Shown here: piece by piece, positions 1 to 64,000 of the stretch | Position numbering within the stretch: the stretch's first letter is position 1 | How the letters are laid out: each line of letters starts with the position of its first letter | NCBI RefSeq assembly: GCF_964194155.1 | Contig: NC_135901.1 | Coordinates: 37,634,001 to 37,698,000, forward strand | Direction: 5' to 3' | From: Cetorhinus maximus | Lineage: Eukaryota | Length of the DNA: 64,000 bases | Made by a program: the position numbers and the translations under genes | The notes under the pieces: model-generated | What the model saw: the letters and a program-made list of their open reading frames with translations, nothing else | What the model was told of the DNA's origin: nothing | Database searches by the model: none

Positions 1-1800
1 TGAAGTCCCCTGGCAATATATCAAACGTGAGCAAGGAAACCTGTTAATTACCAAGTACCACCCTCCCTCAGCTGATGAATCAGTGCTCCTCCATGTTGAG
101 CAACACTTGGAGGAAGCACTGAGGATGGCAAGGGTGCACAATGTATTCTGGGTGGGGGACTTCAATGCCCATCACCAAGCATGGCTCGGTAGCACCATTA
201 TTGACCGAGCTGGCTTAGTCCTAAATAACATAGCTGCTAAACTGGGTCTGCAGCAGGTGGTGAGGGAAAAACATACTTGAACTCATCCTCACCAGCCTGC
301 CTGCCTCAGATGCATCTGTCCATGACAGTTTCAGTTGGGGTGACAGCCGCACAGTCATTGTGGAGACGAAGTCCCGCCTTCACATTGAGGATAACTTCCA
401 TCGTGTTGTGTGACACTACCACCATGCTACATGGGATAGATTTCTAATAGATCTAGCAACTCAAGACTGGGCATCCATGAGGCACCGTGGGCCATCGGTA
501 GCAGCAGAATTGTACTTGGCCATTGTCTGTAACCTCATGGCCTGGCATATTCCCAGCAAGCCAGGGGATCAACCCTGGTTCAGCGAAGAGTGCAAGGGGG
601 CATGCCAGGAGCAGCACCAGGTATGCCTAAAAATGGGGTGTCAACCTGGTGAAGCTATAACACAGGACTACTTGCATGCCAAACAGCATAAGCAGCAACT
701 GATGAACAGGGCTAAGCGATCCCACAACCAATGGATCAGATCTAAGCTCTGATTTCCTGTCACATCCAGTCAAGAATGTGGTGGACAATTATAACAACTT
801 ACTGGAGGAGGAGGTTCCACAAATGTCCTCATACTCAATGATGGGGGACCCAAGTACATCAGTGCAAAAGATAAAGCTATAATCTTCAGCCAGAAGTGCC
901 AAGTGGATGGTCCATCTCGGCATCCTCCAGAGGTCCCCAGTATCACAGATGTCAGTCTTCAGCCAATTCGATTCACTCCACGTGAAATCAGGTTGCGGCT
1001 GAAGGCACTGGATAGTGCAAAGGTTATGGGCCCTGACAATATTCTGGCAATAGTACTGAAGGTGTGTTCTCCAGAACTTACCGTGCCCCAAACTAAGCTG
1101 TTCCAGTGCAGCTATAACAATGGCATCTACCCAGCTATGTGGAAAATTGCCCAGGTATGTCCTGTACCCAAAAAGCAGGACAAATCTAACCCAGACAATT
1201 ACCGCCCCATCAGTCTACTCTCCGTCATCAGTAAAGTAATGGAAGGGGTCACTGACAGTGCTGTCAAGCAGTACTTGCTTTGCAATAACTTGCTCACTGA
1301 TGCCCAGTTTGGGTTCCGCCAGGTCCACTCAGCTCCTGACCTCAGTACAGCTTTAATTCAAACGTGGACAAAAGAGCTGAACTCCAGAGGTGAGGTTAGA
1401 GTGACTGCCCTTGACAGCAAGGCAGCATTTGACCGAGTCTGGCATCAAGGAGCCCTAGCAAAATTGGAGTCAATGGGAATCAGTGGGAAACTCCCCGCTG
1501 GATGGAGTCATAATTAACAAAAATGAAGGTGGTTGTGGTTGTTGGGGGTTAATCCTCTCAGCTCCAGGACATCACTGCAGGAGTTCCTTAGGGTGGTGTC
1601 CTCGGCCCGACCATCTTCAGCTGCTTCATCAATGACCTTCTACCCATCATAAGGTCAGAAGTGGGGATGTTCGCTGATGATCGCACAATGTTCAGCACCA
1701 TTCGCGACTCCTCAGACACTGAAGCAGTCCATGTCCAAATGCAGCAAAACCCAGATAGTATCCAGGCCTGGGTTGAGAAGAGGCAAGTAACATTCGAGCC
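1..1800 (+). mobile_element. Decayed CR1-group LINE ORF2 (AP-endonuclease plus reverse transcriptase), fragmented
   Basis: ORF pieces contain VGDFNAHH (endonuclease), NYRPISLLSVISKVMEG, QFGFR, AFDRVWH, the GVP-GVLGPTIF region and FADD. Same family as 21775-24097. Confidence 0.9.
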
Positions 1801-2713
1801 AAGTTTCGCCACAGAGCTGGAAATGTCACACTTGGAACAAGTGGAGAACAAACACTGAGGCGGAGTGAGTGAATGAAAGGAGAGAAGGGCTGGTTGCAAA
1901 GTACTGACAATGGAGATGGTGGTGCAACGCATAATATGGGTGGGAGAAGGTCAAATGTTGCTGCCTACTGTTTACACTGGCACAACTATCACTCCTGATC
2001 AATCAACCAATCACAACTGCTCTTTGAAAGCCGCACGTACGGCCGAATGGCCTCTTTATTTGTTGTAACTTTCTGTAATTTTATGTTTCCCAACAGCACA
2101 GGTCATTCATTCTGCGATTTTATAAACCACTCCGGCGAGATGTACTTTCTTACCATGTATTCGGGTCGTATCAAAGCAAAACACGGAGCAAATTCAGCGA
2201 GGTTTCTTGTCATTTCCAGCACGAGATTTGTCACGCGACTAATTGAGCGACACATTAATGGTGCCAATCCTTCCCTGGAGTTCATCGCATCTGAAGAGCA
2301 CTTTTATCATCAGCCTGTTTGCAATGCATCTGCTGAATAATATAAGCTTATGCTTTGCTTTCTTACATTGAAAGCCAGTGTGAAAATATGAACAATTTCA
2401 AAGCTGAACAATGTACAAACGGACTAGACGGAGAGTGTGACTGTGCATAATCGGCACTGCGCACATTCCTGTAATCAGAATCTGGGAGATGAGTTCCTGG
2501 TGTCTCTTTACCCTGTTATCTGCAACTTTTCCCCTGTATCAAGCAGCAAATTGATCTGGGAGGTGGAGGCGAGGCAGGGACAGAAGCAGAAAGACATGTG
2601 ACAGGAAAGTGCTTTGAATTTAATGTCTGTCAGTTGCCTTTAGTGGTGAATGTTTGGCGAATAGTTTGTGTTATTTCTTTTTTCCTATTTGAAAGCAGCA
2701 AAATTTTAGAAGA

Positions 2714-2786
2714 ACTACAGCGTGGGGCTCGAACCCACGACTCTGAACTTAAGAGTCTCATGCTCTACCGACTGAGCTAGCTGGGA
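2714..2786 (-). tRNA. tRNA-Lys(CTT)-like gene, probably a pseudogene
   Basis: Reverse complement TCCCAGCTAGCTCAGTCGGTAGAGCATGAGACTCTTAAGTTCAGAGTCGTGGGTTCGAGCCCCACGCTGTAGT matches vertebrate tRNA-Lys-CTT. A and B boxes and anticodon intact; outer acceptor stem mispaired. Confidence 0.85.
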
Positions 2787-3239
2787 ACATGAGGAAAGTA
2801 TACTCCATATCCAAACATACACGGAGAGGCCTGTTGCTTTCAACCTGATACATCAGCTTGTTCTGAATGGCAAAACATAAAACGTAATCGACCTACCAAA
2901 GTCCCAAGGTTGCAATGCATTCCTCTCAATCATCGAGAACACCATTTACATCTTCCGCTCCTTAGTTGCACATCCTTCCAAATACTGTGATCCATTTTCC
3001 TCAGGATTTGTTCCTGGGTTTAACATTTACCTGCTTTTTGACCTCACTGAAATCAGATTCTCTTCAATGTCCAACACAAATTGAATTGCAAACCTGACGG
3101 ACAAACAATGGAAAACAAGTCACTCGGTAACTCAAATCCCATGGGGCTCATTTTCAGATTAACAACAGTCAGCTTTTCAATAAAATGAAGGAATTTTGCA
3201 GTGAAGGAATTTAGATAGTTGGTGTGACTTCTTTTTGTG

Positions 3240-3545
3240 ACTCACTCACTCGGTTAATCTGTAAATGCTGCTCGGAGGTTTAGTGACCGGGGTATAATCT
3301 ACCTGCATTTTCCTGAGCCTGTGCTCGGTGTATTGGGAGGTTTGGTCTGGGTTGGAGTACCTCATGTTCCAGGGATGGACAGTAACCCGCTGATTGAAGC
3401 TGCAGTCACCGCTTTCTGTTGGCAGCGGGTGATTGGAGAGTGCGGGGCAGGAATATTGCTGCTTTTCTGCTTTTCCCTGTTCCACTCACTGTTGAACGGA
3501 GGAAGAGAGAATAATGAATGGTCTGTTTGGATCCAATAATTTCAT
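3240..3545 (-). repeat. Cassette block A (exon-like, ~250 bp core), copy 1
   Basis: Clearly homologous to 25330-25640 (+), 56490-56810 (+) and partial 59200-59345 (-). All full copies carry the same 79-codon frame (xQGKAExQQYS...PVTKPPSSIYR). Confidence 0.85.
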
Positions 3546-3768
3546 AGATTTCTAATGGGTTAGATGGAGGTACGCAGTACGTCTAAACCTTTTCTCATTG
3601 TATTTGATGGAACAATGATTTTTTTTTAAAAAGCTGTTTGTGTGGGAGCTCACAGGGTAACATTATCTGGTACCATTTTGGGGACATTATCTCACAGCCC
3701 AAGTACCCAATGACAATCCGGAACTACGTGATCATGAATGCCGATGCAGGGATAAACAGTAATAGCTT

Positions 3769-3842
3769 CAGCCCTGGATGGTCATGAATCACCAACCTTT
3801 CAGTTAACAGGTAAACACGCTGACCAATTGCACCACAGAGAC
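3769..3842 (-). tRNA. tRNA-Asn(GTT)-like pseudogene
   Basis: Reverse complement GTCTCTGTGGTGCAATTGGTCAGCGTGTTTACCTGTTAACTGAAAGGTTGGTGATTCATGACCATCCAGGGC aligns to vertebrate tRNA-Asn-GTT; T-arm mutated. Confidence 0.8.
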
Positions 3843-3899
3843 TTAGGCAAGTTCAGCCGACAAGATATCCCAACCACGGTGTCAGTGGGTGTAATCTTC

Positions 3900-4352
3900 A
3901 GGTTGCTGCTACCCAGATGACTATCGTTCTCTATCAGATTTACTTTTCCAAAATAAAGGTTGGGGCACCCACTGCAGACACATCCATGTCACTGGGAACC
4001 AGCTCTCCTACAACTGGTGCCGTCTCCCTTCGAGCCTTTCATTGTCTTGTCTGGTACCAAGTATTCTGATTGTCCCGAAGCCGATATTAGCTTTGAATTC
4101 CTCATGTGCAGTAACGAGAATCCTTTCAAGGTCTCTGGTCAGTTAATTTCACAGATAACATCAGGGTCAATGTTCCAGCGTCTTAAAGAAGGGAAAGGTG
4201 TTTTGACTGTCTCTGGTCAGTGGGACAGTTCATCCTTCATTCTCCTCGGATTCCATTCCACAAAGGGGATTTTCTTTTTCTTCTTGAATTTCCTGACCAC
4301 ATCTGGCAGCATCTTTGAGTGGAGAGGCATAATTATCGGATCAGATGCAGTG
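3900..4352. repeat. Cassette block B, copy 1
   Basis: Homologous to 24466-24960 (inverted) and 59670-60045 (same orientation). Confidence 0.85.
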
Positions 4353-4490
4353 CAGTTCTGATGAAAGGTTACAGATCTGAAATGAAAACGATGTTTCTCT
4401 CTCCACAGGCGCCACCAGATCTGCTGAGAATTCCAGCACTTTCTGTTTTTATTTCAGATAGCCAGCATCTGCAGTATTTTGCTTCTCTTT
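4352..4490 (+). mobile_element. Short Penelope-derived terminal element with degenerate hammerhead motif
   Basis: CAGTTCTGATGAAAGGTTACAGATCTGAAA followed by the family 3' end (CTGCTGAG...CCAGCA...TTTCAGA...GCATCTGCAGTATTTT). Paralog at 24340-24466. Confidence 0.75.
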
Positions 4491-4504
4491 ACCTGGTTAG
4501 TGAA

Positions 4505-4878
4505 ACGTAAAAGATTCTGAGGGTTCTTGACAGGGTGGAGGTGGAGAGGACGTTACCTCTTGTGGGAGATTTGAGAACAGGGGGCCGTGTTTAAAAATAA
4601 GAGGTCGCCCATTTAAAACAGAGATGAGGCGAAATTTTATTTTCTCTCAGAGGGCCGTGAAGCTTTGGAATGCTCTTCCTGAAAAGGCTGTGGAAGCAGA
4701 GTCTTTGAATATTTTTAAGGGAGAGGTGGATATATTCTTTGTAAGCAAGGGGGTGATAGGTTATCAGGGGTAGACAGGGTACAGGTTTCAGGTTACTATC
4801 AGATCAACCATGATCTTATTAAATGGCGAAGCAGACTTGAGGGACATAATGACCTACTCCTGCCCCTTGTTCTTATGC
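4505..4878 (+). mobile_element. CR1 LINE 3' fragment
   Basis: Typical CR1 ORF2 C-terminus and 3' UTR (CTTGACAGGGTGGA..., CCTACTCCTGC...TTCTTATG). Absent from the paralogous site near 24320. Confidence 0.8.
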
Positions 4879-5419
4879 AGTGTTAAGAATGTGGATCCAA
4901 TTACCAGTAGATTTCCAGATCCATGTCTGAGCTGAAAACGTGTAGGTAAACTGACATTATGAACAGATTGTTCACCACCCGGAAGTGGAAAGGGGTTTGC
5001 TCTATAATCCCAATTACTGACACACCATCACAGCCTCGCTGGTGGGAGATCATTCAGATACTTCACGTGTATAAAGGGCTTTATTCAGTTAGCCCAAATG
5101 TTAACACTCCAGCTTTAAAAGTTCATTGGATTTGATCCACAATCAGAGCATTGCTACTGACAAGACACGGCTTAACTGAACCATGTACAGCGCAGGGGAG
5201 AGGGGGAAGTCAGCAGCTAACCCCATCTGCTGAGACTCCGCTGAGTTCAGATCTAACTGTAGGGGTTTGTTCTGCTGTTCATTACATCCAGGAGAGAATT
5301 GTGGTGGATCTTGGAGCAATATGGCCGTTGCATCAATTGATTTAACAATTTTATGTCTTACCCCTATGGCACCGATCGTATTCTGATTGCAGGATGAAAA
5401 CATTCTACAATTCGGACTT

Positions 5420-5850
5420 TCAATGGCGGGGCGCTCACCCGGCTTTCACTGCGGGACAGAATGTGCCCTATACTCACAACAGAAATTCTCTATGCATGCG
5501 CATTTCTGTGTATGATGGGGCATGCGCATTGCTGTTCTTTTAATGAGCATGCGTAGTGCTGGTCTGTGACTGCAGCTGCTCAGAGCGGGTGAGATAATGT
5601 CGAGGGGAGCAAAGCAACAGAGTTAGTGGGTGTGTGAGGAGGAATGGAGCCAGCAGAGTGGGCAGGGAGGCTTCATAAAGACACGGTGCAGGCCGCAGAC
5701 CCCAAATAACAAGGTAGCCGTCTTGTGTTTGCAGAGAACGGTCCAAAAGTCTGGATTTCTCCCTTCGCCAGGCCCGGGATAACGGCCACCATCTTTATAG
5801 GGGGCAATGTGCAGCAGGGCGCATGCGCGGTCATCCTGGTCCAGGTAGCA
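5420..5850 (+). promoter_or_regulatory. CpG-rich putative promoter of the zinc-finger gene at 8.9 kb
   Basis: Several GCATGCGC (NRF1-type) motifs, a GGCCACCATCTT YY1-like motif and local CpG enrichment. Inverted paralog at 21050-21460. Confidence 0.6.
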
Positions 5851-5874
5851 GGAGGAGAGAATGTTGTGAATTTC

Positions 5875-6691
5875 AAGTGAAGCAGCATTTCATTTGCACT
5901 TCCCTCAATTTAGTCTACTGCATTCGCTGCTCCCAGTGCGGTCTCCTCTACATTGGAGAGACCAAACGCAGGCTGGGTGACCACTTTGTGGAACACCTTC
6001 GGTCTGTCCACAAGCATAACCATGACCTCCCTGTCGCTTGCTATTTCAACACACCACCCTGCTCTCAATCCCGTCCTTGGCCTGCTGCAATGTTCCAGTG
6101 AAGCTCAACGCTAACTGGAGGAACAGCACCTCATCTTCCGACTAGGCACTTTACAGCCTTCCGGACTTAACATTGAGTTCAACAACTTTAGATCGTGAAC
6201 TCTCTCCTCCATTCCCACCCCCTTTCCGATCCCGTTTTCCAATAATTTATAATAATTTAAAAAATATATTTTTCTTTTCCCACCTATTGCCGTTATTTTT
6301 AAATTTATTTCCATCCATTGTTTTATCTCTACCTTTTGGCCTCTTTAGATCCCATCCCACCACCCCACCCCCACTAGGGCCATCTGTCACTTGCTCGTCC
6401 TGCTTTCTACCCTCAATGTCCCCATTAGCACATTCGTTAGCTGATATCACTACCATCAACACCCCTTTGTTCTTTTGTCCATGACATCTTTGGCAATCTC
6501 TTCTTTGCCTCCACCCATCTCTGGCCCTCTATCCAGCTCTACCTGTCCCACCCCCCTCAACCAGCATATATTTCACCTCATTCTATATTTCCTTAGTTAT
6601 GATGAAGAGTCATACGGACTCGATACATTAACCCTATTCCTTTCCGCAGATGCTGTCAGACCTGCTGAGTATTTACAGCTATTTTTGTTTT
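5875..6691 (+). mobile_element. 5'-truncated Penelope-like element (GIY-YIG C-terminus, 3' UTR, degenerate hammerhead)
   Basis: NLVYCIRCSQCGLLYIGETKRRLGDHFVEH is a GIY-YIG motif. 13-bp TSD TGTTGTGAATTTC at 5862-5874 and 6692-6704. Absent from the paralogous arm near 21045. Confidence 0.92.
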
Positions 6692-6697
6692 TGTTGT

Positions 6698-7075
6698 GAA
6701 TTTCTATCAGGGACTGACAGGTGTGGATTTTGGAAACTCCTTTTACAGAGGGTTAGAAGAGGAGGATTTACACACAGCAAACTCAAACCAAGAGAAATGT
6801 TTGTTCTTTCTGAATTTGTGTCCTGGACTAACAGTGATGGATTTTGGAAACTCTTTTTACCTGGGGTTAAGAGAGGATCTACACACAACAAACTCAAAGC
6901 AGGAGAACTGTTTGTCTGTTCTCAATTTCTACCCTGGACTGACAGTGATGGTTTTTTAATCTCCTTTTTACAGGATAATGGAAGGGGGTTCTCAGACAGG
7001 AAACTCAATTCAAACACCACATCAAAGTCTGGCAGAATCACTCGATTCATCAGGACCTGGATATTATCACACTCT
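6698..7075 (+). repeat. Three tandem ~110-115 bp copies of the zinc-finger exon 5' module (splice acceptor plus exon start)
   Basis: Repeated GAATTT..CCTGGACTGACAGTGATGGATTTT..CTCCTTTTACAG|G..GGATTT..AAACTCAAACC. Related copies at 14030, 20790-21050 (-), 26590, 29340-29630 (-) and 33965. Confidence 0.75.
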
Positions 7076-7084
7076 GAGTGTAAG

Positions 7085-7405
7085 TGTTGAGTTCCAGGCC
7101 ATTACCACTCACTGTGTGAAATGTCTTCCTCACATCTCCCCTGTAGACCTTGCCCCAAATCTTAAATCTGTGTCTATAATCCTTTTATGATCAGCGAATG
7201 GGAACAGCTTTTCTTTAACTGCCTGATGTAAACCAGTCATAATCTTGTACACCTCTATCAAATCTCCCCTCAATCTACTTTGATCCAAAGAGAACACCAG
7301 TTTGTCCAACCTAACCTTGCAACTAAAATCCCTCATCTCTCAAACCATTCTGTTAAATCTCCTCTGCCCCCTCTCAAGGACCCTCACATCCTTCACAATG
7401 TGTGG
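7085..7405 (-). mobile_element. CR1 LINE 3' fragment
   Basis: Translated LVFSLDQSRLRGDLIEVYKIM, the CR1 ORF2 C-terminal motif. Confidence 0.85.
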
Positions 7406-7584
7406 TGATCACAGACCCAGATGTTCTGTGTCCGTGTGTGTGACATCATCACACATCGACAATTACACTGTGACATCACCCCGCTCCCCGGGTATTTCCT
7501 CAACTGGGAGATTTTTCTCTGACTCCAGTGCTTCTGATATCTTTCCAGCTGCAGATGATGAAGGAACAGTATTATATGCCCAAA

Positions 7585-8420
7585 TCAACAACAACAATTT
7601 GTACTTGTATAGCTCCTTTTGAGTAATAGAATGATCCAAGATGTTGCACAGAATTGTTCAAAAGCAACATTTACACTGAGCCACATAACGAGCAAAGATT
7701 GGCCAGCGGGGTTAGTTTTAAGGAATATCTTAAAGGAGGAAAGCAAGGTGGAGATGTTCAAGGACCAAATTCCACAGCTCATGGGCCTGGAGCTGAAGGT
7801 GCAGCCAACAAAGTTAGATCAGTTAAAATCAGGGATGCTCAGAAAGCTAGGAATAGAGGAGTGCAGATATCTCGGAGGGTTGTGAGGCTGAAGGAGATTA
7901 CAGAGATCGGGAGGGGCCATGGATGAATTGGAAAATAGGATGGGAATTTGATAGTTTTGTTGTTTCTTATCCCGGAGCCTTCTGGGTCAGTGAGCACAGG
8001 GGTGATGGGTGAACTAGACTTGGTGCGAGTAAGCACACGGGCAGCAGAGTTTTGGATGACCTCAAGATTACAGGGAGGCTGAATGTGGGAGGCCGACCAG
8101 GAGTGTGTCAGGATAGTTAAGTCTCGAGGTAACAAAGGAATGGATGAGTTTCAGCAGCAGATAAGCTGAGACTGGATTGGAGTCGGGATATGTTACTGAG
8201 GTGGAAATAGGTGGTCTTGGTGATGATGCGGATATGTGGCTGGAAGCTCATCTTGGGGTGAAATACTTCACCATGGTTGTGAACATTCTGGTTCAGTCTC
8301 AGACAGTTGTCAGTGGGAGGGATGGAGTCCATGGCTAAGGAGTGGAGCTTGTAGACAATGACTTCAGTCTTCCCAATATTTTAATGGAGGAAATTTCTTT
8401 TCATCCAGTACTGGATGTCA
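7585..8420 (-). mobile_element. L2 LINE 3' fragment
   Basis: Translated LEVIQNSAARVLTRTKSSSPITPVL and HIRIITKTTYFHLSNISRL, typical L2 C-terminal motifs. Confidence 0.85.
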
Positions 8421-8923
8421 GAAAGTTGGGACTGTGTGTTACTTGGAGGGGAACTTGGAGTAGTTGCCGTTCACCTACACATACAACCTTCAACCTTCTT
8501 GTGGGTAGACGCAGAGGGTTTGGATGGTTTTGTCAAAGGCTGGGTTGAGTTACACATAAACACCCTCTCTCCCCCTCTCTCTCCTCCCTTAGAGGCCAGT
8601 GTCCTGAGTGAGCCCAGACCGGGTGGCCAGTTCCCTTCCCAGAAGGACATTGGTGAACCAGTTGGGTTTTTATGACAATCCAGCAGTTTTCATGGTCACT
8701 TTTTCCCAGTGCCAGCCCCACAAATTCCCAGATTCATTCAGCTCAATTTCACAACCTGCCTTTGTGTTTTTGTGGGTTCTCTCTCACTCCATTTTTTCTG
8801 TTTTAAATCAATTTCACAGGGTAATAAAAGGGGAAAATGTGCAGTTAGGAACTTGAAACAGCACATCAAGACCTGACAGATTTGCTATATCTATTGTAAC
8901 CTGAATATTATTGGATTTTGAAC

Positions 8924-9550
8924 ATGGAAGGAAAAAGCACCATTCATCGTGTGGAGAAACCGTATACGTGTTCTCTGTGTGGACAAGGCTTCAATCAATC
9001 ATCTGGCTTGTCAAGACACAAGCGCAGTCACACTGGGGAGAAACCCTGTAAATGCAGGGACTGTGGGAAGGGATTCTTTTCCCCATTTGAGCTGGAAATT
9101 CACCGGCGCAGTCACACTGGAGAGAGACCATTCACCTGCTCCGAATGTGGGAAGGGATTCACTCAGTCATCCAGCCTGCTGAGACACCGGCGAGGTCACA
9201 CTGGGGAAAGGCCGTTCACCTGCTCCAATTGTGGGCAGGGATTCAATCAGTCATCCACCCTGCTGAGACACCAGCGAATTCACACCGGTGAGAGGCCATT
9301 CACCTGTTCAAAGTGTGGGAATGGATTCACTCGGTTATCTCACCTACTGAGACACGAGGGAGTTCACACTGGGGAGAGGCCATTCACCTGCTCTCAGTGT
9401 GGGAAGGGATTCGCTCTTTCATCCCACTTGCTGAGACATCAGCGGGTTCACACTGGGGAGAGGCCATTCACATGCTCCACGTGTGGGAAGGGATTCACTC
9501 TTTCATCCCACCTGCTGAGACATCAGCGAGTTCACAAGAAACTGCAGTGA
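8924..9550 (+). CDS. C2H2 zinc-finger protein, 7 tandem fingers, no KRAB or SCAN in the exon; intact ORF
   Basis: Seven Cx2Cx12Hx3H fingers with HTGE(K/R)P linkers. ATG at 8924; pyrimidine tract and TTTCACAG acceptor at ~8819; AATAAA at 9618. Confidence 0.9.
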
Positions 9551-9739
9551 TTGTATTTTGCAGTCAATCATATCCAGGATAGAACTATGTTCATTCGGGT
9601 CTATTTCTGCTGATTTTAATAAACTCCAGCCCAGTTATAGATGTCAATACTCTGGATAAAGTAAAATAAATCAGCTTTGTATGAAGTACAGTGTGGTGAA
9701 TGTTTTTAGTCTCGAACACAAGTTAGTTTCTTTTGAAGT

Positions 9740-9960
9740 GCTCTCCCTCTCCCCTGTCTCATCCATCCTCACCTCCAACAATAAGTGTGAGGATTTGATG
9801 CAGCTTCTTTGTCACTAAGATTGAGACAATCCGATCAGCTGCCTCTGCTGCTTCCCTCCCTTCCACTAGCCCACCGGGACAAACTGTCTCTAAAGTTGAC
9901 CCTTGTTCGAGTCATGGACTCACAACTTTCTTTATTTTCTCCTCTATCTCCTCTCATACC
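9740..9960 (+). mobile_element. L2 fragment attached downstream of the zinc-finger 3' UTR (part of the cassette)
   Basis: Same fragment with the same junction follows zinc-finger copies at 17090 (-), 45710, 52900 and 63415 (-). Confidence 0.8.
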
Positions 9961-11000
9961 TGAAATAAAAGTAAAATTCTGCAGATGCTGGAAATCTAAA
10001 TAAAAACAGAAAATGCTGGAATAACTCAGCAGGTCTGTTAGCATCTCTGGAGAGACAAACAGAGTTATCATTTTGAGTCTTGTGCGGTCTTGACAGGGTG
10101 GATGTGGAGAGAATGTTTTCTCTTGTAGGAGAATCTAGAACCAGGGGTCACTGTTTAAAAATGAGGGGTCACCCATTTAAGACAGAGATGAGAATTTGTT
10201 TTTCTATCAGAGGGTCGTGAGTCTTTGGAATTCTCTTACTCAAAAGGTGTTGGAAGCAGAGTTTTTGGATATTTTTAAGGTAGAGGTAGATAGATTCTTG
10301 ATTAACAAGGGGGTGAAAGGTTATTGGGTGTAGGCAGGAGTGTGGGGTTGAGATTAGAATCGGATCAGCCATGATCTTATTAAATGGTGGAACAGGCTCG
10401 AGGGGCCGAGTGGCCTATTCCTGCTCCTAATTCATCATATGTTCGTTTGACTTCTCAAGAGCTGAAGAGGTCGAAATGTGATGGAATTTATGCTGCTGAA
10501 AATGGAGGCGGTGGGGGGATGGGGAGGGTTACTGGAGCAAAACAGAAGGTCAGGGATTGGTTGGAGGTCAGGTGTGAGTAAATGACAAAGATGTCCTGGA
10601 CAGAACACAAAGGGAGTGATAATGATACTATTAAAGACTAACGCAGGTGTTAATAGCAGCATATAGATCAACCATGTCTGAAAGCAAGATAGCAGAATGT
10701 GTTAGTAGCAGAACAAAGGTCAGCATTTTCTGAAAGAAAAACATAAGAACAAGGTATAGACTGGCATTTGGCAGGAGGAGGTGGGTGGAAAGAAAATCAG
10801 CATGGAGGACAGAGTTCATGGTCTGAAATTGTTGAACTCAGTGTTAAGTCCAGAACACTGTTAGGTGCCTAATTGAAAGATGAGCTCCCTTTCCTCCAGT
10901 TTGTGTTTAGCTTCACTGGAACATCGTAGCTGGCTGAGGCTGAAGGCTTGCTCTCATGCTCACATTGCTGTCCTCAGCCTGCTACACTGTCCCAGTAAAC
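9960..11000. mobile_element. Nested Penelope 3' region (-) interrupted by a CR1 3' fragment (+, ~10085-10445)
   Basis: CAGATGCTGGAAATCT...CTCAGCAGGTCTG Penelope end; AAATTGTTGAACTCA...GTGCCTA matches the reverse of the GIY-YIG tail; CR1 3' UTR lies between them. Confidence 0.7.
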
Positions 11001-11241
11001 ATTTTGACATTATGTCTGGTTTGAGTTTCCTGTCTGACAATCTTCCCTCTCAAATATCCTATAAAAGGAGTTTACAAAAGCCAGTAAAGGATATAAATTC
11101 AGAGCAGACAATTCTAGTTTCTTTCCTTTTCATAATTTTGACATGGGATGCGGGTGTGACTGGCAAGGCCAGTATTTGTTGTCCGAGATGGACCTTGAGA
11201 AGGTCGTGGCAAGACACATTCTTGAGTTGCTGCAGTCCACA

Positions 11242-11335
11242 GGTTCACACTGAGGAGAGACCATTCACCTGCTCCAAGTGTGGGAAGGGATTCACTCAAT
11301 CATCCCACCTGCTGAGACACCGGGGAGTTCAGAAG
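11242..11335 (+). pseudogene. Isolated terminal C2H2 finger fragment
   Basis: [31 protein letters not shown] embedded between LINE fragments. Confidence 0.8.
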
Positions 11336-11778
11336 TGGCTGCTAGGAAAGGAATTCCAAGATGTTGATTCAGTGACTGAAGGAATGCCGATATATTTCAG
11401 AGTCTGACTTATGATGGAAGAACGGAGATTGATGAAGCAGCTGAAGATGGTTGGTCTGAGGACACTACCCTGAGGAACTCCTGTAGTGATGTCCTGGGAC
11501 TGAAATGATTGACCTCCAACAACCACAGCCATCTTCCTTTGAGTGAGGTATCACTCCAGAGTTTCTCATCCTGATTTCCATTGCATACAATTTTACTGGG
11601 AGACCTGAATGCCATAATCAGTCAAATGCTGCCATGATTTTAATGGTCATCATTCTCACCTCACCTCCGGAATTCATCTCTTTGGTCCATGTTTGGACTA
11701 AGGCTGTAATGAAATCAGGAGTTGTGTGGCCCTGCTGAAACCCAAACTGAACATCAGTGAGCAGGATTTTGGTGAGTA
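11335..11778 (-). mobile_element. CR1-group LINE RT fragment
   Basis: QFGFQQGHTTPD...AFD and TGVPQGSVLRPTIFSCFIN motifs. Confidence 0.85.
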
Positions 11779-12979
11779 AGAAACTAGAATTAGAGAAATG
11801 GTGAGTTTTTAGAATCAGATTGATACAGCTCTTAAGGAGGCCATTCAGCCCATCATGTCTGTGTTGGCTCCACTTCCTTGCCCTTTCCCTCAGGTGTGCA
11901 AAATTTTCCAATTGAAGAATTTATCAGTTTTGAAAGTGATGATTGAATTTGCTTACACCACCGTTTCATGTATTGAATTCCAGATCATAAGAAATCAATG
12001 CAGAATGATAGATCTCATGTCATATCTTCTAATGTTGCCAATTGCCTTAAGCTTGAGCTGCCTCCTTACCAATCCCTCTGGCACTGGAAACAGTCTCTCC
12101 TTTTTAAGAGTTGGAGACTGGCAGAAGTTCATGGAGACAGGGGTGGGCGAGGTAGTGGAGAGAATTGAACAGAAGAATAAGAATTTTAAAAGCTTCAGCC
12201 GACAGACACCACCCCCAGTGCACAGTGTACTTCACAACTAACAGAACAGATGCCCTTTTAAACAATGAATGTGCAGAAGGGTGAGAGTTTGTTCATCTAA
12301 ATATCACAAATGGATGCAGAGTGAGGGGAAATCAATCTCGGTATCTTTAATTAACAGCAACATGGAAAAAGGGCAATGAATGATCTTTAAAAACCTGATC
12401 CACTTGGTACTGAAGTGTTCGAAACTCATAATGGGAACTCGAGAAAAAACAAAATACTGACAAATATTGAACTGATTTATTAATAAAAGAAATCTCGAGT
12501 TAATTTTGAAAAGATAAATTTCTTCACCAGGGGTTCAGACTGACTCACTTGATTGGTCAACTCAGGTCCATCCCTCCAGACCCGCGATTTGTTCCAGAAC
12601 TCGCTGCTCCCTTGGTCCGCCAGCCTCTGAGCTTCTCTTCCTGTCGGTTTGCATTACAATCTAACATCTCTCAGCAACAACTGTCATATCGAGCTCAGGG
12701 ATTGGGAGGAAGAAAAGAATTGAGACAATGAACCTGAGTTAGGAAAATGTAAAGAGATAAAAATGACGTTTTTTTAAAAGAAACCCACTCTAATATAATC
12801 AAATGAATAATCACGATTAATATATTCATTTTGTGAGAGACCAGGAGGGAGCGGGAGTGGATAATGTTCACTGCTTTATACCATTCTGCTTTTCTGCGAT
12901 TATGACCCATGAATTTCCTCTACATATATCAAATTGTATAAGATAAATGGCAATCAACCTACGCAGAATATGCTGAGGG

Positions 12980-13660
12980 AATAACTACAGCCCAGCAGTA
13001 GAACCGCGCAGGTGCAGGAAAGCCCCCCACCCCCACCACACACCCCTCGCCTCCCCTGATGGCCAGCTGCATGCCCGGAGCATGTGTGGTTCAGCTTCAG
13101 GAAGATGAACGGTGGCGATCGCAGACTCAGTAACAGTGAATATATAATTATAAACACAAAATACTGCGGATGCTGGAAATGTGAAATATGTACAGTAATA
13201 CAGGCTCGAAACGTTAACTCTGTTTCTATCTCCACAGATGCTGCCAGACCTGCTGAGTTTTTCCAGAATTTCGTGCTTTCATATTATGTTATATGTTAGG
13301 AATAATTTTAAACGATTGAGGAGCTGCAATGGCGGGGGTTTTACCCAGCATTCCCCGCGATGCAAAATGTCCCCTATCCCCACAACATGGGGGACATGTG
13401 CGCGTGCGCAGTGCTCCGAGTGATGACGATGGTGAGACGCTTGTTTGTCGCTCGGCAGCCGGTAACAGGCAGGAGGAGGGGGACCCGGCGGGTGGGCGGA
13501 AAAGGTTCATTAACACCCATAAACCCCAATAAAATGCTGCAGCTCCCAAGCTTTTACCCGCGAGCAGGCCCAGGTTAGCGGCCGCCATCTTGTTCCAGCG
13601 GGGATCAGGGAGAATGTGCGGCCATCTTGGTGACGCAACAGAGTGGGCGGGGATTCATGG
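12980..13660. promoter_or_regulatory. CpG-island-like, possibly bidirectional promoter
   Basis: ACTACAGCCCAGCA and TTACCCAGCATTCC (ZNF143/THAP11-type), TGCGCGTGCGCA (NRF1-type), two GGCC(GCC)ATCTT (YY1-type) and a GGGCGGG box, upstream of the zinc-finger exon at 14.1 kb. Confidence 0.6.
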
Positions 13661-14199
13661 TCCCAGTGACCAGGGGAGAAATGATTGATTCAGCAAAATA
13701 CTGCGGATGCTGGAAACCTGACACAAAATCAAAAAATGCTGGAAAATTCATCAGGTCTGACAGCATCTATGGAGAGAAAGACAGAGTTAATGTTTAGAGT
13801 CCGTATGACTCTTCTTCAGAGAAATGATTGATTCTTTGATTTTATTCTCACTCTTCACACAGGGGCTGGAGAACTGAACCCAGCTACAGTAGAGAGAGGG
13901 AACAATCTCGGAGTAGAGGAAATAAATGGTTGAGATGGTGTGATGTGTTTGGATTTCAGCACAGGAGAAGCAACTGTTTGTGGGACAGCTTTGGGGGAGC
14001 AAAGGAGGAGAAATGTTGGATGAAAATTAGAATTGTTTGTTCAGAATGTATAGCCTGTGATGACTTTTGTAAACACATTTTACAGGGTAATTTGAAGGAG
14101 AGGATTTACAGACGGGAAACTCAAGCCAAACATGACATCCACATCTGACAGTCACTCGATTCATCAGGACCTGAATCAGCCTTTGAATGTGTAAGGAGA

Positions 14200-15189
<990 letters not shown>

Positions 15190-15234
15190 CTGCAGGTGTT
15201 GGATTCTGCTGTTAATCATGTCCAGGTTGATGGT

Positions 15235-15775
15235 CTGACAATATTATTACTGCCGCACCTTCATGACCTCCTCCTTCTCTGTTGGGAGGTAGGATCCATT
15301 CCATAGGACACGAGTAATGCAAAAATGATCACAATGTTCAAAAAGAAAGGTGACAGAGGAGATTGCCACAGCTACAGAGACATCTCACTCCTCAGCCTCA
15401 CAGGGATGACCTTCATGAGGGTCAGGTCAGGCTTGAAAGACTTCATCTACTTGCAGACCGAGTGTCTCCAGAAGAGCGGTGCAGTTTCTGTGCTGGCAGA
15501 TCTACAGTGGACATGATCTTCTCCATATGCCAGCTACAAGAAAAGTGTAGGGAACAGGATAAACCTCTTTGCCTTACTTTACTAGATCTCACTAAAGAAT
15601 TCAACTCTGTCACCAGGGCAGGACTGTAGAAGACATTAGAAAAACTTGACTGTCCACCAAAGCTGCTCAGTATCATCCACTCCTTTCATGACAACAGGCC
15701 GTGTACTGTACAGGTTCATGGCAGAATTTCTGACAGTTTCAGGATGAAGAATGAAGTGAAACAGACACCAACATT
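15235..15775 (+). mobile_element. RTE-clade LINE RT fragment
   Basis: KKGDRGDCHSYRDISLLS and GRSTVDMIFSICQLQEKCREQDKPL...DLTK motifs are characteristic of RTE/BovB-type RT. It truncates the zinc-finger 3' UTR. Confidence 0.88.
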
Positions 15776-15920
15776 GAAAACAAGAACCCACAACGAGACC
15801 TGATCAACACGAATAATAATAACTTCTGTCAGGGAGATAGAACAGGGAGATGTGACATTGAATGATGAGATAAATAATGAGATCTGTGCATTTAAAGTCG
15901 AGAAAGGGATTGGATTAAAT

Positions 15921-16520
15921 CAGTGCTTCCCAAAATTTTTCCCAATGTGACCCCATTTTAATGACTCAGCTTCATGTGACCCCAGATTGAAATTTGTTGA
16001 GGAGTGTGAGAATTGTTGAGCGGGGGGTGGGGGTGATTAGCAGATTATTAATGTGTTTGGACTCTGATTATCAATATACTAGCATCCTGATTATTAATCT
16101 TATCGGATCATGATTATTGACACAATTAGCAAATGACGATGATATAATTGGACCCTGATTATTGATTCAATAGGAATCTGATAGTTCATTGAAATAATTC
16201 TGATTATTAATGTATTTACATCCTGATTATTGCTGCAATAGGCAGCCTAATTGTTAATGCAGTTGGAATCATGTTATTAATGTAATTAGATGCTGATTAT
16301 TAATGTAAAAGGACTCTGATTATTAATGTAATAAGACACTGATTATTAATGTAATAAGACACTGATTATTAATGTAATATGATGCTGATTCTTTATGTAA
16401 TAGGTCACTGATTAATAATGTAATAGGACACTGACTATGAATGTAATCAGACACTGATTATTCGTGTCATTAGATCTTGATTATTAATATAATAGGACAC
16501 TGATTATACATGCAACTGGG
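15921..16520 (+). repeat. AT-rich 23-bp minisatellite preceded by a hAT-like terminal sequence
   Basis: Unit TGATTATTAATGTAATAAGACAC, about 20 diverged copies at 16040-16515. CAGTGCTTCCCAAA...GTGACCCC at 15921 resembles a hAT TIR; the partner TIR was not found. Confidence 0.75.
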
Positions 16521-17090
16521 TGTTGTTAGTATATATCTGAAAACTGATGTGGTGCTTTTGGATGATGTCACCAAGTGGCAGCATGTAGATGAGAAATAGG
16601 AGGGGCCAAGGATAGATCCTTGGGGGACACCAAGTACAAGGACTTTGGAGAGGAAGGGGAGGTTGGAGATGGGGCAGTAGTTTGCAAAGACAGTGGGGTC
16701 AAATTTGTTTTTATTAGGATGGTTGATGGTGATGGATTTAAAGGTGAGAGGGACAGTACCAAAAGAGAGGGAGAACCATTAACAATATGGAGAAGTTGGG
16801 TGATCCGCAGTTTAGTGGGAATAGGGTCAATGGAGCAGAAGCTGGGCCTCATCGACAAGATGAGCATTGAGAGGGCATGAGGGAGATGGGAGAGAAACTG
16901 GAGAAAGATGTGGTTCAGGGCTCGGACAAGGTGGATCTTTACACACAGTTTGTTGCGGTGGGTTAGTGGGAGGGAAGCAGCAGAGGCAGCTGATCGGATT
17001 GTCTCAATCCTAGTGACAAAGAAGCTCCATGAGCTCCTCACACTTATTGTTGGAGGTGAGGATGGAGGAGACAGGGGAGAGGGAGAGGAC
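16520..17090 (-). mobile_element. L2 LINE fragment
   Basis: SFFVTRIETIRSAAS, CSIDPIPTKL and GPLLF-like region on the minus strand. Confidence 0.85.
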
Positions 17091-17292
17091 TTCAAAAGGA
17101 ACTTACTTGACTAAGAGATATCAAAAAGATTTGACACACAGTATATTTCATGTAAAACTGATTTATTTAACTGTTATCCAGCACATTAACCCCTTAAACT
17201 GGGCTGGAGTTTATTAACATCAGCAGGAACAGACCCCAATGAATATGGTTCAGCACTGGATGTGATTCACAGCAAAAACCCAATCACTGTAG

Positions 17293-17851
17293 TTACTTGT
17301 GAATCGTTGGAGTCTCGGTAGGTGGGATGAGGTAGTGAATCCTTTTTCACACATGGAGCAGGTGAATGGTCTCTCCCCAGAGTGAACTGGCTGGAGTCTC
17401 AGCAGGTGGGATGGTTGAGTGAATCCCTTCCCACACTCAAGAGTAGGTAAACGGTCTCTCCTGGTGTGAACACATTGATGGTTCCTCAGTTCCCTGTACG
17501 TTTATAACACTTCCCACAGTCTGGACATTTAACTGGTCTCTCTTCAGTGTTAGAATCTTGGTGGGGCATCATTTCCCCAGAACCTTTACAGCACTTCCCA
17601 CACTGAATGCAGGTGAACGGTCTCTCCCCAGTATGAACTCTCTGGTGTCTCAGCAGGAGAGATGAATGAGTGAATCCCTTCCCAAACTCAGAGCAGGTGA
17701 ATAGCCTCACCCCAGTGTGACTGTGTTGGTGAATTTCCAGCTGGGATGGGTAATTGTATCCTTTCCCACACTCCCTATATTTCAACAGTTTCTCCCCAGA
17801 GTGACTGCACTTGTGTCTCGACAGGCCAGATGATGGGCTGAAGCCGATCAA
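17293..17851 (-). pseudogene. 5'-truncated, frameshifted C2H2 zinc-finger copy
   Basis: [15 protein letters not shown]...[14 protein letters not shown] followed by a frameshift. It begins immediately after the 3' UTR of the neighbouring copy. Confidence 0.85.
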
Positions 17852-17986
17852 AGCTGATTTATTGACTTTTAGCCGGAATATTAAGGCCTATAACTGGGCT
17901 GGAGTTTATTAAAATCAGCAGAATCAGATCCCAATGCACACGGTTCAGTCCTGGATGTGATTAACAGCAAAATCCAATCACTGTCG

Positions 17987-18520
17987 TTACTCATGAACTT
18001 GCTGGTGTGTCAGCAGGGTGGAGGAATCAGTGAATCTCACCCCACACTGAGGGCAGGTGAACGGCCTCTGCCCAGTGTGAGTGCGCTGGTGTGCAGTGAG
18101 TTGAGATGACCACCTGAACCCAGTTCCACACTGAGAGCAGCTGAATGGCCTCTCGTCAGTGTGAACACGCTGATGGGACATCAGATCCCAGGAGCTTTTA
18201 TAGCACTTCCCACAGTCTGTGCATTTGAAAGGTCTCTCCCCAGTGTGAACTCGCTGGTGTTTCAGGAGTTTGGATGAATGAGTGAATCCCTTCCCACATT
18301 CTGAGCAGGTGAACGGTCTCTCCCCAGTGTGACTGCGGCGATGAGTTTCCAGCTCAGATGGGGTTCTGAATCCCTTCCCACACTCCCCACATTTCCACGG
18401 ACTCTCCCCAGTGTGACTGTGCTTGTGTCTCGACAGGCCAGATGATCGGCTGAAGCCTCGTCCACACACAGAACACGTGTACGGTTTCTCCCCACTGTGA
18501 ACGGTGCTTTTTCCTTCCAT
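17987..18520 (-). CDS. C2H2 zinc-finger protein, 6 fingers; intact ORF
   Basis: [16 protein letters not shown]... six canonical fingers. Acceptor TTTCACAG near 18630; shared 3' UTR with AATAAA. Confidence 0.9.
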
Positions 18521-18859
18521 GTTCAAAATCCAATGATATTCTGGTTTTGATAAATTGGGCGACTCCGTCAGATCCTGATCTGATGTTTGGTTTCAGTTTC
18601 TCGACTGCAAATCCTCCCCTTCTAATACCCTGTGAAATTGATATAAAACAGAAAAAAGGGAGTGAGAGCGAACCCACAAAAACACAAAGGCAGATTGTGA
18701 AATTGAGCTGAATGAATCTGGGAATTTGTGGGGCCAGCACGAGGAAAAAGTGACCATGAAAACTGCTGGATTGTCATAAAAACCCAACTGGTTCACTAGC
18801 GTCCTTCAGGGAAGGGAACCTGCCACCCGGTCTGGGCCTACACAAGACTCTGGCCTCTC

Positions 18860-19910
18860 TAAGAACATAAAAATAGGAACAAGAGAAGTCCTAACACCCC
18901 GTCGAGCCTGCTCCACCATTCAATATGATTGTGGCTGATCTTGGGCTTCAATTCTACTTTCCCACCCACTCCCCGTATCCCTCAACTCCCTGAGAGACCA
19001 AAAATCTCTCCATCTCTGCCTGAAATATATTCAATGATGGAGCATCCACAACTTGCTGGGCTGGAGAATTCCAAATGACAGAGAGAGAGAAAAAGAGAGA
19101 GAAGAGTGGAAGAGACAGAGAGAGAAGGGTAGTAAACAAAGCACAGGATGTCAGTAAACAGAATTCGATCACATAGGATTGGGGTAATGTTTGTTATAGA
19201 TTGAGAATTGGTGAACAGACAGGGAACAGAGTTGGAATAAATGTCTCATTCTCAGGATGCAGGCTGTTACTTGTGGGGTACGGCAAGGCTCAGTGCTTGG
19301 CCCACAGCCATTCACAAACTATAGAAATGATTTGAAGGTACCCATTTAAGAAGCACCTAAATTTTCACATTCTCATCCTTGTTTTCCTCCATGGTTGTGA
19401 TCATTCCTATCTCTGTAACCTCCTCCAGCCTCACAACGCCGCCGGATGTCTGCGCTCCTCGAATTCCGACTTCTTGAGAATTCCTGATTTTAATCACTCC
19501 ATCACTGAATGCCATTCTGTCAGTTTCCAAGGCTCTGTAATTCCCTCCCTAAACCTCTCCGCCTCTCTACCTCATTTACATCCATTAAGATGCTCCTCCA
19601 AACCGACCTCTTTGACCAAACTATTGGTCACCTGCCCGAGTATCTCCTTATGTGGCTCAGGGTCAAACCTTGGTTTCTAACATTTCCGTGAAATGTCTCG
19701 GAAAACTGTATAACATTAAATATGCGATATAAATAGAAATTGTTGTTGTCGATTTGGACATATATCAATGTCCCTTCCTCATCGGTGCGTGAATAACCTG
19801 TAACTCCTTACCTGACAGCATTGTGGGAGCACCTTCACCACATGGACTGCAGTGGTTCAAGAAGGTCAAACATCATCTTCTCCACAGGCAACTGGCGATT
19901 GGCAATATAT
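18860..19910. mobile_element. Patchwork of CR1, L2 and CR1-group LINE fragments
   Basis: CR1 3' end (-) 18860-19070, CR1 RT piece (+) ~19170-19335, L2 3' end (+) ~19345-19750, LINE 3' tail (+) ~19790-19910. Confidence 0.65.
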
Positions 19911-21049
19911 GGTGGCATCTGTGGAGAATGAAACAGAGTTAATGATTCAGGGTGCGCAGAATGAATTACGGGGAATAAAAGTGCTGCAGAATTTGATGGT
20001 CAATATAAGCTCAGGAAGAGAAATGGACTATAGCGCAGGAAAAACAATTCCTATCTATGGAAGGGACTGGGGGAAGATAAAGCAGATAAGACAGCAGCAC
20101 ATGGTCGGGGGATGGACAGCAGTGGAAACCTCATTGAGACACAGTCGGTAGAAGTAACAGTAAAATCCTAAAGAGAGCTAAAATACACCCATTATTAGAG
20201 ACAGGGGAAGTTAAACAATGGCAGAGAGGTGACCAGGGAGGGCAGAGGTGAAACAGAGCAATGGATGGACATGGATTCAGATCCACAGTAAAGGAGTCAC
20301 ACCAGCCCCAGAGCCAGGAAACCCCTCACAGATACAGACCATAGAACTAAAAGCTCAAAGTTGTAGCTGAATGCTGAAAAATAGTCACCCCAAGAACAAT
20401 TCCACTGTTTTCAAATTTAAACTCTCCTGCTGGAGCCTGCAGCTGGAAAGATATCAGAAGCACTGGAGTCAGAGAAAAATCTCCCAGTTGAGGAAATAAC
20501 CGGGGAGCGGGGTGATGTCACCGTGTAATTGTCGATGTGTGATGATGTCACACACACGGACACAGAACATCTGGGTCTGTGCAAACCAGTGATCACCACA
20601 TATTATGAGGGATGTGAGGGAGCTGAGGTTTATGTGAGATAGTTAAAGAAAAACTGTTCCATTAACTGATCGTAGAAGGATTATGGGACACAGTTTAAAG
20701 ATTTTAGGCAAGATATACAGGGGGGACGTGAGGAAGAATTTTTACACACTGAGTGGTGTTAATGTTTAACTCAAGAGAGCGATAATATCCAGGTCCTGAT
20801 GAGTCGAGTGATTCTCACAGACTCTGATGTGATGCTTGGCTTGAGTTTCCCATCTGCAAAACTTCATCTTCTGGTATCCTGTAAAGGGAGTTTAAAAAAT
20901 CCATCATTGTCACTCCAGGGTAGAAATTGGGAAGGGACAAACATTTCTCTTGGTTTGAGTTTGCTGTGTGTAACTTCTCAATTTCTAACCCCCTGTAAAA
21001 GGAGTTTCCAAAATCCATCCCTGTCAGTCCAGGACAGAAATTCACAATT

Positions 21050-21460
21050 CTCTCCTTTTGCTACCTGAACCAAGATGGCCGCGCATGCGCCCTGCTGCAC
21101 ATTGACTCCTATAAAGATGGCGGCCGTTACCCCGGGCCTGGCGAAGGGACAAATCCGGACTTTTTCGGCCCGTTCTCTGCAAACACAAGACCGGAACCTT
21201 GTTATTTGGGGTCTGCGGCCTGCACTGTGTCTTTATGAAGCCTCCCAGCCCACACCGCTGGCTCCATTCCTCCTCACACACCCACTAACTCTGTTAGTTT
21301 GCTCCGCTCGACTTTCTCTCACCCGCTCTGAGCAGTTTCAGTCACAGACCAGCACTGCGCATGCTCATGAAACAGAACACAATGCGCATGTCCGGGGCGC
21401 TGTTGTGAGGATAGGGCACATTTTGTCCCGCAGCGAATGCTGGGTGAGCGCTCCGCCATT
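21050..21460 (-). promoter_or_regulatory. CpG-rich putative promoter (inverted paralog of 5420-5850)
   Basis: AAGATGGCCGC and AAGATGGCGGCCG (YY1-type), GCGCATGCGC (NRF1-type). Confidence 0.65.
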
Positions 21461-21774
21461 GAAATGTGAAAATGTGGAATCAACTATGTCCTATAATCAG
21501 AACACGATGGATACCGTCGAGTCATGATATAAAATTGTTCAATTGAATCAATTCATCCAGTGACCGAAGTGCTCTGGCATTCAACATAATTTTCTCCAGG
21601 ATGTAATGAACAGCAGAACAAACCCCTACAGTTAGATCTGAACTCAATGGAGTCCCAGCAGATGGGGTGAGGTTGTGATTCTTTTTCTCCCATACATGGT
21701 ACATTTAAGTCGTGTCTTGCCAGTAGCAGTGCTCTGGTTGTAGACCAAATCCTTTGAACTTTTAAAGTTGGAGT

Positions 21775-24097
21775 TTTTAGTATTCATTCATGGGATATGG
21801 GCTTCACTGGCTGGGCCAGCATTGATTGCCCATCCCTAGTTGCCCTTGAGAAGGTGGTGGTGAGCTGCCTTCTTGAACTGCTGCAGTCCATGTGGTGTAG
21901 GTATACCCTCAGTGCTGTTTGGAAGGGAGTTCCAGAATTTGAACCCAGCGACAGTGAAGGAATGGCAATAAATTTCCAAGTTGGGCTGGTGAGTGACTTG
22001 GAGGAGAACTTCCAGATGGTGGTGTTCCCATCTATCTGCTGCCCTTGTCCTTCTAGATGGTAGTGGGTTTGGAAGGTGCTGTTGAAGGCACCTTGCTGAA
22101 TTCCTGCAGTGCTTCTTGTAGATGATACACACTGCTGCTACTGTGCGTCGGTGGTGGAGGGAGTGAATGTTTGTGGATGTAGTGCCAATCAAGAGGGCTG
22201 CTTTGTCCCGGACGTTGTCAAGCTTCTTGAGTGTTGTGGGAGCTGCACTCATCCAGGCAAGTGGCGATTATTCCATCACACTCCTGATTTGTGCCTTGAA
22301 GATGGTGGACAGGCTTTGGGGAGTGAGGAGATGTGTTTCTCGTCGCACAATTCCTAGCCCCTGACCTGCTCTTGTAGCCACAGTATTTATATGGCTAGTC
22401 CAGTTCAGTCTCTGGTCAAAGGTAATCCTCAGGATGTTGGCAATGGAGGATCAGTGATGGTAATGCCATTGAACATCAAGGGCCATTGGATGGATTCTCT
22501 CTTGTTGGATTTGGCCATTGCCTGACACTTGTATAGTGTGAATGTTACTTGCCACTTGTCAGCCCAAGCCAGGATATTGTCCAAGTCTTGCTGCATTTGG
22601 CCATGGACTCCTGCAGTATATGAGGAGTCGTGAATGGTGCTGAACATCATGCATCATCAGTTATCATCCCCACTTCTGACCTTATGGTGGAAGGAAGGTC
22701 ATTGATGAAGCAGTTGAAGATGGTTGGGCCGAGGACACTACCCCAAGGAACTCCCTTGGTGATGTCCTGGAGCTGAGATGATTGACCTCCAACAACCACA
22801 ACCACCTTCCTTCGTGCTAGTTATGACTCTAGCCAGCAGAGAGTTTTCCACCGATTCCCATTGACTCCAGTTTTGCTACGGCTCCTTGATGCCAGACTCT
22901 GTCAAATGCGGCCTTGATGTCAAGGGCAATCACTCTCACCTCATCTCGAGGGTGCAGCTCTTTTGTCCATGTTTGATCCAAGGCTGTAATGAAGTCAAGA
23001 GCTGAGTGGCCCTGTCGGAATCCAAACTGGGCGCCAGTGAGCAGGGTATTGCTAAGCAAGTGCTGCTTGATAGAACTTAATGACCCCTTACATTACTTTA
23101 CTGATGATGGAGAGTAGACCGGTGGAGTGGTAATTGGCCGGGTTGGATTTGTCCTGCTTTTTGTGTACCAGACATACCTGGGCAATTTTCCACTGAGCCT
23201 GGTAGATGCCAGTGTTGTAGCTGTACTGAAACAGCTTGGCTAGGGGTGCAGCAATTTTGGAACACAAGTCTTCAGTACTATTGCCGGAATATTGTCAGGC
23301 CCCCATAGCTTTTGCAGTATCCAGTGCCTTCAGCCATTTCTTACTATTACGTGGAGTGAATCAAATCGGATGAAGACTGGCATCTGTGATACTGGAGACC
23401 TCGGGAGGAGGCCGAGATAAATCATCCACTCGGCACTTCTGGCTGAAGATTGTAGCAGATGCTTCAGCCTTATCTTTTGCACTGATGTGCTGGGCTCCTC
23501 CATCATTGAGGATAGGGATATTTGTGGATCCTCCTCCTCCAGTGAGTTGTTTAATTGTTCAGCACAATTTACGACTGGATATGGCAGGAATGCAGAGCTT
23601 AGATCTGATCCGTTGGTTGTGGGATTGCTTTGCTCTGTCTATCACTTGCTACTTATGCTGTTTGGAGCACACGTAATCCTGTTATAGCTTCACCAGGTTG
23701 ACACCTCGTTTTTAGGTGTGCCTGGTTCTGCTCCTAGCATCCCCTCCTGCACTTTTCATTGAACCAGGGTTGGACCCCTGGCTTGATGATAATGGCCGAG
23801 TGGGGGATATGCTGGACCATGAGGTTACAGATTGTGTTCAAGTACAATTCTGCTGCTGCTGATGGCCCACAGCGCCTCATGGAGGTCCAGCCTTGATTTG
23901 CTACATCTGTTCGAAATCTATCCCATTTTGTACAGTGGTAGTGCCACACAACACGATCGAGGGTATCTTCAATGTGAAGGCGAGACTTCATCTCCAGAAT
24001 GACTGTGCGGTGGCCACTCCTACTGATACTAACGTGGACAGATGCATCTGTGGCCGGCAGGTTTGTGAGGATGAGGTCAAGTATGTTTTTCCCTCTT
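21775..24097 (-). mobile_element. 5'-truncated CR1-group LINE with intact 3' end
   Basis: RT motifs QFGFRQGHS, LDIKAAFDRVWH; 3' tail CCCATGAATGAAT. The paralogous empty site GTTAAC|ACTCC at 5100-5110 defines the junctions. Confidence 0.92.
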
Positions 24098-25008
24098 GTT
24101 AACAGGTGGGAAAACTAAATAAACCCCTTTGCTCATGTAGAGTATCTGAATGGGCTTGCACCAGTGAGACTGTGTTGCTGTGTTTGTAACTGGAATGACA
24201 GAGTGAATCCCTTTCCATTTCCAGCTCGTGAATGATCTGTTTACAGTGTGAGTTTACCTGTACGGTTTCAGCTCAGACATGGATCTCAACCCCTTCTGCT
24301 AATGGGTTCCACATTCTTAGCACTAAACAGTTAAAGAAAAGCAAAATATTGCAGATGCTGGATATCTGAAAGAAAAACTGAAAATGCTGGAATTCTCAGC
24401 AGATCTAGTAGCTTCTGTGGAGAGAGAAAGTTTTCATTTCAGGTCTGTAACCTTTCATGAGAACTGCACTGCATCTGAAATGTTAATTATGCCTCTCAAT
24501 CCAAAGATGCTGCCAGATGTGGTCAGGGAACTCAAGATGAAAAAGAAAATCCCATTTGAGGAATGGAATCCGAGGAAAATGAAGGGTGAACTGTCCGACT
24601 GACCAGAGACAGTCAAGGCACCTTTCCCTTCTTTAAGATGCTGGAACATTGACTCTGATGTTATCTGTGAAATTAACTGATCTGAGGCATTGAAAGGATT
24701 CTCGTTACTGCACATCAGGAATTCAAAACTAATATCAGCTTCGGGACGATCAGAATACTTGGTAACAGACATGACAGCGAAAGGCTCGAAGGGAGACAGG
24801 CACCGTTGAAGGAGAGCTGGTTCCCGGTGACATGGATGTGTCTGCATTGGGTGAAATCAGACTGTTTCCATGTATCCACAATGAATGTCCCAAAGATTAT
24901 TTTGGAAGAGTAAATCTAACAGAACGATTGACATTTGGGTAGTGTCAGTTTGAAGATTTGGCTTACTCACACCCTGGTTGGGATACCTTACAGTTGGAAC
25001 TTGTCTCA

Positions 25009-25082
25009 CTTTATGTGGAACAATTGGTCAGCACATTTGCCTGTTGACTGAAAGGTTGATGGTTCGAAACCGTGTAGAGATG
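25009..25082 (+). tRNA. tRNA-Asn-derived pseudogene
   Basis: ...TGTGGAACAATTGGTCAGCACATTTGCCTGTTGACTGAAAGGTTGATGGTTCGAAACC... in the position paralogous to 3769-3842. Confidence 0.7.
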
Positions 25083-25329
25083 CACTTTTCACTGCCACCA
25101 TCCACCCCACCCCCTCCCCCCACCCCCAACCCCCCAATCAGCATTCATTGTCACACAGTTCTGTTGTCAATGGGTATTTGAGATACAAGAAAATATCCCC
25201 AAAATGTTGTCAGCTCTGCAGTTATCCAGTGAATTCCCACTTGAACACTTTTTAAAAATTAACTTTTCTGTCAAATATAATGTGAATAGATTTGGAATTA
25301 CTATGCCCCGTCATCTAACCCATTAGAAA

Positions 25330-25640
25330 TCCATGAAATTATTAGATTTAAACAAGCCCATCAATTATTCTCTCTTCCTCAGCTCCACGGTGAGTGAGAC
25401 AGGGAAAAGCAGAAAATCAGCAATATTCCGGCCCTGTACTCTCCACTCACCCGCTGCCAGCAGAAAGCAGCGACTGCAGCTTCAATCAGCGGGTTACTAC
25501 CCATCCCTGGGACACAAGACACTCCAACCCGGACCAAACGTCCCAATACACCGAGCACAGGCTCAGGAAAACACAGGTAGATTATATCCCGGTCACTAAA
25601 CCTCCGAGCAGCATTTACAGAATACCCAAGTGAGAGAGTC
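25330..25640 (+). repeat. Cassette block A, copy 2 (putative 247-nt exon 25383-25629)
   Basis: TCTCTCTTCCTCAG acceptor and GTGAGA donor; same spacing in the copy at 56548-56794. Confidence 0.75.
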
Positions 25641-26070
25641 ACAAATGAAGAAACACCAACTTTCTAAATCCTTTCACTGTAAAATTCCCCCATTTTATTG
25701 AAAATCTGACTATTGTGAATCTGAAAATGAGCACCATGGGATTTGTGTTACCGAGTGACTTGTTTTCCATTGTTTGTCCATCAGGTTTGCAATTCAAATT
25801 GTGTTGGATGTTGAAGCGAATCTGATATCAAAATGATGTCACAAAGCAGGTAAATATCAAACCCAGGAAAAATTCCTGAGGAAAATGGATCAAAATGCTT
25901 GGAAGGAGGTGTAGCTAAGAAGCAGAAGCTGTGAATGATGTTATTGACGATTGAGTGGAAAGCATTGGGTCCTTGGGCTTCTGGTGGTCAATTCCTTTCC
26001 CTCCCATTGCAGTCAGACAGTTATCTCACCTTGGTAAGAGATATGGGTATTGCATTTCTAAATTCGAAAT

Positions 26071-26132
26071 ACCTGACCTGCTTAGTTGGTAGAGCATGTG
26101 TCCCTTATTCTTTTTGAGCCCCATGTTGGGCG
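26071..26132 (+). tRNA. tRNA-Lys-derived pseudogene with internal deletion
   Basis: GCTTAGTTGGTAGAGCATG...CTTA...TTGAGCCCCATGTTGGGCG followed by a T5 run; paralog of 2714-2786. Confidence 0.7.
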
Positions 26133-26759
26133 CTATTGTTTTTAAACTTTGTTGCTTTCATGGTGATCCCCAGCTCTCCATTCCTCCGGCAGTGTCACTG
26201 CTCAAACTGAGTCTTTCTCCAGCCCACTTGGTTAATCTCACAGAGATTCAGACAATGCGGGGAGGCCACTCCCTGACCGCCCGCCACAGGGTCAGGAACT
26301 GGGCGAGTGGCTTTAGGGTCTGAATAAGATCCAACAGGGAGTCCCCTCCTGTGTCCTGCTGGACGGCAGCTGGGGTCAGTCTGAGGACCTGAATAAGAGT
26401 CACAGGAGCTGGAGAACTGAACTCAGACAGAGCACAGGGAGGGAGAAAACTGGGAGTGGAGGAAGGAAATGGTGGAGATGGTGCGATGGGTTTGGATTTC
26501 AGCAGAGTGAAGATGGAGAGCGTGTCGGGTGGAGATTCGCAGCTTTGGGGGAACAATTGAGGAAAAAAATGTTCCACAGCAATGAGAATTGTCTGTTCTG
26601 AATTTCTATCCTGTACTGACAGTGAATAATTCTGTAAACTCCATTTGCAGGATATTGGAGGGAGAGGATTTGCAGAGAGGAGACTCCAAACAAGAACCTT
26701 GGCCCGAATTTACAGCAGGGTTCTCAAACAGAGGGCTGTGATTCTCGGTGAGGTCGAGA

Positions 26760-27020
26760 GCTTAGTGATATTGTCACTAGGTTTGTATTTTGGAAACTCA
26801 GGGTAATGTTTTCGGGACCTGAGTTCGAATCCCATCATTGCAGATGGTGAAATTTAAATTCAATAAAAATCTGGAATTAAATATCTGATGTAACCGTTGT
26901 TTATTGTAATTTTAAAAAACCATCTGGTTCACTTATGCCCTTTAGGGAAGGAAATCTGCCATTCTGGGCAATAAATGCTGGCCCAGCCAGTGACACCCAC
27001 ATCCCATGAATGAGTAATAT
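26760..27020 (+). mobile_element. tRNA-derived SINE with a LINE-shared 3' tail
   Basis: B box GAGTTCGAATCCC, core CTGGTTCACT..GCCCTTTAGGGAAGGAAATCTGCC, and tail GGGCAATAAATGCTGGCCCAGCCAG..CCCATGAATG nearly identical to the 3' end of the LINE at 21775. Confidence 0.8.
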
Positions 27021-27039
27021 TAAAAAGGCAGTTAGGCAC

Positions 27040-27381
<342 letters not shown>

Positions 27382-27829
27382 TTACGACATATTGGCCGAC
27401 TCCATCAAATCCTGATGTGATGTTTGGCTTCAGTTTCCCTCCGCTTCTGATACCCTGTGAAATTGATTGACAACAGACAAAAGAGAGTGAGAGAGAACGC
27501 ACAAAAACACAAAGGCAGGTTGTGCGATTGCCCTGAATGAATCTGGTAATTTGTGGGGCTGGCACTAGGAAAAAATGACCATGAAAACTGCTGAATTTTC
27601 ATAAAAACCCAACAGGTTCACTGATGTCCTTCAGGGAAGGGAACCAGTCACCCGGTCTGGGCCCACACAAGACTCTGGTCTATGTGGGAGGAGAGAAAGA
27701 TGGGGCATGGGAAACGGACTATGTAAATCTGCAACACAACCAGAATGTTGACAGAATCAACCCAACTCACAACCCACAGCACCCAGAATACAAGGGCAGC
27801 TGATGCATGGGAAAACCATCATCTCCAGG

Positions 27830-28075
27830 ACACACATCAGCGAGTTCACACTGGGGAGAGGCCACTCACCTGCTCCGTGTGTGAGAAGGGATTTAACTGA
27901 TCATCCAACTGCTGAGAAACCAGCGAGTTCACGAGTGACAGCAGGGGTTGGATTCTGCTGTTATTGCTGCCGTTAATCACATTCAGGGCTGAACCATGTT
28001 CATTCTGACAATTGGGGTTTGTTTCTGCTGATGTTAATAATCCATGTAACTCGGATAGAACTTAATGTTCTGATA
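27830..28075 (+). pseudogene. Terminal zinc finger plus 3' UTR fragment
   Basis: [20 protein letters not shown]... followed by the family 3' UTR (TTAATCACAT..CTGAACCATGTTCATT). Confidence 0.8.
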
Positions 28076-28189
28076 ATTCACTTGTTTTACTTTGTAACCT
28101 TTATTCTTCAAATTAAGTATCTTTCTTCTGGCTGTTCTCAAGGTTTTGAAAAATGAAACCAAACAGTGATTTATTTGTACTTCTTGCAG

Positions 28190-28480
28190 TTTAGTTACTG
28201 TATTCACTGCTCACGATGCGATCTGCTCTACATTGGGAAGACTAAACACAGATTGGGTGATCACTTTGTGGAACAACCTCCGTTCAGGCTGTGAGCTTGA
28301 TCCTGAGCTTCCGGTCACTTGTCATTTTAATTCTCCGCCCCACTCCCACTCTGACCTCTCTGTCTTTGGCCTCTTGCACTGTTCCAATGAAGCTCAATGG
28401 GAGCTTGAGGAACAGCAGCTCATCTTTCAATTCGGCACTTTACACCCTTCCAAACTCAACTTCGAGTTCAGCAGTTTCTG
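28190..28480 (+). mobile_element. Penelope GIY-YIG fragment
   Basis: YCIHCSRCDLLYIG...PVTCHFNSPPHSHSDLSVFGLLHC..EEQQLIF. Confidence 0.85.
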
Positions 28481-29639
28481 CACCAACAGAGAGTTGTCAG
28501 GATCTGGAACACCCTACCTGGAAAGGTGCTGGAACCTGATTCTATCAGGAATTTTAGAAGGGAGTTGACAAGAATTTGAGATTGAGGAACTTACAGGGTA
28601 ACAAACAGGAAGAGGGTGTGTGGGACTAAATACGACTGCTCTTTCAAAGAGACAGCACAAGCACAAAGGGTTGAATGGCCTCCTTGTGTGCTGTAAGTTT
28701 CTATGATTCGAGGAGTTGGCCATTTAGCCCCTCGAGCCTGTCCTACCATTAGCTGATGGTATAAGGATTAGATTGAAGGTTATGGACAATATAGACAGGA
28801 CAAATGCAGGAAGAACTTTTTACACAGTGAGTCGTAATAACCCAGAACTCACTGCCTAGGAGGCAAATGGAAGCAGACATGAGCAGTGATTTGAAATGGA
28901 GATTGAATGTCGAGGGAAATAAACTTGCAGGGCCTTGGGGATACAGGAGGGGAATGGGACAGACTGGATTGCTCTAGAGAGCTTGCAGAACTCAATAAGC
29001 TGAATGGCTTCTTTCTGTGCTCTAATTACTCGGACTCATTTGTTTACTGTCTCCTCATAATTTAAATTTTGGAGTGCAGGTATCATTCAGGTAAATCTGC
29101 ACTGCACTCCCACTAAGTCCAATACAGTCTATCCTTCCTAAGGTGTGCTGCCCAGAATTGAACACAGTATTCCTGTTCTGATCAAAGGTCATGTTGAACT
29201 GAAACGCTAACTCTGTTTCTCGCCACAGATGCTGCCTGACCTGCTGAGCATTTCCAGCATTTTTTTATTTTTATTGCAGTAGCTCAGGTGCGGTCTAACC
29301 TGGATTTTGAATATCTCGGTGCTTTTTCAGTCACATCGATACCTGAAACTTTTTCTGACAAACAGAACAGACAAACCTTTTTCCTTCCACAGTCAAAGTC
29401 CAGTAAGATTCAGGTTCTGATGAATCCAGTTACTCCGTCAGATGTTAATGTGAAGTTTGGATGGAATTTCCCGCCTGCAAATCCTTCCCATTGAAAATCC
29501 TGTAAAAGGATTATTTTAAAAATCCATCCCTGTCAGTCCAGGATAGAAATTGAGAGACAAACATTTCTCTGGGTTTGAGTTAGTGTGTGTAAATCCTCCC
29601 CTTCTAAGCCCCTGTAAAAGGAGTTTCCAAACACTCGGT

Positions 29640-30310
29640 GTAAACTGGGCTCCGGGAGTTTCTAATCCGGGTGTGGAGTCCTACACCGGGTGTTTGTGAA
29701 CCCTCCCAGTCCACCCTCCGGCTCCATTCCTCTCCTGCACTCGTCCCCTTCTCATCGCCAGGACCTTCAGCTGCATCGCCTTCATCCCGGTCCTGCACCG
29801 GCAATGCGCATCCTTCACTCTCAGCCGGCTCCGCCCCCTCATTCACTCCGATTGGTTGGAGGACCAGCGGCTCCCCCTCGGTCATGCCGGCGCACCATCC
29901 TCTTCCTATTGGTCGGAGCTGCCGTCAATCATTCTGAGATGGAGCATGCGCAGTCCGTTGGAACAGACGGTAAGTGAGCTCGAGCGAGCGGAATTATAAT
30001 GCGGGTTTTAGAAAGATCGAGTGCGAATTCAGAGCCGAAAGTAAAACCGTGAACATGGAGAGGGCCAACGGGTAGGTTGGGAGGCTTCATAAACTCACGG
30101 TGTCGGCCCCAAACCCTCAATAAGGAGCCATCGTTTCCGCGTTTAGATGGACGAAGGCTGAGGCCTATTTTCCGGAAATAGGCCCCAGCTAACGGCCGCC
30201 ATCTTTCTAGGGGGCAATGAGCATCTGTGAGCTTGTGCGGCCGCCATCTTTGTGAAGGGCAAGGTGCAACAGGGCGCATGCGTGGCCGCCACCTTCAAAG
30301 CGGCTGCTAT
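29640..30310. promoter_or_regulatory. CpG island, probably a bidirectional promoter with a first-exon donor
   Basis: Two CCAAT boxes (ATTGG), GC box CTCCGCCCC, GCATGCGCA, two to three GGCCGCCATCTT-type motifs, and a + strand donor ACG|GTAAGT at ~29969. Confidence 0.65.
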
Positions 30311-30555
30311 CACGGATGAATGACCTGCAGGAGGGACAGTAAATCAGAGATAGAGTTTGGTGTGAAATCAATGGGTTGTTGTAAAACAGGAGATCAGGGT
30401 AACAGTCAGAAACAACAACAACTTCTATTAACATCATAAATCATCCCAGTGAGTTTCACAGGGAAATTATAAAACAAAGTGTGACACCCAGAGGCATAAG
30501 GAGATATTAGAGCAGGTGACCAGAAGCTTGGGGAAAGAGTTTGAAGCAGTGTTAA

Positions 30556-31366
30556 ATAGTCACTTGTTTCAACAGAATTTGATTATTACTGAAAAAAGAG
30601 ACAAGCTGTAGAAACTTTTCGACTTGCGCTCATCAGGACAGACACAAGAATATCAAATTTCAAAGGGAACAACAATTTATACTGCATGAGAAAAGGGATT
30701 GGTTGGCCAGTCAGCTTTGATTGGTCATTGCCATGGAGAATGCACCATGGAGCTATTGTCCCCCATGATTTTGTTTAATTCAATACAAGGTGTGATGTCT
30801 TTTTCTTGTTCATGGGATGTGCCCATTATTGCCCATCTCAAATTACCCTTGTTCAAAGGGCATTTAAGAGCCAACCACATTGCTGTGAGTCTGGAGTCAC
30901 ATGTAGACCAAACAGACAAGGACGGCAGATTTCTTTCCTGAAAGGACATTAGTGAACCAGATGGGTTTTTACGACAATTGGCAATGGCTTCATGGTCATC
31001 ACCGCCATCTGCCATGGTGCGATTCGAATCTGGGTTTCCAGAGCATTACCCTGGGTCTCTGGAATACTCGCCTAGTGAAAATACCACTATGCCACCCCCT
31101 CCCCTTAAAGTATCCTCAAGCCAGGTAGTAGTCAAGTCTACAATCTTCGGATCCATAGGCAGACGCATTATCCACTGGCCCTGGTCATGTTCCTTCTGCC
31201 TGGAAGGGACAGTTCACTCTGCATGAGTATATGTAGTTTCTAGCAAGTGTAAATGAGTCACATTACGAGACTGACCGATAATCTTTGAAATTTGATGTTC
31301 TTGCGTTTGTCCTGATGAGGACAAGATAAAAAGCTGTGACAGAATGTCTCTTTTTTTTAGCAATAT
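30556..31366. mobile_element. Second Penelope-type remnant with inverted termini carrying hammerhead motifs; SINE inserted inside (~30820-31095, -)
   Basis: 30585-30664 and 31283-31365 are inverted copies, each containing TGTCCTGATGA..AAAAG(C/T)T..ACA. The element interrupts an L2 fragment. Confidence 0.65.
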
Positions 31367-31369
31367 TCA

Positions 31370-32190
31370 AGTGTCTTAAAGGAGGAAGGTGTAGCAGACA
31401 GAGGGAGAGATTTTGAAAGTTTGGGGATGAGGGTACTGAAGGCATGGTCACTAATGGTGGAGTGATTAAAATAGAAAATTCGAGCAGTGCAGATATCTTA
31501 GAGGGTTGTGGGGCTGGAGGATATTGCAGAGATAGGGAAAGATGTTGTCCACATAGACTACATCAACTCCACTACCCTTATTTGGGATTTAAAAACAAGG
31601 ATGAGAATTTTAAAAACAAGTTGTTTTTTGACCGGGAGCCAAGGCAGGTGAGGAAGCAGAGGGATGTTAGGGGAACGGGACTCGCTGCGAGTGAAGACAC
31701 AGACAGCAAACGTTTGGATGGCTTCAGGTTTACAGAGGGAAGAATGTGGGAGATCCGCGCAGTGTAGCTCCCACATTCTCCCCTCTGTAAACCTGAAGCC
31801 ATCCAAACACCACATGGACTGCAGCGGTTCAAGAAGGCAGCTCACCACCGCCTTGTCAAGGGCAACTCAGGATGGGCAATAAATGCTGACCCAGCCAGCG
31901 AAGCCCACATCCCCGGAATGAATGAAAAAAAGTGTGTTGGAATAGTCGTTCGCGTCTGGTGGTAGCAACAGCAGGGATGAGGGTTTCAGCGGCAGATGCA
32001 CTAAGACAGGGTGAGGTCGGGTGATGTTACAGAGGTGGGAACAGGTGATCTTAGTGGTGGCACAGATTTGAGGTCAGAAGCTTACCTTGAGATGAAATGT
32101 AACACCGAAGTTGTGAAGAGACTGGCTTAATCCAAGACTCTTCCCAGGGAGAGGGATGGAGTTGGTATGTAGGGAAATGGAGATTGGAGC
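31370..32190 (-). mobile_element. L2 3' fragment containing a short LINE-tail insertion (31808-31930)
   Basis: LHWLPVKQ-like LPWLPVKKQLVFKILILVFKS motif on the minus strand. Confidence 0.8.
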
Positions 32191-32204
32191 AGGGACCAGA
32201 AAAG

Positions 32205-33520
32205 TCATAGATGGTCCTTTAGTTATACAGCACAGAAACAGGCCCTTCGGCCCATCATGTCTGTGCCTGCCACCAAGCACCTATCTATTCTAATCCCATT
32301 TTCCAGCACATGGCCCATAGTCCTGTGTGCTCTGGCGTTTCCAATATTCATCTAAATACTTCTTAAATGTTGTGAGGCCTCCTGCCTCTACCACTCCCTC
32401 AGGCAGCTTGTTCCAGATTCCAGCCACCCTCTGGGTGAAATAATCCCTCCTCAAATCTCTTCTAAACCTCCTGCCCCTTACCTTAAATCTATGCCCCCTG
32501 GTTATTGACACCTCCACTAAGGGGAAAACTTTCTTCCTATCTATGCCCCCCCTCATAACTTTGTTTACCTCAATCAGGTCCCCCCTCAGCCTTCTCTGCT
32601 CTAAGGAAAACAACCCTAGCCTATCCAGTCTCTCTTCATAGCTGAAACGCTCCAGCCCAGGCAACATCCTGGTGAATCTCCTCTGCACCCTCTCCAGTGC
32701 AATCACATCCTTCCTATAGTGTGGCAACCAGAACTGCACACAGTACTCCAGCTATGGTCTAACTAGCGTTTTATACAGCTCCAACATAACCTCCCTGCTC
32801 TTATACTCTATGCCTTGGCTAATAAAGGCAAGTATCCCATATGCCTTCTTAACCACCTCGTCTATCTGTGCTGCTAATCAGAGGTCTATGGACATGTACA
32901 CCAAGGTCCCTCTGATCCTCTGTACTTCCTAGGGTCCTACAATTCATTGTGTATTCCCTTGCTGTTCCAAAAATGCATCACCTCACACTTTTCAGGAATA
33001 AATTCCGTTTGCCACCTCTCTGCCCATCTTATCAGCCCATCTATATCATCCTGTAATCTAAGGCTTTCCTCCTCACCATTTACAACATGACCAATTTGCG
33101 TGTCATTTGCGAACTCCTATGCTCACGTCTAAACCATTAATGTACACTAGAAACAGCAAGGGTCCCAGCACCAATCCCTGCAGCATACTACATATCACAG
33201 GCTTCAAATCGCAAAAACAACCTTCGACCATCACCCTCTGCCTCCTGACACTGAGCCAATTTTGGATCCAAATTGCCCTAGATCCCATGGGTTCTTACCT
33301 TCTTGACCATTTTCCCATGTGGGACCTTGTCAAAAGCCTAACTGAAGTTCATGTAGACTACATCAACTGCACTACCCTCATCGACACAACTAGACACCTC
33401 GAAAAATTCAATCAAATTTATTGGACATGATCTCCCCCTGACAAAGTCATGCTGACTATCCCTGATTAATCGCTGCCTCTCCAAGTGGAGATTAATCCTG
33501 TCCCTCAGAATTTTTTCCAA
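32205..33520 (-). mobile_element. CR1 LINE 3' portion
   Basis: QFWLPHYRKDVIALERVQRRFTRMLPGL..YEERLDRLGLFSLEQRRLRGDLIEV; QGLVLGPLLFLVYIN. Confidence 0.92.
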
Positions 33521-34149
33521 TTAAAAGTGTCTTCAGTCTTCTCAGTGTTTAATTGGAGTTAATTAGTCATCAGGAAGAGAAGCAGGAACCAGAATGGGCC
33601 ATGAGACTGATCCCAGGTTTCACTCAGTTAGCGAGGGAGAGAAGGAAGGAAGGAAACCCTGGGAGGTTTGGAGAAACCACCTTCACGATCACTCATTAAA
33701 TCACCACACAGTAAGTTTTGGACACAAGGTTAACGTTTGCTATTCTGTCTGGTCGGTCAGGGGGTTTCAGATTAATGTTTTGTCATGAGTAATGACTGAA
33801 GTGAATGATCAAACATATTGTTATCACCAGTTGTAGGAATTTGTTAAAAAGATACAGAAAGAATTGTCCAAATCTCTGTTTGGATTTCAGCACAGGGAGG
33901 AGGAAGAGTGTGTGGGACGGGGATTTGTAGCTTTGGGGAAACAAGAGAGGAAGAAATGTTCCATGAATTGTCTGTTCTGAATTTCTATCCTGTTCTTACA
34001 GTGATGACTTTTGTAAACTCCTTTTGCAGAGAATTAGAAGGGGAGAATTTGCAGACGGGAAACTCAAACCAAATATCAGTTCAAGATCTGATAAAGTCAC
34101 TTGATTCATCAGGACCTGAAAATCATCGTCTTTGACTGTGGAAGGAGAA

Positions 34150-35231
34150 ATGTTTGTCAGTTCTGTCTGTGGGAAAAGATTTCAAACATCAGTGTGACTG
34201 GAAAAGCACCGAGACACACACACACCCGAGTGAGAGTGTTCCAGTGAACTGACTGTGGAAAGAGCTTTAAACAGTTACACAGCCTGAAAAAAAATCACAC
34301 CATTCACAGCGGGGAGAAACTGTACACGTGTTCTCTGTGTGTGGACGAGTCTTCAATTGATCGCCCAACCTGGAGAGACACAGGGACACCAACACCATGG
34401 AGAAACCGTGGAAATGTGGGGACTGTGGGAAGGGATTCAATTGTCCTTCCCATCTGGAAACGCAGTCACACTGGGGAGAGGCCGTTCTCCTGCCCCGAGT
34501 GTGGGAAGGGTTTCACTCAGTCATCTCAACTTCTAGCACACCAGCAGTTACACACTGGAGAGAAACCGCTCACCTGTTCCGAGTGTGGGAAGCGATTCAC
34601 ACAGTTAACCAGCCTACTGAGACACCAGCTAGTTCACACGGGAAAGAGACCGTTCACCTGCCCTGTATGTGGGAAAGGATTCACTGGGTCCTCTGACCTG
34701 CTGAAGCACCAGTGAGTTCACACTGAGGAGAGGCCGTTCAGCTGTACTTCCTGTGGAGAGAGATTCAGGTCTTCATCCAACCTCAATGCACACCAGTGAA
34801 TTCACACTGGGGAGAGGCCATTCAGTTACCCTGAGTGTGGGAAGAAATTCACTCAGTCATCCGCACTGTGGACACACCAGCGGGTTGACTCTGGAGAGAG
34901 GCAGTTCACCTGCACGGTATGTGGGAAGGGATTCACTGGGTCCTCTGACCTGCAGCAGCACCAGCAAACTCACACTGAGCAGAGGCCGTTCAGTTGTAAC
35001 TTCTGTGGAAAGAGATTTGGGTATTTTTGCAACTTGTTGAGACACCAGCGACTTCACACGGGAGAGAAGCCGTTCACCTGCTCCATTTGTTGGAAGGGAT
35101 TCACTCAGTTTTCCAACCTGGTGACTCACCAGCGAGTTTACACTGGAGAGAGGCCGTTCACCTGCTCCGAGTGTGGGAAGGGATTCACTCAGACATCCCA
35201 GCTGCTGAAACACAAGCGAGTTCACAAGTGA
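34150..35231 (+). pseudogene. Multi-finger C2H2 zinc-finger pseudogene (~11 fingers)
   Basis: Finger repeats spread over several frames with CGA>TGA stops and indels; acceptor CTCCTTTTGCAG at ~34029. Confidence 0.88.
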
Positions 35232-35761
35232 CTGCAGGAGTTGGATTCTGCTGTCGTTGCTGCTGTTAATCACATCCAGGACTGAACAGTGTTCATTTTG
35301 ACAGTTGGGGTTTGTTTCTGCTGATGTTGATAATCGCTGTTACTGGGCTGGAGTTTAATATTATGGATCTATAGCTGATTGTGTTCTCGGGCTGCAGTGT
35401 CCCTTTAAGAACCGCTGTCTCTGATCTTTCCCCACAATTCAGGAACTCGGATCAGAAATTACTTTACAACAAGATTCTGAACTTTTACTTCAATCCTAAA
35501 TTGATCTTTGGTACGAACTCTACAATTCAGTGTCTGAGAGGTTCCACTGATTAACATCTCCAATTAGAAAGTGCTGACTAATCCTTGCTGACAATTCTTA
35601 CTGACTTGTACATTACTCACAGTGACACCTCCATTATCCACCAGAAAGAAGGGGAATGGGAATTGGTGGAGAATCGAGAGTTCCCAAATGTTACCCCTCC
35701 CGCCTGATACAGAAATCCCCTCGGCACAGGAATGAAGACAAGTTCAATCCAAGTAACGGAC

Positions 35762-35940
35762 TGTAAGAAATCACTGTCTAATAACCTTATAAGATCTTCA
35801 GAAATTTATGGAATATTACAGAAATAGCTCACTCTCTGTCTTATGAAGAAAGCTTCCATAGCTTGCTAGCTGACAAACACAGGACAGGCCTGTTATCTCT
35901 GCCAAGGACATGTCTCTCACACAGACCCTGAAACAAGACA
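35762..35940 (+). mobile_element. Partial LTR, related to 62584-62740
   Basis: Starts TGTAAGAAATCACTGTC..CCTTATAA..TCTTCAGAAAT, as does the copy following the PPT at 62.58 kb. Confidence 0.55.
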
Positions 35941-35944
35941 TTTC

Positions 35945-38900
35945 TCTTGCAATGGAGGCTAACATACCCTTTGCCTTCCTAATTGCTTGCTGCCCTTGCC
36001 TATTTACTTTCATTGACTGGTGTACAAGGACACCCAGATCCCTTTGTACATCCACATTTCCTAATATATCACCATTTAAATAATACTCTGCCTTTCTGTT
36101 TTTTCACACCAAAGCGTATAACTTCACCTTTATCCACGTTACACTGCATCTGCCATGTGTTTGCCCACACACACAACTTGTCTAAATTGCCCTGAAGCCT
36201 CCTTGCATCCTCTTCACAGCTCCGCCCAGTTTTGTGTCATCAGCAAACTTAGAAATATTGCATTTGGTTCCCTCATCCAAGTCATTTATATATATCATGA
36301 ATAGCTGGGGCACAAGCACTGATCCCTGCAGTACATCACTGCCTGCCACCTGGAAAAAGACCCATTTATTCCCACTCTCTGTTTCCGGTCTGTCAACCAA
36401 TTCTCAATCCATGCCAGTATATTACCCCCAATCCCATGTACTTTAATTTTGCCCAACAGAATCTCTTAAGTGGTATCTCATCAAAAGCCTTTTTGAAATC
36501 CAAATACACCACATCCACTGGTTCTCCTGTATCTATTCAACTAGTTACATCCTCAAAAAACTCCAGTAGATCAGTTAAGCATGATTTCCCTTTCATAAAC
36601 CCATGCTGACTTTGTCTAATCTCGTTAATGCTTTCCAAGTGTTCTGTTACCACACCTTTAACAATAGACTCTAGCATTTTCCCCACTACTAATGTTAGGC
36701 TAACTGTCTGTGATTCTCTGTTTTTTCTCTCCCTCTTTTTTAAATAGTGGGGTTACATTTGCCACCCTCCAATCTGTATGAACTGCTCCAGAGTCAAAAG
36801 AATTTTGGAATATGACCACCAATGCATCCAATATTTCCAGGGCCACTTCCTTTAGTGCTCTTGGATGTAGATTATCGGGCCCTGGGGAATTTTCAGCCTT
36901 TAACCCCATTAATTTCTCTTGCACCTTGTTTTTTAACTAATACTGATTTTCTTCAATTCCTCCCTCTCACTAGACTCTTGGTTCCCTAACATTTCTGGGA
37001 AATTATTTGTGCTTTCTTTGGTGAAGACAGAACAAAAAAATGTGTTCAATTCTTCTGCCATTTCTTTGTTCCCCATTATACTTTCCCCAGTTTCTGACTA
37101 TAAGGGACCTACATTTGTCTTTGCTAATCGTTTTCTCTTTATATTTTTACAGGTGCTTTTGCAGTCAGTTTTTTTATGTTACTTGCAAATTTACTATCAT
37201 ACTCCATTTTCCTCTTCTCAACCAATCTTTTTGTCCACTTTTGCTGAATTCTGAACTGCTCCCAATCCTCAGACTTGCTGCTTATTCTGGAAATCTTATA
37301 TGTCTCGTCTTTGGGTCTAATACGATCCATAATTTCTTTTTTAAGCCATGGTTGAGCCACCTTTCCTTTTTTTATTTTTGCGCCAGACAGGAATGAATAA
37401 TTGTTCTAATTCATGCATACGTTACTTAAATATTAGCCATTGCTTATCCACTGCCAACCCTTTTAGTAAGGTTCCCCAATCCATCAATGCCAACTCACAC
37501 CTCATACCTTGAAGTTCCCTTTGTTTAGATTCAGGACCCTAGTTTTGGATTCAACTTCTTCACCCTTGATCCTAATGAACAATTCTATCATTTTATGGTC
37601 GTTCTTCCCCAAGGGACCCCGAACAACAAGATTGTTAATTAATCCATTCTCATTGCACAATACCCAATCTAGGATAGCCTGCTCGTTCATTGGTTCCTCA
37701 ATGTATTGGTCTAAAAACCATCTTGCACACACTCCAGGAAATCGTCCTCCACAGTATTATAGCTAGTTTGGTTTGTCAAATCTATATGTCGATTAAAGTC
37801 ACCCATGATTACAGTTGTACCCTGATTACATGCGTCTCTAATTTCCTGCTTAATGCCTTCCCTTACATCTCCATTACTGTTTGGGGGCCTATAGACAACC
37901 CCCACCAACGTTGTCTGCCCCTTCGTGTTTCCTGTCTCCACTCAAACAGATTCCACATCGTGATTTTCCGTGCCAATATCCTTCCTCACTATTGCATTGA
38001 TTTCCTCCTTTACTAACAATGCTACCCCACCTCCTTTTCGATTTTTCTGTCCTCCCTAAATGTTGAATACCCTGGATGTTCAGTTCCCATCCTTGGTCAC
38101 CTTGCAGCCATGTCTCCATAATTGCAACTATATTATAACCGTTTATACCCATTTGCGCTGTTAATTCATCTACCTTATTGCGAATGCTCCGAGCATTAAG
38201 ATACAATGCCTTTGGACTTGTCTTTTTAACCTTGTTAGTCATCTTCGCTTTATTTTGTACTCTGATCCCATTTGTTTTTCGCCCTTGTTTTTTTGTGCTT
38301 CCACTTTTGCTCCTTACTTTCCTGTCTTTTGTTTCTATCCTTGTTTCCCCCTCCTCTGTCTCCCTGCTCAGGTTCCCATCCCCCTGCCATTCTAGTTTAA
38401 ACCCTCCTCGACCGCACTAGCAAATACCCCCCTGAGGACATTGGTCCCGGTCCTGCCCAGATGCCACCTGTCCTGTTGTACTGGCCACACCTTCCCCAGA
38501 ACCTGTCCCAATGTCCCAGGAACCTGAATCGCTCCCCCAAACCATTTCTTCAGCCATGTATTCATCTGATAGATTCTGTTATTTCTACTCTCACTAGTAC
38601 CTTTGAGGTCTGACTTTTTAATTTACGTCCTGACTCCCTGTATTCAGCTTGTAGGACCTCATCGCTTTTTTTTACCTATGTCGTTGGGACCAATTATGTG
38701 CCACTTCAATTGACTGTTCACCCTCCCCCTTCAGAATGTGCTGCAGCCTCTCTGAGACATCCTTGACCCTGGCACCAGGGAGGCAACATACCATCCTGGA
38801 GTCTCTTTTCCAGCTGCAGAAACGCCTGTCTGTTCTCCTTACTATTGAATCCTTTATCTCTATAGCCCTGCCACTCTTCTTCCTCCCCTCTTGTGCAGCA

Positions 38901-39500
38901 GCACCACCCGTGATGCCATGGACTTGGCTGCTGCTTCTTTCCCCTGAAAAGTTGTCTCCCCCAACAGTATCTAAAATGTTATATCTGTTAGAAAGGAGGG
39001 CAGCCACAGGGGACTCCTGTACTACCTGCATTCCTCTACTCTGCCTGGTGCCCTCCCTGCCTGTTCAGTCTTTACCAGTGGTGTGACCACCTCACTTCAA
39101 CGTGCTGTCCACAATAATCTCAGCTCCAGCTCCGAAATGTGGTTAGCCAGTAGCTGCAGCTGAACACACCTCCTGCACACATGGCCACCAGGAACACTGG
39201 AAGTGTCCATTACTTTCCACATAGTACAGGAGGAGCATATCACAGGTGCGAGCTCTGCTGCCATGATTTCCCTTTAGATTAAGCTTGTTAGTTACTCCCT
39301 TTAAAGAACACTAACTACGCTAGGGGCCTTATTCTACTGCAAACACTCCCACTCCAGTCCAAAGTCCTCACCTTATTTTGTTTAAACTAATGCACTGCAG
39401 CAGTTTAATTAGTAGAAAAAGTAGAATAACTCACCTGACCCTACTTAACAATCAGCTGTGTCCCCTGCATCGTGTCACTTTTTGAATCGTGACCACCTTG
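35945..39500 (-). mobile_element. Long CR1 LINE (ORF1 SGNH-esterase, ORF2 endonuclease and RT), decayed and 3'-truncated
   Basis: DSIVRRTDRRFC..CCLPGARV (ORF1), YLNARSIRNK, GVVYRPP, IMGDFN, SPGPDNLHPRALKE, QGSVLVPQLF, FADDTKL. Confidence 0.92.
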
Positions 39501-39506
39501 CGCCAC

Positions 39507-40345
39507 TTTCAGCCCTGAGTCTCCCCGGAACTCTCACTCTGTCCTCACACAGCTTTCAGCCCTGAGTCTCCCCGGAACTCTCACTCTGTCCTCACACAGC
39601 TTTCAGCCCTGAGCTCAGCTCCCGCTCTTTCTAAATCTCCATTCTGACTCTCAGTCCCGCGCTTTTTAAATTTCCGCTCTCTCAACTCCCGCTCTTTTTA
39701 AATCTCCGCTCTCTCAACTCCCGCTCTTTTTAAATCTTCGCTCTCTCAACTCCCGCTCTTTTTAAATCTCCGCTCTGACTCTCAGCTCCCGCTCTTTTTA
39801 TATCTCCGCTCTGACTCTCAGCTCCCGCTCTTTTTAAATCTCCGCTTTGACTCTCAGCTCCCGCTCTTTTTAAATCTCCGCTTTGACTCTCAGCTCCCGC
39901 TCTTTTTAAATCTCCGCTCTGACTCTCAGCTGCCGCTCTTTTTAAATCTCTGCTCTCTCAGCTCCCGCTCTTTTTAAAATCTCCGCTCTCTCAGCTCCCG
40001 CTCTTTTTAAATCTCTGCTCTCTCAGCTCCCACTCTTTTTAAATCTCTGCTCTTTCAGCTCCCGCTCTTTTTAAATCTCCGCTCTCTCAGCTCCCGCTCT
40101 TTTTAAATCTCCGCTCTCTCAGTCCTGCGCTTTTTAAATCTCCGCTCTCTCAGCTCCCGCTCTTTTTAAATCTTCGCTCTGACTCTCAGCTCCCGCTCTT
40201 TTTAAATCTCCGCTTTGACTCTCAGCTCCCTCTCTTTTTAAATCTCAGCTTTGACTCTCAGTCCCGCTCTTTTTAAATCTCCGCTCTGACTCTCAGTCCC
40301 ACACTTTTTAAATCTCCGCTTTGACTCTCAGATCCCACTTTTTTA
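39507..40345. repeat. Minisatellite of 31-37 bp units (plus two 47-bp units) at the 5' end of the CR1
   Basis: About 21 copies of CTCTCAGCTCCCGCTCTTTTTAAATCTCCG(CTCTGA). Confidence 0.92.
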
Positions 40346-40519
40346 AAACCTTCCCAAGGCCACCGCTCTTCTTGCTCTGCCTCCCAGTCTCGCTCTGGAG
40401 TGATCACTCTGAAGTAATCCACATTGGCTTCTGCCCAACACCCACACTCTAGCTCACAACAGTTAACCGTTCAGAGGAAACTGCAGCCACCAGCTACAGA
40501 GACCAGCACTCACGCTGTG

Positions 40520-42620
40520 TCATCACAGAATTTTAACAGCACAGAAGGAGGCCATTTGGCCCATCGTGTCTGCACCGGCTCTCCAAATGAACATTCTGAC
40601 CTAGTGCCATTGCTCTGCCTTTTCCCCGTACCACTGCACATTGTTTCTATTCAGATAGTCACCTAATGCCCTCTTGAATGCCTTGATTGAACCTGCCTCC
40701 ACCACACTACCAGGGAGTGTATTCCAGATGCGAACCACTCGTTTTGTGAAAAAGTTTTTTCTCGCTTCACATTTGTTTCTGTTGCAAATCACTTTACATC
40801 TGTCCTCTCGTTCTTGATTCTTATAAGAGCAGGAATGGCTTTTCCCTATCTACTCTGTCCAGTCCCCTCATAATTTTGAACATCTCTATCAAATCTCCTC
40901 TTCGCCGCCTTCTCTCCAAGGAGAACAGTCCCAACCTCTCCAATCTATCCTCATTGCTGAAGTTTCTAGTCCCTGGAACCACTCTTGTTAACCTCTTCTG
41001 CACTCTCTCCAATATGTCCACATCCTTTCTGTAATGTGATGCCCAGAACTGTACACAATATTCCAGCTGAGGTCTAATGAGTGACTTATATAAATTAAAT
41101 ATAACCTCCTTTCTCTTGTACTCTATGCCCCTATTAATAAAGCCCAGGATGCTATATGCTTTATTAACAATTCTCACCACCTTCAATGATCCAGGCACGT
41201 ATACACCCAGGCCTTTCTGCTCCTGCACCCCCTTTAAAATTTCACCCCTAATTTTATATTATCTGTCCATTTTCTTCCTACCAAAATGCATCACCTCACA
41301 CTTCTCTGCATTGAACTTCTTCTGTCACCTATTTGCCCACTCCACCAACTTGTTTATGTCCTTTTGAAGTTCTACACTGTCCTCCTTTGCAGTTTACAAC
41401 ACTTCCAAGCTTTGTACCATCCGCAAACTTTGAAATTGTACCCTGTACACCAAGATCTAGATCATTAATATATATCAGGAAAAGCAAGGTCCCAATACTG
41501 GCCCCTGGGGAACTCCACTACAAACCTTCCTCCAGCCTGAAAAATATCCATTGACCATTACTCTCTACTTCCTATTTTACAGCCAATTTTGTATCCATGT
41601 TGCCAATGTCTCTTTTATTCCTTGAGCAATAACTTTTCTCACAAGTCTGTTGTGTGGCACTGTATCAATGCCTTTTGAAAGTCCATGTACATCACATCAA
41701 CAGCATTATCCTCATTGACCTTTTCTGTTACCTCTTCAAAAAACTCCAGCAAGTTGGTTAAACACGATTTCCCCTTTAGAAATCCATGCTGGATCTTCCT
41801 TATCAACCCATATTTTACCATGTGAGTACTAATTCTATCCTGAATAATTGTTTCTAGAATCTTGCCCACCATTGAAGTTAAACTAAGATAAAAAACAAAA
41901 AACTGTGGATGCTGGAAATCTGAAACAAAAACAGAAAATGCTGGAAAAAGTCAGCAGGTCTGACAGCATCTGTGGAGAGAGAAACAGTGTTGGTGTTTCA
42001 TGTCCGTATGACTCTCCTTCAGAACTGAAGTTAAACTAACTGGTCTGTAATTGCTGGGCTTATCCTCACAACCTTTTTTGAACAAGGACATAATGTTTGC
42101 AATTCTCCAGTCCTCTGGCACCTCCCCTGAGTCTCGAGAAGACTGAAAAAATTATGGCCAGTCCCCCTGCAAGTTCTACTCTCTCTTCCTTCAATAACTT
42201 TGGATGCATCTCATCCAGTCCCGGTGCCTTGTCAACTTTAAGTACCGACAGTCTATTCAACACTTCCTCCTTATCAATTTTGAACCCTCCTAGTGGCAGA
42301 GTTTCATCATCTGTCATTTTGGCCTGGGTAGCATCTACCTCCTTGGTAAAGACGGATGCAATGTGTTCATTTAATACCTCAGCAATGGCCCCTTCGTCCA
42401 TGTGTAAATTCCCTTATAGGTGCCTAATCGGCCCTGCTCCTCCCTTTACTGCCCTTTTTCTATTTATATGCCTATAGAAGACTTTGGGAATCCCAAATTG
42501 ATGTTGGCTGCCAGTATTTTCTCATAATTCCCCTTTGTTTCTCTAATATGCTTTTTCACCTCCCCCCTGAACCTTCTTTATTCCTCTTGGTTGTATTTTC
42601 TACCTGACACCTTTCATAAA
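40520..42620 (-). mobile_element. CR1 LINE 3' half
   Basis: KAPGLDEMHPKLLKE, QHGFLKGKSCLTNLLEFFEEVT, RPQLEYCVQFWASHYRKD. Confidence 0.92.
41887..42025 (-). mobile_element. 139-bp Penelope-terminal mini-element with 14-bp TSD
   Basis: TGAAGTTAAACTAA at 41873-41886 and 42026-42039. The element runs from a degenerate hammerhead to a T-rich tail. Confidence 0.88.
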
Positions 42621-42704
42621 CACACATCTTCATTTTAATTGCAATGAGCAACGGGGCGCATGCGTGGCCGCCATCTTTATAAGGGGCAATGTTTTTGGAA
42701 TATT

Positions 42705-43050
42705 TGTGGGAGTGTGTTAGGATAGTTAAGTCTGGAGGTAACAAAGGAATGGATGAGAGTTTCAGGAGCAGATGAGCTGAGACTGGGCTAGAGTCGGGCG
42801 ATGTTACTGAGGTGGAAATAGGCGGTCTTGGTGATGATGTGGATATGTGGTTGGAAGCTCATCTTGGGGTGAAATATTTTGCCATGGTTGTGAACAGTCT
42901 GGTTCAGCCTCAGACCGTTGTCAGGGAGAGGGATGGAGTAGGTATCTAGGGAGTTGAGGTTGTAGCGGAGGCTGAAGACAATGGCTTCAATCTTCCCAAT
43001 ATTAAAATGGAGGAAATTTCTGTTCACCCAGTACTGGTTGTCAGACAAGT
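42705..43050 (-). mobile_element. L2 fragment (paralog of 8100-8420)
   Basis: WVNRNFLHFNIGKIEAIVF...HIHIITKTAYFHLSNIARL. Confidence 0.85.
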
Positions 43051-44709
43051 CAGGATGGTGTGTGACTTGGAGATGAACTTGGAGATGATGGTGTTCACAT
43101 ACACCTGCTACCCTGGTCCTTCTGGGTGGTGGAGGTTGAGGGTTTGGGAGATTCTGTCAACACTCTGGTTGCGTTGCAGATATATGAAATCTTGCTCCTT
43201 CACCCCTGCTCTCTCTCTCTCTCTCTCTCCCTCACTCACTTTTTCTCTCTCTCTCTCTCACTATCTTTCTCCTGCCATGGAACCCAGAATTTTGTGTAGG
43301 CGCAGACCGAGTGGCAGGGTCCCTTGTGATGTTTTACAATCCATGCTCCTTATTCTTGGGGATAACAGAATCAGTTGTATCTCTCAATAAATTTTCTTCA
43401 ACTTTGGCAAGAGGGAGCTTGACTCAAAGACACATCATTGGTTCCAATGAATCCAACTTGCCATCAGCCAAAGGAAGAAAACCAGTCAAGACTATCCTCC
43501 TGATAGTCTAAGTTTCAATAACATATTAACTCAATTGTAATCTTCCTGAATGTTATAAGGGTCTGGGTTCAACTCCTCAGTAAATATTCCCCGACCTTCA
43601 AGAGAATAGGAGTTGGGTTCACTGAGTGATGCAGAAGACGAGGTGAGGCAGCTTAAGTTTTAAGAATATTTTTTAAGAATCTGTCACAATAAGAAAGCAT
43701 GTGATCTGGTGATTATGCAAAGACTGTAATTTGCAAAGCTAAGTAAATCCCAAAAAGAAAAGCTAACTAGTTCCGATCTCAATAAGAGAGTCCAAAATGT
43801 AATCTTTACTTGTTACAGATATAAGAATTCTAAGAGTAAATAAGGATATCCATCAAATATGAAAGTAATATTTCCTTCATCCCCAGTATGTGAGATCCGC
43901 TATGTTCAGGACAATTCTGAAGTCAATCTTGGAGAATCTGATGACTCCCCCTAACAAATCTGAAGATTCAAGTTTGAGTTGAGATATTTATAATGAATCT
44001 TGGGGTTGTATAGTTAATAGTAGCGTGGAAGATGTCCATTTGATCACTAACAGACCATCCCTAATTAGTATCCTATATTTGGTGAAAGGTCCACCTATTA
44101 TAATGAGAGTGCCTGTTCAATTTCTAGGAAATGTTATCTTGAATTTATTCCTGAGAACTGAACTTCCCGTAACAGTCTTGTTGGTCAATGTTGCTGAGTC
44201 AAGGTATTGTGTCCAGTGGGATAATAAAACTTGGGGCTGAGTATTTCATTGCTCTGTTTTTTGGTTTTAATTATCAGAGCCAGTATTGTAGCTTGTGTGT
44301 CAGTATCATAGCAAGAACCATGGAATCCCATTTTTTAAGTGTGTGAATTTCTTATCAGTAAACTCACCTTTGTTGTGAGGGGAGTTAACCTCGCTGCTTT
44401 TGCGAGCTTGTTTTGACCTCTGTTAAAATATGTTTTACTGTGAATTTACCCAGAGGAGCTTTTAATCAAATGTTCCTGTATTAATTCCATGTTATTTGAC
44501 CATTATTCCCTCACATCTCTCCCTGGTGGGCATTCGTGAACCAGTTGGGTTTTTACATCAGTCCAGCAGCTTTCATGGTCACTTTTTGAAATTCACAGGG
44601 TATTAGAAGGGGAGGATTGGCAGTTGGGAAACTGAAACCAAACATCACACCAGGAGCTGACAGAGTCGCACAATGTATATCGGAGCCCGAATGTCATCGG
44701 ATTTTGAAC

Positions 44710-45560
44710 ATGGAAAGACAGAGCACCATTCACAGTGGGGAGAAACCGTACACGTGTTCTGTGTGTGGACGAGGCTTCAGCCGATCATCTGGCCTGTCAA
44801 AACACAAGCACAGTTACACCGGGGAGAAACCATGGAAATGTGGAGACTGTGGGAAGGGATTCCATTACCCATGTGAGCGGGAAGCTCATCAGCACAGTCA
44901 CACTGGGGAGGGGCCATTCACCTGCTCCGAGTGTGGGAAGGGATTCACTGATTCAACCCACCTGCAGACACACCAGCGAGTTCACACCGATGAGAGACTT
45001 TTTAAATGCCCAGACTGTGGTAAGTGCTTTAAAAGTTCCGGGAACCTGATGTCCCATCAACGTGTTCACACTGACAAGAGACCATTCAGGTGCTCTCATT
45101 GTGGGACTGGGTTCAGTTGGTCATCTCACCTCACTGAACACCAGCGCAGTCACAGTGGAGAGAGACTATTCACCTGTACGGAGTGTGGGAAGGGATTCAC
45201 TCAGTCATCATACCTGTTGACACACCAGCGAGTTCACTGACAAGAGACCTTATAAATGCCCAGACTGTGGGAAATGCTTTAAAAGTTCTGGGAACCTGAT
45301 GCGTCATCAACGTGTTCACACTGACGAGAGACTATTCAGGTGCTCTCACTGTGGGACTGGGTTCAAGACTTCATCTGAACTCACTGTACACCGAGTGTGG
45401 ACAGGGATTCACTCAGTCATCGATCCTGGTGACACACCAGCGGGTTCACACTGGGAAAAGGCTATTCACTTGCTCTGAGTGTGGGAAGGGATTCACTCAG
45501 TCATGTGCCCTGCTGAGACACCAGCAAATTCACAAGGAATTACAGTGGTTGGATTTTGCT
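44710..45560 (+). pseudogene. C2H2 zinc-finger gene: 6 fingers open to 45240, then frameshifted
   Basis: ATG at 44710 ([16 protein letters not shown]). A 2-nt loss at GTTCACTGA creates a stop; further fingers continue out of frame. It could still encode a truncated 6-finger protein. Confidence 0.8.
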
Positions 45561-46074
45561 GTTCATTAGGGTCTGTTTCTGCTGAGTTAATAAACTCCAG
45601 CCCAGTTATAGGGGTAAATATTCTGGATAAACAAATCATCTTTCTGTTCAACACACAGTGTGTCGAGTCTTTTTAATATCTCAAAGACAAGTTAGTTCCT
45701 TTTGAAGAGCTCTCTCCCCTGTCTCCTCCATCCTCACCTCCAACAACAAGTGTGAGGAGCTCATGGAGCTTCTTTGTCACTAAGATTGAGACAATCTGAT
45801 CAGCTGCCTCTGCTGCTTCCCTCCCTCCCACTAGCCCAACGGGCCAAACTGTCTCTAAAGTTCCCCCTGAGCTGGTCACCCAACTTCCCCATGTTCGCTG
45901 ACATTGTTAACGGTTCTTTCTCTCCAGGTAGTGTCTGTCTCTCCTTAAAATCTGCCATCATCAGCCCCTCCTCAAAAACAAACCTTTGACCCCCACCGTT
46001 CTTGCAAACTACTGCCCCATCTCCAAACTCCGGCTCCTCTCCAGATTGAATATGCTGTCACATCCAAAATACTG

Positions 46075-46975
46075 AGATTCTCAGTGTGAACAGGGTGGGA
46101 TGTGTTTGGAGACAGGATGTCCCAGTTCTCCAGTTTGGGTTGTTTTCGTTGGAGCAGAGTAGACTGAGGGGCGACCTGATCGAGGTGTACAAGATTATGA
46201 GGGGCGTGGATAGGGAGCAACTGTTCCCCTTAGTCATAAGGGGACATAAGTTCAAGGTGAGGGGCTCAAGGTTTAGGGGGGATGTGAGGAAAAACGTTTT
46301 TACCCAGAGGGTGGTGACAGTTTGGAATGTGCTGCCGGGGAGGGTGGTGGAGGCGGGTTGCCTCACATCCTTTAAAAAGTACCTGGATGAGCACTTGGCA
46401 CATCATAACATTCAAGGCTATGGACCAAGTGTTCGTAAATGGGATTAGGGAGGTCAGGTGTTTCTCATGTGTCAGTGCAGACTTGATGGGCCGAAGGGCC
46501 TCTTCTGCACTGTGTGATTCTGTGATTCCACCCTTGGAATTCTCAGTGTGAACAGGGTGGTATGTGTTTGGAGACAGGATGTCCCAGTTCTCCACCCTGG
46601 GATTCTCAGTGTGAACAGGGTGGGATGTGTTTGGAGACAGGATGTCCCAGTTCTCCACCCTGGGATTCTCAGTGTGAACAGGGTAGAATGTGTTTGGAGA
46701 CAGGATGTCCCAGTTCCCCACCCTGGGATTCTCAGTGTGAACAGGGTGGGATGTGTTTGGAGACAGGATGTCCAAGTTCTCCACCCTGGGATTCTCAGTG
46801 TGAACAGGGTGGGATGTGTTTGGAGACAGGATGTCCCAGTTACCCACCCTGGGATTCTCCATGTGAACAAAGTGAGATCTATTTGGAGACAGGATGACCC
46901 AGTTCTCCACCTTGGGAATCTCATTATGAACAGGTTGGGATGTATTTGGAGACAGGATGTCCCAGATTTCCACCT
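46075..46975. repeat. 63-bp minisatellite (8 units) with a CR1 3' end inserted in the first unit (~46132-46527)
   Basis: Unit GGATTCTCAGTGTGAACAGGGTGGGATGTGTTTGGAGACAGGATGTCCCAGTTCTCCACCCTG at a 63-bp period from 46548 to 46926. Confidence 0.93.
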
Positions 46976-48829
46976 TTAATGGGGAGATATACAGGATCAA
47001 TTTCTACCTTACTGAGTGAGAAATGTCATTGTCCTGGACACCCCCTGTCCCTCAGTATCTGTATCCGGGGGACAGGCTGATGGGTTTACTCTGTATCTAA
47101 TCCATGCTGCGTTTTACTGGAGAGTGTTTGATTCTGACAATGAGATGATGACGATGAGATAAACCCATCAGCTTCCCCCCTGGACACAGATCCTGAAGGA
47201 CAAGGAGTGTCTATAATATTTTTGACCATGTCCTTGATCCAGTTTTGAACTCCTTGCTCACATCTCCTCTCATCCTGCTTAGTTCTAATGAAAAGACCCC
47301 CAGTTTCTCCAGTCTTTCCTCATGGGAAAGAGAAGTTGGAACTAAGTTAGAAACTCACAGCAGACAGGTCACCATTAGAAAACATTTCATTCCACAGTCA
47401 ATTGTTTTCACCTGTAATACACTGTCTGCAAGTTTAAAAACAAAATACTGCAGATGCTGGAAATCTGAAACAAGTCACTCAATTCTCAGACCATAACTGA
47501 CCTCATTCCTTCTGGAGGAGAATCCTGTCATCATAGAACTGAATTTGGATTTGTTCAGCCTGAGCATGGGCCTCACTCACATCCTTGCATATTGTCTTCA
47601 AATCAGAAACACCCCTGGTTCCTGATGGTGCTCTGCTCCTTATTCAGGCTGCTGGTAGATTCTCTCTCTGCTTCTACAAGCTGCTGAGGACACAGACTGA
47701 GCCCCCAGACTGACATTTACTGCAGAAATATGGTGAACTTTCCCCTCTCAATCCATTTCCATTATCACTTGATACACATGGCCTGTCTTTAGAAATAAAT
47801 GGAAATTATTTATCTTTAAATTTAAACCATTTCTTTGATCCGATAAGTATATGGATACTTTGAAACCATCTCTTGGTTACCAGTGGCCTTCAACTTTCTC
47901 TGATCTGGGGGAAATTATTAATAATATAAACCCTCACAGACAGTCCGTCTCCTCAAGAGACAGTTACCGAGACCTCCATTGTTTAACTTTTAACACCTCC
48001 TATTATGGCTTCACGGACATAATATGGGACCTCACTTTGATCTGAAATTACCCCAGAACTGTCTACCTTCCCTTCAGGCCAGGTGCTCTTTCATTTATCC
48101 TCCATTTAAAAATTACAATTTCCAAACCAAAAATAAGCTTATGCACATTTGTAACATAAGTCAGTCATTTTTATCAAAAAACAGCAGAGATCCTGGTGCT
48201 GAACCCTGGGAACTGCACTGTAAATCTCACTTCTTTCCAAAGGAAATGCCATTCACCCTCACTCTCTGATTGCTATCACTTACATATCTTTGTATCCATG
48301 CTACTGCTGATGTTTTGATCAGATGGGCGTCAAGTTCACGAACAGACTTAATAAATGGTACTTGATCCAATGTCTGCAAACACAGCACAAACTGCAATGG
48401 CCTCAACCCCCTTCCCTGTTAAACTTGTCAAAAAACTCCATCAGGTTATTTAACAAGTCCTGAGACTTCTTTCCCTCAGCATTTTATCAGAAGCTTATTA
48501 AAAAACAAATGAGGTTTGGAACACAAATCAGTGTCCCTTGGGTAGTAGGAACGGCCCATTTCACATTCCATTTACACACTTACCTACCTTCACCTATTTG
48601 GATCAGGGTCACATTGAGAGGGACATACAACACTTTGGTCATTCTTGTCTCTCTTCACTGGCAGGAAAATCTCTGTGTGAGTTAATCCCTGAGATGCGGA
48701 TAAAATCTGTCCTGGCCGCTCTGTTCCAGGGTTCAGATCTCCTAGACATGAAACAGAAGATTCCTTTACAGCTGTGTTTTGAGTCAAGAAGAACAACGGT
48801 GAATGCTGGAAAAGTGTTGTCAAATCAGA

Positions 48830-51331
48830 AACAAAAGTACCTGGAAAAGCTCAGCAGGTCTGACAGCATCTGCGGAGAGGAAACAGTTAACGTTTCGAGT
48901 CCGAATGACTCTTCATCAGAACTAAGGAAAAATGGAAAAGAGGTGAAATATAAGCTGGTTTGGGGGGTCAGTGGGGGGGGGACCAAAGGTAGAGCTGGGT
49001 AAAGAGCCAGTGATAGGTGGAGATAACCAAAAGATGACATAGACAAAAGGACAAAGAGGTGTTGATGGTGGTGATATTAGCTAAGAAATGTGCTAATGAT
49101 GACATTAAGGGTAGAAAGCAGGACGAGCAAGGTACAGATAGCCCTAGTGGGGGTGGGGTGGGAGGAAGGGATCGAAATAGGCTAAAAGGTAGAGATAAAA
49201 CAATGGGTGGAAATATATTTAAAAATAATGGAAATAGGTGGGAAAACAAAAACCTATATAAATTATTGGAAAAGCGGGGATCGGAAAGGGGTTGGGGATG
49301 GAGGAGAGAGTTCATGATCTAAAGTTGTTGAACTCAATATTCAGTCCGGAAGGCTGTAAAGTGCCTAGTTGGAAGATGAGGTGCTGTTCCTCCAGTTTGC
49401 GTTGAGCTTCACTGCAACATTGCAGCAGGCCAAGGACGGACATGTGGGCATGAGAGCAGGGTGGTGTGTTGAAATGGCAAGCGACAGGGAGGTCTGGGTC
49501 ATGCTTGCAGACAGACAATAGGTGTTCCGCAAAGCGGTCACCCAGTCTGCGTTTGGTCTCTCCAATGTAGAGGAAACCGCATTGGGAGCAGCAAATGCAG
49601 TAAACTAAATTGAGGGAAGTGCAAGTGAAATGCAGCTTCACTTGAAAGGAATGTTTAGGCCCTTGGACGGGGAGGAGGGGGGAAATAAAGGGGCAAGTGT
49701 TGCACCTTCTGCGGTTGCATGGGAAGGTGCTGTGGGAGGGGGTTGAGTTGTAAGGGGTGATGGAGGAGTGGACCAGGGTGTCCCGGAGGGAACAATCCCT
49801 GCGGAATGCCGCCCTGGGGGTGAAGGGAAGTTGTGTTTGGTGGTGGCATCATGCTGGAGTTGGTGGAAATGGTGGAGGATGATCCTTTGAATGCGGAGGC
49901 TGGTGGGGTGATAAGTGAGGACAAGGGGGACACTATCATGGTTCTGGGAGGGAGACGAAGGTGTGAGGGCGGATGCGCAGGAGATGGGCCGGATACAGTT
50001 GAGGGCCCTGTCAACCACCGTTGGTTCAAAACCTCGGTTAAGGAAGAAGGAAGACATGTCAGAGGAACTGTTTTTGAAAGTGGCATCATATAACAGATGC
50101 GACAGAGGCGAAGGAACTGAGAGAATGGGATGGAGTCCTTACAGGAAGTGGGGTGTGAGGAGCTGTAGTCAAGGTAGCTGTGGGAGTCGGTAGGCTTGTA
50201 ATGAATATTGGTGGACAGTCTATCACCAGAAATTGAGAGAGAGATCAAGGAAGTGTCAGAGATGAACAATGTGAAAATGATGGAGGGGTGGAAATTGGCA
50301 GCAAAATTAATCAATTTTTCCAGGTCCAGATGAGAGCATGAAGCAGCACCGAAGCACTCATCGATGTACTGGAGAAAGAGTTGTGGGAGGGGGCCTGAGT
50401 AGGACTGGAACAAGAAATGTTCCACATACCCCATAAAGAGACAGGCATAACTGGGGCCTATGCGGGTACCCATAGCCACACCCTTTATTTGGAGGAATTG
50501 AGAGGAGTTTAAGGAGAAATTGTTCAGTGAGAGAACGAGTTCAGCCAGACGGAGGAGAGTAGTGGTGGATGGGGATTGTTCGGGCCTCTGTTCGAGAAAG
50601 AAGCGGAGAGCCCTCAGACCATCCTGGAGGGGGATGGAGATGTAGAGGGATTGGACGCCCATGGTGAAGAGGAGGCGGTTAGGGCCAGGGAACTGGAAAT
50701 TGTTGATATTATGTAGGGTGTCAGAGGGATCGCGGATGTAGGTGGGAAAAGTCTGGACAAGGGGAGAGAGAATGGAGTCAAGATAGCAAAAAATGAGTTC
50801 CGTGGGGCAGGAACAGGCTGACACGATCAGTCTGCTGGGACACTCCTGTTTGTGGGTTTTGGGTAGGAGGTAAAAGCGGGCCGTCCAAGGTTGGGAGACC
50901 AAGAGGTTGGAAGCTGTGGAAGGAAGATCTCCAAAGGAGATGAGGTCAGTGACAGTCCTAGAAACAATGGCTTGATGTTCAGTGGTGGGTTCACGGTCCA
51001 GGGGGAGATAGGAGGAAGTGTCTGCGAGTTGACGCTCAGCCTCTGCAAGGTAGAGATCAGTGCACCAGACAACAACAGCACCACCCTTGTCAGCAGGTTT
51101 GGTGACAATGTCAGGGTTGGACCTGAGAGAACGGAGTCCCACCTGTTTCCCCCCCTGCCACCCCCTGAAACCAGCATATATTTCACCTCATTCTATATTT
51201 CCTTAATTTTGATGAAGAGTCATTCGGACTCGAAATGTTAACTGTATTCCTCTCTGCAGATGCTGTCAGACCTGCTGAGTTTTTCCAGGCATTTTTGTTT
51301 AGGATTTCCAGCATCCGCAGTTTTTTTGCTT
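48830..51331 (-). mobile_element. Penelope-like element (RT plus GIY-YIG), 5'-truncated, with inverted terminal copy and 13-bp TSD
   Basis: KPADKGGAVVVW, FYLLPKTHK, QIKGVAMGT, YIDE, YKPTDSHSYL; VYCICCSQCGFLYIGETKRRL. The 3' end (48830-48990) is repeated inverted at 51140-51331. TSD TTGTCAAATCAGA at 48817-48829 and 51332-51344. Confidence 0.95.
48885..48923 (-). ncRNA. Minimal type I hammerhead ribozyme motif with intact core
   Basis: AGUU-CUGAUGA-A-GAGUC(AUUCG)GACUC-GAAA-CG-UU-AACU: stem I AGUU/AACU, 5-bp stem II, palindromic ACGU helix III. Confidence 0.8.
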
Positions 51332-51657
51332 TTGTCAAATCAGACATTGGTGTAAAACTGTGATCTGTTCCTGACTGAAGGTGAAACGGCAGGTTTAAGT
51401 TTCCAGTCTGAAAATAACTGTATTAAGTATTCTGTGAATTAATATTTCTGAATGAAAGAAAGATTTAATGTGTGTGTGTGTGACAGTCCTCTGTCTATCT
51501 TTTAAGGCAGTTGTTAACTCTGACAAAGCCTAATGCCTGAAATGTTAAGGTTTGAGCAGCGGATGATTTGCAGTCGGGAAACTCAGACCAAACATCATGT
51601 CAGGATCTGATGGAGTCACCCAGCTTAAAGTATCCTGAATATCATTGGATTTTGAAC

Positions 51658-52697
51658 ATGGAAGGACAAAGCACCGTTCACACTGTGGAGAAACTGTGGA
51701 AACGTAGGGATTGTGGGAAAGGATTCAATTACCTGTCTGCACTGGAAACTCATCGAAGTAGCCACACTGGGGAGAGACCATTCACCTGCTCCGAGTGTGG
51801 GAAGGGATTCACTACCTCATCCCATCTGCTGATACACCAGCGAGTTCACACTGACAAGAGACCTTTTAAATGCCCAGACTGTGGGAAGTGTTATAAACGT
51901 TCAGGGAATCTGATATCCCATCAACGTGTTCACACTGATGAGAGACCGTTCAGGTGCTCTCATTATGGGACTGGGTTCAGGTGGTCATCTCACCTCACTG
52001 ACCACCAGCGAGTTCACAGTGGGGAGAGGCCGTTCACCTGCTCTGAGTGTGGGAAGGGATTCACTCAGTTATCCCTCCTGCTGAGACACCAGCACGTTCA
52101 CAGTGGGGAGAGACCGTTCACCTGCCCCGAGTGAGGGAAGGGATTCACTGATTCATCCAGCCTCCTGAGACACCAGCAAGTTCACATTGACGAGAGGCCT
52201 TTCAAATGCCCAGACTGCGGGAAGTGTTTTAAAAGTTCCAGGAACCTGATGTACCATCAACGTGTTCACACTGACGAGAGACCGTTCAGATGCTCTCACT
52301 GTGGGACTGGGTTCAGGCAATCATCTCATCTCACTGGACACTGGCGACTTCACACTGAGGAGAGGCCATTCATCTGTTCTGAGTGTGGGAAGGGTTTCAC
52401 TACCTCATCCACCCTGCTGATACACCAGCGAGTTCACACAGACAAGAGACCTTTTAAATGCCCAGACTGTGGGAAGTGCTATATAAGTTCGGGAATCTGA
52501 TGCTCCATCAACGTGTTCACACTGACGAGAGACCGTTCAGGTGCTCTCAGTGTGGGACTGGGTTCAGGTGGTCATCTCATCTCACTGACCACCAGCGAGT
52601 TCACACTGTGGAGAGACCGTTCACCAGCTCCGAGTGTGGGAAGGGATTCACTCGGTCAGTCATCCCACCTGCTGAGACATCAGCGAGTTCACAAGTA
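51658..52697 (+). pseudogene. C2H2 zinc-finger gene with internal stop (52132-52134) and frameshifts, ~12 fingers
   Basis: ATG at 51658 (MEGQSTVH); TGT>TGA change; three repeats of the KCPDC/RCSHC finger pair. Confidence 0.85.
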
Positions 52698-53529
52698 ACT
52701 ACAGTGATTGGGTTTTGCTGTTAATCACATCCAGGACTGAACCATGTTCATTGAGGTCTCTTTCTGCTGATGTCAGTAAACTCTAGGTCAGTTAGAGGGG
52801 TTTATTTTCTGGATAAAAGTCAAATAAATCAGCTTTATGTGAAAGACTGTGTGTCGTCTTTTTCATGTCTCTAATACAAGTTAGTTCCTTTTGAAGGGGT
52901 CTCCCTCTCCCCGTCTCCTCCAACCTCACCTCCAACAACAAGTGTGAGGAGCTCATGGAGCCTCTTTATCACTAAGATTGAGACAATTTGATCAGCTGCT
53001 TCCCTCCCTTCCATTAGCCCACCGGGACAATCTGTCCCTATAATTTCCTCTTGTCTGAGCCCGGAACTCACATTTTTCTCTAGTTTCTCTCCCATTTCCC
53101 CTCACATCCTCTCAGTGTTCAGCTTGTCCAAAGAAAAAAAAAATACTGATCGCCCAACTTCACCATGTCAGCCAATATTGTTAACGGTTCTCTCTCTGTT
53201 CTGATACTGTCCCTCTTCACATTGAGGACACCCTCCATCATGTGTGGCACTACCACCGTGCTAAATGGGATAGATTTCCAACACATGTAGCAATTCAAGA
53301 CTGGGCAATGATGAGGTGATGTGGGCCATCAGCTGCAGCAGAATTGTACCCATCCGCAATCTGTAACCTCATCACTCGGCATTCCTCCACTCTGCCTTTG
53401 CCACCGAGCCAGGGGATCAACCCTGGTTCAACGAAGAGTGCAGGAGAGTATGCCAGGAGCAGCACCAGTCATGTCTAAAAATGAGGTGTCAACCTGGTGA
53501 AACTGCAACACAAGATTACGGTCCCTGCA

Positions 53530-55295
53530 AGTTTGAAACAAGTTACTAGTTTCTTGCAAACTGTGTGTATGAGAGCAGGGAGGATAAGCGAACTGACCTT
53601 GGCACCATGATACAGGGAGACATTCAATTGGGGAATGTGAAATAGGAAGTTAGTGGTGGTAGGGGACAGTATAATTAGGGGGGTAGATCCTGTTCACTGC
53701 AGCTGTGAGCAGGAGTGCCAAAGGTTGTGTTGCCTGCCCGGTGCCAGGGTTAAGGACATCTCATGGTTGGAGAGGAACTTGGAGTGGGAGAGGAGGGATC
53801 CAGTTGTCGTCATCCACGTTGGTACCAACGACATTGATAGGACTAGAAAGGAGGTTCTGCTGAAAGAATTTGAACAGTTAGGAGCTAAATTAAAAAGCAG
53901 AACCTCCAAGGTAATAATTTCGGTAATACTATCTGAGCCACAGGCAAACTGGCAAAGAGTAAATAAAGGCAAGGGGTTAAATGCATAGCTCAAAGATTGG
54001 TGTGGGAGGAATGGGTTTCAGTTCATGGGGCACTGGCACCAGAACTGGGGTAGAAGGGAGCTCTTCCGGTGGGGCAGGCTCACTTGAACCATGCTGGGAC
54101 CAGTGTCCTGGTGAATTTAATAACTAGGTCTGTAGAGAGGGCTTTAAATTCGATGGTGGGGGGTGGGGTAGTGCGGAGGGTTCTGGAGAGGGCGTACATA
54201 GGCTAACAAAGCAAAAGGATATGGCAGCATTGCAGGGCAGCTTTTGAGGCATTGATACCAGAGTCTGACAGGAAGGGACAGAGTGTACAAACAGAAAAAA
54301 ACAGCAGCAAGTACAGTCATGAGGGAAAAATGGTAAAAATGCAAAATTAATGGCTCTTAAATGCACATAGTATTCGGAACCAAATAAATGAATTAACGGC
54401 ACAAATAGAGGTTAATGGGTATGATCTTGTAACAATTATGGAGATGTGGTTACAAAGAGATAAAAGCTGGGAACTAAATATTCATGGGTATGTGACTTTT
54501 CAAAAGGACAGGCAGGAAGGAAAGGATGGTGTGTTAGCTTTGTCAGTATGAGGTGGAATAAATACAATAGCAAGGAATGAGCTTGGATTGGAAGATGCAG
54601 AATCCATATGGGTGGAGGTGAGAAATAACAAGGGGAAGAAGACACTGATGGGAGTAGTTTATAGGCCCCCTAACAGTAGCTACACTGTAGGACAGAGAAT
54701 AAATCAGGAGATAATGAGGGCATGAAAAAAAGGCAATATATTAATCATGGGTGACTTTAATCTTCATGTAGATTGGGACAATCAAATTGGCAGAGGTAGC
54801 TACGAGCAAGAATTTATAGCATGAAATCGGGGCAGTTTTCTAGAATGATACGTTGGATCCAACCAGCAGTCTGGCTATTTTGGATCTGGTAATGTGTAAT
54901 GAGACAGGCTTAATAAATGATCTCAGAGTAAAAGATCCCCTAGGAAACAGTGACCATAACATGGTAGAATTTGACATTCAGTTTGAGAGTGAGAAACTTG
55001 GGTTGGAAACAACTATGCTAAATTTAAATAAGGGTAGTTACAAAGGAATGAGGGCACATTTGGCTGGAGTGGACTGGAAAAGGAGCTTAGCATAAAAGAC
55101 GGTTCATGAACAATGGCAGGCGTTTAAGAAAATAGTTCATGACTCTCTGCTAAGATATATCCCAGTGAGAAAGAAGGATTGTAGGAAGGGACTAAACCAA
55201 CCATGGTTAACCAAGGAAGTTAAGGGTAGTACCAAATTGAAAACAAATTACAATGTGGCAAAGATTAGTGGTAATCCAGAGGAATGGGAAATTTT
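53530..55295 (+). mobile_element. CR1 LINE 5' portion (ORF1 esterase and ORF2 endonuclease), decayed
   Basis: VVGDSIIRG, CCLPGARVKD, VIHVGTND; AILDLVMCNE..PLGNSDHNMVEF. Confidence 0.9.
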
Positions 55296-55329
55296 TAATC
55301 TGTGGAATTCTTTACCACAGAGGGCTGTA

Positions 55330-55905
55330 GAAGCTGATTTAGAAAAAAAGGTTTGGCTCTATGCACTAACTCATAATCATCAGCTATCTCTGCTGCTTGA
55401 CTTACATTTTGAACCCTTTGTTCCTCCACATGGGTTCCCGCTAATAAAGAAATTGAATCATTAAATTCTTCCAAAAGAGTCACATCTGGAAGAGCTGCAT
55501 ATGTTGTCTCTATTTTTAATGCCTGTATCCACTGGTCAAAATTACTTTGTTTTACTCTCTCAAACACAATATCAGTTTGCCTGGGCTATTTTCTCATATA
55601 ACTAAATTTCTGCCTATATGCTTCAGGAACCAACTCAAATGCGCTCAAATAGCCTTTTTGACCATATCATAATTCACTGATACTCCTTCAGACACCAAAA
55701 CATATACCTCATGCACTCTACCCACCAACTTAGGCTGTAGCGATAATGTCCAGTACTCCTGTGGCCATTTCATTTGTCTAGCTATCTTCTCAAATGAAAT
55801 AAGGAATGCTTCAATATCTTTTTCTTCAAACTTTGGGAGAGCTTGTACAAATATAAACATGTCCCTATTGGGTTCTACTCTGGAGATAAGTCCTTCCTCA
55901 CCCCC
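55330..55905 (-). mobile_element. Ty3/Gypsy gag (capsid) fragment, Gmr1/SCAN-related type
   Basis: LPKFEEKDIEAFLISFEKIARQMKWPQEYW..LQPKLVGR..YDMVKKAI and LLEEF...HVEEQR..AAEIADDY match Gypsy gag motifs as I recall them. Confidence 0.8.
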
Positions 55906-56203
55906 TGGCATTTTTTTTTCCAACAATATCATAGACATTAATAGCTTTATGACAACAGTGCCAATTATCCACAGTAACACTCTCCTTCCAGTCTTGTGTC
56001 CATTGTTCAGCCTTGAAACTGTTCATATTTTCACATTGGATTTCAATTTGAAGAAAGCAGAGCTGTCATAAGCTTATATTCTTCACTAGATGTAATGTAA
56101 CCCTTTATTTTGGAAGAATAAAACTGATAGAGAATGATTGACATCTGAAGATTTGATTCACTGACACGCTAGCAAGGCTACCTTGTAAATTAAGTCTGTA
56201 TCA

Positions 56204-56277
56204 CTCTCTGTAGGCAATTGGTTGGCGTGTTTGCTTGTTCATTGAATGGTTGGTGGTTCGTGACCATCTTGGAGTGA
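56204..56277 (+). tRNA. tRNA-Asn-derived pseudogene
   Basis: CTCTCTGTAGGCAATTGGTTGGCGTGTTTGCTTGTTCATTGAATGGTTGGTGGTTCGTGACCATC.. in the cassette position upstream of block A. Confidence 0.65.
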
Positions 56278-56489
56278 AGTGTTTACTGTTTTCTCACCAT
56301 CAGCATTCATTGTCACACAGTTCTGGGTTGTCATTGGGGACTTGAGCTGCAAGATAATATCCCCAGAACGGTGCCAGATCTACTATTACCCTGTGAGTTC
56401 CCACACAAACAGTTTTCTAAAATTATTTTCTTCTTTCAAATATAATAAGAAATGATTTGGGCCTACTATGTACCGATATCTAACCCATT

Positions 56490-56810
56490 GGAAATCTATG
56501 AAATTATTAGATCCAAACAAACACATAAATTATTCTCCCTTCCTCAGCTTCACAGTGAGTGAGACAGGGAAAAGCAGCAAAGCAGCAATATTCCGGCCCC
56601 GCACTCTCCAATCACCCGCTGCCAGCAGAAAGCGGCGACTGCAGCTTCAATCAGCGGGTCACTGCCCATCCCTGGGATGCAAGATACTCCAACCCGGACC
56701 AAACCTCCCAATACACCAAGCACAGGCTCAGGAACACACAGGTAGATTATATCCCGGTCACTAAACCTCCGAGCAGCATTTACAGAATACCAGAGTGAGT
56801 GAGTCACAAA
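56490..56810 (+). repeat. Cassette block A, copy 3 (putative exon 56548-56794)
   Basis: TCTCCCTTCCTCAG acceptor and GTGAGT donor; homologous to copies 1 and 2. Confidence 0.8.
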
Positions 56811-58142
56811 TAAAAGTCACACCAACTCTCCCAATCTTTTTACTGTAAAATTCCTTCATTTTATTGAAAATCTGACTGTTGTGAATCTGAAAATGAGCAC
56901 CATGGGATTTGTGTTAGCGAGTGACTTGTTTTCCATTGTTTTTCCGTCAGGTTTGCAATTCAATTTGTGTTGGATGTTGAAGTGAATCTGATTTCAAAAT
57001 GAGGACATTAAATCCAGGAATTAATTCTGAGGAAAACGGATCACAATGTTTGGAAGGAGGTGCAGCTGAGAAGCGGAAGCTGTGAATGAAGTTATTGATG
57101 ATTGAATGGACAGCATTAGGTACTTGTTTAACATCGTGGCTGTGTGGTTAATTAGATGGTTTTAAAATTCATTGGGGTTTAATCAGGTAAGTTCAAGTCT
57201 TACCGACTGTGATTTACATTATTGCTGATTTCAACCAGGTGTCTACAGAACTATGGGTCAATGGAAGAAAAGACAAACAAAAATCTGTATTTGCTCCGAA
57301 GAAAAGTCGTATGCACTCGAGATGTTAGCTCCGTTTCTTTCTCCACAGGTGCTACAAGACTTGTTGAGTGTTTCCAGCATTTTCTGTTTCTATTTCATAT
57401 TTCCAGAATTCGCAGTATTTAGCTTTTATCCAAAAATTCTCGTGAGTTTTGTCTCAGAGAATGAAGGGTCCTCGGGATCGGGTGGGAAATTGGTGTTGAG
57501 GTTGGAGATCCGCCATAATCTTATTAAGTGACGAAGGAGGCTTGTGGGGCCTTTTATCTACATTCTTGCAGTGCACCTGCTGAACAATATAAGCTTATGA
57601 TAGCTCTGCTTTCTTCACATTGTGAAAATATGAACAATTTCAAAGCTGGACAACGTATACAAGACAGGAAGGAGAGTGTGAGTGTGGATAATCGGCACTG
57701 TGCACATTCCTGTAATCTGTGGCTCAGTTCATAGCACCCTCGCCTTTGAATCAGAGGGTTGTGGGTTCATGTCCCACTCCCGGAAAACCAAGAACTGTGA
57801 TTGTACTCGAAAGAAGTTGCAATCTGTGACTGTTGGTAACTCGAAAGAGTTTCCTGTAATCAGTACCTGGGAGAATCAGGAAGATGAGATCCTGGTGTCT
57901 CTTTACCCTGTTGTCTGCAAACCTATCGCCTTGTGTCTTACATTCCCATGAACTGACAGTGTCTGTATCAAGCAGCTAATTGGCCTGAGAGCTGGAGGCG
58001 AGGCGGGGACAGAGGCAGAAAGAGATGCGACATGAAAGTGCTTTGAATTTGATGTGTGTCAGTGGTGAATGTCTGCCTTGTAAGTTCCACGGAATAAGGG
58101 GTTTTTTTTGTTTGAAAGCAGCAAGATTTTAAATGACTACAG

Positions 58143-58215
58143 CACTGAGCATGGGGCGCGAATTCACGACCCTGAAATTCAGCATTTCATGGTCTATCGA
58201 CTGAGCTAACTGGGA
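58143..58215 (-). tRNA. tRNA-Lys-derived pseudogene
   Basis: Reverse complement TCCCAGTTAGCTCAGTCGATAGACCATGAAATGCTGAATTTCAGGGTCGTGAATTCGCGCCCCATG; flanks match those of 2714-2786. Confidence 0.7.
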
Positions 58216-58799
58216 ATGCGAGAACAAAACCCCCATATCCCAACACATATGGAGACAAACATTGTTTTCCACCTGGAGCCTCAGCTTGTTCTGAATTTCA
58301 AAGCGTAGAAGGTAATCGACCTACAAAAGCCCCAAGGTTGCAAAGCATTCCTCTCATTCATCAATAACATCATTCACACCTTCCACTTCTTAGCTGCACC
58401 TCCTTCCAAACATTCCAAACTCTCTCCTGCATCGTTCATCCTGATATTTTTTCTCTGCAACATTTTAACGTGAAGCTGCACAGTTAATGTGAATAAAGTT
58501 TGTGATGGTAAAAATGTGTTCACTCCTCGGGGAACTGAACCACATTGACACACAGAGGGGAACACACACAGACATATACACTGAGAGTGACAGAGTACAA
58601 TGGTTTGTTTTTAAGGAGAGACAAACACCCAGAAAGCAAACATAACACTAAGTTTTATTCCAGTTCCAACTGCAGGTTTCGTGAATATTTTCGGGAATGA
58701 ACAGAAATAGGAAAACTCCCGAGTGTTTGGATGAGTTTTATTCATTTTAACCGATATTTAACGCTGTAGACACAGAGTTAAAACCAGGACTAATGAGAA

Positions 58800-58855
58800 G
58801 CGGGAAACCCCAATGGATTTGGGCTCCATCACCTAAACCAATCGGCCACGGCAAC
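58800..58855 (-). tRNA. tRNA-Ser-derived pseudogene (5' two-thirds)
   Basis: Reverse complement GTTGCCGTGGCCGATTGGTTTAGGTGATGGAGCCCAAATCCATTGGGGTTTCCCGC aligns to tRNA-Ser including the variable arm; anticodon loop mutated. Confidence 0.7.
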
Positions 58856-59543
58856 TGGTCCTGTCCATAGGTTAATGTCGATGGTAAAAAATCATAAATG
58901 TCCGCAGCAGAGGAGGATGATATTCGGCCCATCGTGTCCATGCTGGCTGATGGCAAAGGAATTCAGCTAATTTGATAATCCTGCCTTTTCTCCACTGCAA
59001 TTTATATTTATATTGTCTCTCCACATTCTTCCTGTTAAAATTAAGCATAGCAGGCATCTTTTTTGACAGCGAGCTGGCACTTTTTGCATCATTCACGTTT
59101 GTAGTTGTATGTTCAGTGAATGTAATATCTCACAGTCATATTACATTTCCTCTTCACCATTTCACAAAATAAACATTCAGCAAAGTGAGAAAATCTTTCT
59201 GCTGGCAGTGGGTGATTGGAGAGTGCGGGGCCAGAATATTGCTGCTTTTCTGCTTTTCCCTGTCTCACTCACTGTGGAGCTGAGGGAGAGAGAATAATTG
59301 ATGGGTTTGTTTGAATCCAATAACTTCACAGGTTTCTAATGAGTTAGATGTAATGACATAGTGGCTCATTGTTTTTTTATTATGTTTGAAATGAACATTC
59401 ATAACAAAAACATTGTTGTGGGAACTCACTGGGTAAGGGTAAAGTTTGCAACATTTGTGGGATCTCTTTTGGCAGCTCAAGTAGCCTGACAGCCCGGAAC
59501 TGAGTAACAATGAAGGCAGATGGGGAGAAAACAGTGAAAGGTT

Positions 59544-59617
59544 CGCCCCTGGGTGGTCTCAAACCACCAACCTTTCGATTAACAGCCAAACACGCTGACC
59601 AATTCTGCCACAGAGAC
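59544..59617 (-). tRNA. tRNA-Asn(GTT)-like gene, best-preserved Asn copy, probably a pseudogene
   Basis: GTCTCTGTGGCAGAATTGGTCAGCGTGTTTGGCTGTTAATCGAAAGGTTGGTGGTTTGAGACCACCCAGGGGCG: acceptor, anticodon and T stems pair, but the D stem is broken and the T loop reads TTTG. Confidence 0.85.
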
Positions 59618-60854
59618 TCACACAAGCTTCACCTGAAAGGCATCCTAAACCAGGGTATCAGTGAGTTAAAGCTTCAGATTGCTGCTGCCGGAATGACCAT
59701 TGGTCTCTTTCAGTTTTACTCTTCCAAAATAAAGGTTGGGACATTCATTGTGGATACATGGAAACAGTCTGATCCCACCCACTGCAGACACATCCATGTC
59801 ACCGGGAACCAGCTCTCTTACAACTCCTTCGAGCCTTTCGCTGTCTTGACTGTTACCAAGTATTCTGGTTGTCCCAAAGTCAATATTAGTTTGAATTCCT
59901 GATGTTCCGTAACGAGAATCCTCTCAATGACTCAGATCAGTTAATTTCACTGATGACATCAGAGTCAATGTTCCAGCGTCTTAAAGAAGGGAAAGGTTCC
60001 TTGAATGTCTCTGGTCAGTCCGACAGTTCACCCTTCATTCTCCCCTGATTCTGGTTCCCAAAGAGTTTCTGAAGATTCGCAAAGCTGGGGACTGGGTTTT
60101 CTGTTTTGGTTCCCAGTCCATTTTCCCAACTGCCAACTGACAATATTTTCCAAATATTGAGAAGAGGACAGCAAAGTGGCCTTGAGACCACAATCAGATC
60201 GGCCATGATCTTACTGAGTGGCAGAGCAGGTTCAAAGGGCTGAATGGCCTCCTCCTGATCGTCATTCCTCTCTTCCTGTGACACAGCCCGAATCAACTCC
60301 TGACTTCAGCAAACTGCCTTCGGAATTAATTACCAGTTAAATTAAATAAAAACCATTCAACCATTTCCGTGTTTCTTATTTCCGTTCATCTGCAAACATT
60401 CACTAAATTTGGAGTCTGAAATGGAACAATAATTGGCCAAGTTGGTGACATCCTTGTTCCCTGTGTGTTTGTCTCTCCTTCGGCCTCTGTCACTCTCGGT
60501 GTATATCTCTGTGTGTGTCAATGTGCTTCAGTTCCCCAAGAGGCTGAACATATTTTCACCATCACAAACTTGATTCACATTAGTTGTGCAGTTTCATATT
60601 AAAATGCAACCGAGAAAAATATCAAGATGAAAGATGGAAGAGGAGTTTGCAATGTTTGGAAGGAGGTGCAGCTAAGAAGTGGAAGATGCGAATAATGTTA
60701 TTGATGATTGAGAGGAAATGCATTGCAATCATGGGGCTTTTGGAGGTCGATTACCTTCCACACTTTGAAATTTAGAACAAGCTGAGGCTTAAGGTCGAAA
60801 ACAACAGTGATCTCCATGTATGTTGGGGTGTGGAATACTTCACTCTTCTTACAT

Positions 60855-60929
60855 GCCTGGCTAGTTCAGTCGACGGCATCTGAGACTCTTAATGTCCAGG
60901 TCTGTTGGGTTCGCGACCTATGCTTGGTG
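60855..60929 (+). tRNA. tRNA-Lys(CTT)-derived pseudogene
   Basis: GCCTGGCTAGTTCAGTCG...TGAGACTCTTAAT...TGGGTTCG...TTGGTG followed by a T5 run. Confidence 0.75.
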
Positions 60930-62339
60930 AAATTCCCTTTTTAAACTTAACTACTTTCAAGGGTGAACCCCAGCTCTCCATTCCTGCGGCAGTAACACCA
61001 CTCAAACTGATTATTTCTCCACCCCGCTTTGCTAATATCACAGCCGCTGGTTTCTGAGTGAAAACTGCTCTCTGCTCCACTGGAAGCTAGAGTATTTAAT
61101 TCTGAGCATTTGGTGCTTTCACCACTGCAGCCTAGGTTTAATTCCCATACAGGGGAAACCTTTCCCTTCCCGCTATGTGAACTGACACAATGAACAGGAA
61201 TTCCTTATTCAATGAAACCAGGTCTGGCAGCGCCTGTGGAATAAGAAACAGGGTTAATCTTCCAGCTGGATGATCTTTCATCGGAGCTGGAAAAGTCAGA
61301 GATGTAACAGGTGGAAGACAAGTCCAGAGGCGGAGGGAGGGGAGTGAAAGGACAAAAGGGAAGGTCTGTGATAGGTTACAAGGCATAAGAGAGAAACTGA
61401 CTAAAGGGATGATGGTGCAAAATGTGGGTATATATACAGTACCATAAAATCAGAGCCAAAAACAACATATAGAGACCATTCAGCTGTGTCAGAGGAACAT
61501 AGGCCATTCAGCCCTTTGACCCTGCTCCACCATTCAATCAGATCAAGGCTGATCTGGTTGTGGTCTCAACTCCACTTTCCTGTCTGTCTGTCCGTCCCCC
61601 AATGCCCTCATAGCCCCCCCCCCCCCCCCCCCCCCCACCCATTAACCCTTGACTCCCTTGTCTATCAAAAATCTGTCCAAATCAGCCTTGAATAAATTCA
61701 ATGACCCAGCCTCCACTTGTTTCTGGGGAAAATTCCTCAGGCTAACGACCCTCTGAAAAAACAAAAAAAAATCTCCTCATCTCCGTCCGAAAAGGGAGAC
61801 CTCTTACTCTCCTGGAACTAACTCACCTGGTCCCACTCCCCCACCTTTTCCCTGGACATTCTGCAGCTTTTGGTCTAATTCCCCTTTGAATTCCACTACT
61901 GAATCTGCCATCCCCACACTCTCTATCTAACCCAGCCACCAGATCCATCCCTCCCAGGTCGCTATGTGGAAATGCATGGTTACCCTGCACTGAAGAACAG
62001 GTCCCAGGCATACTCAGCTACTTGACAACAGAACAACATGAAGTGATTATTGTGGAAAATTGAATGAGACATTTTAAATCATCAAGACGTTGACACACAC
62101 ACTCCATAGAGAAACTGACTTTCAAACTATCAGGATGGAATTAAACACGCTGGTACCGATCAGAAGGAGTAAAATTAAAGTGAAGGGGGCAATAGAATCT
62201 GGATTTAGAAAATATCCACAAGGTGAATGCAGGTGAACAGAGAGCTGGAGAATCTTTAAAGTTTGTGCATGAACTTTTGTTTGAACCAGGTGTATTTACG
62301 ACATGTCAATAATTTAGATTGTGAGAGATGATCAGCAGG

Positions 62340-62740
62340 TGGGGAGGATGAATCTCAGTCGATAGTTATCATATTTAGTGGACAAAGTTTTCACATTTAT
62401 TCTTGATGGCAGCTCAAGGGTTTTTGTTGCTGATTCTGATAACTCTAGTAGCTTTAGTATGTTATCCACGGTTTGCCATCAAAAAATTAGGAAAACAAGC
62501 TCACAGCTGAGAAACAGTGAGGTTAGCCAAAAATCAGTTGTGAGAAGTCAATAAGAATATTCCCTTCTCAAGGTGGGGAGATCTGTAAGAAATCACTGTC
62601 ACCTTATAAAATCTTCAGAAATGTATTGAATATTATAGGAATGGCTCTCGTCCCCCTCCCCCCTCTCCCCTATCCCCTCTCTCTCTCTCTCTCAGGAACA
62701 AAGATTACTGGCTTGACAAACATAGGACAACACATCCCAA
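62340..62740 (+). mobile_element. ERV remnant: env transmembrane end, polypurine tract, LTR start
   Basis: WTKFSHLFLMAAQGFLLLILITLVALVCYPRFAIKKLGK (62379-62510), AAGGTGGGGAGA at 62570-62581, then TGTAAG at 62584. Confidence 0.6.
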
Positions 62741-63415
62741 TGTTACGTCAGGGATGGGCTCGGGAGTTAGGGAACGGAATTTGTACTGGTGAGTGAAGAC
62801 AATGGTTTTGATTTTCTCAATTCTTAAAAGGAGCAAATTTCTACTCATCCAGTACTGGATGCAGGATTAGCAATTTGATAATTTAGTACCAGTGGAGGAA
62901 TGGAGAGGGCTGGTGGTGAGGTAGAGCTGGGCATTGTCAGTGCACATGTGAAAACTAACACGGTGCTTTTGGATGATGTCACCTAGTGGCAGCATGTAGA
63001 TGAGAAATAGAAGGGATCAGGGATAGATTCTTTTTTTAGGGTGGATGATGATGGTGGATTTAAAGATGAGAGGGACAGTACCAGAAGAGAGAGGAAAAAA
63101 CATGAACAATATCAGCCAACATGGAGAAGTTAAATGGTCAGCAGTTCAGTGGGAATAGGGTCACTGGAGCAGAAGGCGAGTCTCATGGACAAGGTGAGCA
63201 TTGAGAGGCTATGAAGGGAAATAGGAAACTGGAGAAAGATCTGAATTCAGAGCTCGGACATGGGGGATCTTTAGAGACAGTTGACCCAGTGGGTTAGTGG
63301 AAGGGAGGGAAGCAGCTGATCGGATTGTCTCAATCTTAGTGACAAAGAAGCTCCATGAGCTCCTTATGCTTGCTGTTGGAGGTGAGAATGGAACAGACAG
63401 GGGAGAGGGAGAGCA
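62740..63415 (-). mobile_element. L2 LINE fragment (cassette-associated)
   Basis: SFFVTKIETIRSAAS; homologous to 16520-17090. Confidence 0.8.
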
Positions 63416-63599
63416 TTTCAAAAGGAACTGACTTCTGTAGAGAAATGAAAAAGACTCAACACAGTGTTTTACTCAAAGCTGATTTATTTGATCTTTATAC
63501 AGAATTTTAACCCCTATAACTGGGCTGGAGTTTATCAGCAGAAACAGACCGTTGAACATGGTTCAGTCCCAAATGTGATTAACAGCTAAATCCAATCAC

Positions 63600-64000
63600 T
63601 GTAGTCACTTGTCAACTTGAGTTAATGTTTCGAGTCCATGTGACTTTTCTGAAGACGAGTCCATCCGGACTTGAAACGTTAACTTTGTTTCTCTGTTCAC
63701 AGATGCTGCCAGACCTGCTGAATCTTTCTGCACTGTGTTTTTATTTCGGATTTCCAGCATCTGCAGTATTTTCCCTTTATACTTGTGAACTGGTTGGTGT
63801 CTTTACAGTGTGGATGAACAGCCAAATGACTTGCCACACTTGGAACATGAGAACAGCCTTTCCCCACTGTGAATTCACTGGTGTACAGTGAGGTCAGATG
63901 ATTGCCTGAACCCAGACCCACAATAAGAGCACCTTAATGGTCATTTGTCAGTGTGAACACGTTGATGCGACATCAGTTCTCTGAAATATTTCTAGCACTT
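63600..64000 (-). pseudogene. 3' end of a decayed zinc-finger gene with a Penelope mini-element (63618-63780) at its stop codon
   Basis: Degenerate [24 protein letters not shown] fingers. TSD ACTTGT(C/G)AACT at 63607-63617 and 63781-63791; family 3' UTR at 63470-63600. Confidence 0.8.

What the first reader, a model, noticed from the sequence alone, without database searches (positions are those of the whole stretch)
4352..63780. Family of ~140-170 bp mini-elements that begin at the hammerhead motif
Seen: short non-coding copies of the Penelope 3' end recur at ~4352 (+), 13690-13820 (-), 24340-24466 (-), 29173 (+), 41887-42025 (-), 57290 (+) and 63618-63780. Their 5' borders fall at or within a few bases of the stem I/CUGANGA motif, not at random positions. 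Two have their own TSDs (14 bp and 11 bp). Stem II differs between subfamilies (GAGTC/GACTC, AGGT(C/T)/GA(C/T)CT, GAGTCC/GGACTT) while mostly keeping its pairing. Inference: a non-autonomous ribozyme-headed retroelement (retrozyme-like) mobilised by Penelope RT, or a strong RT stop at the ribozyme structure. The 4352 and 24340 copies are one insertion duplicated.
Basis: partly seen in the sequence, partly recalled or inferred. Interest (0 to 1): 0.7.

Follow-up and report, generated by a model that had tools for sequence, protein, structure and literature searches.

The report
Penelope stubs ending where RNA begins
These 105-166-base inserts are end-pieces of a very abundant Penelope-type jumping gene, not a separate element; many begin a few bases in front of its small hammerhead RNA motif, likely because the copied RNA begins there, which hints at how this poorly understood class copies itself.

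Summary
The seven copies are ends (pLTRs) of a Neptune-type Penelope-like element. In 1.38 Mb sampled at fixed intervals, 51 of 89 copies that reach the hammerhead start at -15..+4 (0 = C of CUGANGA; p~1e-31). The peak lies at the 5' edge (-4), not at the cut site (+31) nor at the 3' edge where a structural stop would fall. Short and long copies share identical ribozyme sequence and interleave on a tree, so this is no separate family or retrozyme. Head-to-head pairs carry one 8-16-bp TSD; 55 of 56 pair a +98 end with a +136 end; arms stop together at -4 or both pass it (10 vs 6, mixed 0). Best reading: reverse transcription starts internally at two sites and runs off an RNA 5' end at -4, likely a TATA/initiator start. 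Against: no cap-G excess, no RNA start data, most ORF-linked pLTRs extend further, peak height varies 51/29/10% by subfamily. This scan noted the same pattern before, in this and other genomes.

The parts
4353..4489 (+). PLE end-piece, -5..+134 (with tail), old AGGU/GACCU stem II subfamily; duplicate of 24334-24466
13692..13821 (-). PLE end-piece, -2..+128; 16-bp exact TSD 13676-13691 / 13819-13834
24334..24466 (-). PLE end-piece, -5..+134; same insertion as 4353 in a segmental duplication
29175..29279 (+). PLE end-piece, -3..+102 (no tail); no TSD above chance
41885..42030 (-). PLE end-piece, about -5..+137; 14-bp exact TSD 41873-41886 / 42026-42039; 13 segmental duplicates elsewhere
57293..57431 (+). 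decayed PLE end-piece, -3..+135; 7-bp repeat only
63619..63784 (+). PLE end-piece -1..+137 (63648-63784) with inverted stub +4..+35 (63619-63650); 11-bp TSD with one mismatch 63607-63617 / 63781-63791
48830..51331 (-). 5'-truncated Neptune-type PLE (RT with DKG motif, C-x4-C-x2-C linker, GIY-YIG), tail-less 3' end, joined head-to-head to a tailed inverted arm; 13-bp TSD 48817-48829 / 51332-51344
51139..51331 (+). inverted tailed arm (-62..+133) of the long insertion
48884..48923 (-). minimal type I hammerhead motif of the parent pLTR (stem I 5' arm from 48923, C3 at 48919, predicted cut between 48889 and 48888)
   Evidence: sequence; layout as in PMC4209133; cleavage untested
48947..48952 (-). 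TATA-like element (-33..-28) ahead of the inferred RNA start A(-4) at 48923; absent from all seven short copies
   Evidence: function inferred
5868..6707 (+). longer 5'-truncated copy of the same PLE (-787 to about +98), tail-less
9960..10941 (-). longer copy (-574..+138) split near +20 by a 360-bp insertion

Best explanation
The short copies are end-pieces of a Neptune-type Penelope-like retrotransposon, likely made when its reverse transcriptase starts at internal sites about 98 or 136 bases after the hammerhead core and likely runs off an RNA 5' end four bases before the core, which is predicted to be the element's own transcription start. Shown: parentage, the two 3' end classes, the 5' peak at about -4, TSDs of 8-16 bp, one tail-less plus one tailed arm per head-to-head pair, concordant stops of the two arms. 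Inferred: the enzyme nicks both DNA strands about 14 bp apart and primes one cDNA from each nick, one at +98 and one at +136; a cDNA that reaches the RNA end is joined to the target (solo stub), to the second cDNA (palindrome), or jumps to another template site and goes on (long copy or partial tandem). Inferred: the RNA end is a Pol II start set by the TATA-like box at -35..-28 and a pyrimidine-A initiator at -5/-4; stubs lack the box and would be dead ends. The ribozyme would head the stubs only because it sits at the start of the RNA.
For: Peak: 51 of 89 copies reaching +4 start in -15..+4, 0 of 125 in -25..-16, against 8% expected from upstream truncation, p 7e-32. Exact-anchor rows read by eye: 51 of 100 start at -7..0, 5 at -45..-8, 44 pass -46 (the first 30 checked by HMM, 18 short and 12 long); sharp upstream edge, only 1 of the 44 non-palindromic short starts matches to -6. 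Not the cut site: 0 of 100 at +31, 2 of 100 in +28..+46; 2 of 104 strong random hits in +26..+36. Same lineage: 19 label changes on the tree, one short and one long copy identical over 0..+98. Two-ended insertion: 55 of 56 pairs are +98/+136, p 2e-15; 43 of 56 have a TSD (mode 14 bp) against 1.4% of 277 shuffled flank pairs; in 22 of 55 the tail-less arm reaches more than 10 nt further upstream than the tailed arm, so neither arm can be a fold-back copy of the other. One RNA end rather than chance stops: in the sampled DNA 10 pairs have both arms at the peak, 6 have both past it, 0 are mixed, Fisher p 1e-4 (one HMM overshoot re-read by eye); one complex mixed case (L232) among all 56. TATA-like A/T box at -35..-28 and A(-4) in 92 of 93 long copies, and an A/T box at the same place in the oldest subfamily with otherwise unlike upstream DNA. 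Run-off then jump: L253 and L252 have a -4/-5..+134 unit fused to upstream PLE sequence ending at -452 or -88, and both also begin at -5 or -1. Two internal RT starts bounding the tail and extension of both strands were shown in vitro for a Poseidon PLE (PMC11167929); a TATA plus initiator in a pLTR was noted in Adineta (PMC3846280).
Against: No direct RNA evidence: only assembled contigs were available and they show no start. No cap signature: G precedes 16 of 40 starts at -3 (30% expected, p 0.13) and 7 of 14 purine-preceded starts at -4. Of 54 pLTRs that run on into the ORF start and reach 0, only 5 begin at -5..+1 and 41 pass -46; 7 of 10 near-full-length copies fetched have 5' pLTRs from -68 to beyond -845 (chosen, not random), so many templates extend upstream or are extended by a jump. 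The same bases read as a branch point, pyrimidine tract and AG (3' splice site at -3); in D. virilis the intron ends at helix I and the start lies about 121 nt upstream (PMC4209133, PMC2377424). Peak height falls 51, 29, 10 per 100 from CUGAAGA to CUGAUGA to CUGUUGA subfamilies, and the last two have near-identical upstream DNA, which a pure promoter model does not explain. Pair concordance is partly confounded by subfamily.
Confidence: 0.6

Rival explanations
1. Same run-off mechanism, but the RNA end at -4 is made by processing rather than transcription start: 5'-3' exonuclease trimming of longer RNA up to the protein-bound hammerhead, or cleavage linked to the 3' splice site at -3.
For: The end coincides with the first base of stem I; peak height tracks the intactness of the core, 51/29/10 per 100; no cap-G excess; splice-acceptor-like sequence conserved; the PAc hammerhead is protein-assisted. 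Fits arm concordance as well as the best reading.
Against: The highest peak is in the subfamily with a C-A mismatch in stem I (62 of 168 cells); a cut at the splice site would give starts at -2, but 16 of 44 non-palindromic starts match to -4 or beyond and 27 of 44 include G(-3); no shared upstream exon and no deletion ending at -3/-2 among 200 rows; an A/T box is kept 30 nt upstream.
Confidence: 0.22
2. RT is blocked near -4 on longer RNAs by the ribozyme fold or by bound protein such as splice-site factors.
For: 19 of 100 copies start inside the motif, +3..+27; a block needs no special RNA end and agrees with long 5' pLTRs.
Against: A fold is met from its 3' side (+35, +22), where few starts lie; most starts inside the motif are inversion junctions; independent blocks predict about 7 mixed pairs among 16, and 0 were seen; the monomer fold is not unusually stable, z -0.02 and -1.9.
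Confidence: 0.08
3. The stubs are a self-propagating non-autonomous family (SINE-like, or retrozyme monomers via circular RNA) mobilised in trans by the PLE enzyme.
For: Very high number; labels on the tree are somewhat clustered (19 changes against 28 shuffled); older subfamilies are richer in short copies; true tandem hammerhead units exist elsewhere in this genome (L254, L255, L257, L258, L262); D. virilis Penelope has an internal promoter.
Against: Identical ribozyme sequence in short and long copies; no short-only clade; heterogeneous 5' starts and two 3' classes like those of long copies; single motif, no start at the cut site; no ORF-start or tandem unit among 101 events in 1.38 Mb.
Confidence: 0.07
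4. The peak is an artefact of alignment: homology to the model ends at the ribozyme because upstream DNA of older subfamilies has diverged.
For: True for some old copies: the oldest subfamily has unlike upstream DNA.
Against: The peak stands with exact anchors in single subfamilies where long copies are plainly seen; TSDs abut the start in L016, L234, L243, L120, L143 and window 13692 and 41885.
Confidence: 0.03

Closest known systems
Insertion units of endonuclease-positive Penelope-like elements, Neptune type (PMC8557442, PMC3846280; passages read)
   Same: 5' truncation, pLTR with hammerhead, adjacent inverted 5'-truncated copy, 30-40-bp tail on one side only, TSD, TATA and initiator-like motif in a pLTR, CX2-5CxxC linker.
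   Different: Those passages do not describe a pile-up of 5' ends just before the hammerhead; PMC3846280 explains head-to-head junctions by self-priming on an antisense template, whereas 22 of 55 pairs here have arms that cannot be copies of each other.
PAc Poseidon PLE in vitro mechanism (PMC11167929; main text read)
   Same: Two internal RT start sites bounding the tail; both DNA strands nicked and extended; cleavage by the hammerhead not needed; no RNA reads ending at the cut site.
   Different: Other clade; the paper does not assign one start site to each strand or treat run-off at the RNA 5' end; here this is inferred from genomic copies only.
Minimal hammerheads of metazoan PLEs (PMC4209133; abstract, results, discussion read)
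   Same: Type I minimal motif, extra base between 9 and 10.1, palindromic 15.2-16.2, many single dispersed motifs ascribed to truncated PLEs, covarying families.
   Different: The paper does not map the 5' ends; some subfamilies here carry U or C at position 6.
Animal non-LTR retrozymes (PMC7229834 passages; bioRxiv 10.64898/2026.07.22.740005 parts 1-3 of 5)
   Same: Non-coding, type I hammerhead, derived from pLTRs, dispersed monomers occur.
   Different: Defined by tandem units with a hammerhead in each and circular RNA; the window copies are single or head-to-head, and bounded by -4 and +98/+136, not by cut sites.
Retroviral minus-strand strong-stop DNA (recalled, no call)
   Same: Short cDNA from an internal start to the RNA 5' end, followed by a jump; works-like analogy.
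   Different: Primed by target DNA, no tRNA primer, and the short product is itself inserted.

Membership tests
EN+ Penelope-like element (parent) | single ORF with RT and C-terminal GIY-YIG | tested here: met
   DKG-bearing RT (RVT_1 E 0.016, below cut-off) and GIY-YIG (E 4.5e-4, below cut-off) in the window copy, broken by frameshift; no Pfam hit at E<=0.001 for the longer ORF calls; 41,317 first-look candidates in the genome
EN+ Penelope-like element (parent) | pLTRs in partial tandem around the ORF | tested here: met
   L216, L203, L260, L261, L264-L268: pLTR, about 3.2-kb body, pLTR
EN+ Penelope-like element (parent) | inverted 5'-truncated copy and one-sided 30-40-bp tail | tested here: met
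   55 of 56 pairs, tail about 38 nt
Neptune clade | CX2-5CxxC linker between RT and EN | tested here: met
   C-x4-C-x2-C in ORF 49312-49848; motif as in PMC8557442
Neptune clade | RT phylogeny places it in Neptune rather than Nematis | not tested
   no reference RTs were fetched
Minimal type I hammerhead | core CUGANGA...GAAA, stem II, palindromic 15.2-16.2, stem I | tested here: met
   met in the CUGAUGA parent; stem II covaries; most window stubs have decayed cores; stem I shows little covariation
Minimal type I hammerhead | self-cleavage | not testable with these tools
   needs an assay; no genomic peak at +31
Non-LTR retrozyme | tandem units, each with a hammerhead | tested here: not met
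   none of the seven; none among 101 sampled events; met only by other loci
Non-LTR retrozyme | unit bounded by cleavage sites | tested here: not met
   starts at about -4, ends at +98/+136
Non-LTR retrozyme | circular and unit-length RNA | not testable with these tools
   only contigs available
Self-propagating non-autonomous PLE family (SINE-like) | own clade with private mutations | tested here: not met
   19 changes on the tree, at least 9 forced by supported branches; identical short and long copies; 99 columns only
Self-propagating non-autonomous PLE family (SINE-like) | promoter inside the unit | tested here: inconclusive
   the TATA-like box lies outside the stubs; an internal promoter as in D. 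virilis cannot be excluded

The most novel reading that the evidence does not exclude
The stubs are genomic fossils of a strong-stop step in Penelope-type transposition: a dimeric enzyme primes two cDNAs from opposite nicks at two fixed internal sites on one RNA that begins at the hammerhead; run-off cDNA either inserts, pairs head-to-head, or jumps to the 3' repeat and continues, which would explain tail, inverted pLTR and partial tandem in one scheme, with the ribozyme's state tuning how often the jump fails.
Probability: 0.3. Interest if true: 0.7.

Novelty: new variant of a known kind. Interest (0 to 1): 0.42.

Why it matters
How Penelope-like elements make their partial tandems, inverted repeats and one-sided tail is open; only one enzyme has been studied in vitro. 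About 290,000 insertion events (101 in 1.38 Mb, extrapolated to 4.0 Gb) give a statistical record with exact predictions: RNA 5' end at -4, one start site per DNA strand, a stagger near 14 bp. It also says that most of the single minimal hammerheads counted in such genomes are likely dead by-products rather than retrozymes. The elements themselves are ordinary PLE fragments.

Tried and rejected
Rfam scan of the window: no hammerhead at E<=1, two tRNA-like and one weak miRNA match. RNA contigs of 4 of 24 listed runs laid on L216:300-1500: pLTR and ORF start are covered, but no start, no GT..AG joint among the 15 joints shown (29 not shown), and the runs are only guessed to be RNA. Cap-derived extra G: not significant. 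Spliced template with a shared first exon: not seen in 200 rows. Branch-point stop at about -25: 3 of 5 intermediate ends lie at -23..-25, but searches do not repeat it. All-against-all comparison of upstream flanks was swamped by inverted partners and its output was cut; replaced. Arm-to-arm similarity: arms are closer than typical copies (median 0.10 against 0.18, 44 pairs) but not closer than the nearest other copy (0.04), so same subfamily is shown and same molecule is not (overlapping loci lower the last figure). Monomer folding gave no significant stability. Simple fold-back as source of the pairs rejected. Literature searches found no paper describing the 5' peak; the library lacks most subscription papers and Repbase notes, and the supplements of the bioRxiv preprint were not seen.
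Full report
Setting. The window is G000:C24:37634001-37698000 of a 4.0-Gb assembly, a C2H2 zinc-finger cluster with segmental duplications. That the host is a shark is my recollection from the repeat content, not a tool result. A truncated Penelope-like element (PLE) lies at 48830-51331 on the minus strand, with a DKG-bearing RT, a C-x4-C-x2-C linker and a GIY-YIG domain (both Pfam matches are below their cut-offs). Coordinates below count from the C of CUGANGA as 0; the predicted cut is between +30 and +31.

Observation. All seven copies match the PLE end and start at -8..-1. Lengths are 105-166 bp. TSDs are 16 bp at 13692, 14 bp at 41885 and 11 bp with one mismatch around 63619; the other four have none above 7 bp. 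4353 and 24334 are one duplicated insertion, so six events are independent. Other window copies start elsewhere, so I tested the claim genome-wide.

Sample. I took 138 stretches of 10 kb at fixed intervals on contigs C1-C16 and C18 and searched them with an HMM built from seven real copies. There were 127 core hits; 2 near an edge were dropped. Of 125, 51 start in -15..+4 and none in -25..-16; 3' ends fall in two groups near +98 and +136. Of 89 copies reaching +4, 51 stop in those 20 nt, against 8% expected from the rate at -200..-16 (p 7e-32). Starts at -10..-15 are mostly HMM overshoot into an inverted partner. 68 solo hits and 33 pairs give 101 events, about 290,000 if extrapolated.

Exact anchors. 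To exclude an alignment artefact I listed DNA upstream of exact motifs; each search shows the first 100 matches, read by eye, arms counted singly, and the leading H drops about a fifth of short copies. CUGAAGA anchor, 673 matches: 51 start at -7..0, 5 at -45..-8, 44 pass -46. Of the 51, 7 start at 0/-1, 10 at -2, 11 at -3, 5 at -4, 10 at -5, 1 at -6 and 7 are palindromic junctions; matches at -5 are near chance, so the edge is at -4 or -5. A downstream anchor, 1,561 matches, gave 50 at -9..+2, 19 at +3..+27, 2 at +28..+46, none at +31, 28 past -10 and 1 unreadable. CUGAUGA: 29, 5, 66. CUGUUGA: 10, 13, 77. Oldest stem II subfamily: about 12 of 21 short. The peak is 23-, 20- and 3-fold above background in the first three.

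Not a separate family. Short and long copies share identical anchors. On a tree of 94 rows (45 short, 39 long, 10 window rows unlabelled; hits scoring 60 or more) the label changes 19 times, at least 9 forced; this is below the shuffled mean of 28 because subfamilies differ in their share of short copies. No tandem unit or ORF start occurs in the sample. Stem II covaries between subfamilies, which shows selection on the parent's motif, not on the stubs.

Pairs. Over all loci (sample plus anchored sets, segmental duplicates left out) 68 head-to-head pairs were found; 12 lacked a measurable 3' end; 55 of the other 56 join a tail-less to a tailed arm, while solo copies are 32 tail-less and 36 tailed. 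43 of 56 have a TSD of 8-16 bp, mode 14 (control 1.4%). In 22 of 55 the tail-less arm reaches further upstream by more than 10 nt, in 9 the tailed arm does; a fold-back copy cannot hold sequence absent from its template, so two copying events are needed. The window's long PLE is such a pair with a 13-bp TSD. In the sample, of 31 pairs 10 have both arms at the peak, 6 both past it, 0 mixed, and 15 have an arm starting further downstream (L061 re-read as overshoot). Among anchored pairs three more apparent mixed cases are overshoot and one (L232) is real but complex. Subfamily confounds this in part, but both classes occur within the CUGAAGA and within the CUGUUGA subfamilies.

What lies at -4. 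In 93 long copies an A/T box fills -35..-28 and -5/-4 is pyrimidine-A, the spacing of a TATA box and initiator (established knowledge, recalled). The same DNA also reads as branch point, pyrimidine tract and AG. No shared first exon and no cap-G excess were found. Two long copies carry a -4/-5..+134 unit fused to PLE sequence ending at -452 or -88 and begin at -5 or -1 themselves, as run-off followed by a jump would give. Against a simple model, 41 of 54 ORF-linked pLTRs pass -46 and only 5 start at -5..+1, about half of what subfamily rates predict and far from all.

Mechanism. Shown: structure and statistics above. From the literature: internal starts at two sites bounding the tail and extension of both strands (PMC11167929, parts 1-2 of 4 read). 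Inferred: one start per strand, run-off at an RNA end at -4 (about 0.8), that end being a transcription start (about 0.6 overall) rather than a processed end (0.22). An RT block (0.08) and a self-propagating family (0.07) fit worse. The fall of the peak from 51 to 29 to 10 per 100 is unexplained; it tracks both box strength and the A6 change, which lowers activity in another hammerhead (PMC3088659 passages), and may only reflect age.

Comparison. It works like known EN+ PLE insertion units (PMC8557442 and PMC3846280 passages) and is a member of that class. It is not a non-LTR retrozyme as defined in PMC7229834 (passages) and bioRxiv 10.64898/2026.07.22.740005 (parts 1-3 of 5). PMC4209133 (parts 1-2 of 4) already ascribes single dispersed motifs to truncated PLEs. 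D. virilis Penelope differs: TATA-less internal promoter and an intron before the motif (PMC2377424 passages). Eight searches found no description of the 5' peak. Earlier notes of this scan reach a similar reading in this and other genomes; I had written my reading before seeing them, and they are not independent support.

Verdict. A real pattern in an ordinary element class; the value lies in the testable mechanism. Interest 0.42.

Noticed in passing
L254, L255, L257, L258 (G000:C1:63825200-63830500, C1:97921200-97926000, C1:147244400-147249400, C2:124028400-124033500) and L262: Tandem deletion units of the PLE with one hammerhead per unit: ORF start (about +207..+241) joined to -32..-34, units of about 235-290 bp with different junctions, and a 530-bp unit repeated at least four times in L262. 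These fit the retrozyme definition; the recurring junction at the TATA-like box is unexplained.
   Followed up: partly
window 30636 (-) and 31312 (+): A second hammerhead-like repeat family with another sequence; 3,813 first-look candidates in the genome. Parent element not identified.
   Followed up: partly
genome-wide, e.g. L216:433-439, L101, L070: Abundant young subfamilies have U or C at core position 6 (CUGUUGA, CUGCCGA); 3,236 exact matches for one CUGUUGA motif.
   Followed up: partly
L252:3665-3685: A run of eight A plus two G lies between PLE sequence ending at -88 and a unit starting at -5; may record a jump onto a polyadenylated RNA end (one case).
   Followed up: no
L216:490-600: An ATG at about +58 opens a short frame of about 30 codons through the tail that stops just before a second ATG and the main ORF; acceptor-like sequences precede both ATGs.
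   Followed up: no
window 41885-42030 and L002-L014: This stub and its LINE flanks are copied at least 14 times, mostly on contig C24, a marker for the zinc-finger cluster duplications.
   Followed up: partly
window 9960-10941 (-): One PLE copy split inside stem II by a 360-bp insertion; the 3' half mimics a stub starting at +18.
   Followed up: partly
window 2718-2783 (-), 59544-59617 (-): tRNA-like matches (Rfam 43 and 40 bits), probably pseudogenes or SINE heads.
   Followed up: no
window 46469-47035, 16224-16545, 39623-40297: Minisatellites with 63-, 23- and 32/36-bp units.
   Followed up: no

What the first reader, a model, noticed from the sequence alone, without database searches (positions are those of the whole stretch)
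48830..51331. Penelope element with an intact minimal hammerhead ribozyme, inverted terminal copy and TSD
Seen: the minus strand of 48885-48923 reads AGUU CUGAUGA A GAGUC AUUCG GACUC GAAA CG UU AACU. This is a full hammerhead core with an extra A after A9 and a helix III reduced to the palindrome ACGU. A mutated second copy sits inverted at ~51205-51245. Known: Penelope-like elements carry minimal type I hammerheads with palindromic helix III that are thought to cleave as dimers, and they often show inverted pseudo-LTRs. Inference: this copy may still self-cleave and would cut any minus-strand transcript running through the zinc-finger cluster.
Basis: partly seen in the sequence, partly recalled or inferred. 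Interest (0 to 1): 0.7.

Follow-up and report, generated by a model that had tools for sequence, protein, structure and literature searches.

The report
Dead Penelope insertion with hammerhead motif
This is a dead, truncated copy of a very common Penelope-type jumping gene in what is likely a shark; its small hammerhead RNA motif is real but is the family's standard part, decays like the rest of the copy and is likely inert here, so the locus is ordinary.

Summary
Observation confirmed. 48830-51331 is a head-to-head Penelope-like insertion: a 5'-truncated minus-strand RT/GIY-YIG body plus a 194-bp inverted arm that alone carries the 3' 'tail'. The 13-bp TSD is proven by 18 empty-site paralogues. 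The minimal hammerhead at 48923-48885 is as described, but it is standard for the family: 407 exact copies and 21,152 core matches genome-wide (controls 0 and 105). The ORF is dead. The insertion was duplicated with zinc-finger genes into 12 copies, across which the hammerheads decay at the background rate (9/78 vs 261/2424 changes per site). Both flanking zinc-finger arrays are plus-strand, so the intact motif is antisense to them. A read-through RNA is predicted to bury it in an arm-arm duplex, and published minimal hammerheads did not cut alone as monomers. Stem II covaries between two lineages; stem I does not. Side result: all 57 independent TSD-flanked head-to-head inserts have exactly one tailed arm, which fits priming from both target strands at two RNA start sites. 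The scan noted this, and core position-6 variants, before on other shark DNA. Verdict: new member of a known kind, low interest.

The parts
48817..48829 (+). Left target-site duplication (13 bp)
   Evidence: single copy in 18 empty-site paralogues
48830..51137 (-). 5'-truncated body of the Penelope-like element; its 3' end lacks the tail
48885..48923 (-). Minimal type I hammerhead motif with canonical core (CUGAUGA, extra A, 5-bp stem II, GAAA, ACGU palindrome, 4-bp stem I); predicted cut 48889/48888
49312..49848 (-). GIY-YIG endonuclease frame (in frame with homologues from about 49817)
   Evidence: PF01541 E 0.0014, 19.4 bits, below the 22.6 cut-off; 41-45% identity to homologues
49693..49719 (-). 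C-X4-C-X2-C linker motif (Neptune/Nematis type)
   Evidence: translation, position counted from it; same motif in 5 of 6 homologues printed (X5 in the sixth); diagnostic per PMC8557442
49815..50087 (-). Thumb/linker segment in a different frame (frameshifts near 50090 and 49817)
   Evidence: tblastn
50093..51137 (-). Reverse transcriptase, about 265 N-terminal residues of ~890 missing; catalytic motif A reads MGV and motif C reads YIDE
51138..51331 (+). Inverted short arm (pseudo-LTR), joined head to head with the body
51205..51243 (+). Mutated hammerhead copy (stem I G>A, C3U, C15.2U)
51300..51331 (+). 3' tail (32 nt) present on this arm only
51332..51344 (+). Right target-site duplication (13 bp)
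51549..52724 (+). Neighbouring C2H2 zinc-finger array, broken in this copy: about 2.3 kb including the likely splice acceptor deleted at 51548/51549, stop at 52132-52134, frameshift near 52500

Best explanation
This is a dead, 5'-truncated insertion of a high-copy Neptune-type Penelope-like retrotransposon whose hammerhead is the family's inherited standard motif, decays at the background rate and is likely inert at this locus. The insertion was likely built by two target-primed reverse transcriptions, one from each nicked strand of a 13-bp staggered cut. One would have started at the inner RNA start site and copied 2.3 kb; the other would have started about 32 nt further out (giving the tail) and copied 0.19 kb; the two cDNAs were then joined head to head. 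The insertion was later copied along with a zinc-finger gene block into 12 paralogues. Shown: structure, TSD, dead ORF, copy numbers, paralogues, decay rate, one-tail rule. Inferred: double priming, inertness, clade.
For: TSD with empty sites. RT homologues carry RVT_1 and in part GIY-YIG, 479 hits among 5126 candidates. Truncation, two frameshifts and two catalytic lesions; the motif A lesion is shared by 12 of 12 paralogues. 407 exact and 21,152 core copies. [quoted passage not shown] Each arm is exact in only 6 of 12 paralogues. Predicted arm-arm duplex covers the motif in whole-element folds of both strands. Position 6 of the core is A in only 22 of the first 100 of 35,783 matches (hand count), so the family amplified without a canonical core; this agrees with PMC11167929, where hammerhead mutants did not affect insertion. 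One tailed arm in 57 of 57 independent TSD-flanked inserts vs 27 tail/tail or short/short among 62 neighbour pairs without TSD. The tailed arm is longer in 14, shorter in 17, about equal in 26. The inverted arm here starts in the 3' UTR and does not mirror the RT sequence at the junction, which a simple fold-back would give.
Against: No cleavage or strand-specific RNA data. The minus-arm motif alone has 2 changes vs 4.2 expected (P 0.21): not significant, but power is low. The window's minus-arm core is fully canonical, so it could cut in trans or with the family's protein. 27 of 103 arms start within 12 nt of stem I, so a transcript beginning at the motif is plausible and would escape the duplex. 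12 of the 57 tail-less arms end short of the usual inner site. The 57 come mostly from loci chosen for one subfamily, and the TSD caller has a 32/1988 false rate. Clade rests on one motif and host range, with no labelled tree.
Confidence: 0.85

Rival explanations
1. One reading: the intact motif still self-cleaves and cuts minus-strand transcripts in the zinc-finger cluster, with a regulatory effect.
For: Core fully canonical. Minus-strand zinc-finger arrays exist elsewhere in the window, the nearest on the right at 63847-63931. Family RNA appears abundant in coded runs that are guessed to be RNA, so trans partners might exist.
Against: Flanking arrays are plus-strand. No cis partner. Predicted duplex sequestration. 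Background decay, with the palindrome or stem I broken in 6 of 12 paralogues. Plus-strand copies that are sense to the arrays are exact in 6 of 11 paralogues whose zinc-finger exon is an open frame of 293-435 aa, so an intact motif is tolerated there. Published monomers inactive.
Confidence: 0.05
2. The motif is latent rather than inert: an outward transcript starting at the pseudo-LTR leader would carry a free hammerhead that is cut slowly as a trans dimer or with the family's protein, removing about 35 nt, with no host function.
For: 5' ends pile up at stem I (27 of 103 within 12 nt vs 27 in the 288 nt upstream). PLE pseudo-LTRs hold internal promoters (PMC2377424 abstract; PMC6765202 passages). 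Protein-assisted cleavage shown for the anole element.
Against: The designed dimer scores -11.7 kcal/mol vs -20.4 for the best alternative cofold. In its native context the motif is predicted to fold differently. No reads ended at the cut site in anole RNA-seq. The pile-up is partly biased because focal arms had to contain the whole motif.
Confidence: 0.15
3. The inverted arm arose by self-priming or fold-back on one template (the model in PMC3846280), or by later deletion from a longer partial tandem, rather than by double priming.
For: Palindromic junctions are common: 26 of 57 inserts have about equal arms. Model proposed in print.
Against: At this junction RT sequence abuts 3' UTR sequence with no mirror symmetry. 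Either arm can be the longer, and the tail is always single. The anole protein nicks and extends both strands and starts at two sites that bound the tail.
Confidence: 0.2

Closest known systems
Minimal type I hammerheads of metazoan Penelope-like elements (Cervera and de la Pena 2014, PMC4209133; parts 1-2 of 4 read)
   Same: In the pseudo-LTR; extra nucleotide between 9 and 10.1; G10.1-C11.1; palindromic 15.2-16.2; short stem I; thousands of dispersed single copies; pairs on opposite strands.
   Different: Stem II is 5 bp here (7-8 bp in the schistosome families). Sharks are not named in the parts read; supplements not read. Related subfamilies here replace A6 by U or C.
EN+ PLE insertions with inverted pseudo-LTR, one-sided tail and TSD (Pen2a_Av, PMC3846280; Fig. 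2 legend of PMC8557442; passages read)
   Same: Inverted 5'-truncated copy at the 5' end, 30-40 bp tail on one end, TSD.
   Different: TSD 13 bp here, mode 14 (22 of 57), vs 8-10 bp in the rotifer examples; no direct 5' pseudo-LTR; the papers say the tail is 'often' or 'optionally' at one end, here 57 of 57.
Poseidon of Anolis carolinensis, PAc (Frangieh et al. 2024, PMC11167929; parts 1-2 of 4 read)
   Same: RT plus C-terminal GIY-YIG; hammerhead upstream of a tail bounded by two end points.
   Different: This family has the C-X4-C-X2-C linker of Neptune/Nematis, which Penelope/Poseidon lacks per PMC8557442; this copy is dead.
Non-LTR retrozymes (bioRxiv 10.64898/2026.07.22.740005; part 1 of 5 and passages read)
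   Same: Type I hammerhead derived from a PLE pseudo-LTR; reported in one chondrichthyan.
   Different: Retrozymes are tandem and non-coding; this insert is inverted, has coding remnants and has no same-strand second motif.

Membership tests
EN+ Penelope-like element | PLE-type RT with DKG motif | tested here: met
   PADKGG present; 54-66% identity to RVT_1 homologues; Pfam itself gave no RT hit on this decayed frame
EN+ Penelope-like element | C-terminal GIY-YIG endonuclease | tested here: met
   PF01541 E 0.0014, below the cut-off; 41-45% identity to the C-termini of full-length homologues
EN+ Penelope-like element | Pseudo-LTR, direct or inverted, with one-sided 30-40 bp tail and TSD | tested here: met
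Active (autonomous) PLE copy | Single intact ORF with catalytic residues and a 5' pseudo-LTR in tandem | tested here: not met
   Truncation, two frameshifts, two catalytic lesions
Neptune clade | CX2-5CxxC linker between RT and EN | tested here: met
   CNRRRCNTC; criterion from PMC8557442; shared with Nematis
Neptune clade | Placement in an RT tree with labelled references | not testable with these tools
   No clade-labelled sequences among the hits; Neptune and Poseidon are the vertebrate groups
Minimal type I hammerhead | Core CUGANGA / GAAA / NUH, nucleotide between 9 and 10.1, palindromic 15.2-16.2 | tested here: met
   Minus arm; plus arm fails at C3 and C15.2
Minimal type I hammerhead | Covariation of stem II | tested here: met
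   27 of 30 first genome matches scored (3 of other lengths left out): pair 1 G-C vs A-U, pair 2 A-U vs G-C between two length classes; 5 of 2000 shuffles reach it, but this is one lineage split
Minimal type I hammerhead | Covariation of stem I | tested here: inconclusive
   No compensatory change; pairs mostly invariant; C.A mismatch at pair 2 in 11 of 20 of the longer class; 1121 of 2000 shuffles reach the observed value
Minimal type I hammerhead | Self-cleavage as a dimer or with protein | not testable with these tools
   Needs an assay; runs were contigs only
Non-LTR retrozyme | Tandem repeats with a hammerhead in consecutive units | tested here: not met
   The two motifs are inverted

The most novel reading that the evidence does not exclude
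Penelope-like elements integrate by coordinated double priming: one protein-RNA complex nicks both strands about 14 bp apart and assigns one DNA end to each of the two RNA start sites, never both ends to the same site. This would explain the inverted pseudo-LTR, the one-sided tail and the TSD in one step, and this locus, with its empty-site paralogues, is a clean record of it.
Probability: 0.6. Interest if true: 0.45.

Novelty: new member of a known kind. Interest (0 to 1): 0.22.

Why it matters
For the locus, little: it is one of tens of thousands of similar remnants, and the zinc-finger array beside it is itself broken. It is useful as a natural control. Twelve co-duplicated copies show that an intact-looking minimal hammerhead persists by recency, not selection, and that a sense-oriented exact copy is tolerated upstream of intact zinc-finger exons. 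The family-wide one-tail rule is a sharp, testable constraint on how Penelope-like elements integrate, a step still open after the first in vitro study.

Tried and rejected
Rfam scan of 46000-54000 at E<=10: 6 matches, none a hammerhead. PDB sequence search with the RT frame: 0 hits at E<=10. Folding z-scores of the motif were not significant in 4 of 4 stretches. Microhomology between target and RNA at the tail-less end: mean 1.28 nt vs 0.64 in shuffles for 47 of 57 mappable inserts, but the TSD caller extends into matching element bases by construction, so I treat it as inconclusive; the 15-bp call for this locus is such an over-extension, as the empty sites give 13. RNA evidence: 23 runs listed, all contigs, RNA-type holders with at most 0.20 of the words; laying 4 runs on the window and 4 on an empty paralogue gave family-wide cover and no usable strand, end or splice information, so whether the site is intron, UTR or intergenic stays open. 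Selective loss of the sense-strand motif: rejected, it is exact in 6 of 11 other paralogues. Retrozyme: rejected, no tandem. The Lunse et al. dimer paper was not held; only its title in a reference list was seen. No supplements were read; they may list shark families or tail statistics.

Full report
Observation. The minus strand of 48923-48885 gives a 4-bp stem I, CUGAUGA, an extra A, a 5-bp stem II, GAAA, the ACGU palindrome and a GUU cut triplet. The plus-strand copy at 51205-51243 has three changes, including C3U and C15.2U. The 13-mer at 48817-48829 and 51332-51344 is the only shared word of 8 nt or more. A search with the left flank returned 40 scored places of 233 candidates; of the 30 fetched, 12 carry the insertion (the window and 11 others) and 18 are empty, with one copy of the 13-mer running into the right flank. 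Rfam does not detect the motif and it folds no better than shuffles.

What it is. The window lies on contig C24 of a 3.99-Gb genome. The best named homologue is from a bamboo shark at 66%, so the host is likely a shark (inference). The body (48830-51137, minus) encodes RT, linker and GIY-YIG. Against full-length homologues of 889-955 aa it lacks about 265-330 N-terminal residues, has frameshifts near 50090 and 49817, and reads MGV and YIDE at the catalytic motifs. A C-X4-C-X2-C linker marks it as Neptune/Nematis type (criterion from PMC8557442 passages); Neptune is likely from host range. The 194-bp plus-strand arm begins at about 51138 in 3' UTR sequence and alone carries a 32-nt tail. The family is very large: 407 exact 39-mers (control 0), 21,152 canonical-core matches (control 105), 35,783 matches when the core is left free (control 0), and 103,901 first-look candidates for the endonuclease, of which 150 were scored. 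The window itself holds about a dozen related ends.

Is the hammerhead kept for a purpose here? The 12 copies of this one insertion differ by 0.2-5.5%; two lie on small contigs and may be alternative haplotypes. Parsimony changes: 9 in 78 hammerhead sites vs 261 in 2424 other element sites, 8.4 expected. Six of the nine are at CpG columns. The minus arm alone has 2 vs 4.2 expected (P 0.21). Each arm is exact in 6 of 12 copies. The motif A lesion is in all 12, so the copy was dead before the duplications. In the 11 other copies a plus-strand zinc-finger frame of 293-435 aa lies 2.5-11 kb downstream, and 6 of them keep an exact sense-oriented hammerhead. In the window that array has lost about 2.3 kb including its likely acceptor and has a stop and a frameshift. 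Whether the site is inside the transcript is unresolved.

Could it cut? Published work says a monomeric minimal hammerhead showed no cleavage and dimers little (PMC4209133, parts 1-2 of 4). The anole PLE hammerhead cut only with the element's protein, single C3 or G8 mutants abolished it, insertion did not need it, and no RNA-seq reads ended at the site (PMC11167929, parts 1-2 of 4). Here the two motifs face opposite ways, so there is no cis dimer. A transcript through both arms is predicted to form a duplex of -233 (minus) or -253 (plus) kcal/mol, and whole-element folds pair the motif with the far arm. The designed dimer (-11.7) loses to an alternative cofold (-20.4). Both flanking arrays are plus-strand. 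The remaining route is a transcript starting at the motif: 27 of 103 arms begin within 12 nt of stem I (partly biased by selection), and PLEs have internal promoters (PMC2377424 abstract). That would need a trans partner or protein and is untested.

Family-level conservation. In the first 30 genome matches (27 scored, 3 of other lengths dropped), stem II pairs 1 and 2 swap G-C/A-U for A-U/G-C between two length classes; this is one lineage split, not many events. Stem I shows no compensatory change and a C.A mismatch in 11 of 20 of one class. In the first 100 matches, position 6 is A in 22, U in 61, C in 12, G in 3 and unreadable in 2 (hand count), while the other core positions are nearly fixed. 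A natural A6C variant is slow (k_obs under 0.1 per min; PMC3088659 passages). The window copy belongs to the canonical minority.

How it was built. Among 137 sequences (98 8-kb loci around exact motifs, 38 earlier loci and the window) there were 123 candidate outward-facing arm pairs; 61 had a TSD (false rate 32 of 1988 in mismatched controls). Four were duplicates of this insertion and were dropped. All 57 remaining have exactly one tailed arm; among the 62 pairs without TSD, 27 were tail/tail or short/short (Fisher P 7e-10). TSD mode is 14 bp (22 of 57) and the tail is 28-42 nt in 35 of 47 mapped. The tailed arm is longer in 14, shorter in 17 and about equal in 26. With the in vitro findings that both strands are nicked and extended and that two start sites bound the tail, the simplest reading is two primings, one per strand and one per start site (inference). 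The shape is known: PMC3846280 and PMC8557442 (passages) describe inverted copies with a tail often on one end, and the former proposes self-priming instead. I did not see the strict one-tail rule stated in the passages read from searches; supplements were not read and most subscription papers are not held. Earlier notes of this scan reached the same reading on other shark DNA and noted the position-6 variants in this genome; I had both leads before those look-ups and they are not independent support.

Verdict. A real, well-formed, dead Neptune-type Penelope insertion with a standard minimal hammerhead: new member of a known kind, interest 0.22. The regulatory inference gets about 0.05. The boldest reading left is coordinated double priming (0.6; interest 0.45 if true).

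Noticed in passing
G000 C24 45.9-63.9 Mb, C241, C254 (L199-L209): The same insertion, with the same TSD and junction, sits in 11 other copies of a zinc-finger gene block, 0.2-5.5% apart; it is a ready marker for ordering duplications in this cluster.
   Followed up: yes
window 51548/51549: About 2.3 kb present in paralogue L208 is missing here, including the likely splice acceptor of the zinc-finger exon; the array also has a stop and a frameshift, so it is likely a pseudogene.
   Followed up: yes
genome-wide: Core position 6 is U or C in 73 of the first 100 family matches while other core positions stay fixed.
   Followed up: partly
L219-L248: An abundant subfamily has AGCU/AACU in stem I, a C.A mismatch, in 11 of 20 copies of the longer class.
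   Followed up: partly
L071-L168: Many 150-260 bp palindromic stubs; 5' ends pile up at the start of hammerhead stem I, a possible RNA start.
   Followed up: partly
window 5871-6690: Second truncated copy of the same family (84% over 842 bp) joined to an inverted arm at 6548-6690 with a damaged hammerhead.
   Followed up: no
window 4358-4382, 9973-10079, 13188-13266, 13695-13818, 24339-24440, 29176-29264, 41897-42024, 47442-47473, 57298-57440, 63647-63772: Older Penelope end fragments, most with decayed hammerheads; 63649-63676 keeps a full core on the plus strand.
   Followed up: partly
window 48600-48829 plus 51345-51440: The target lies in a block repeated across the zinc-finger cluster (233 candidates); in an empty paralogue contig depth falls between L217 5072 and 5111 in 4 of 4 runs, a weak hint of an exon edge.
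   Followed up: partly
window 46266-47003: Tandem repeat with a unit of about 54 bp giving repeated open frames on both strands.
   Followed up: no
window 53641-53988: SGNH/GDSL-like frame (PF13472 E 1.7e-5, below cut-off), likely a LINE ORF1 esterase remnant (label recalled).
   Followed up: no
window 47037-47211: 52-nt inverted repeat (83%) with 71 nt between the arms.
   Followed up: no
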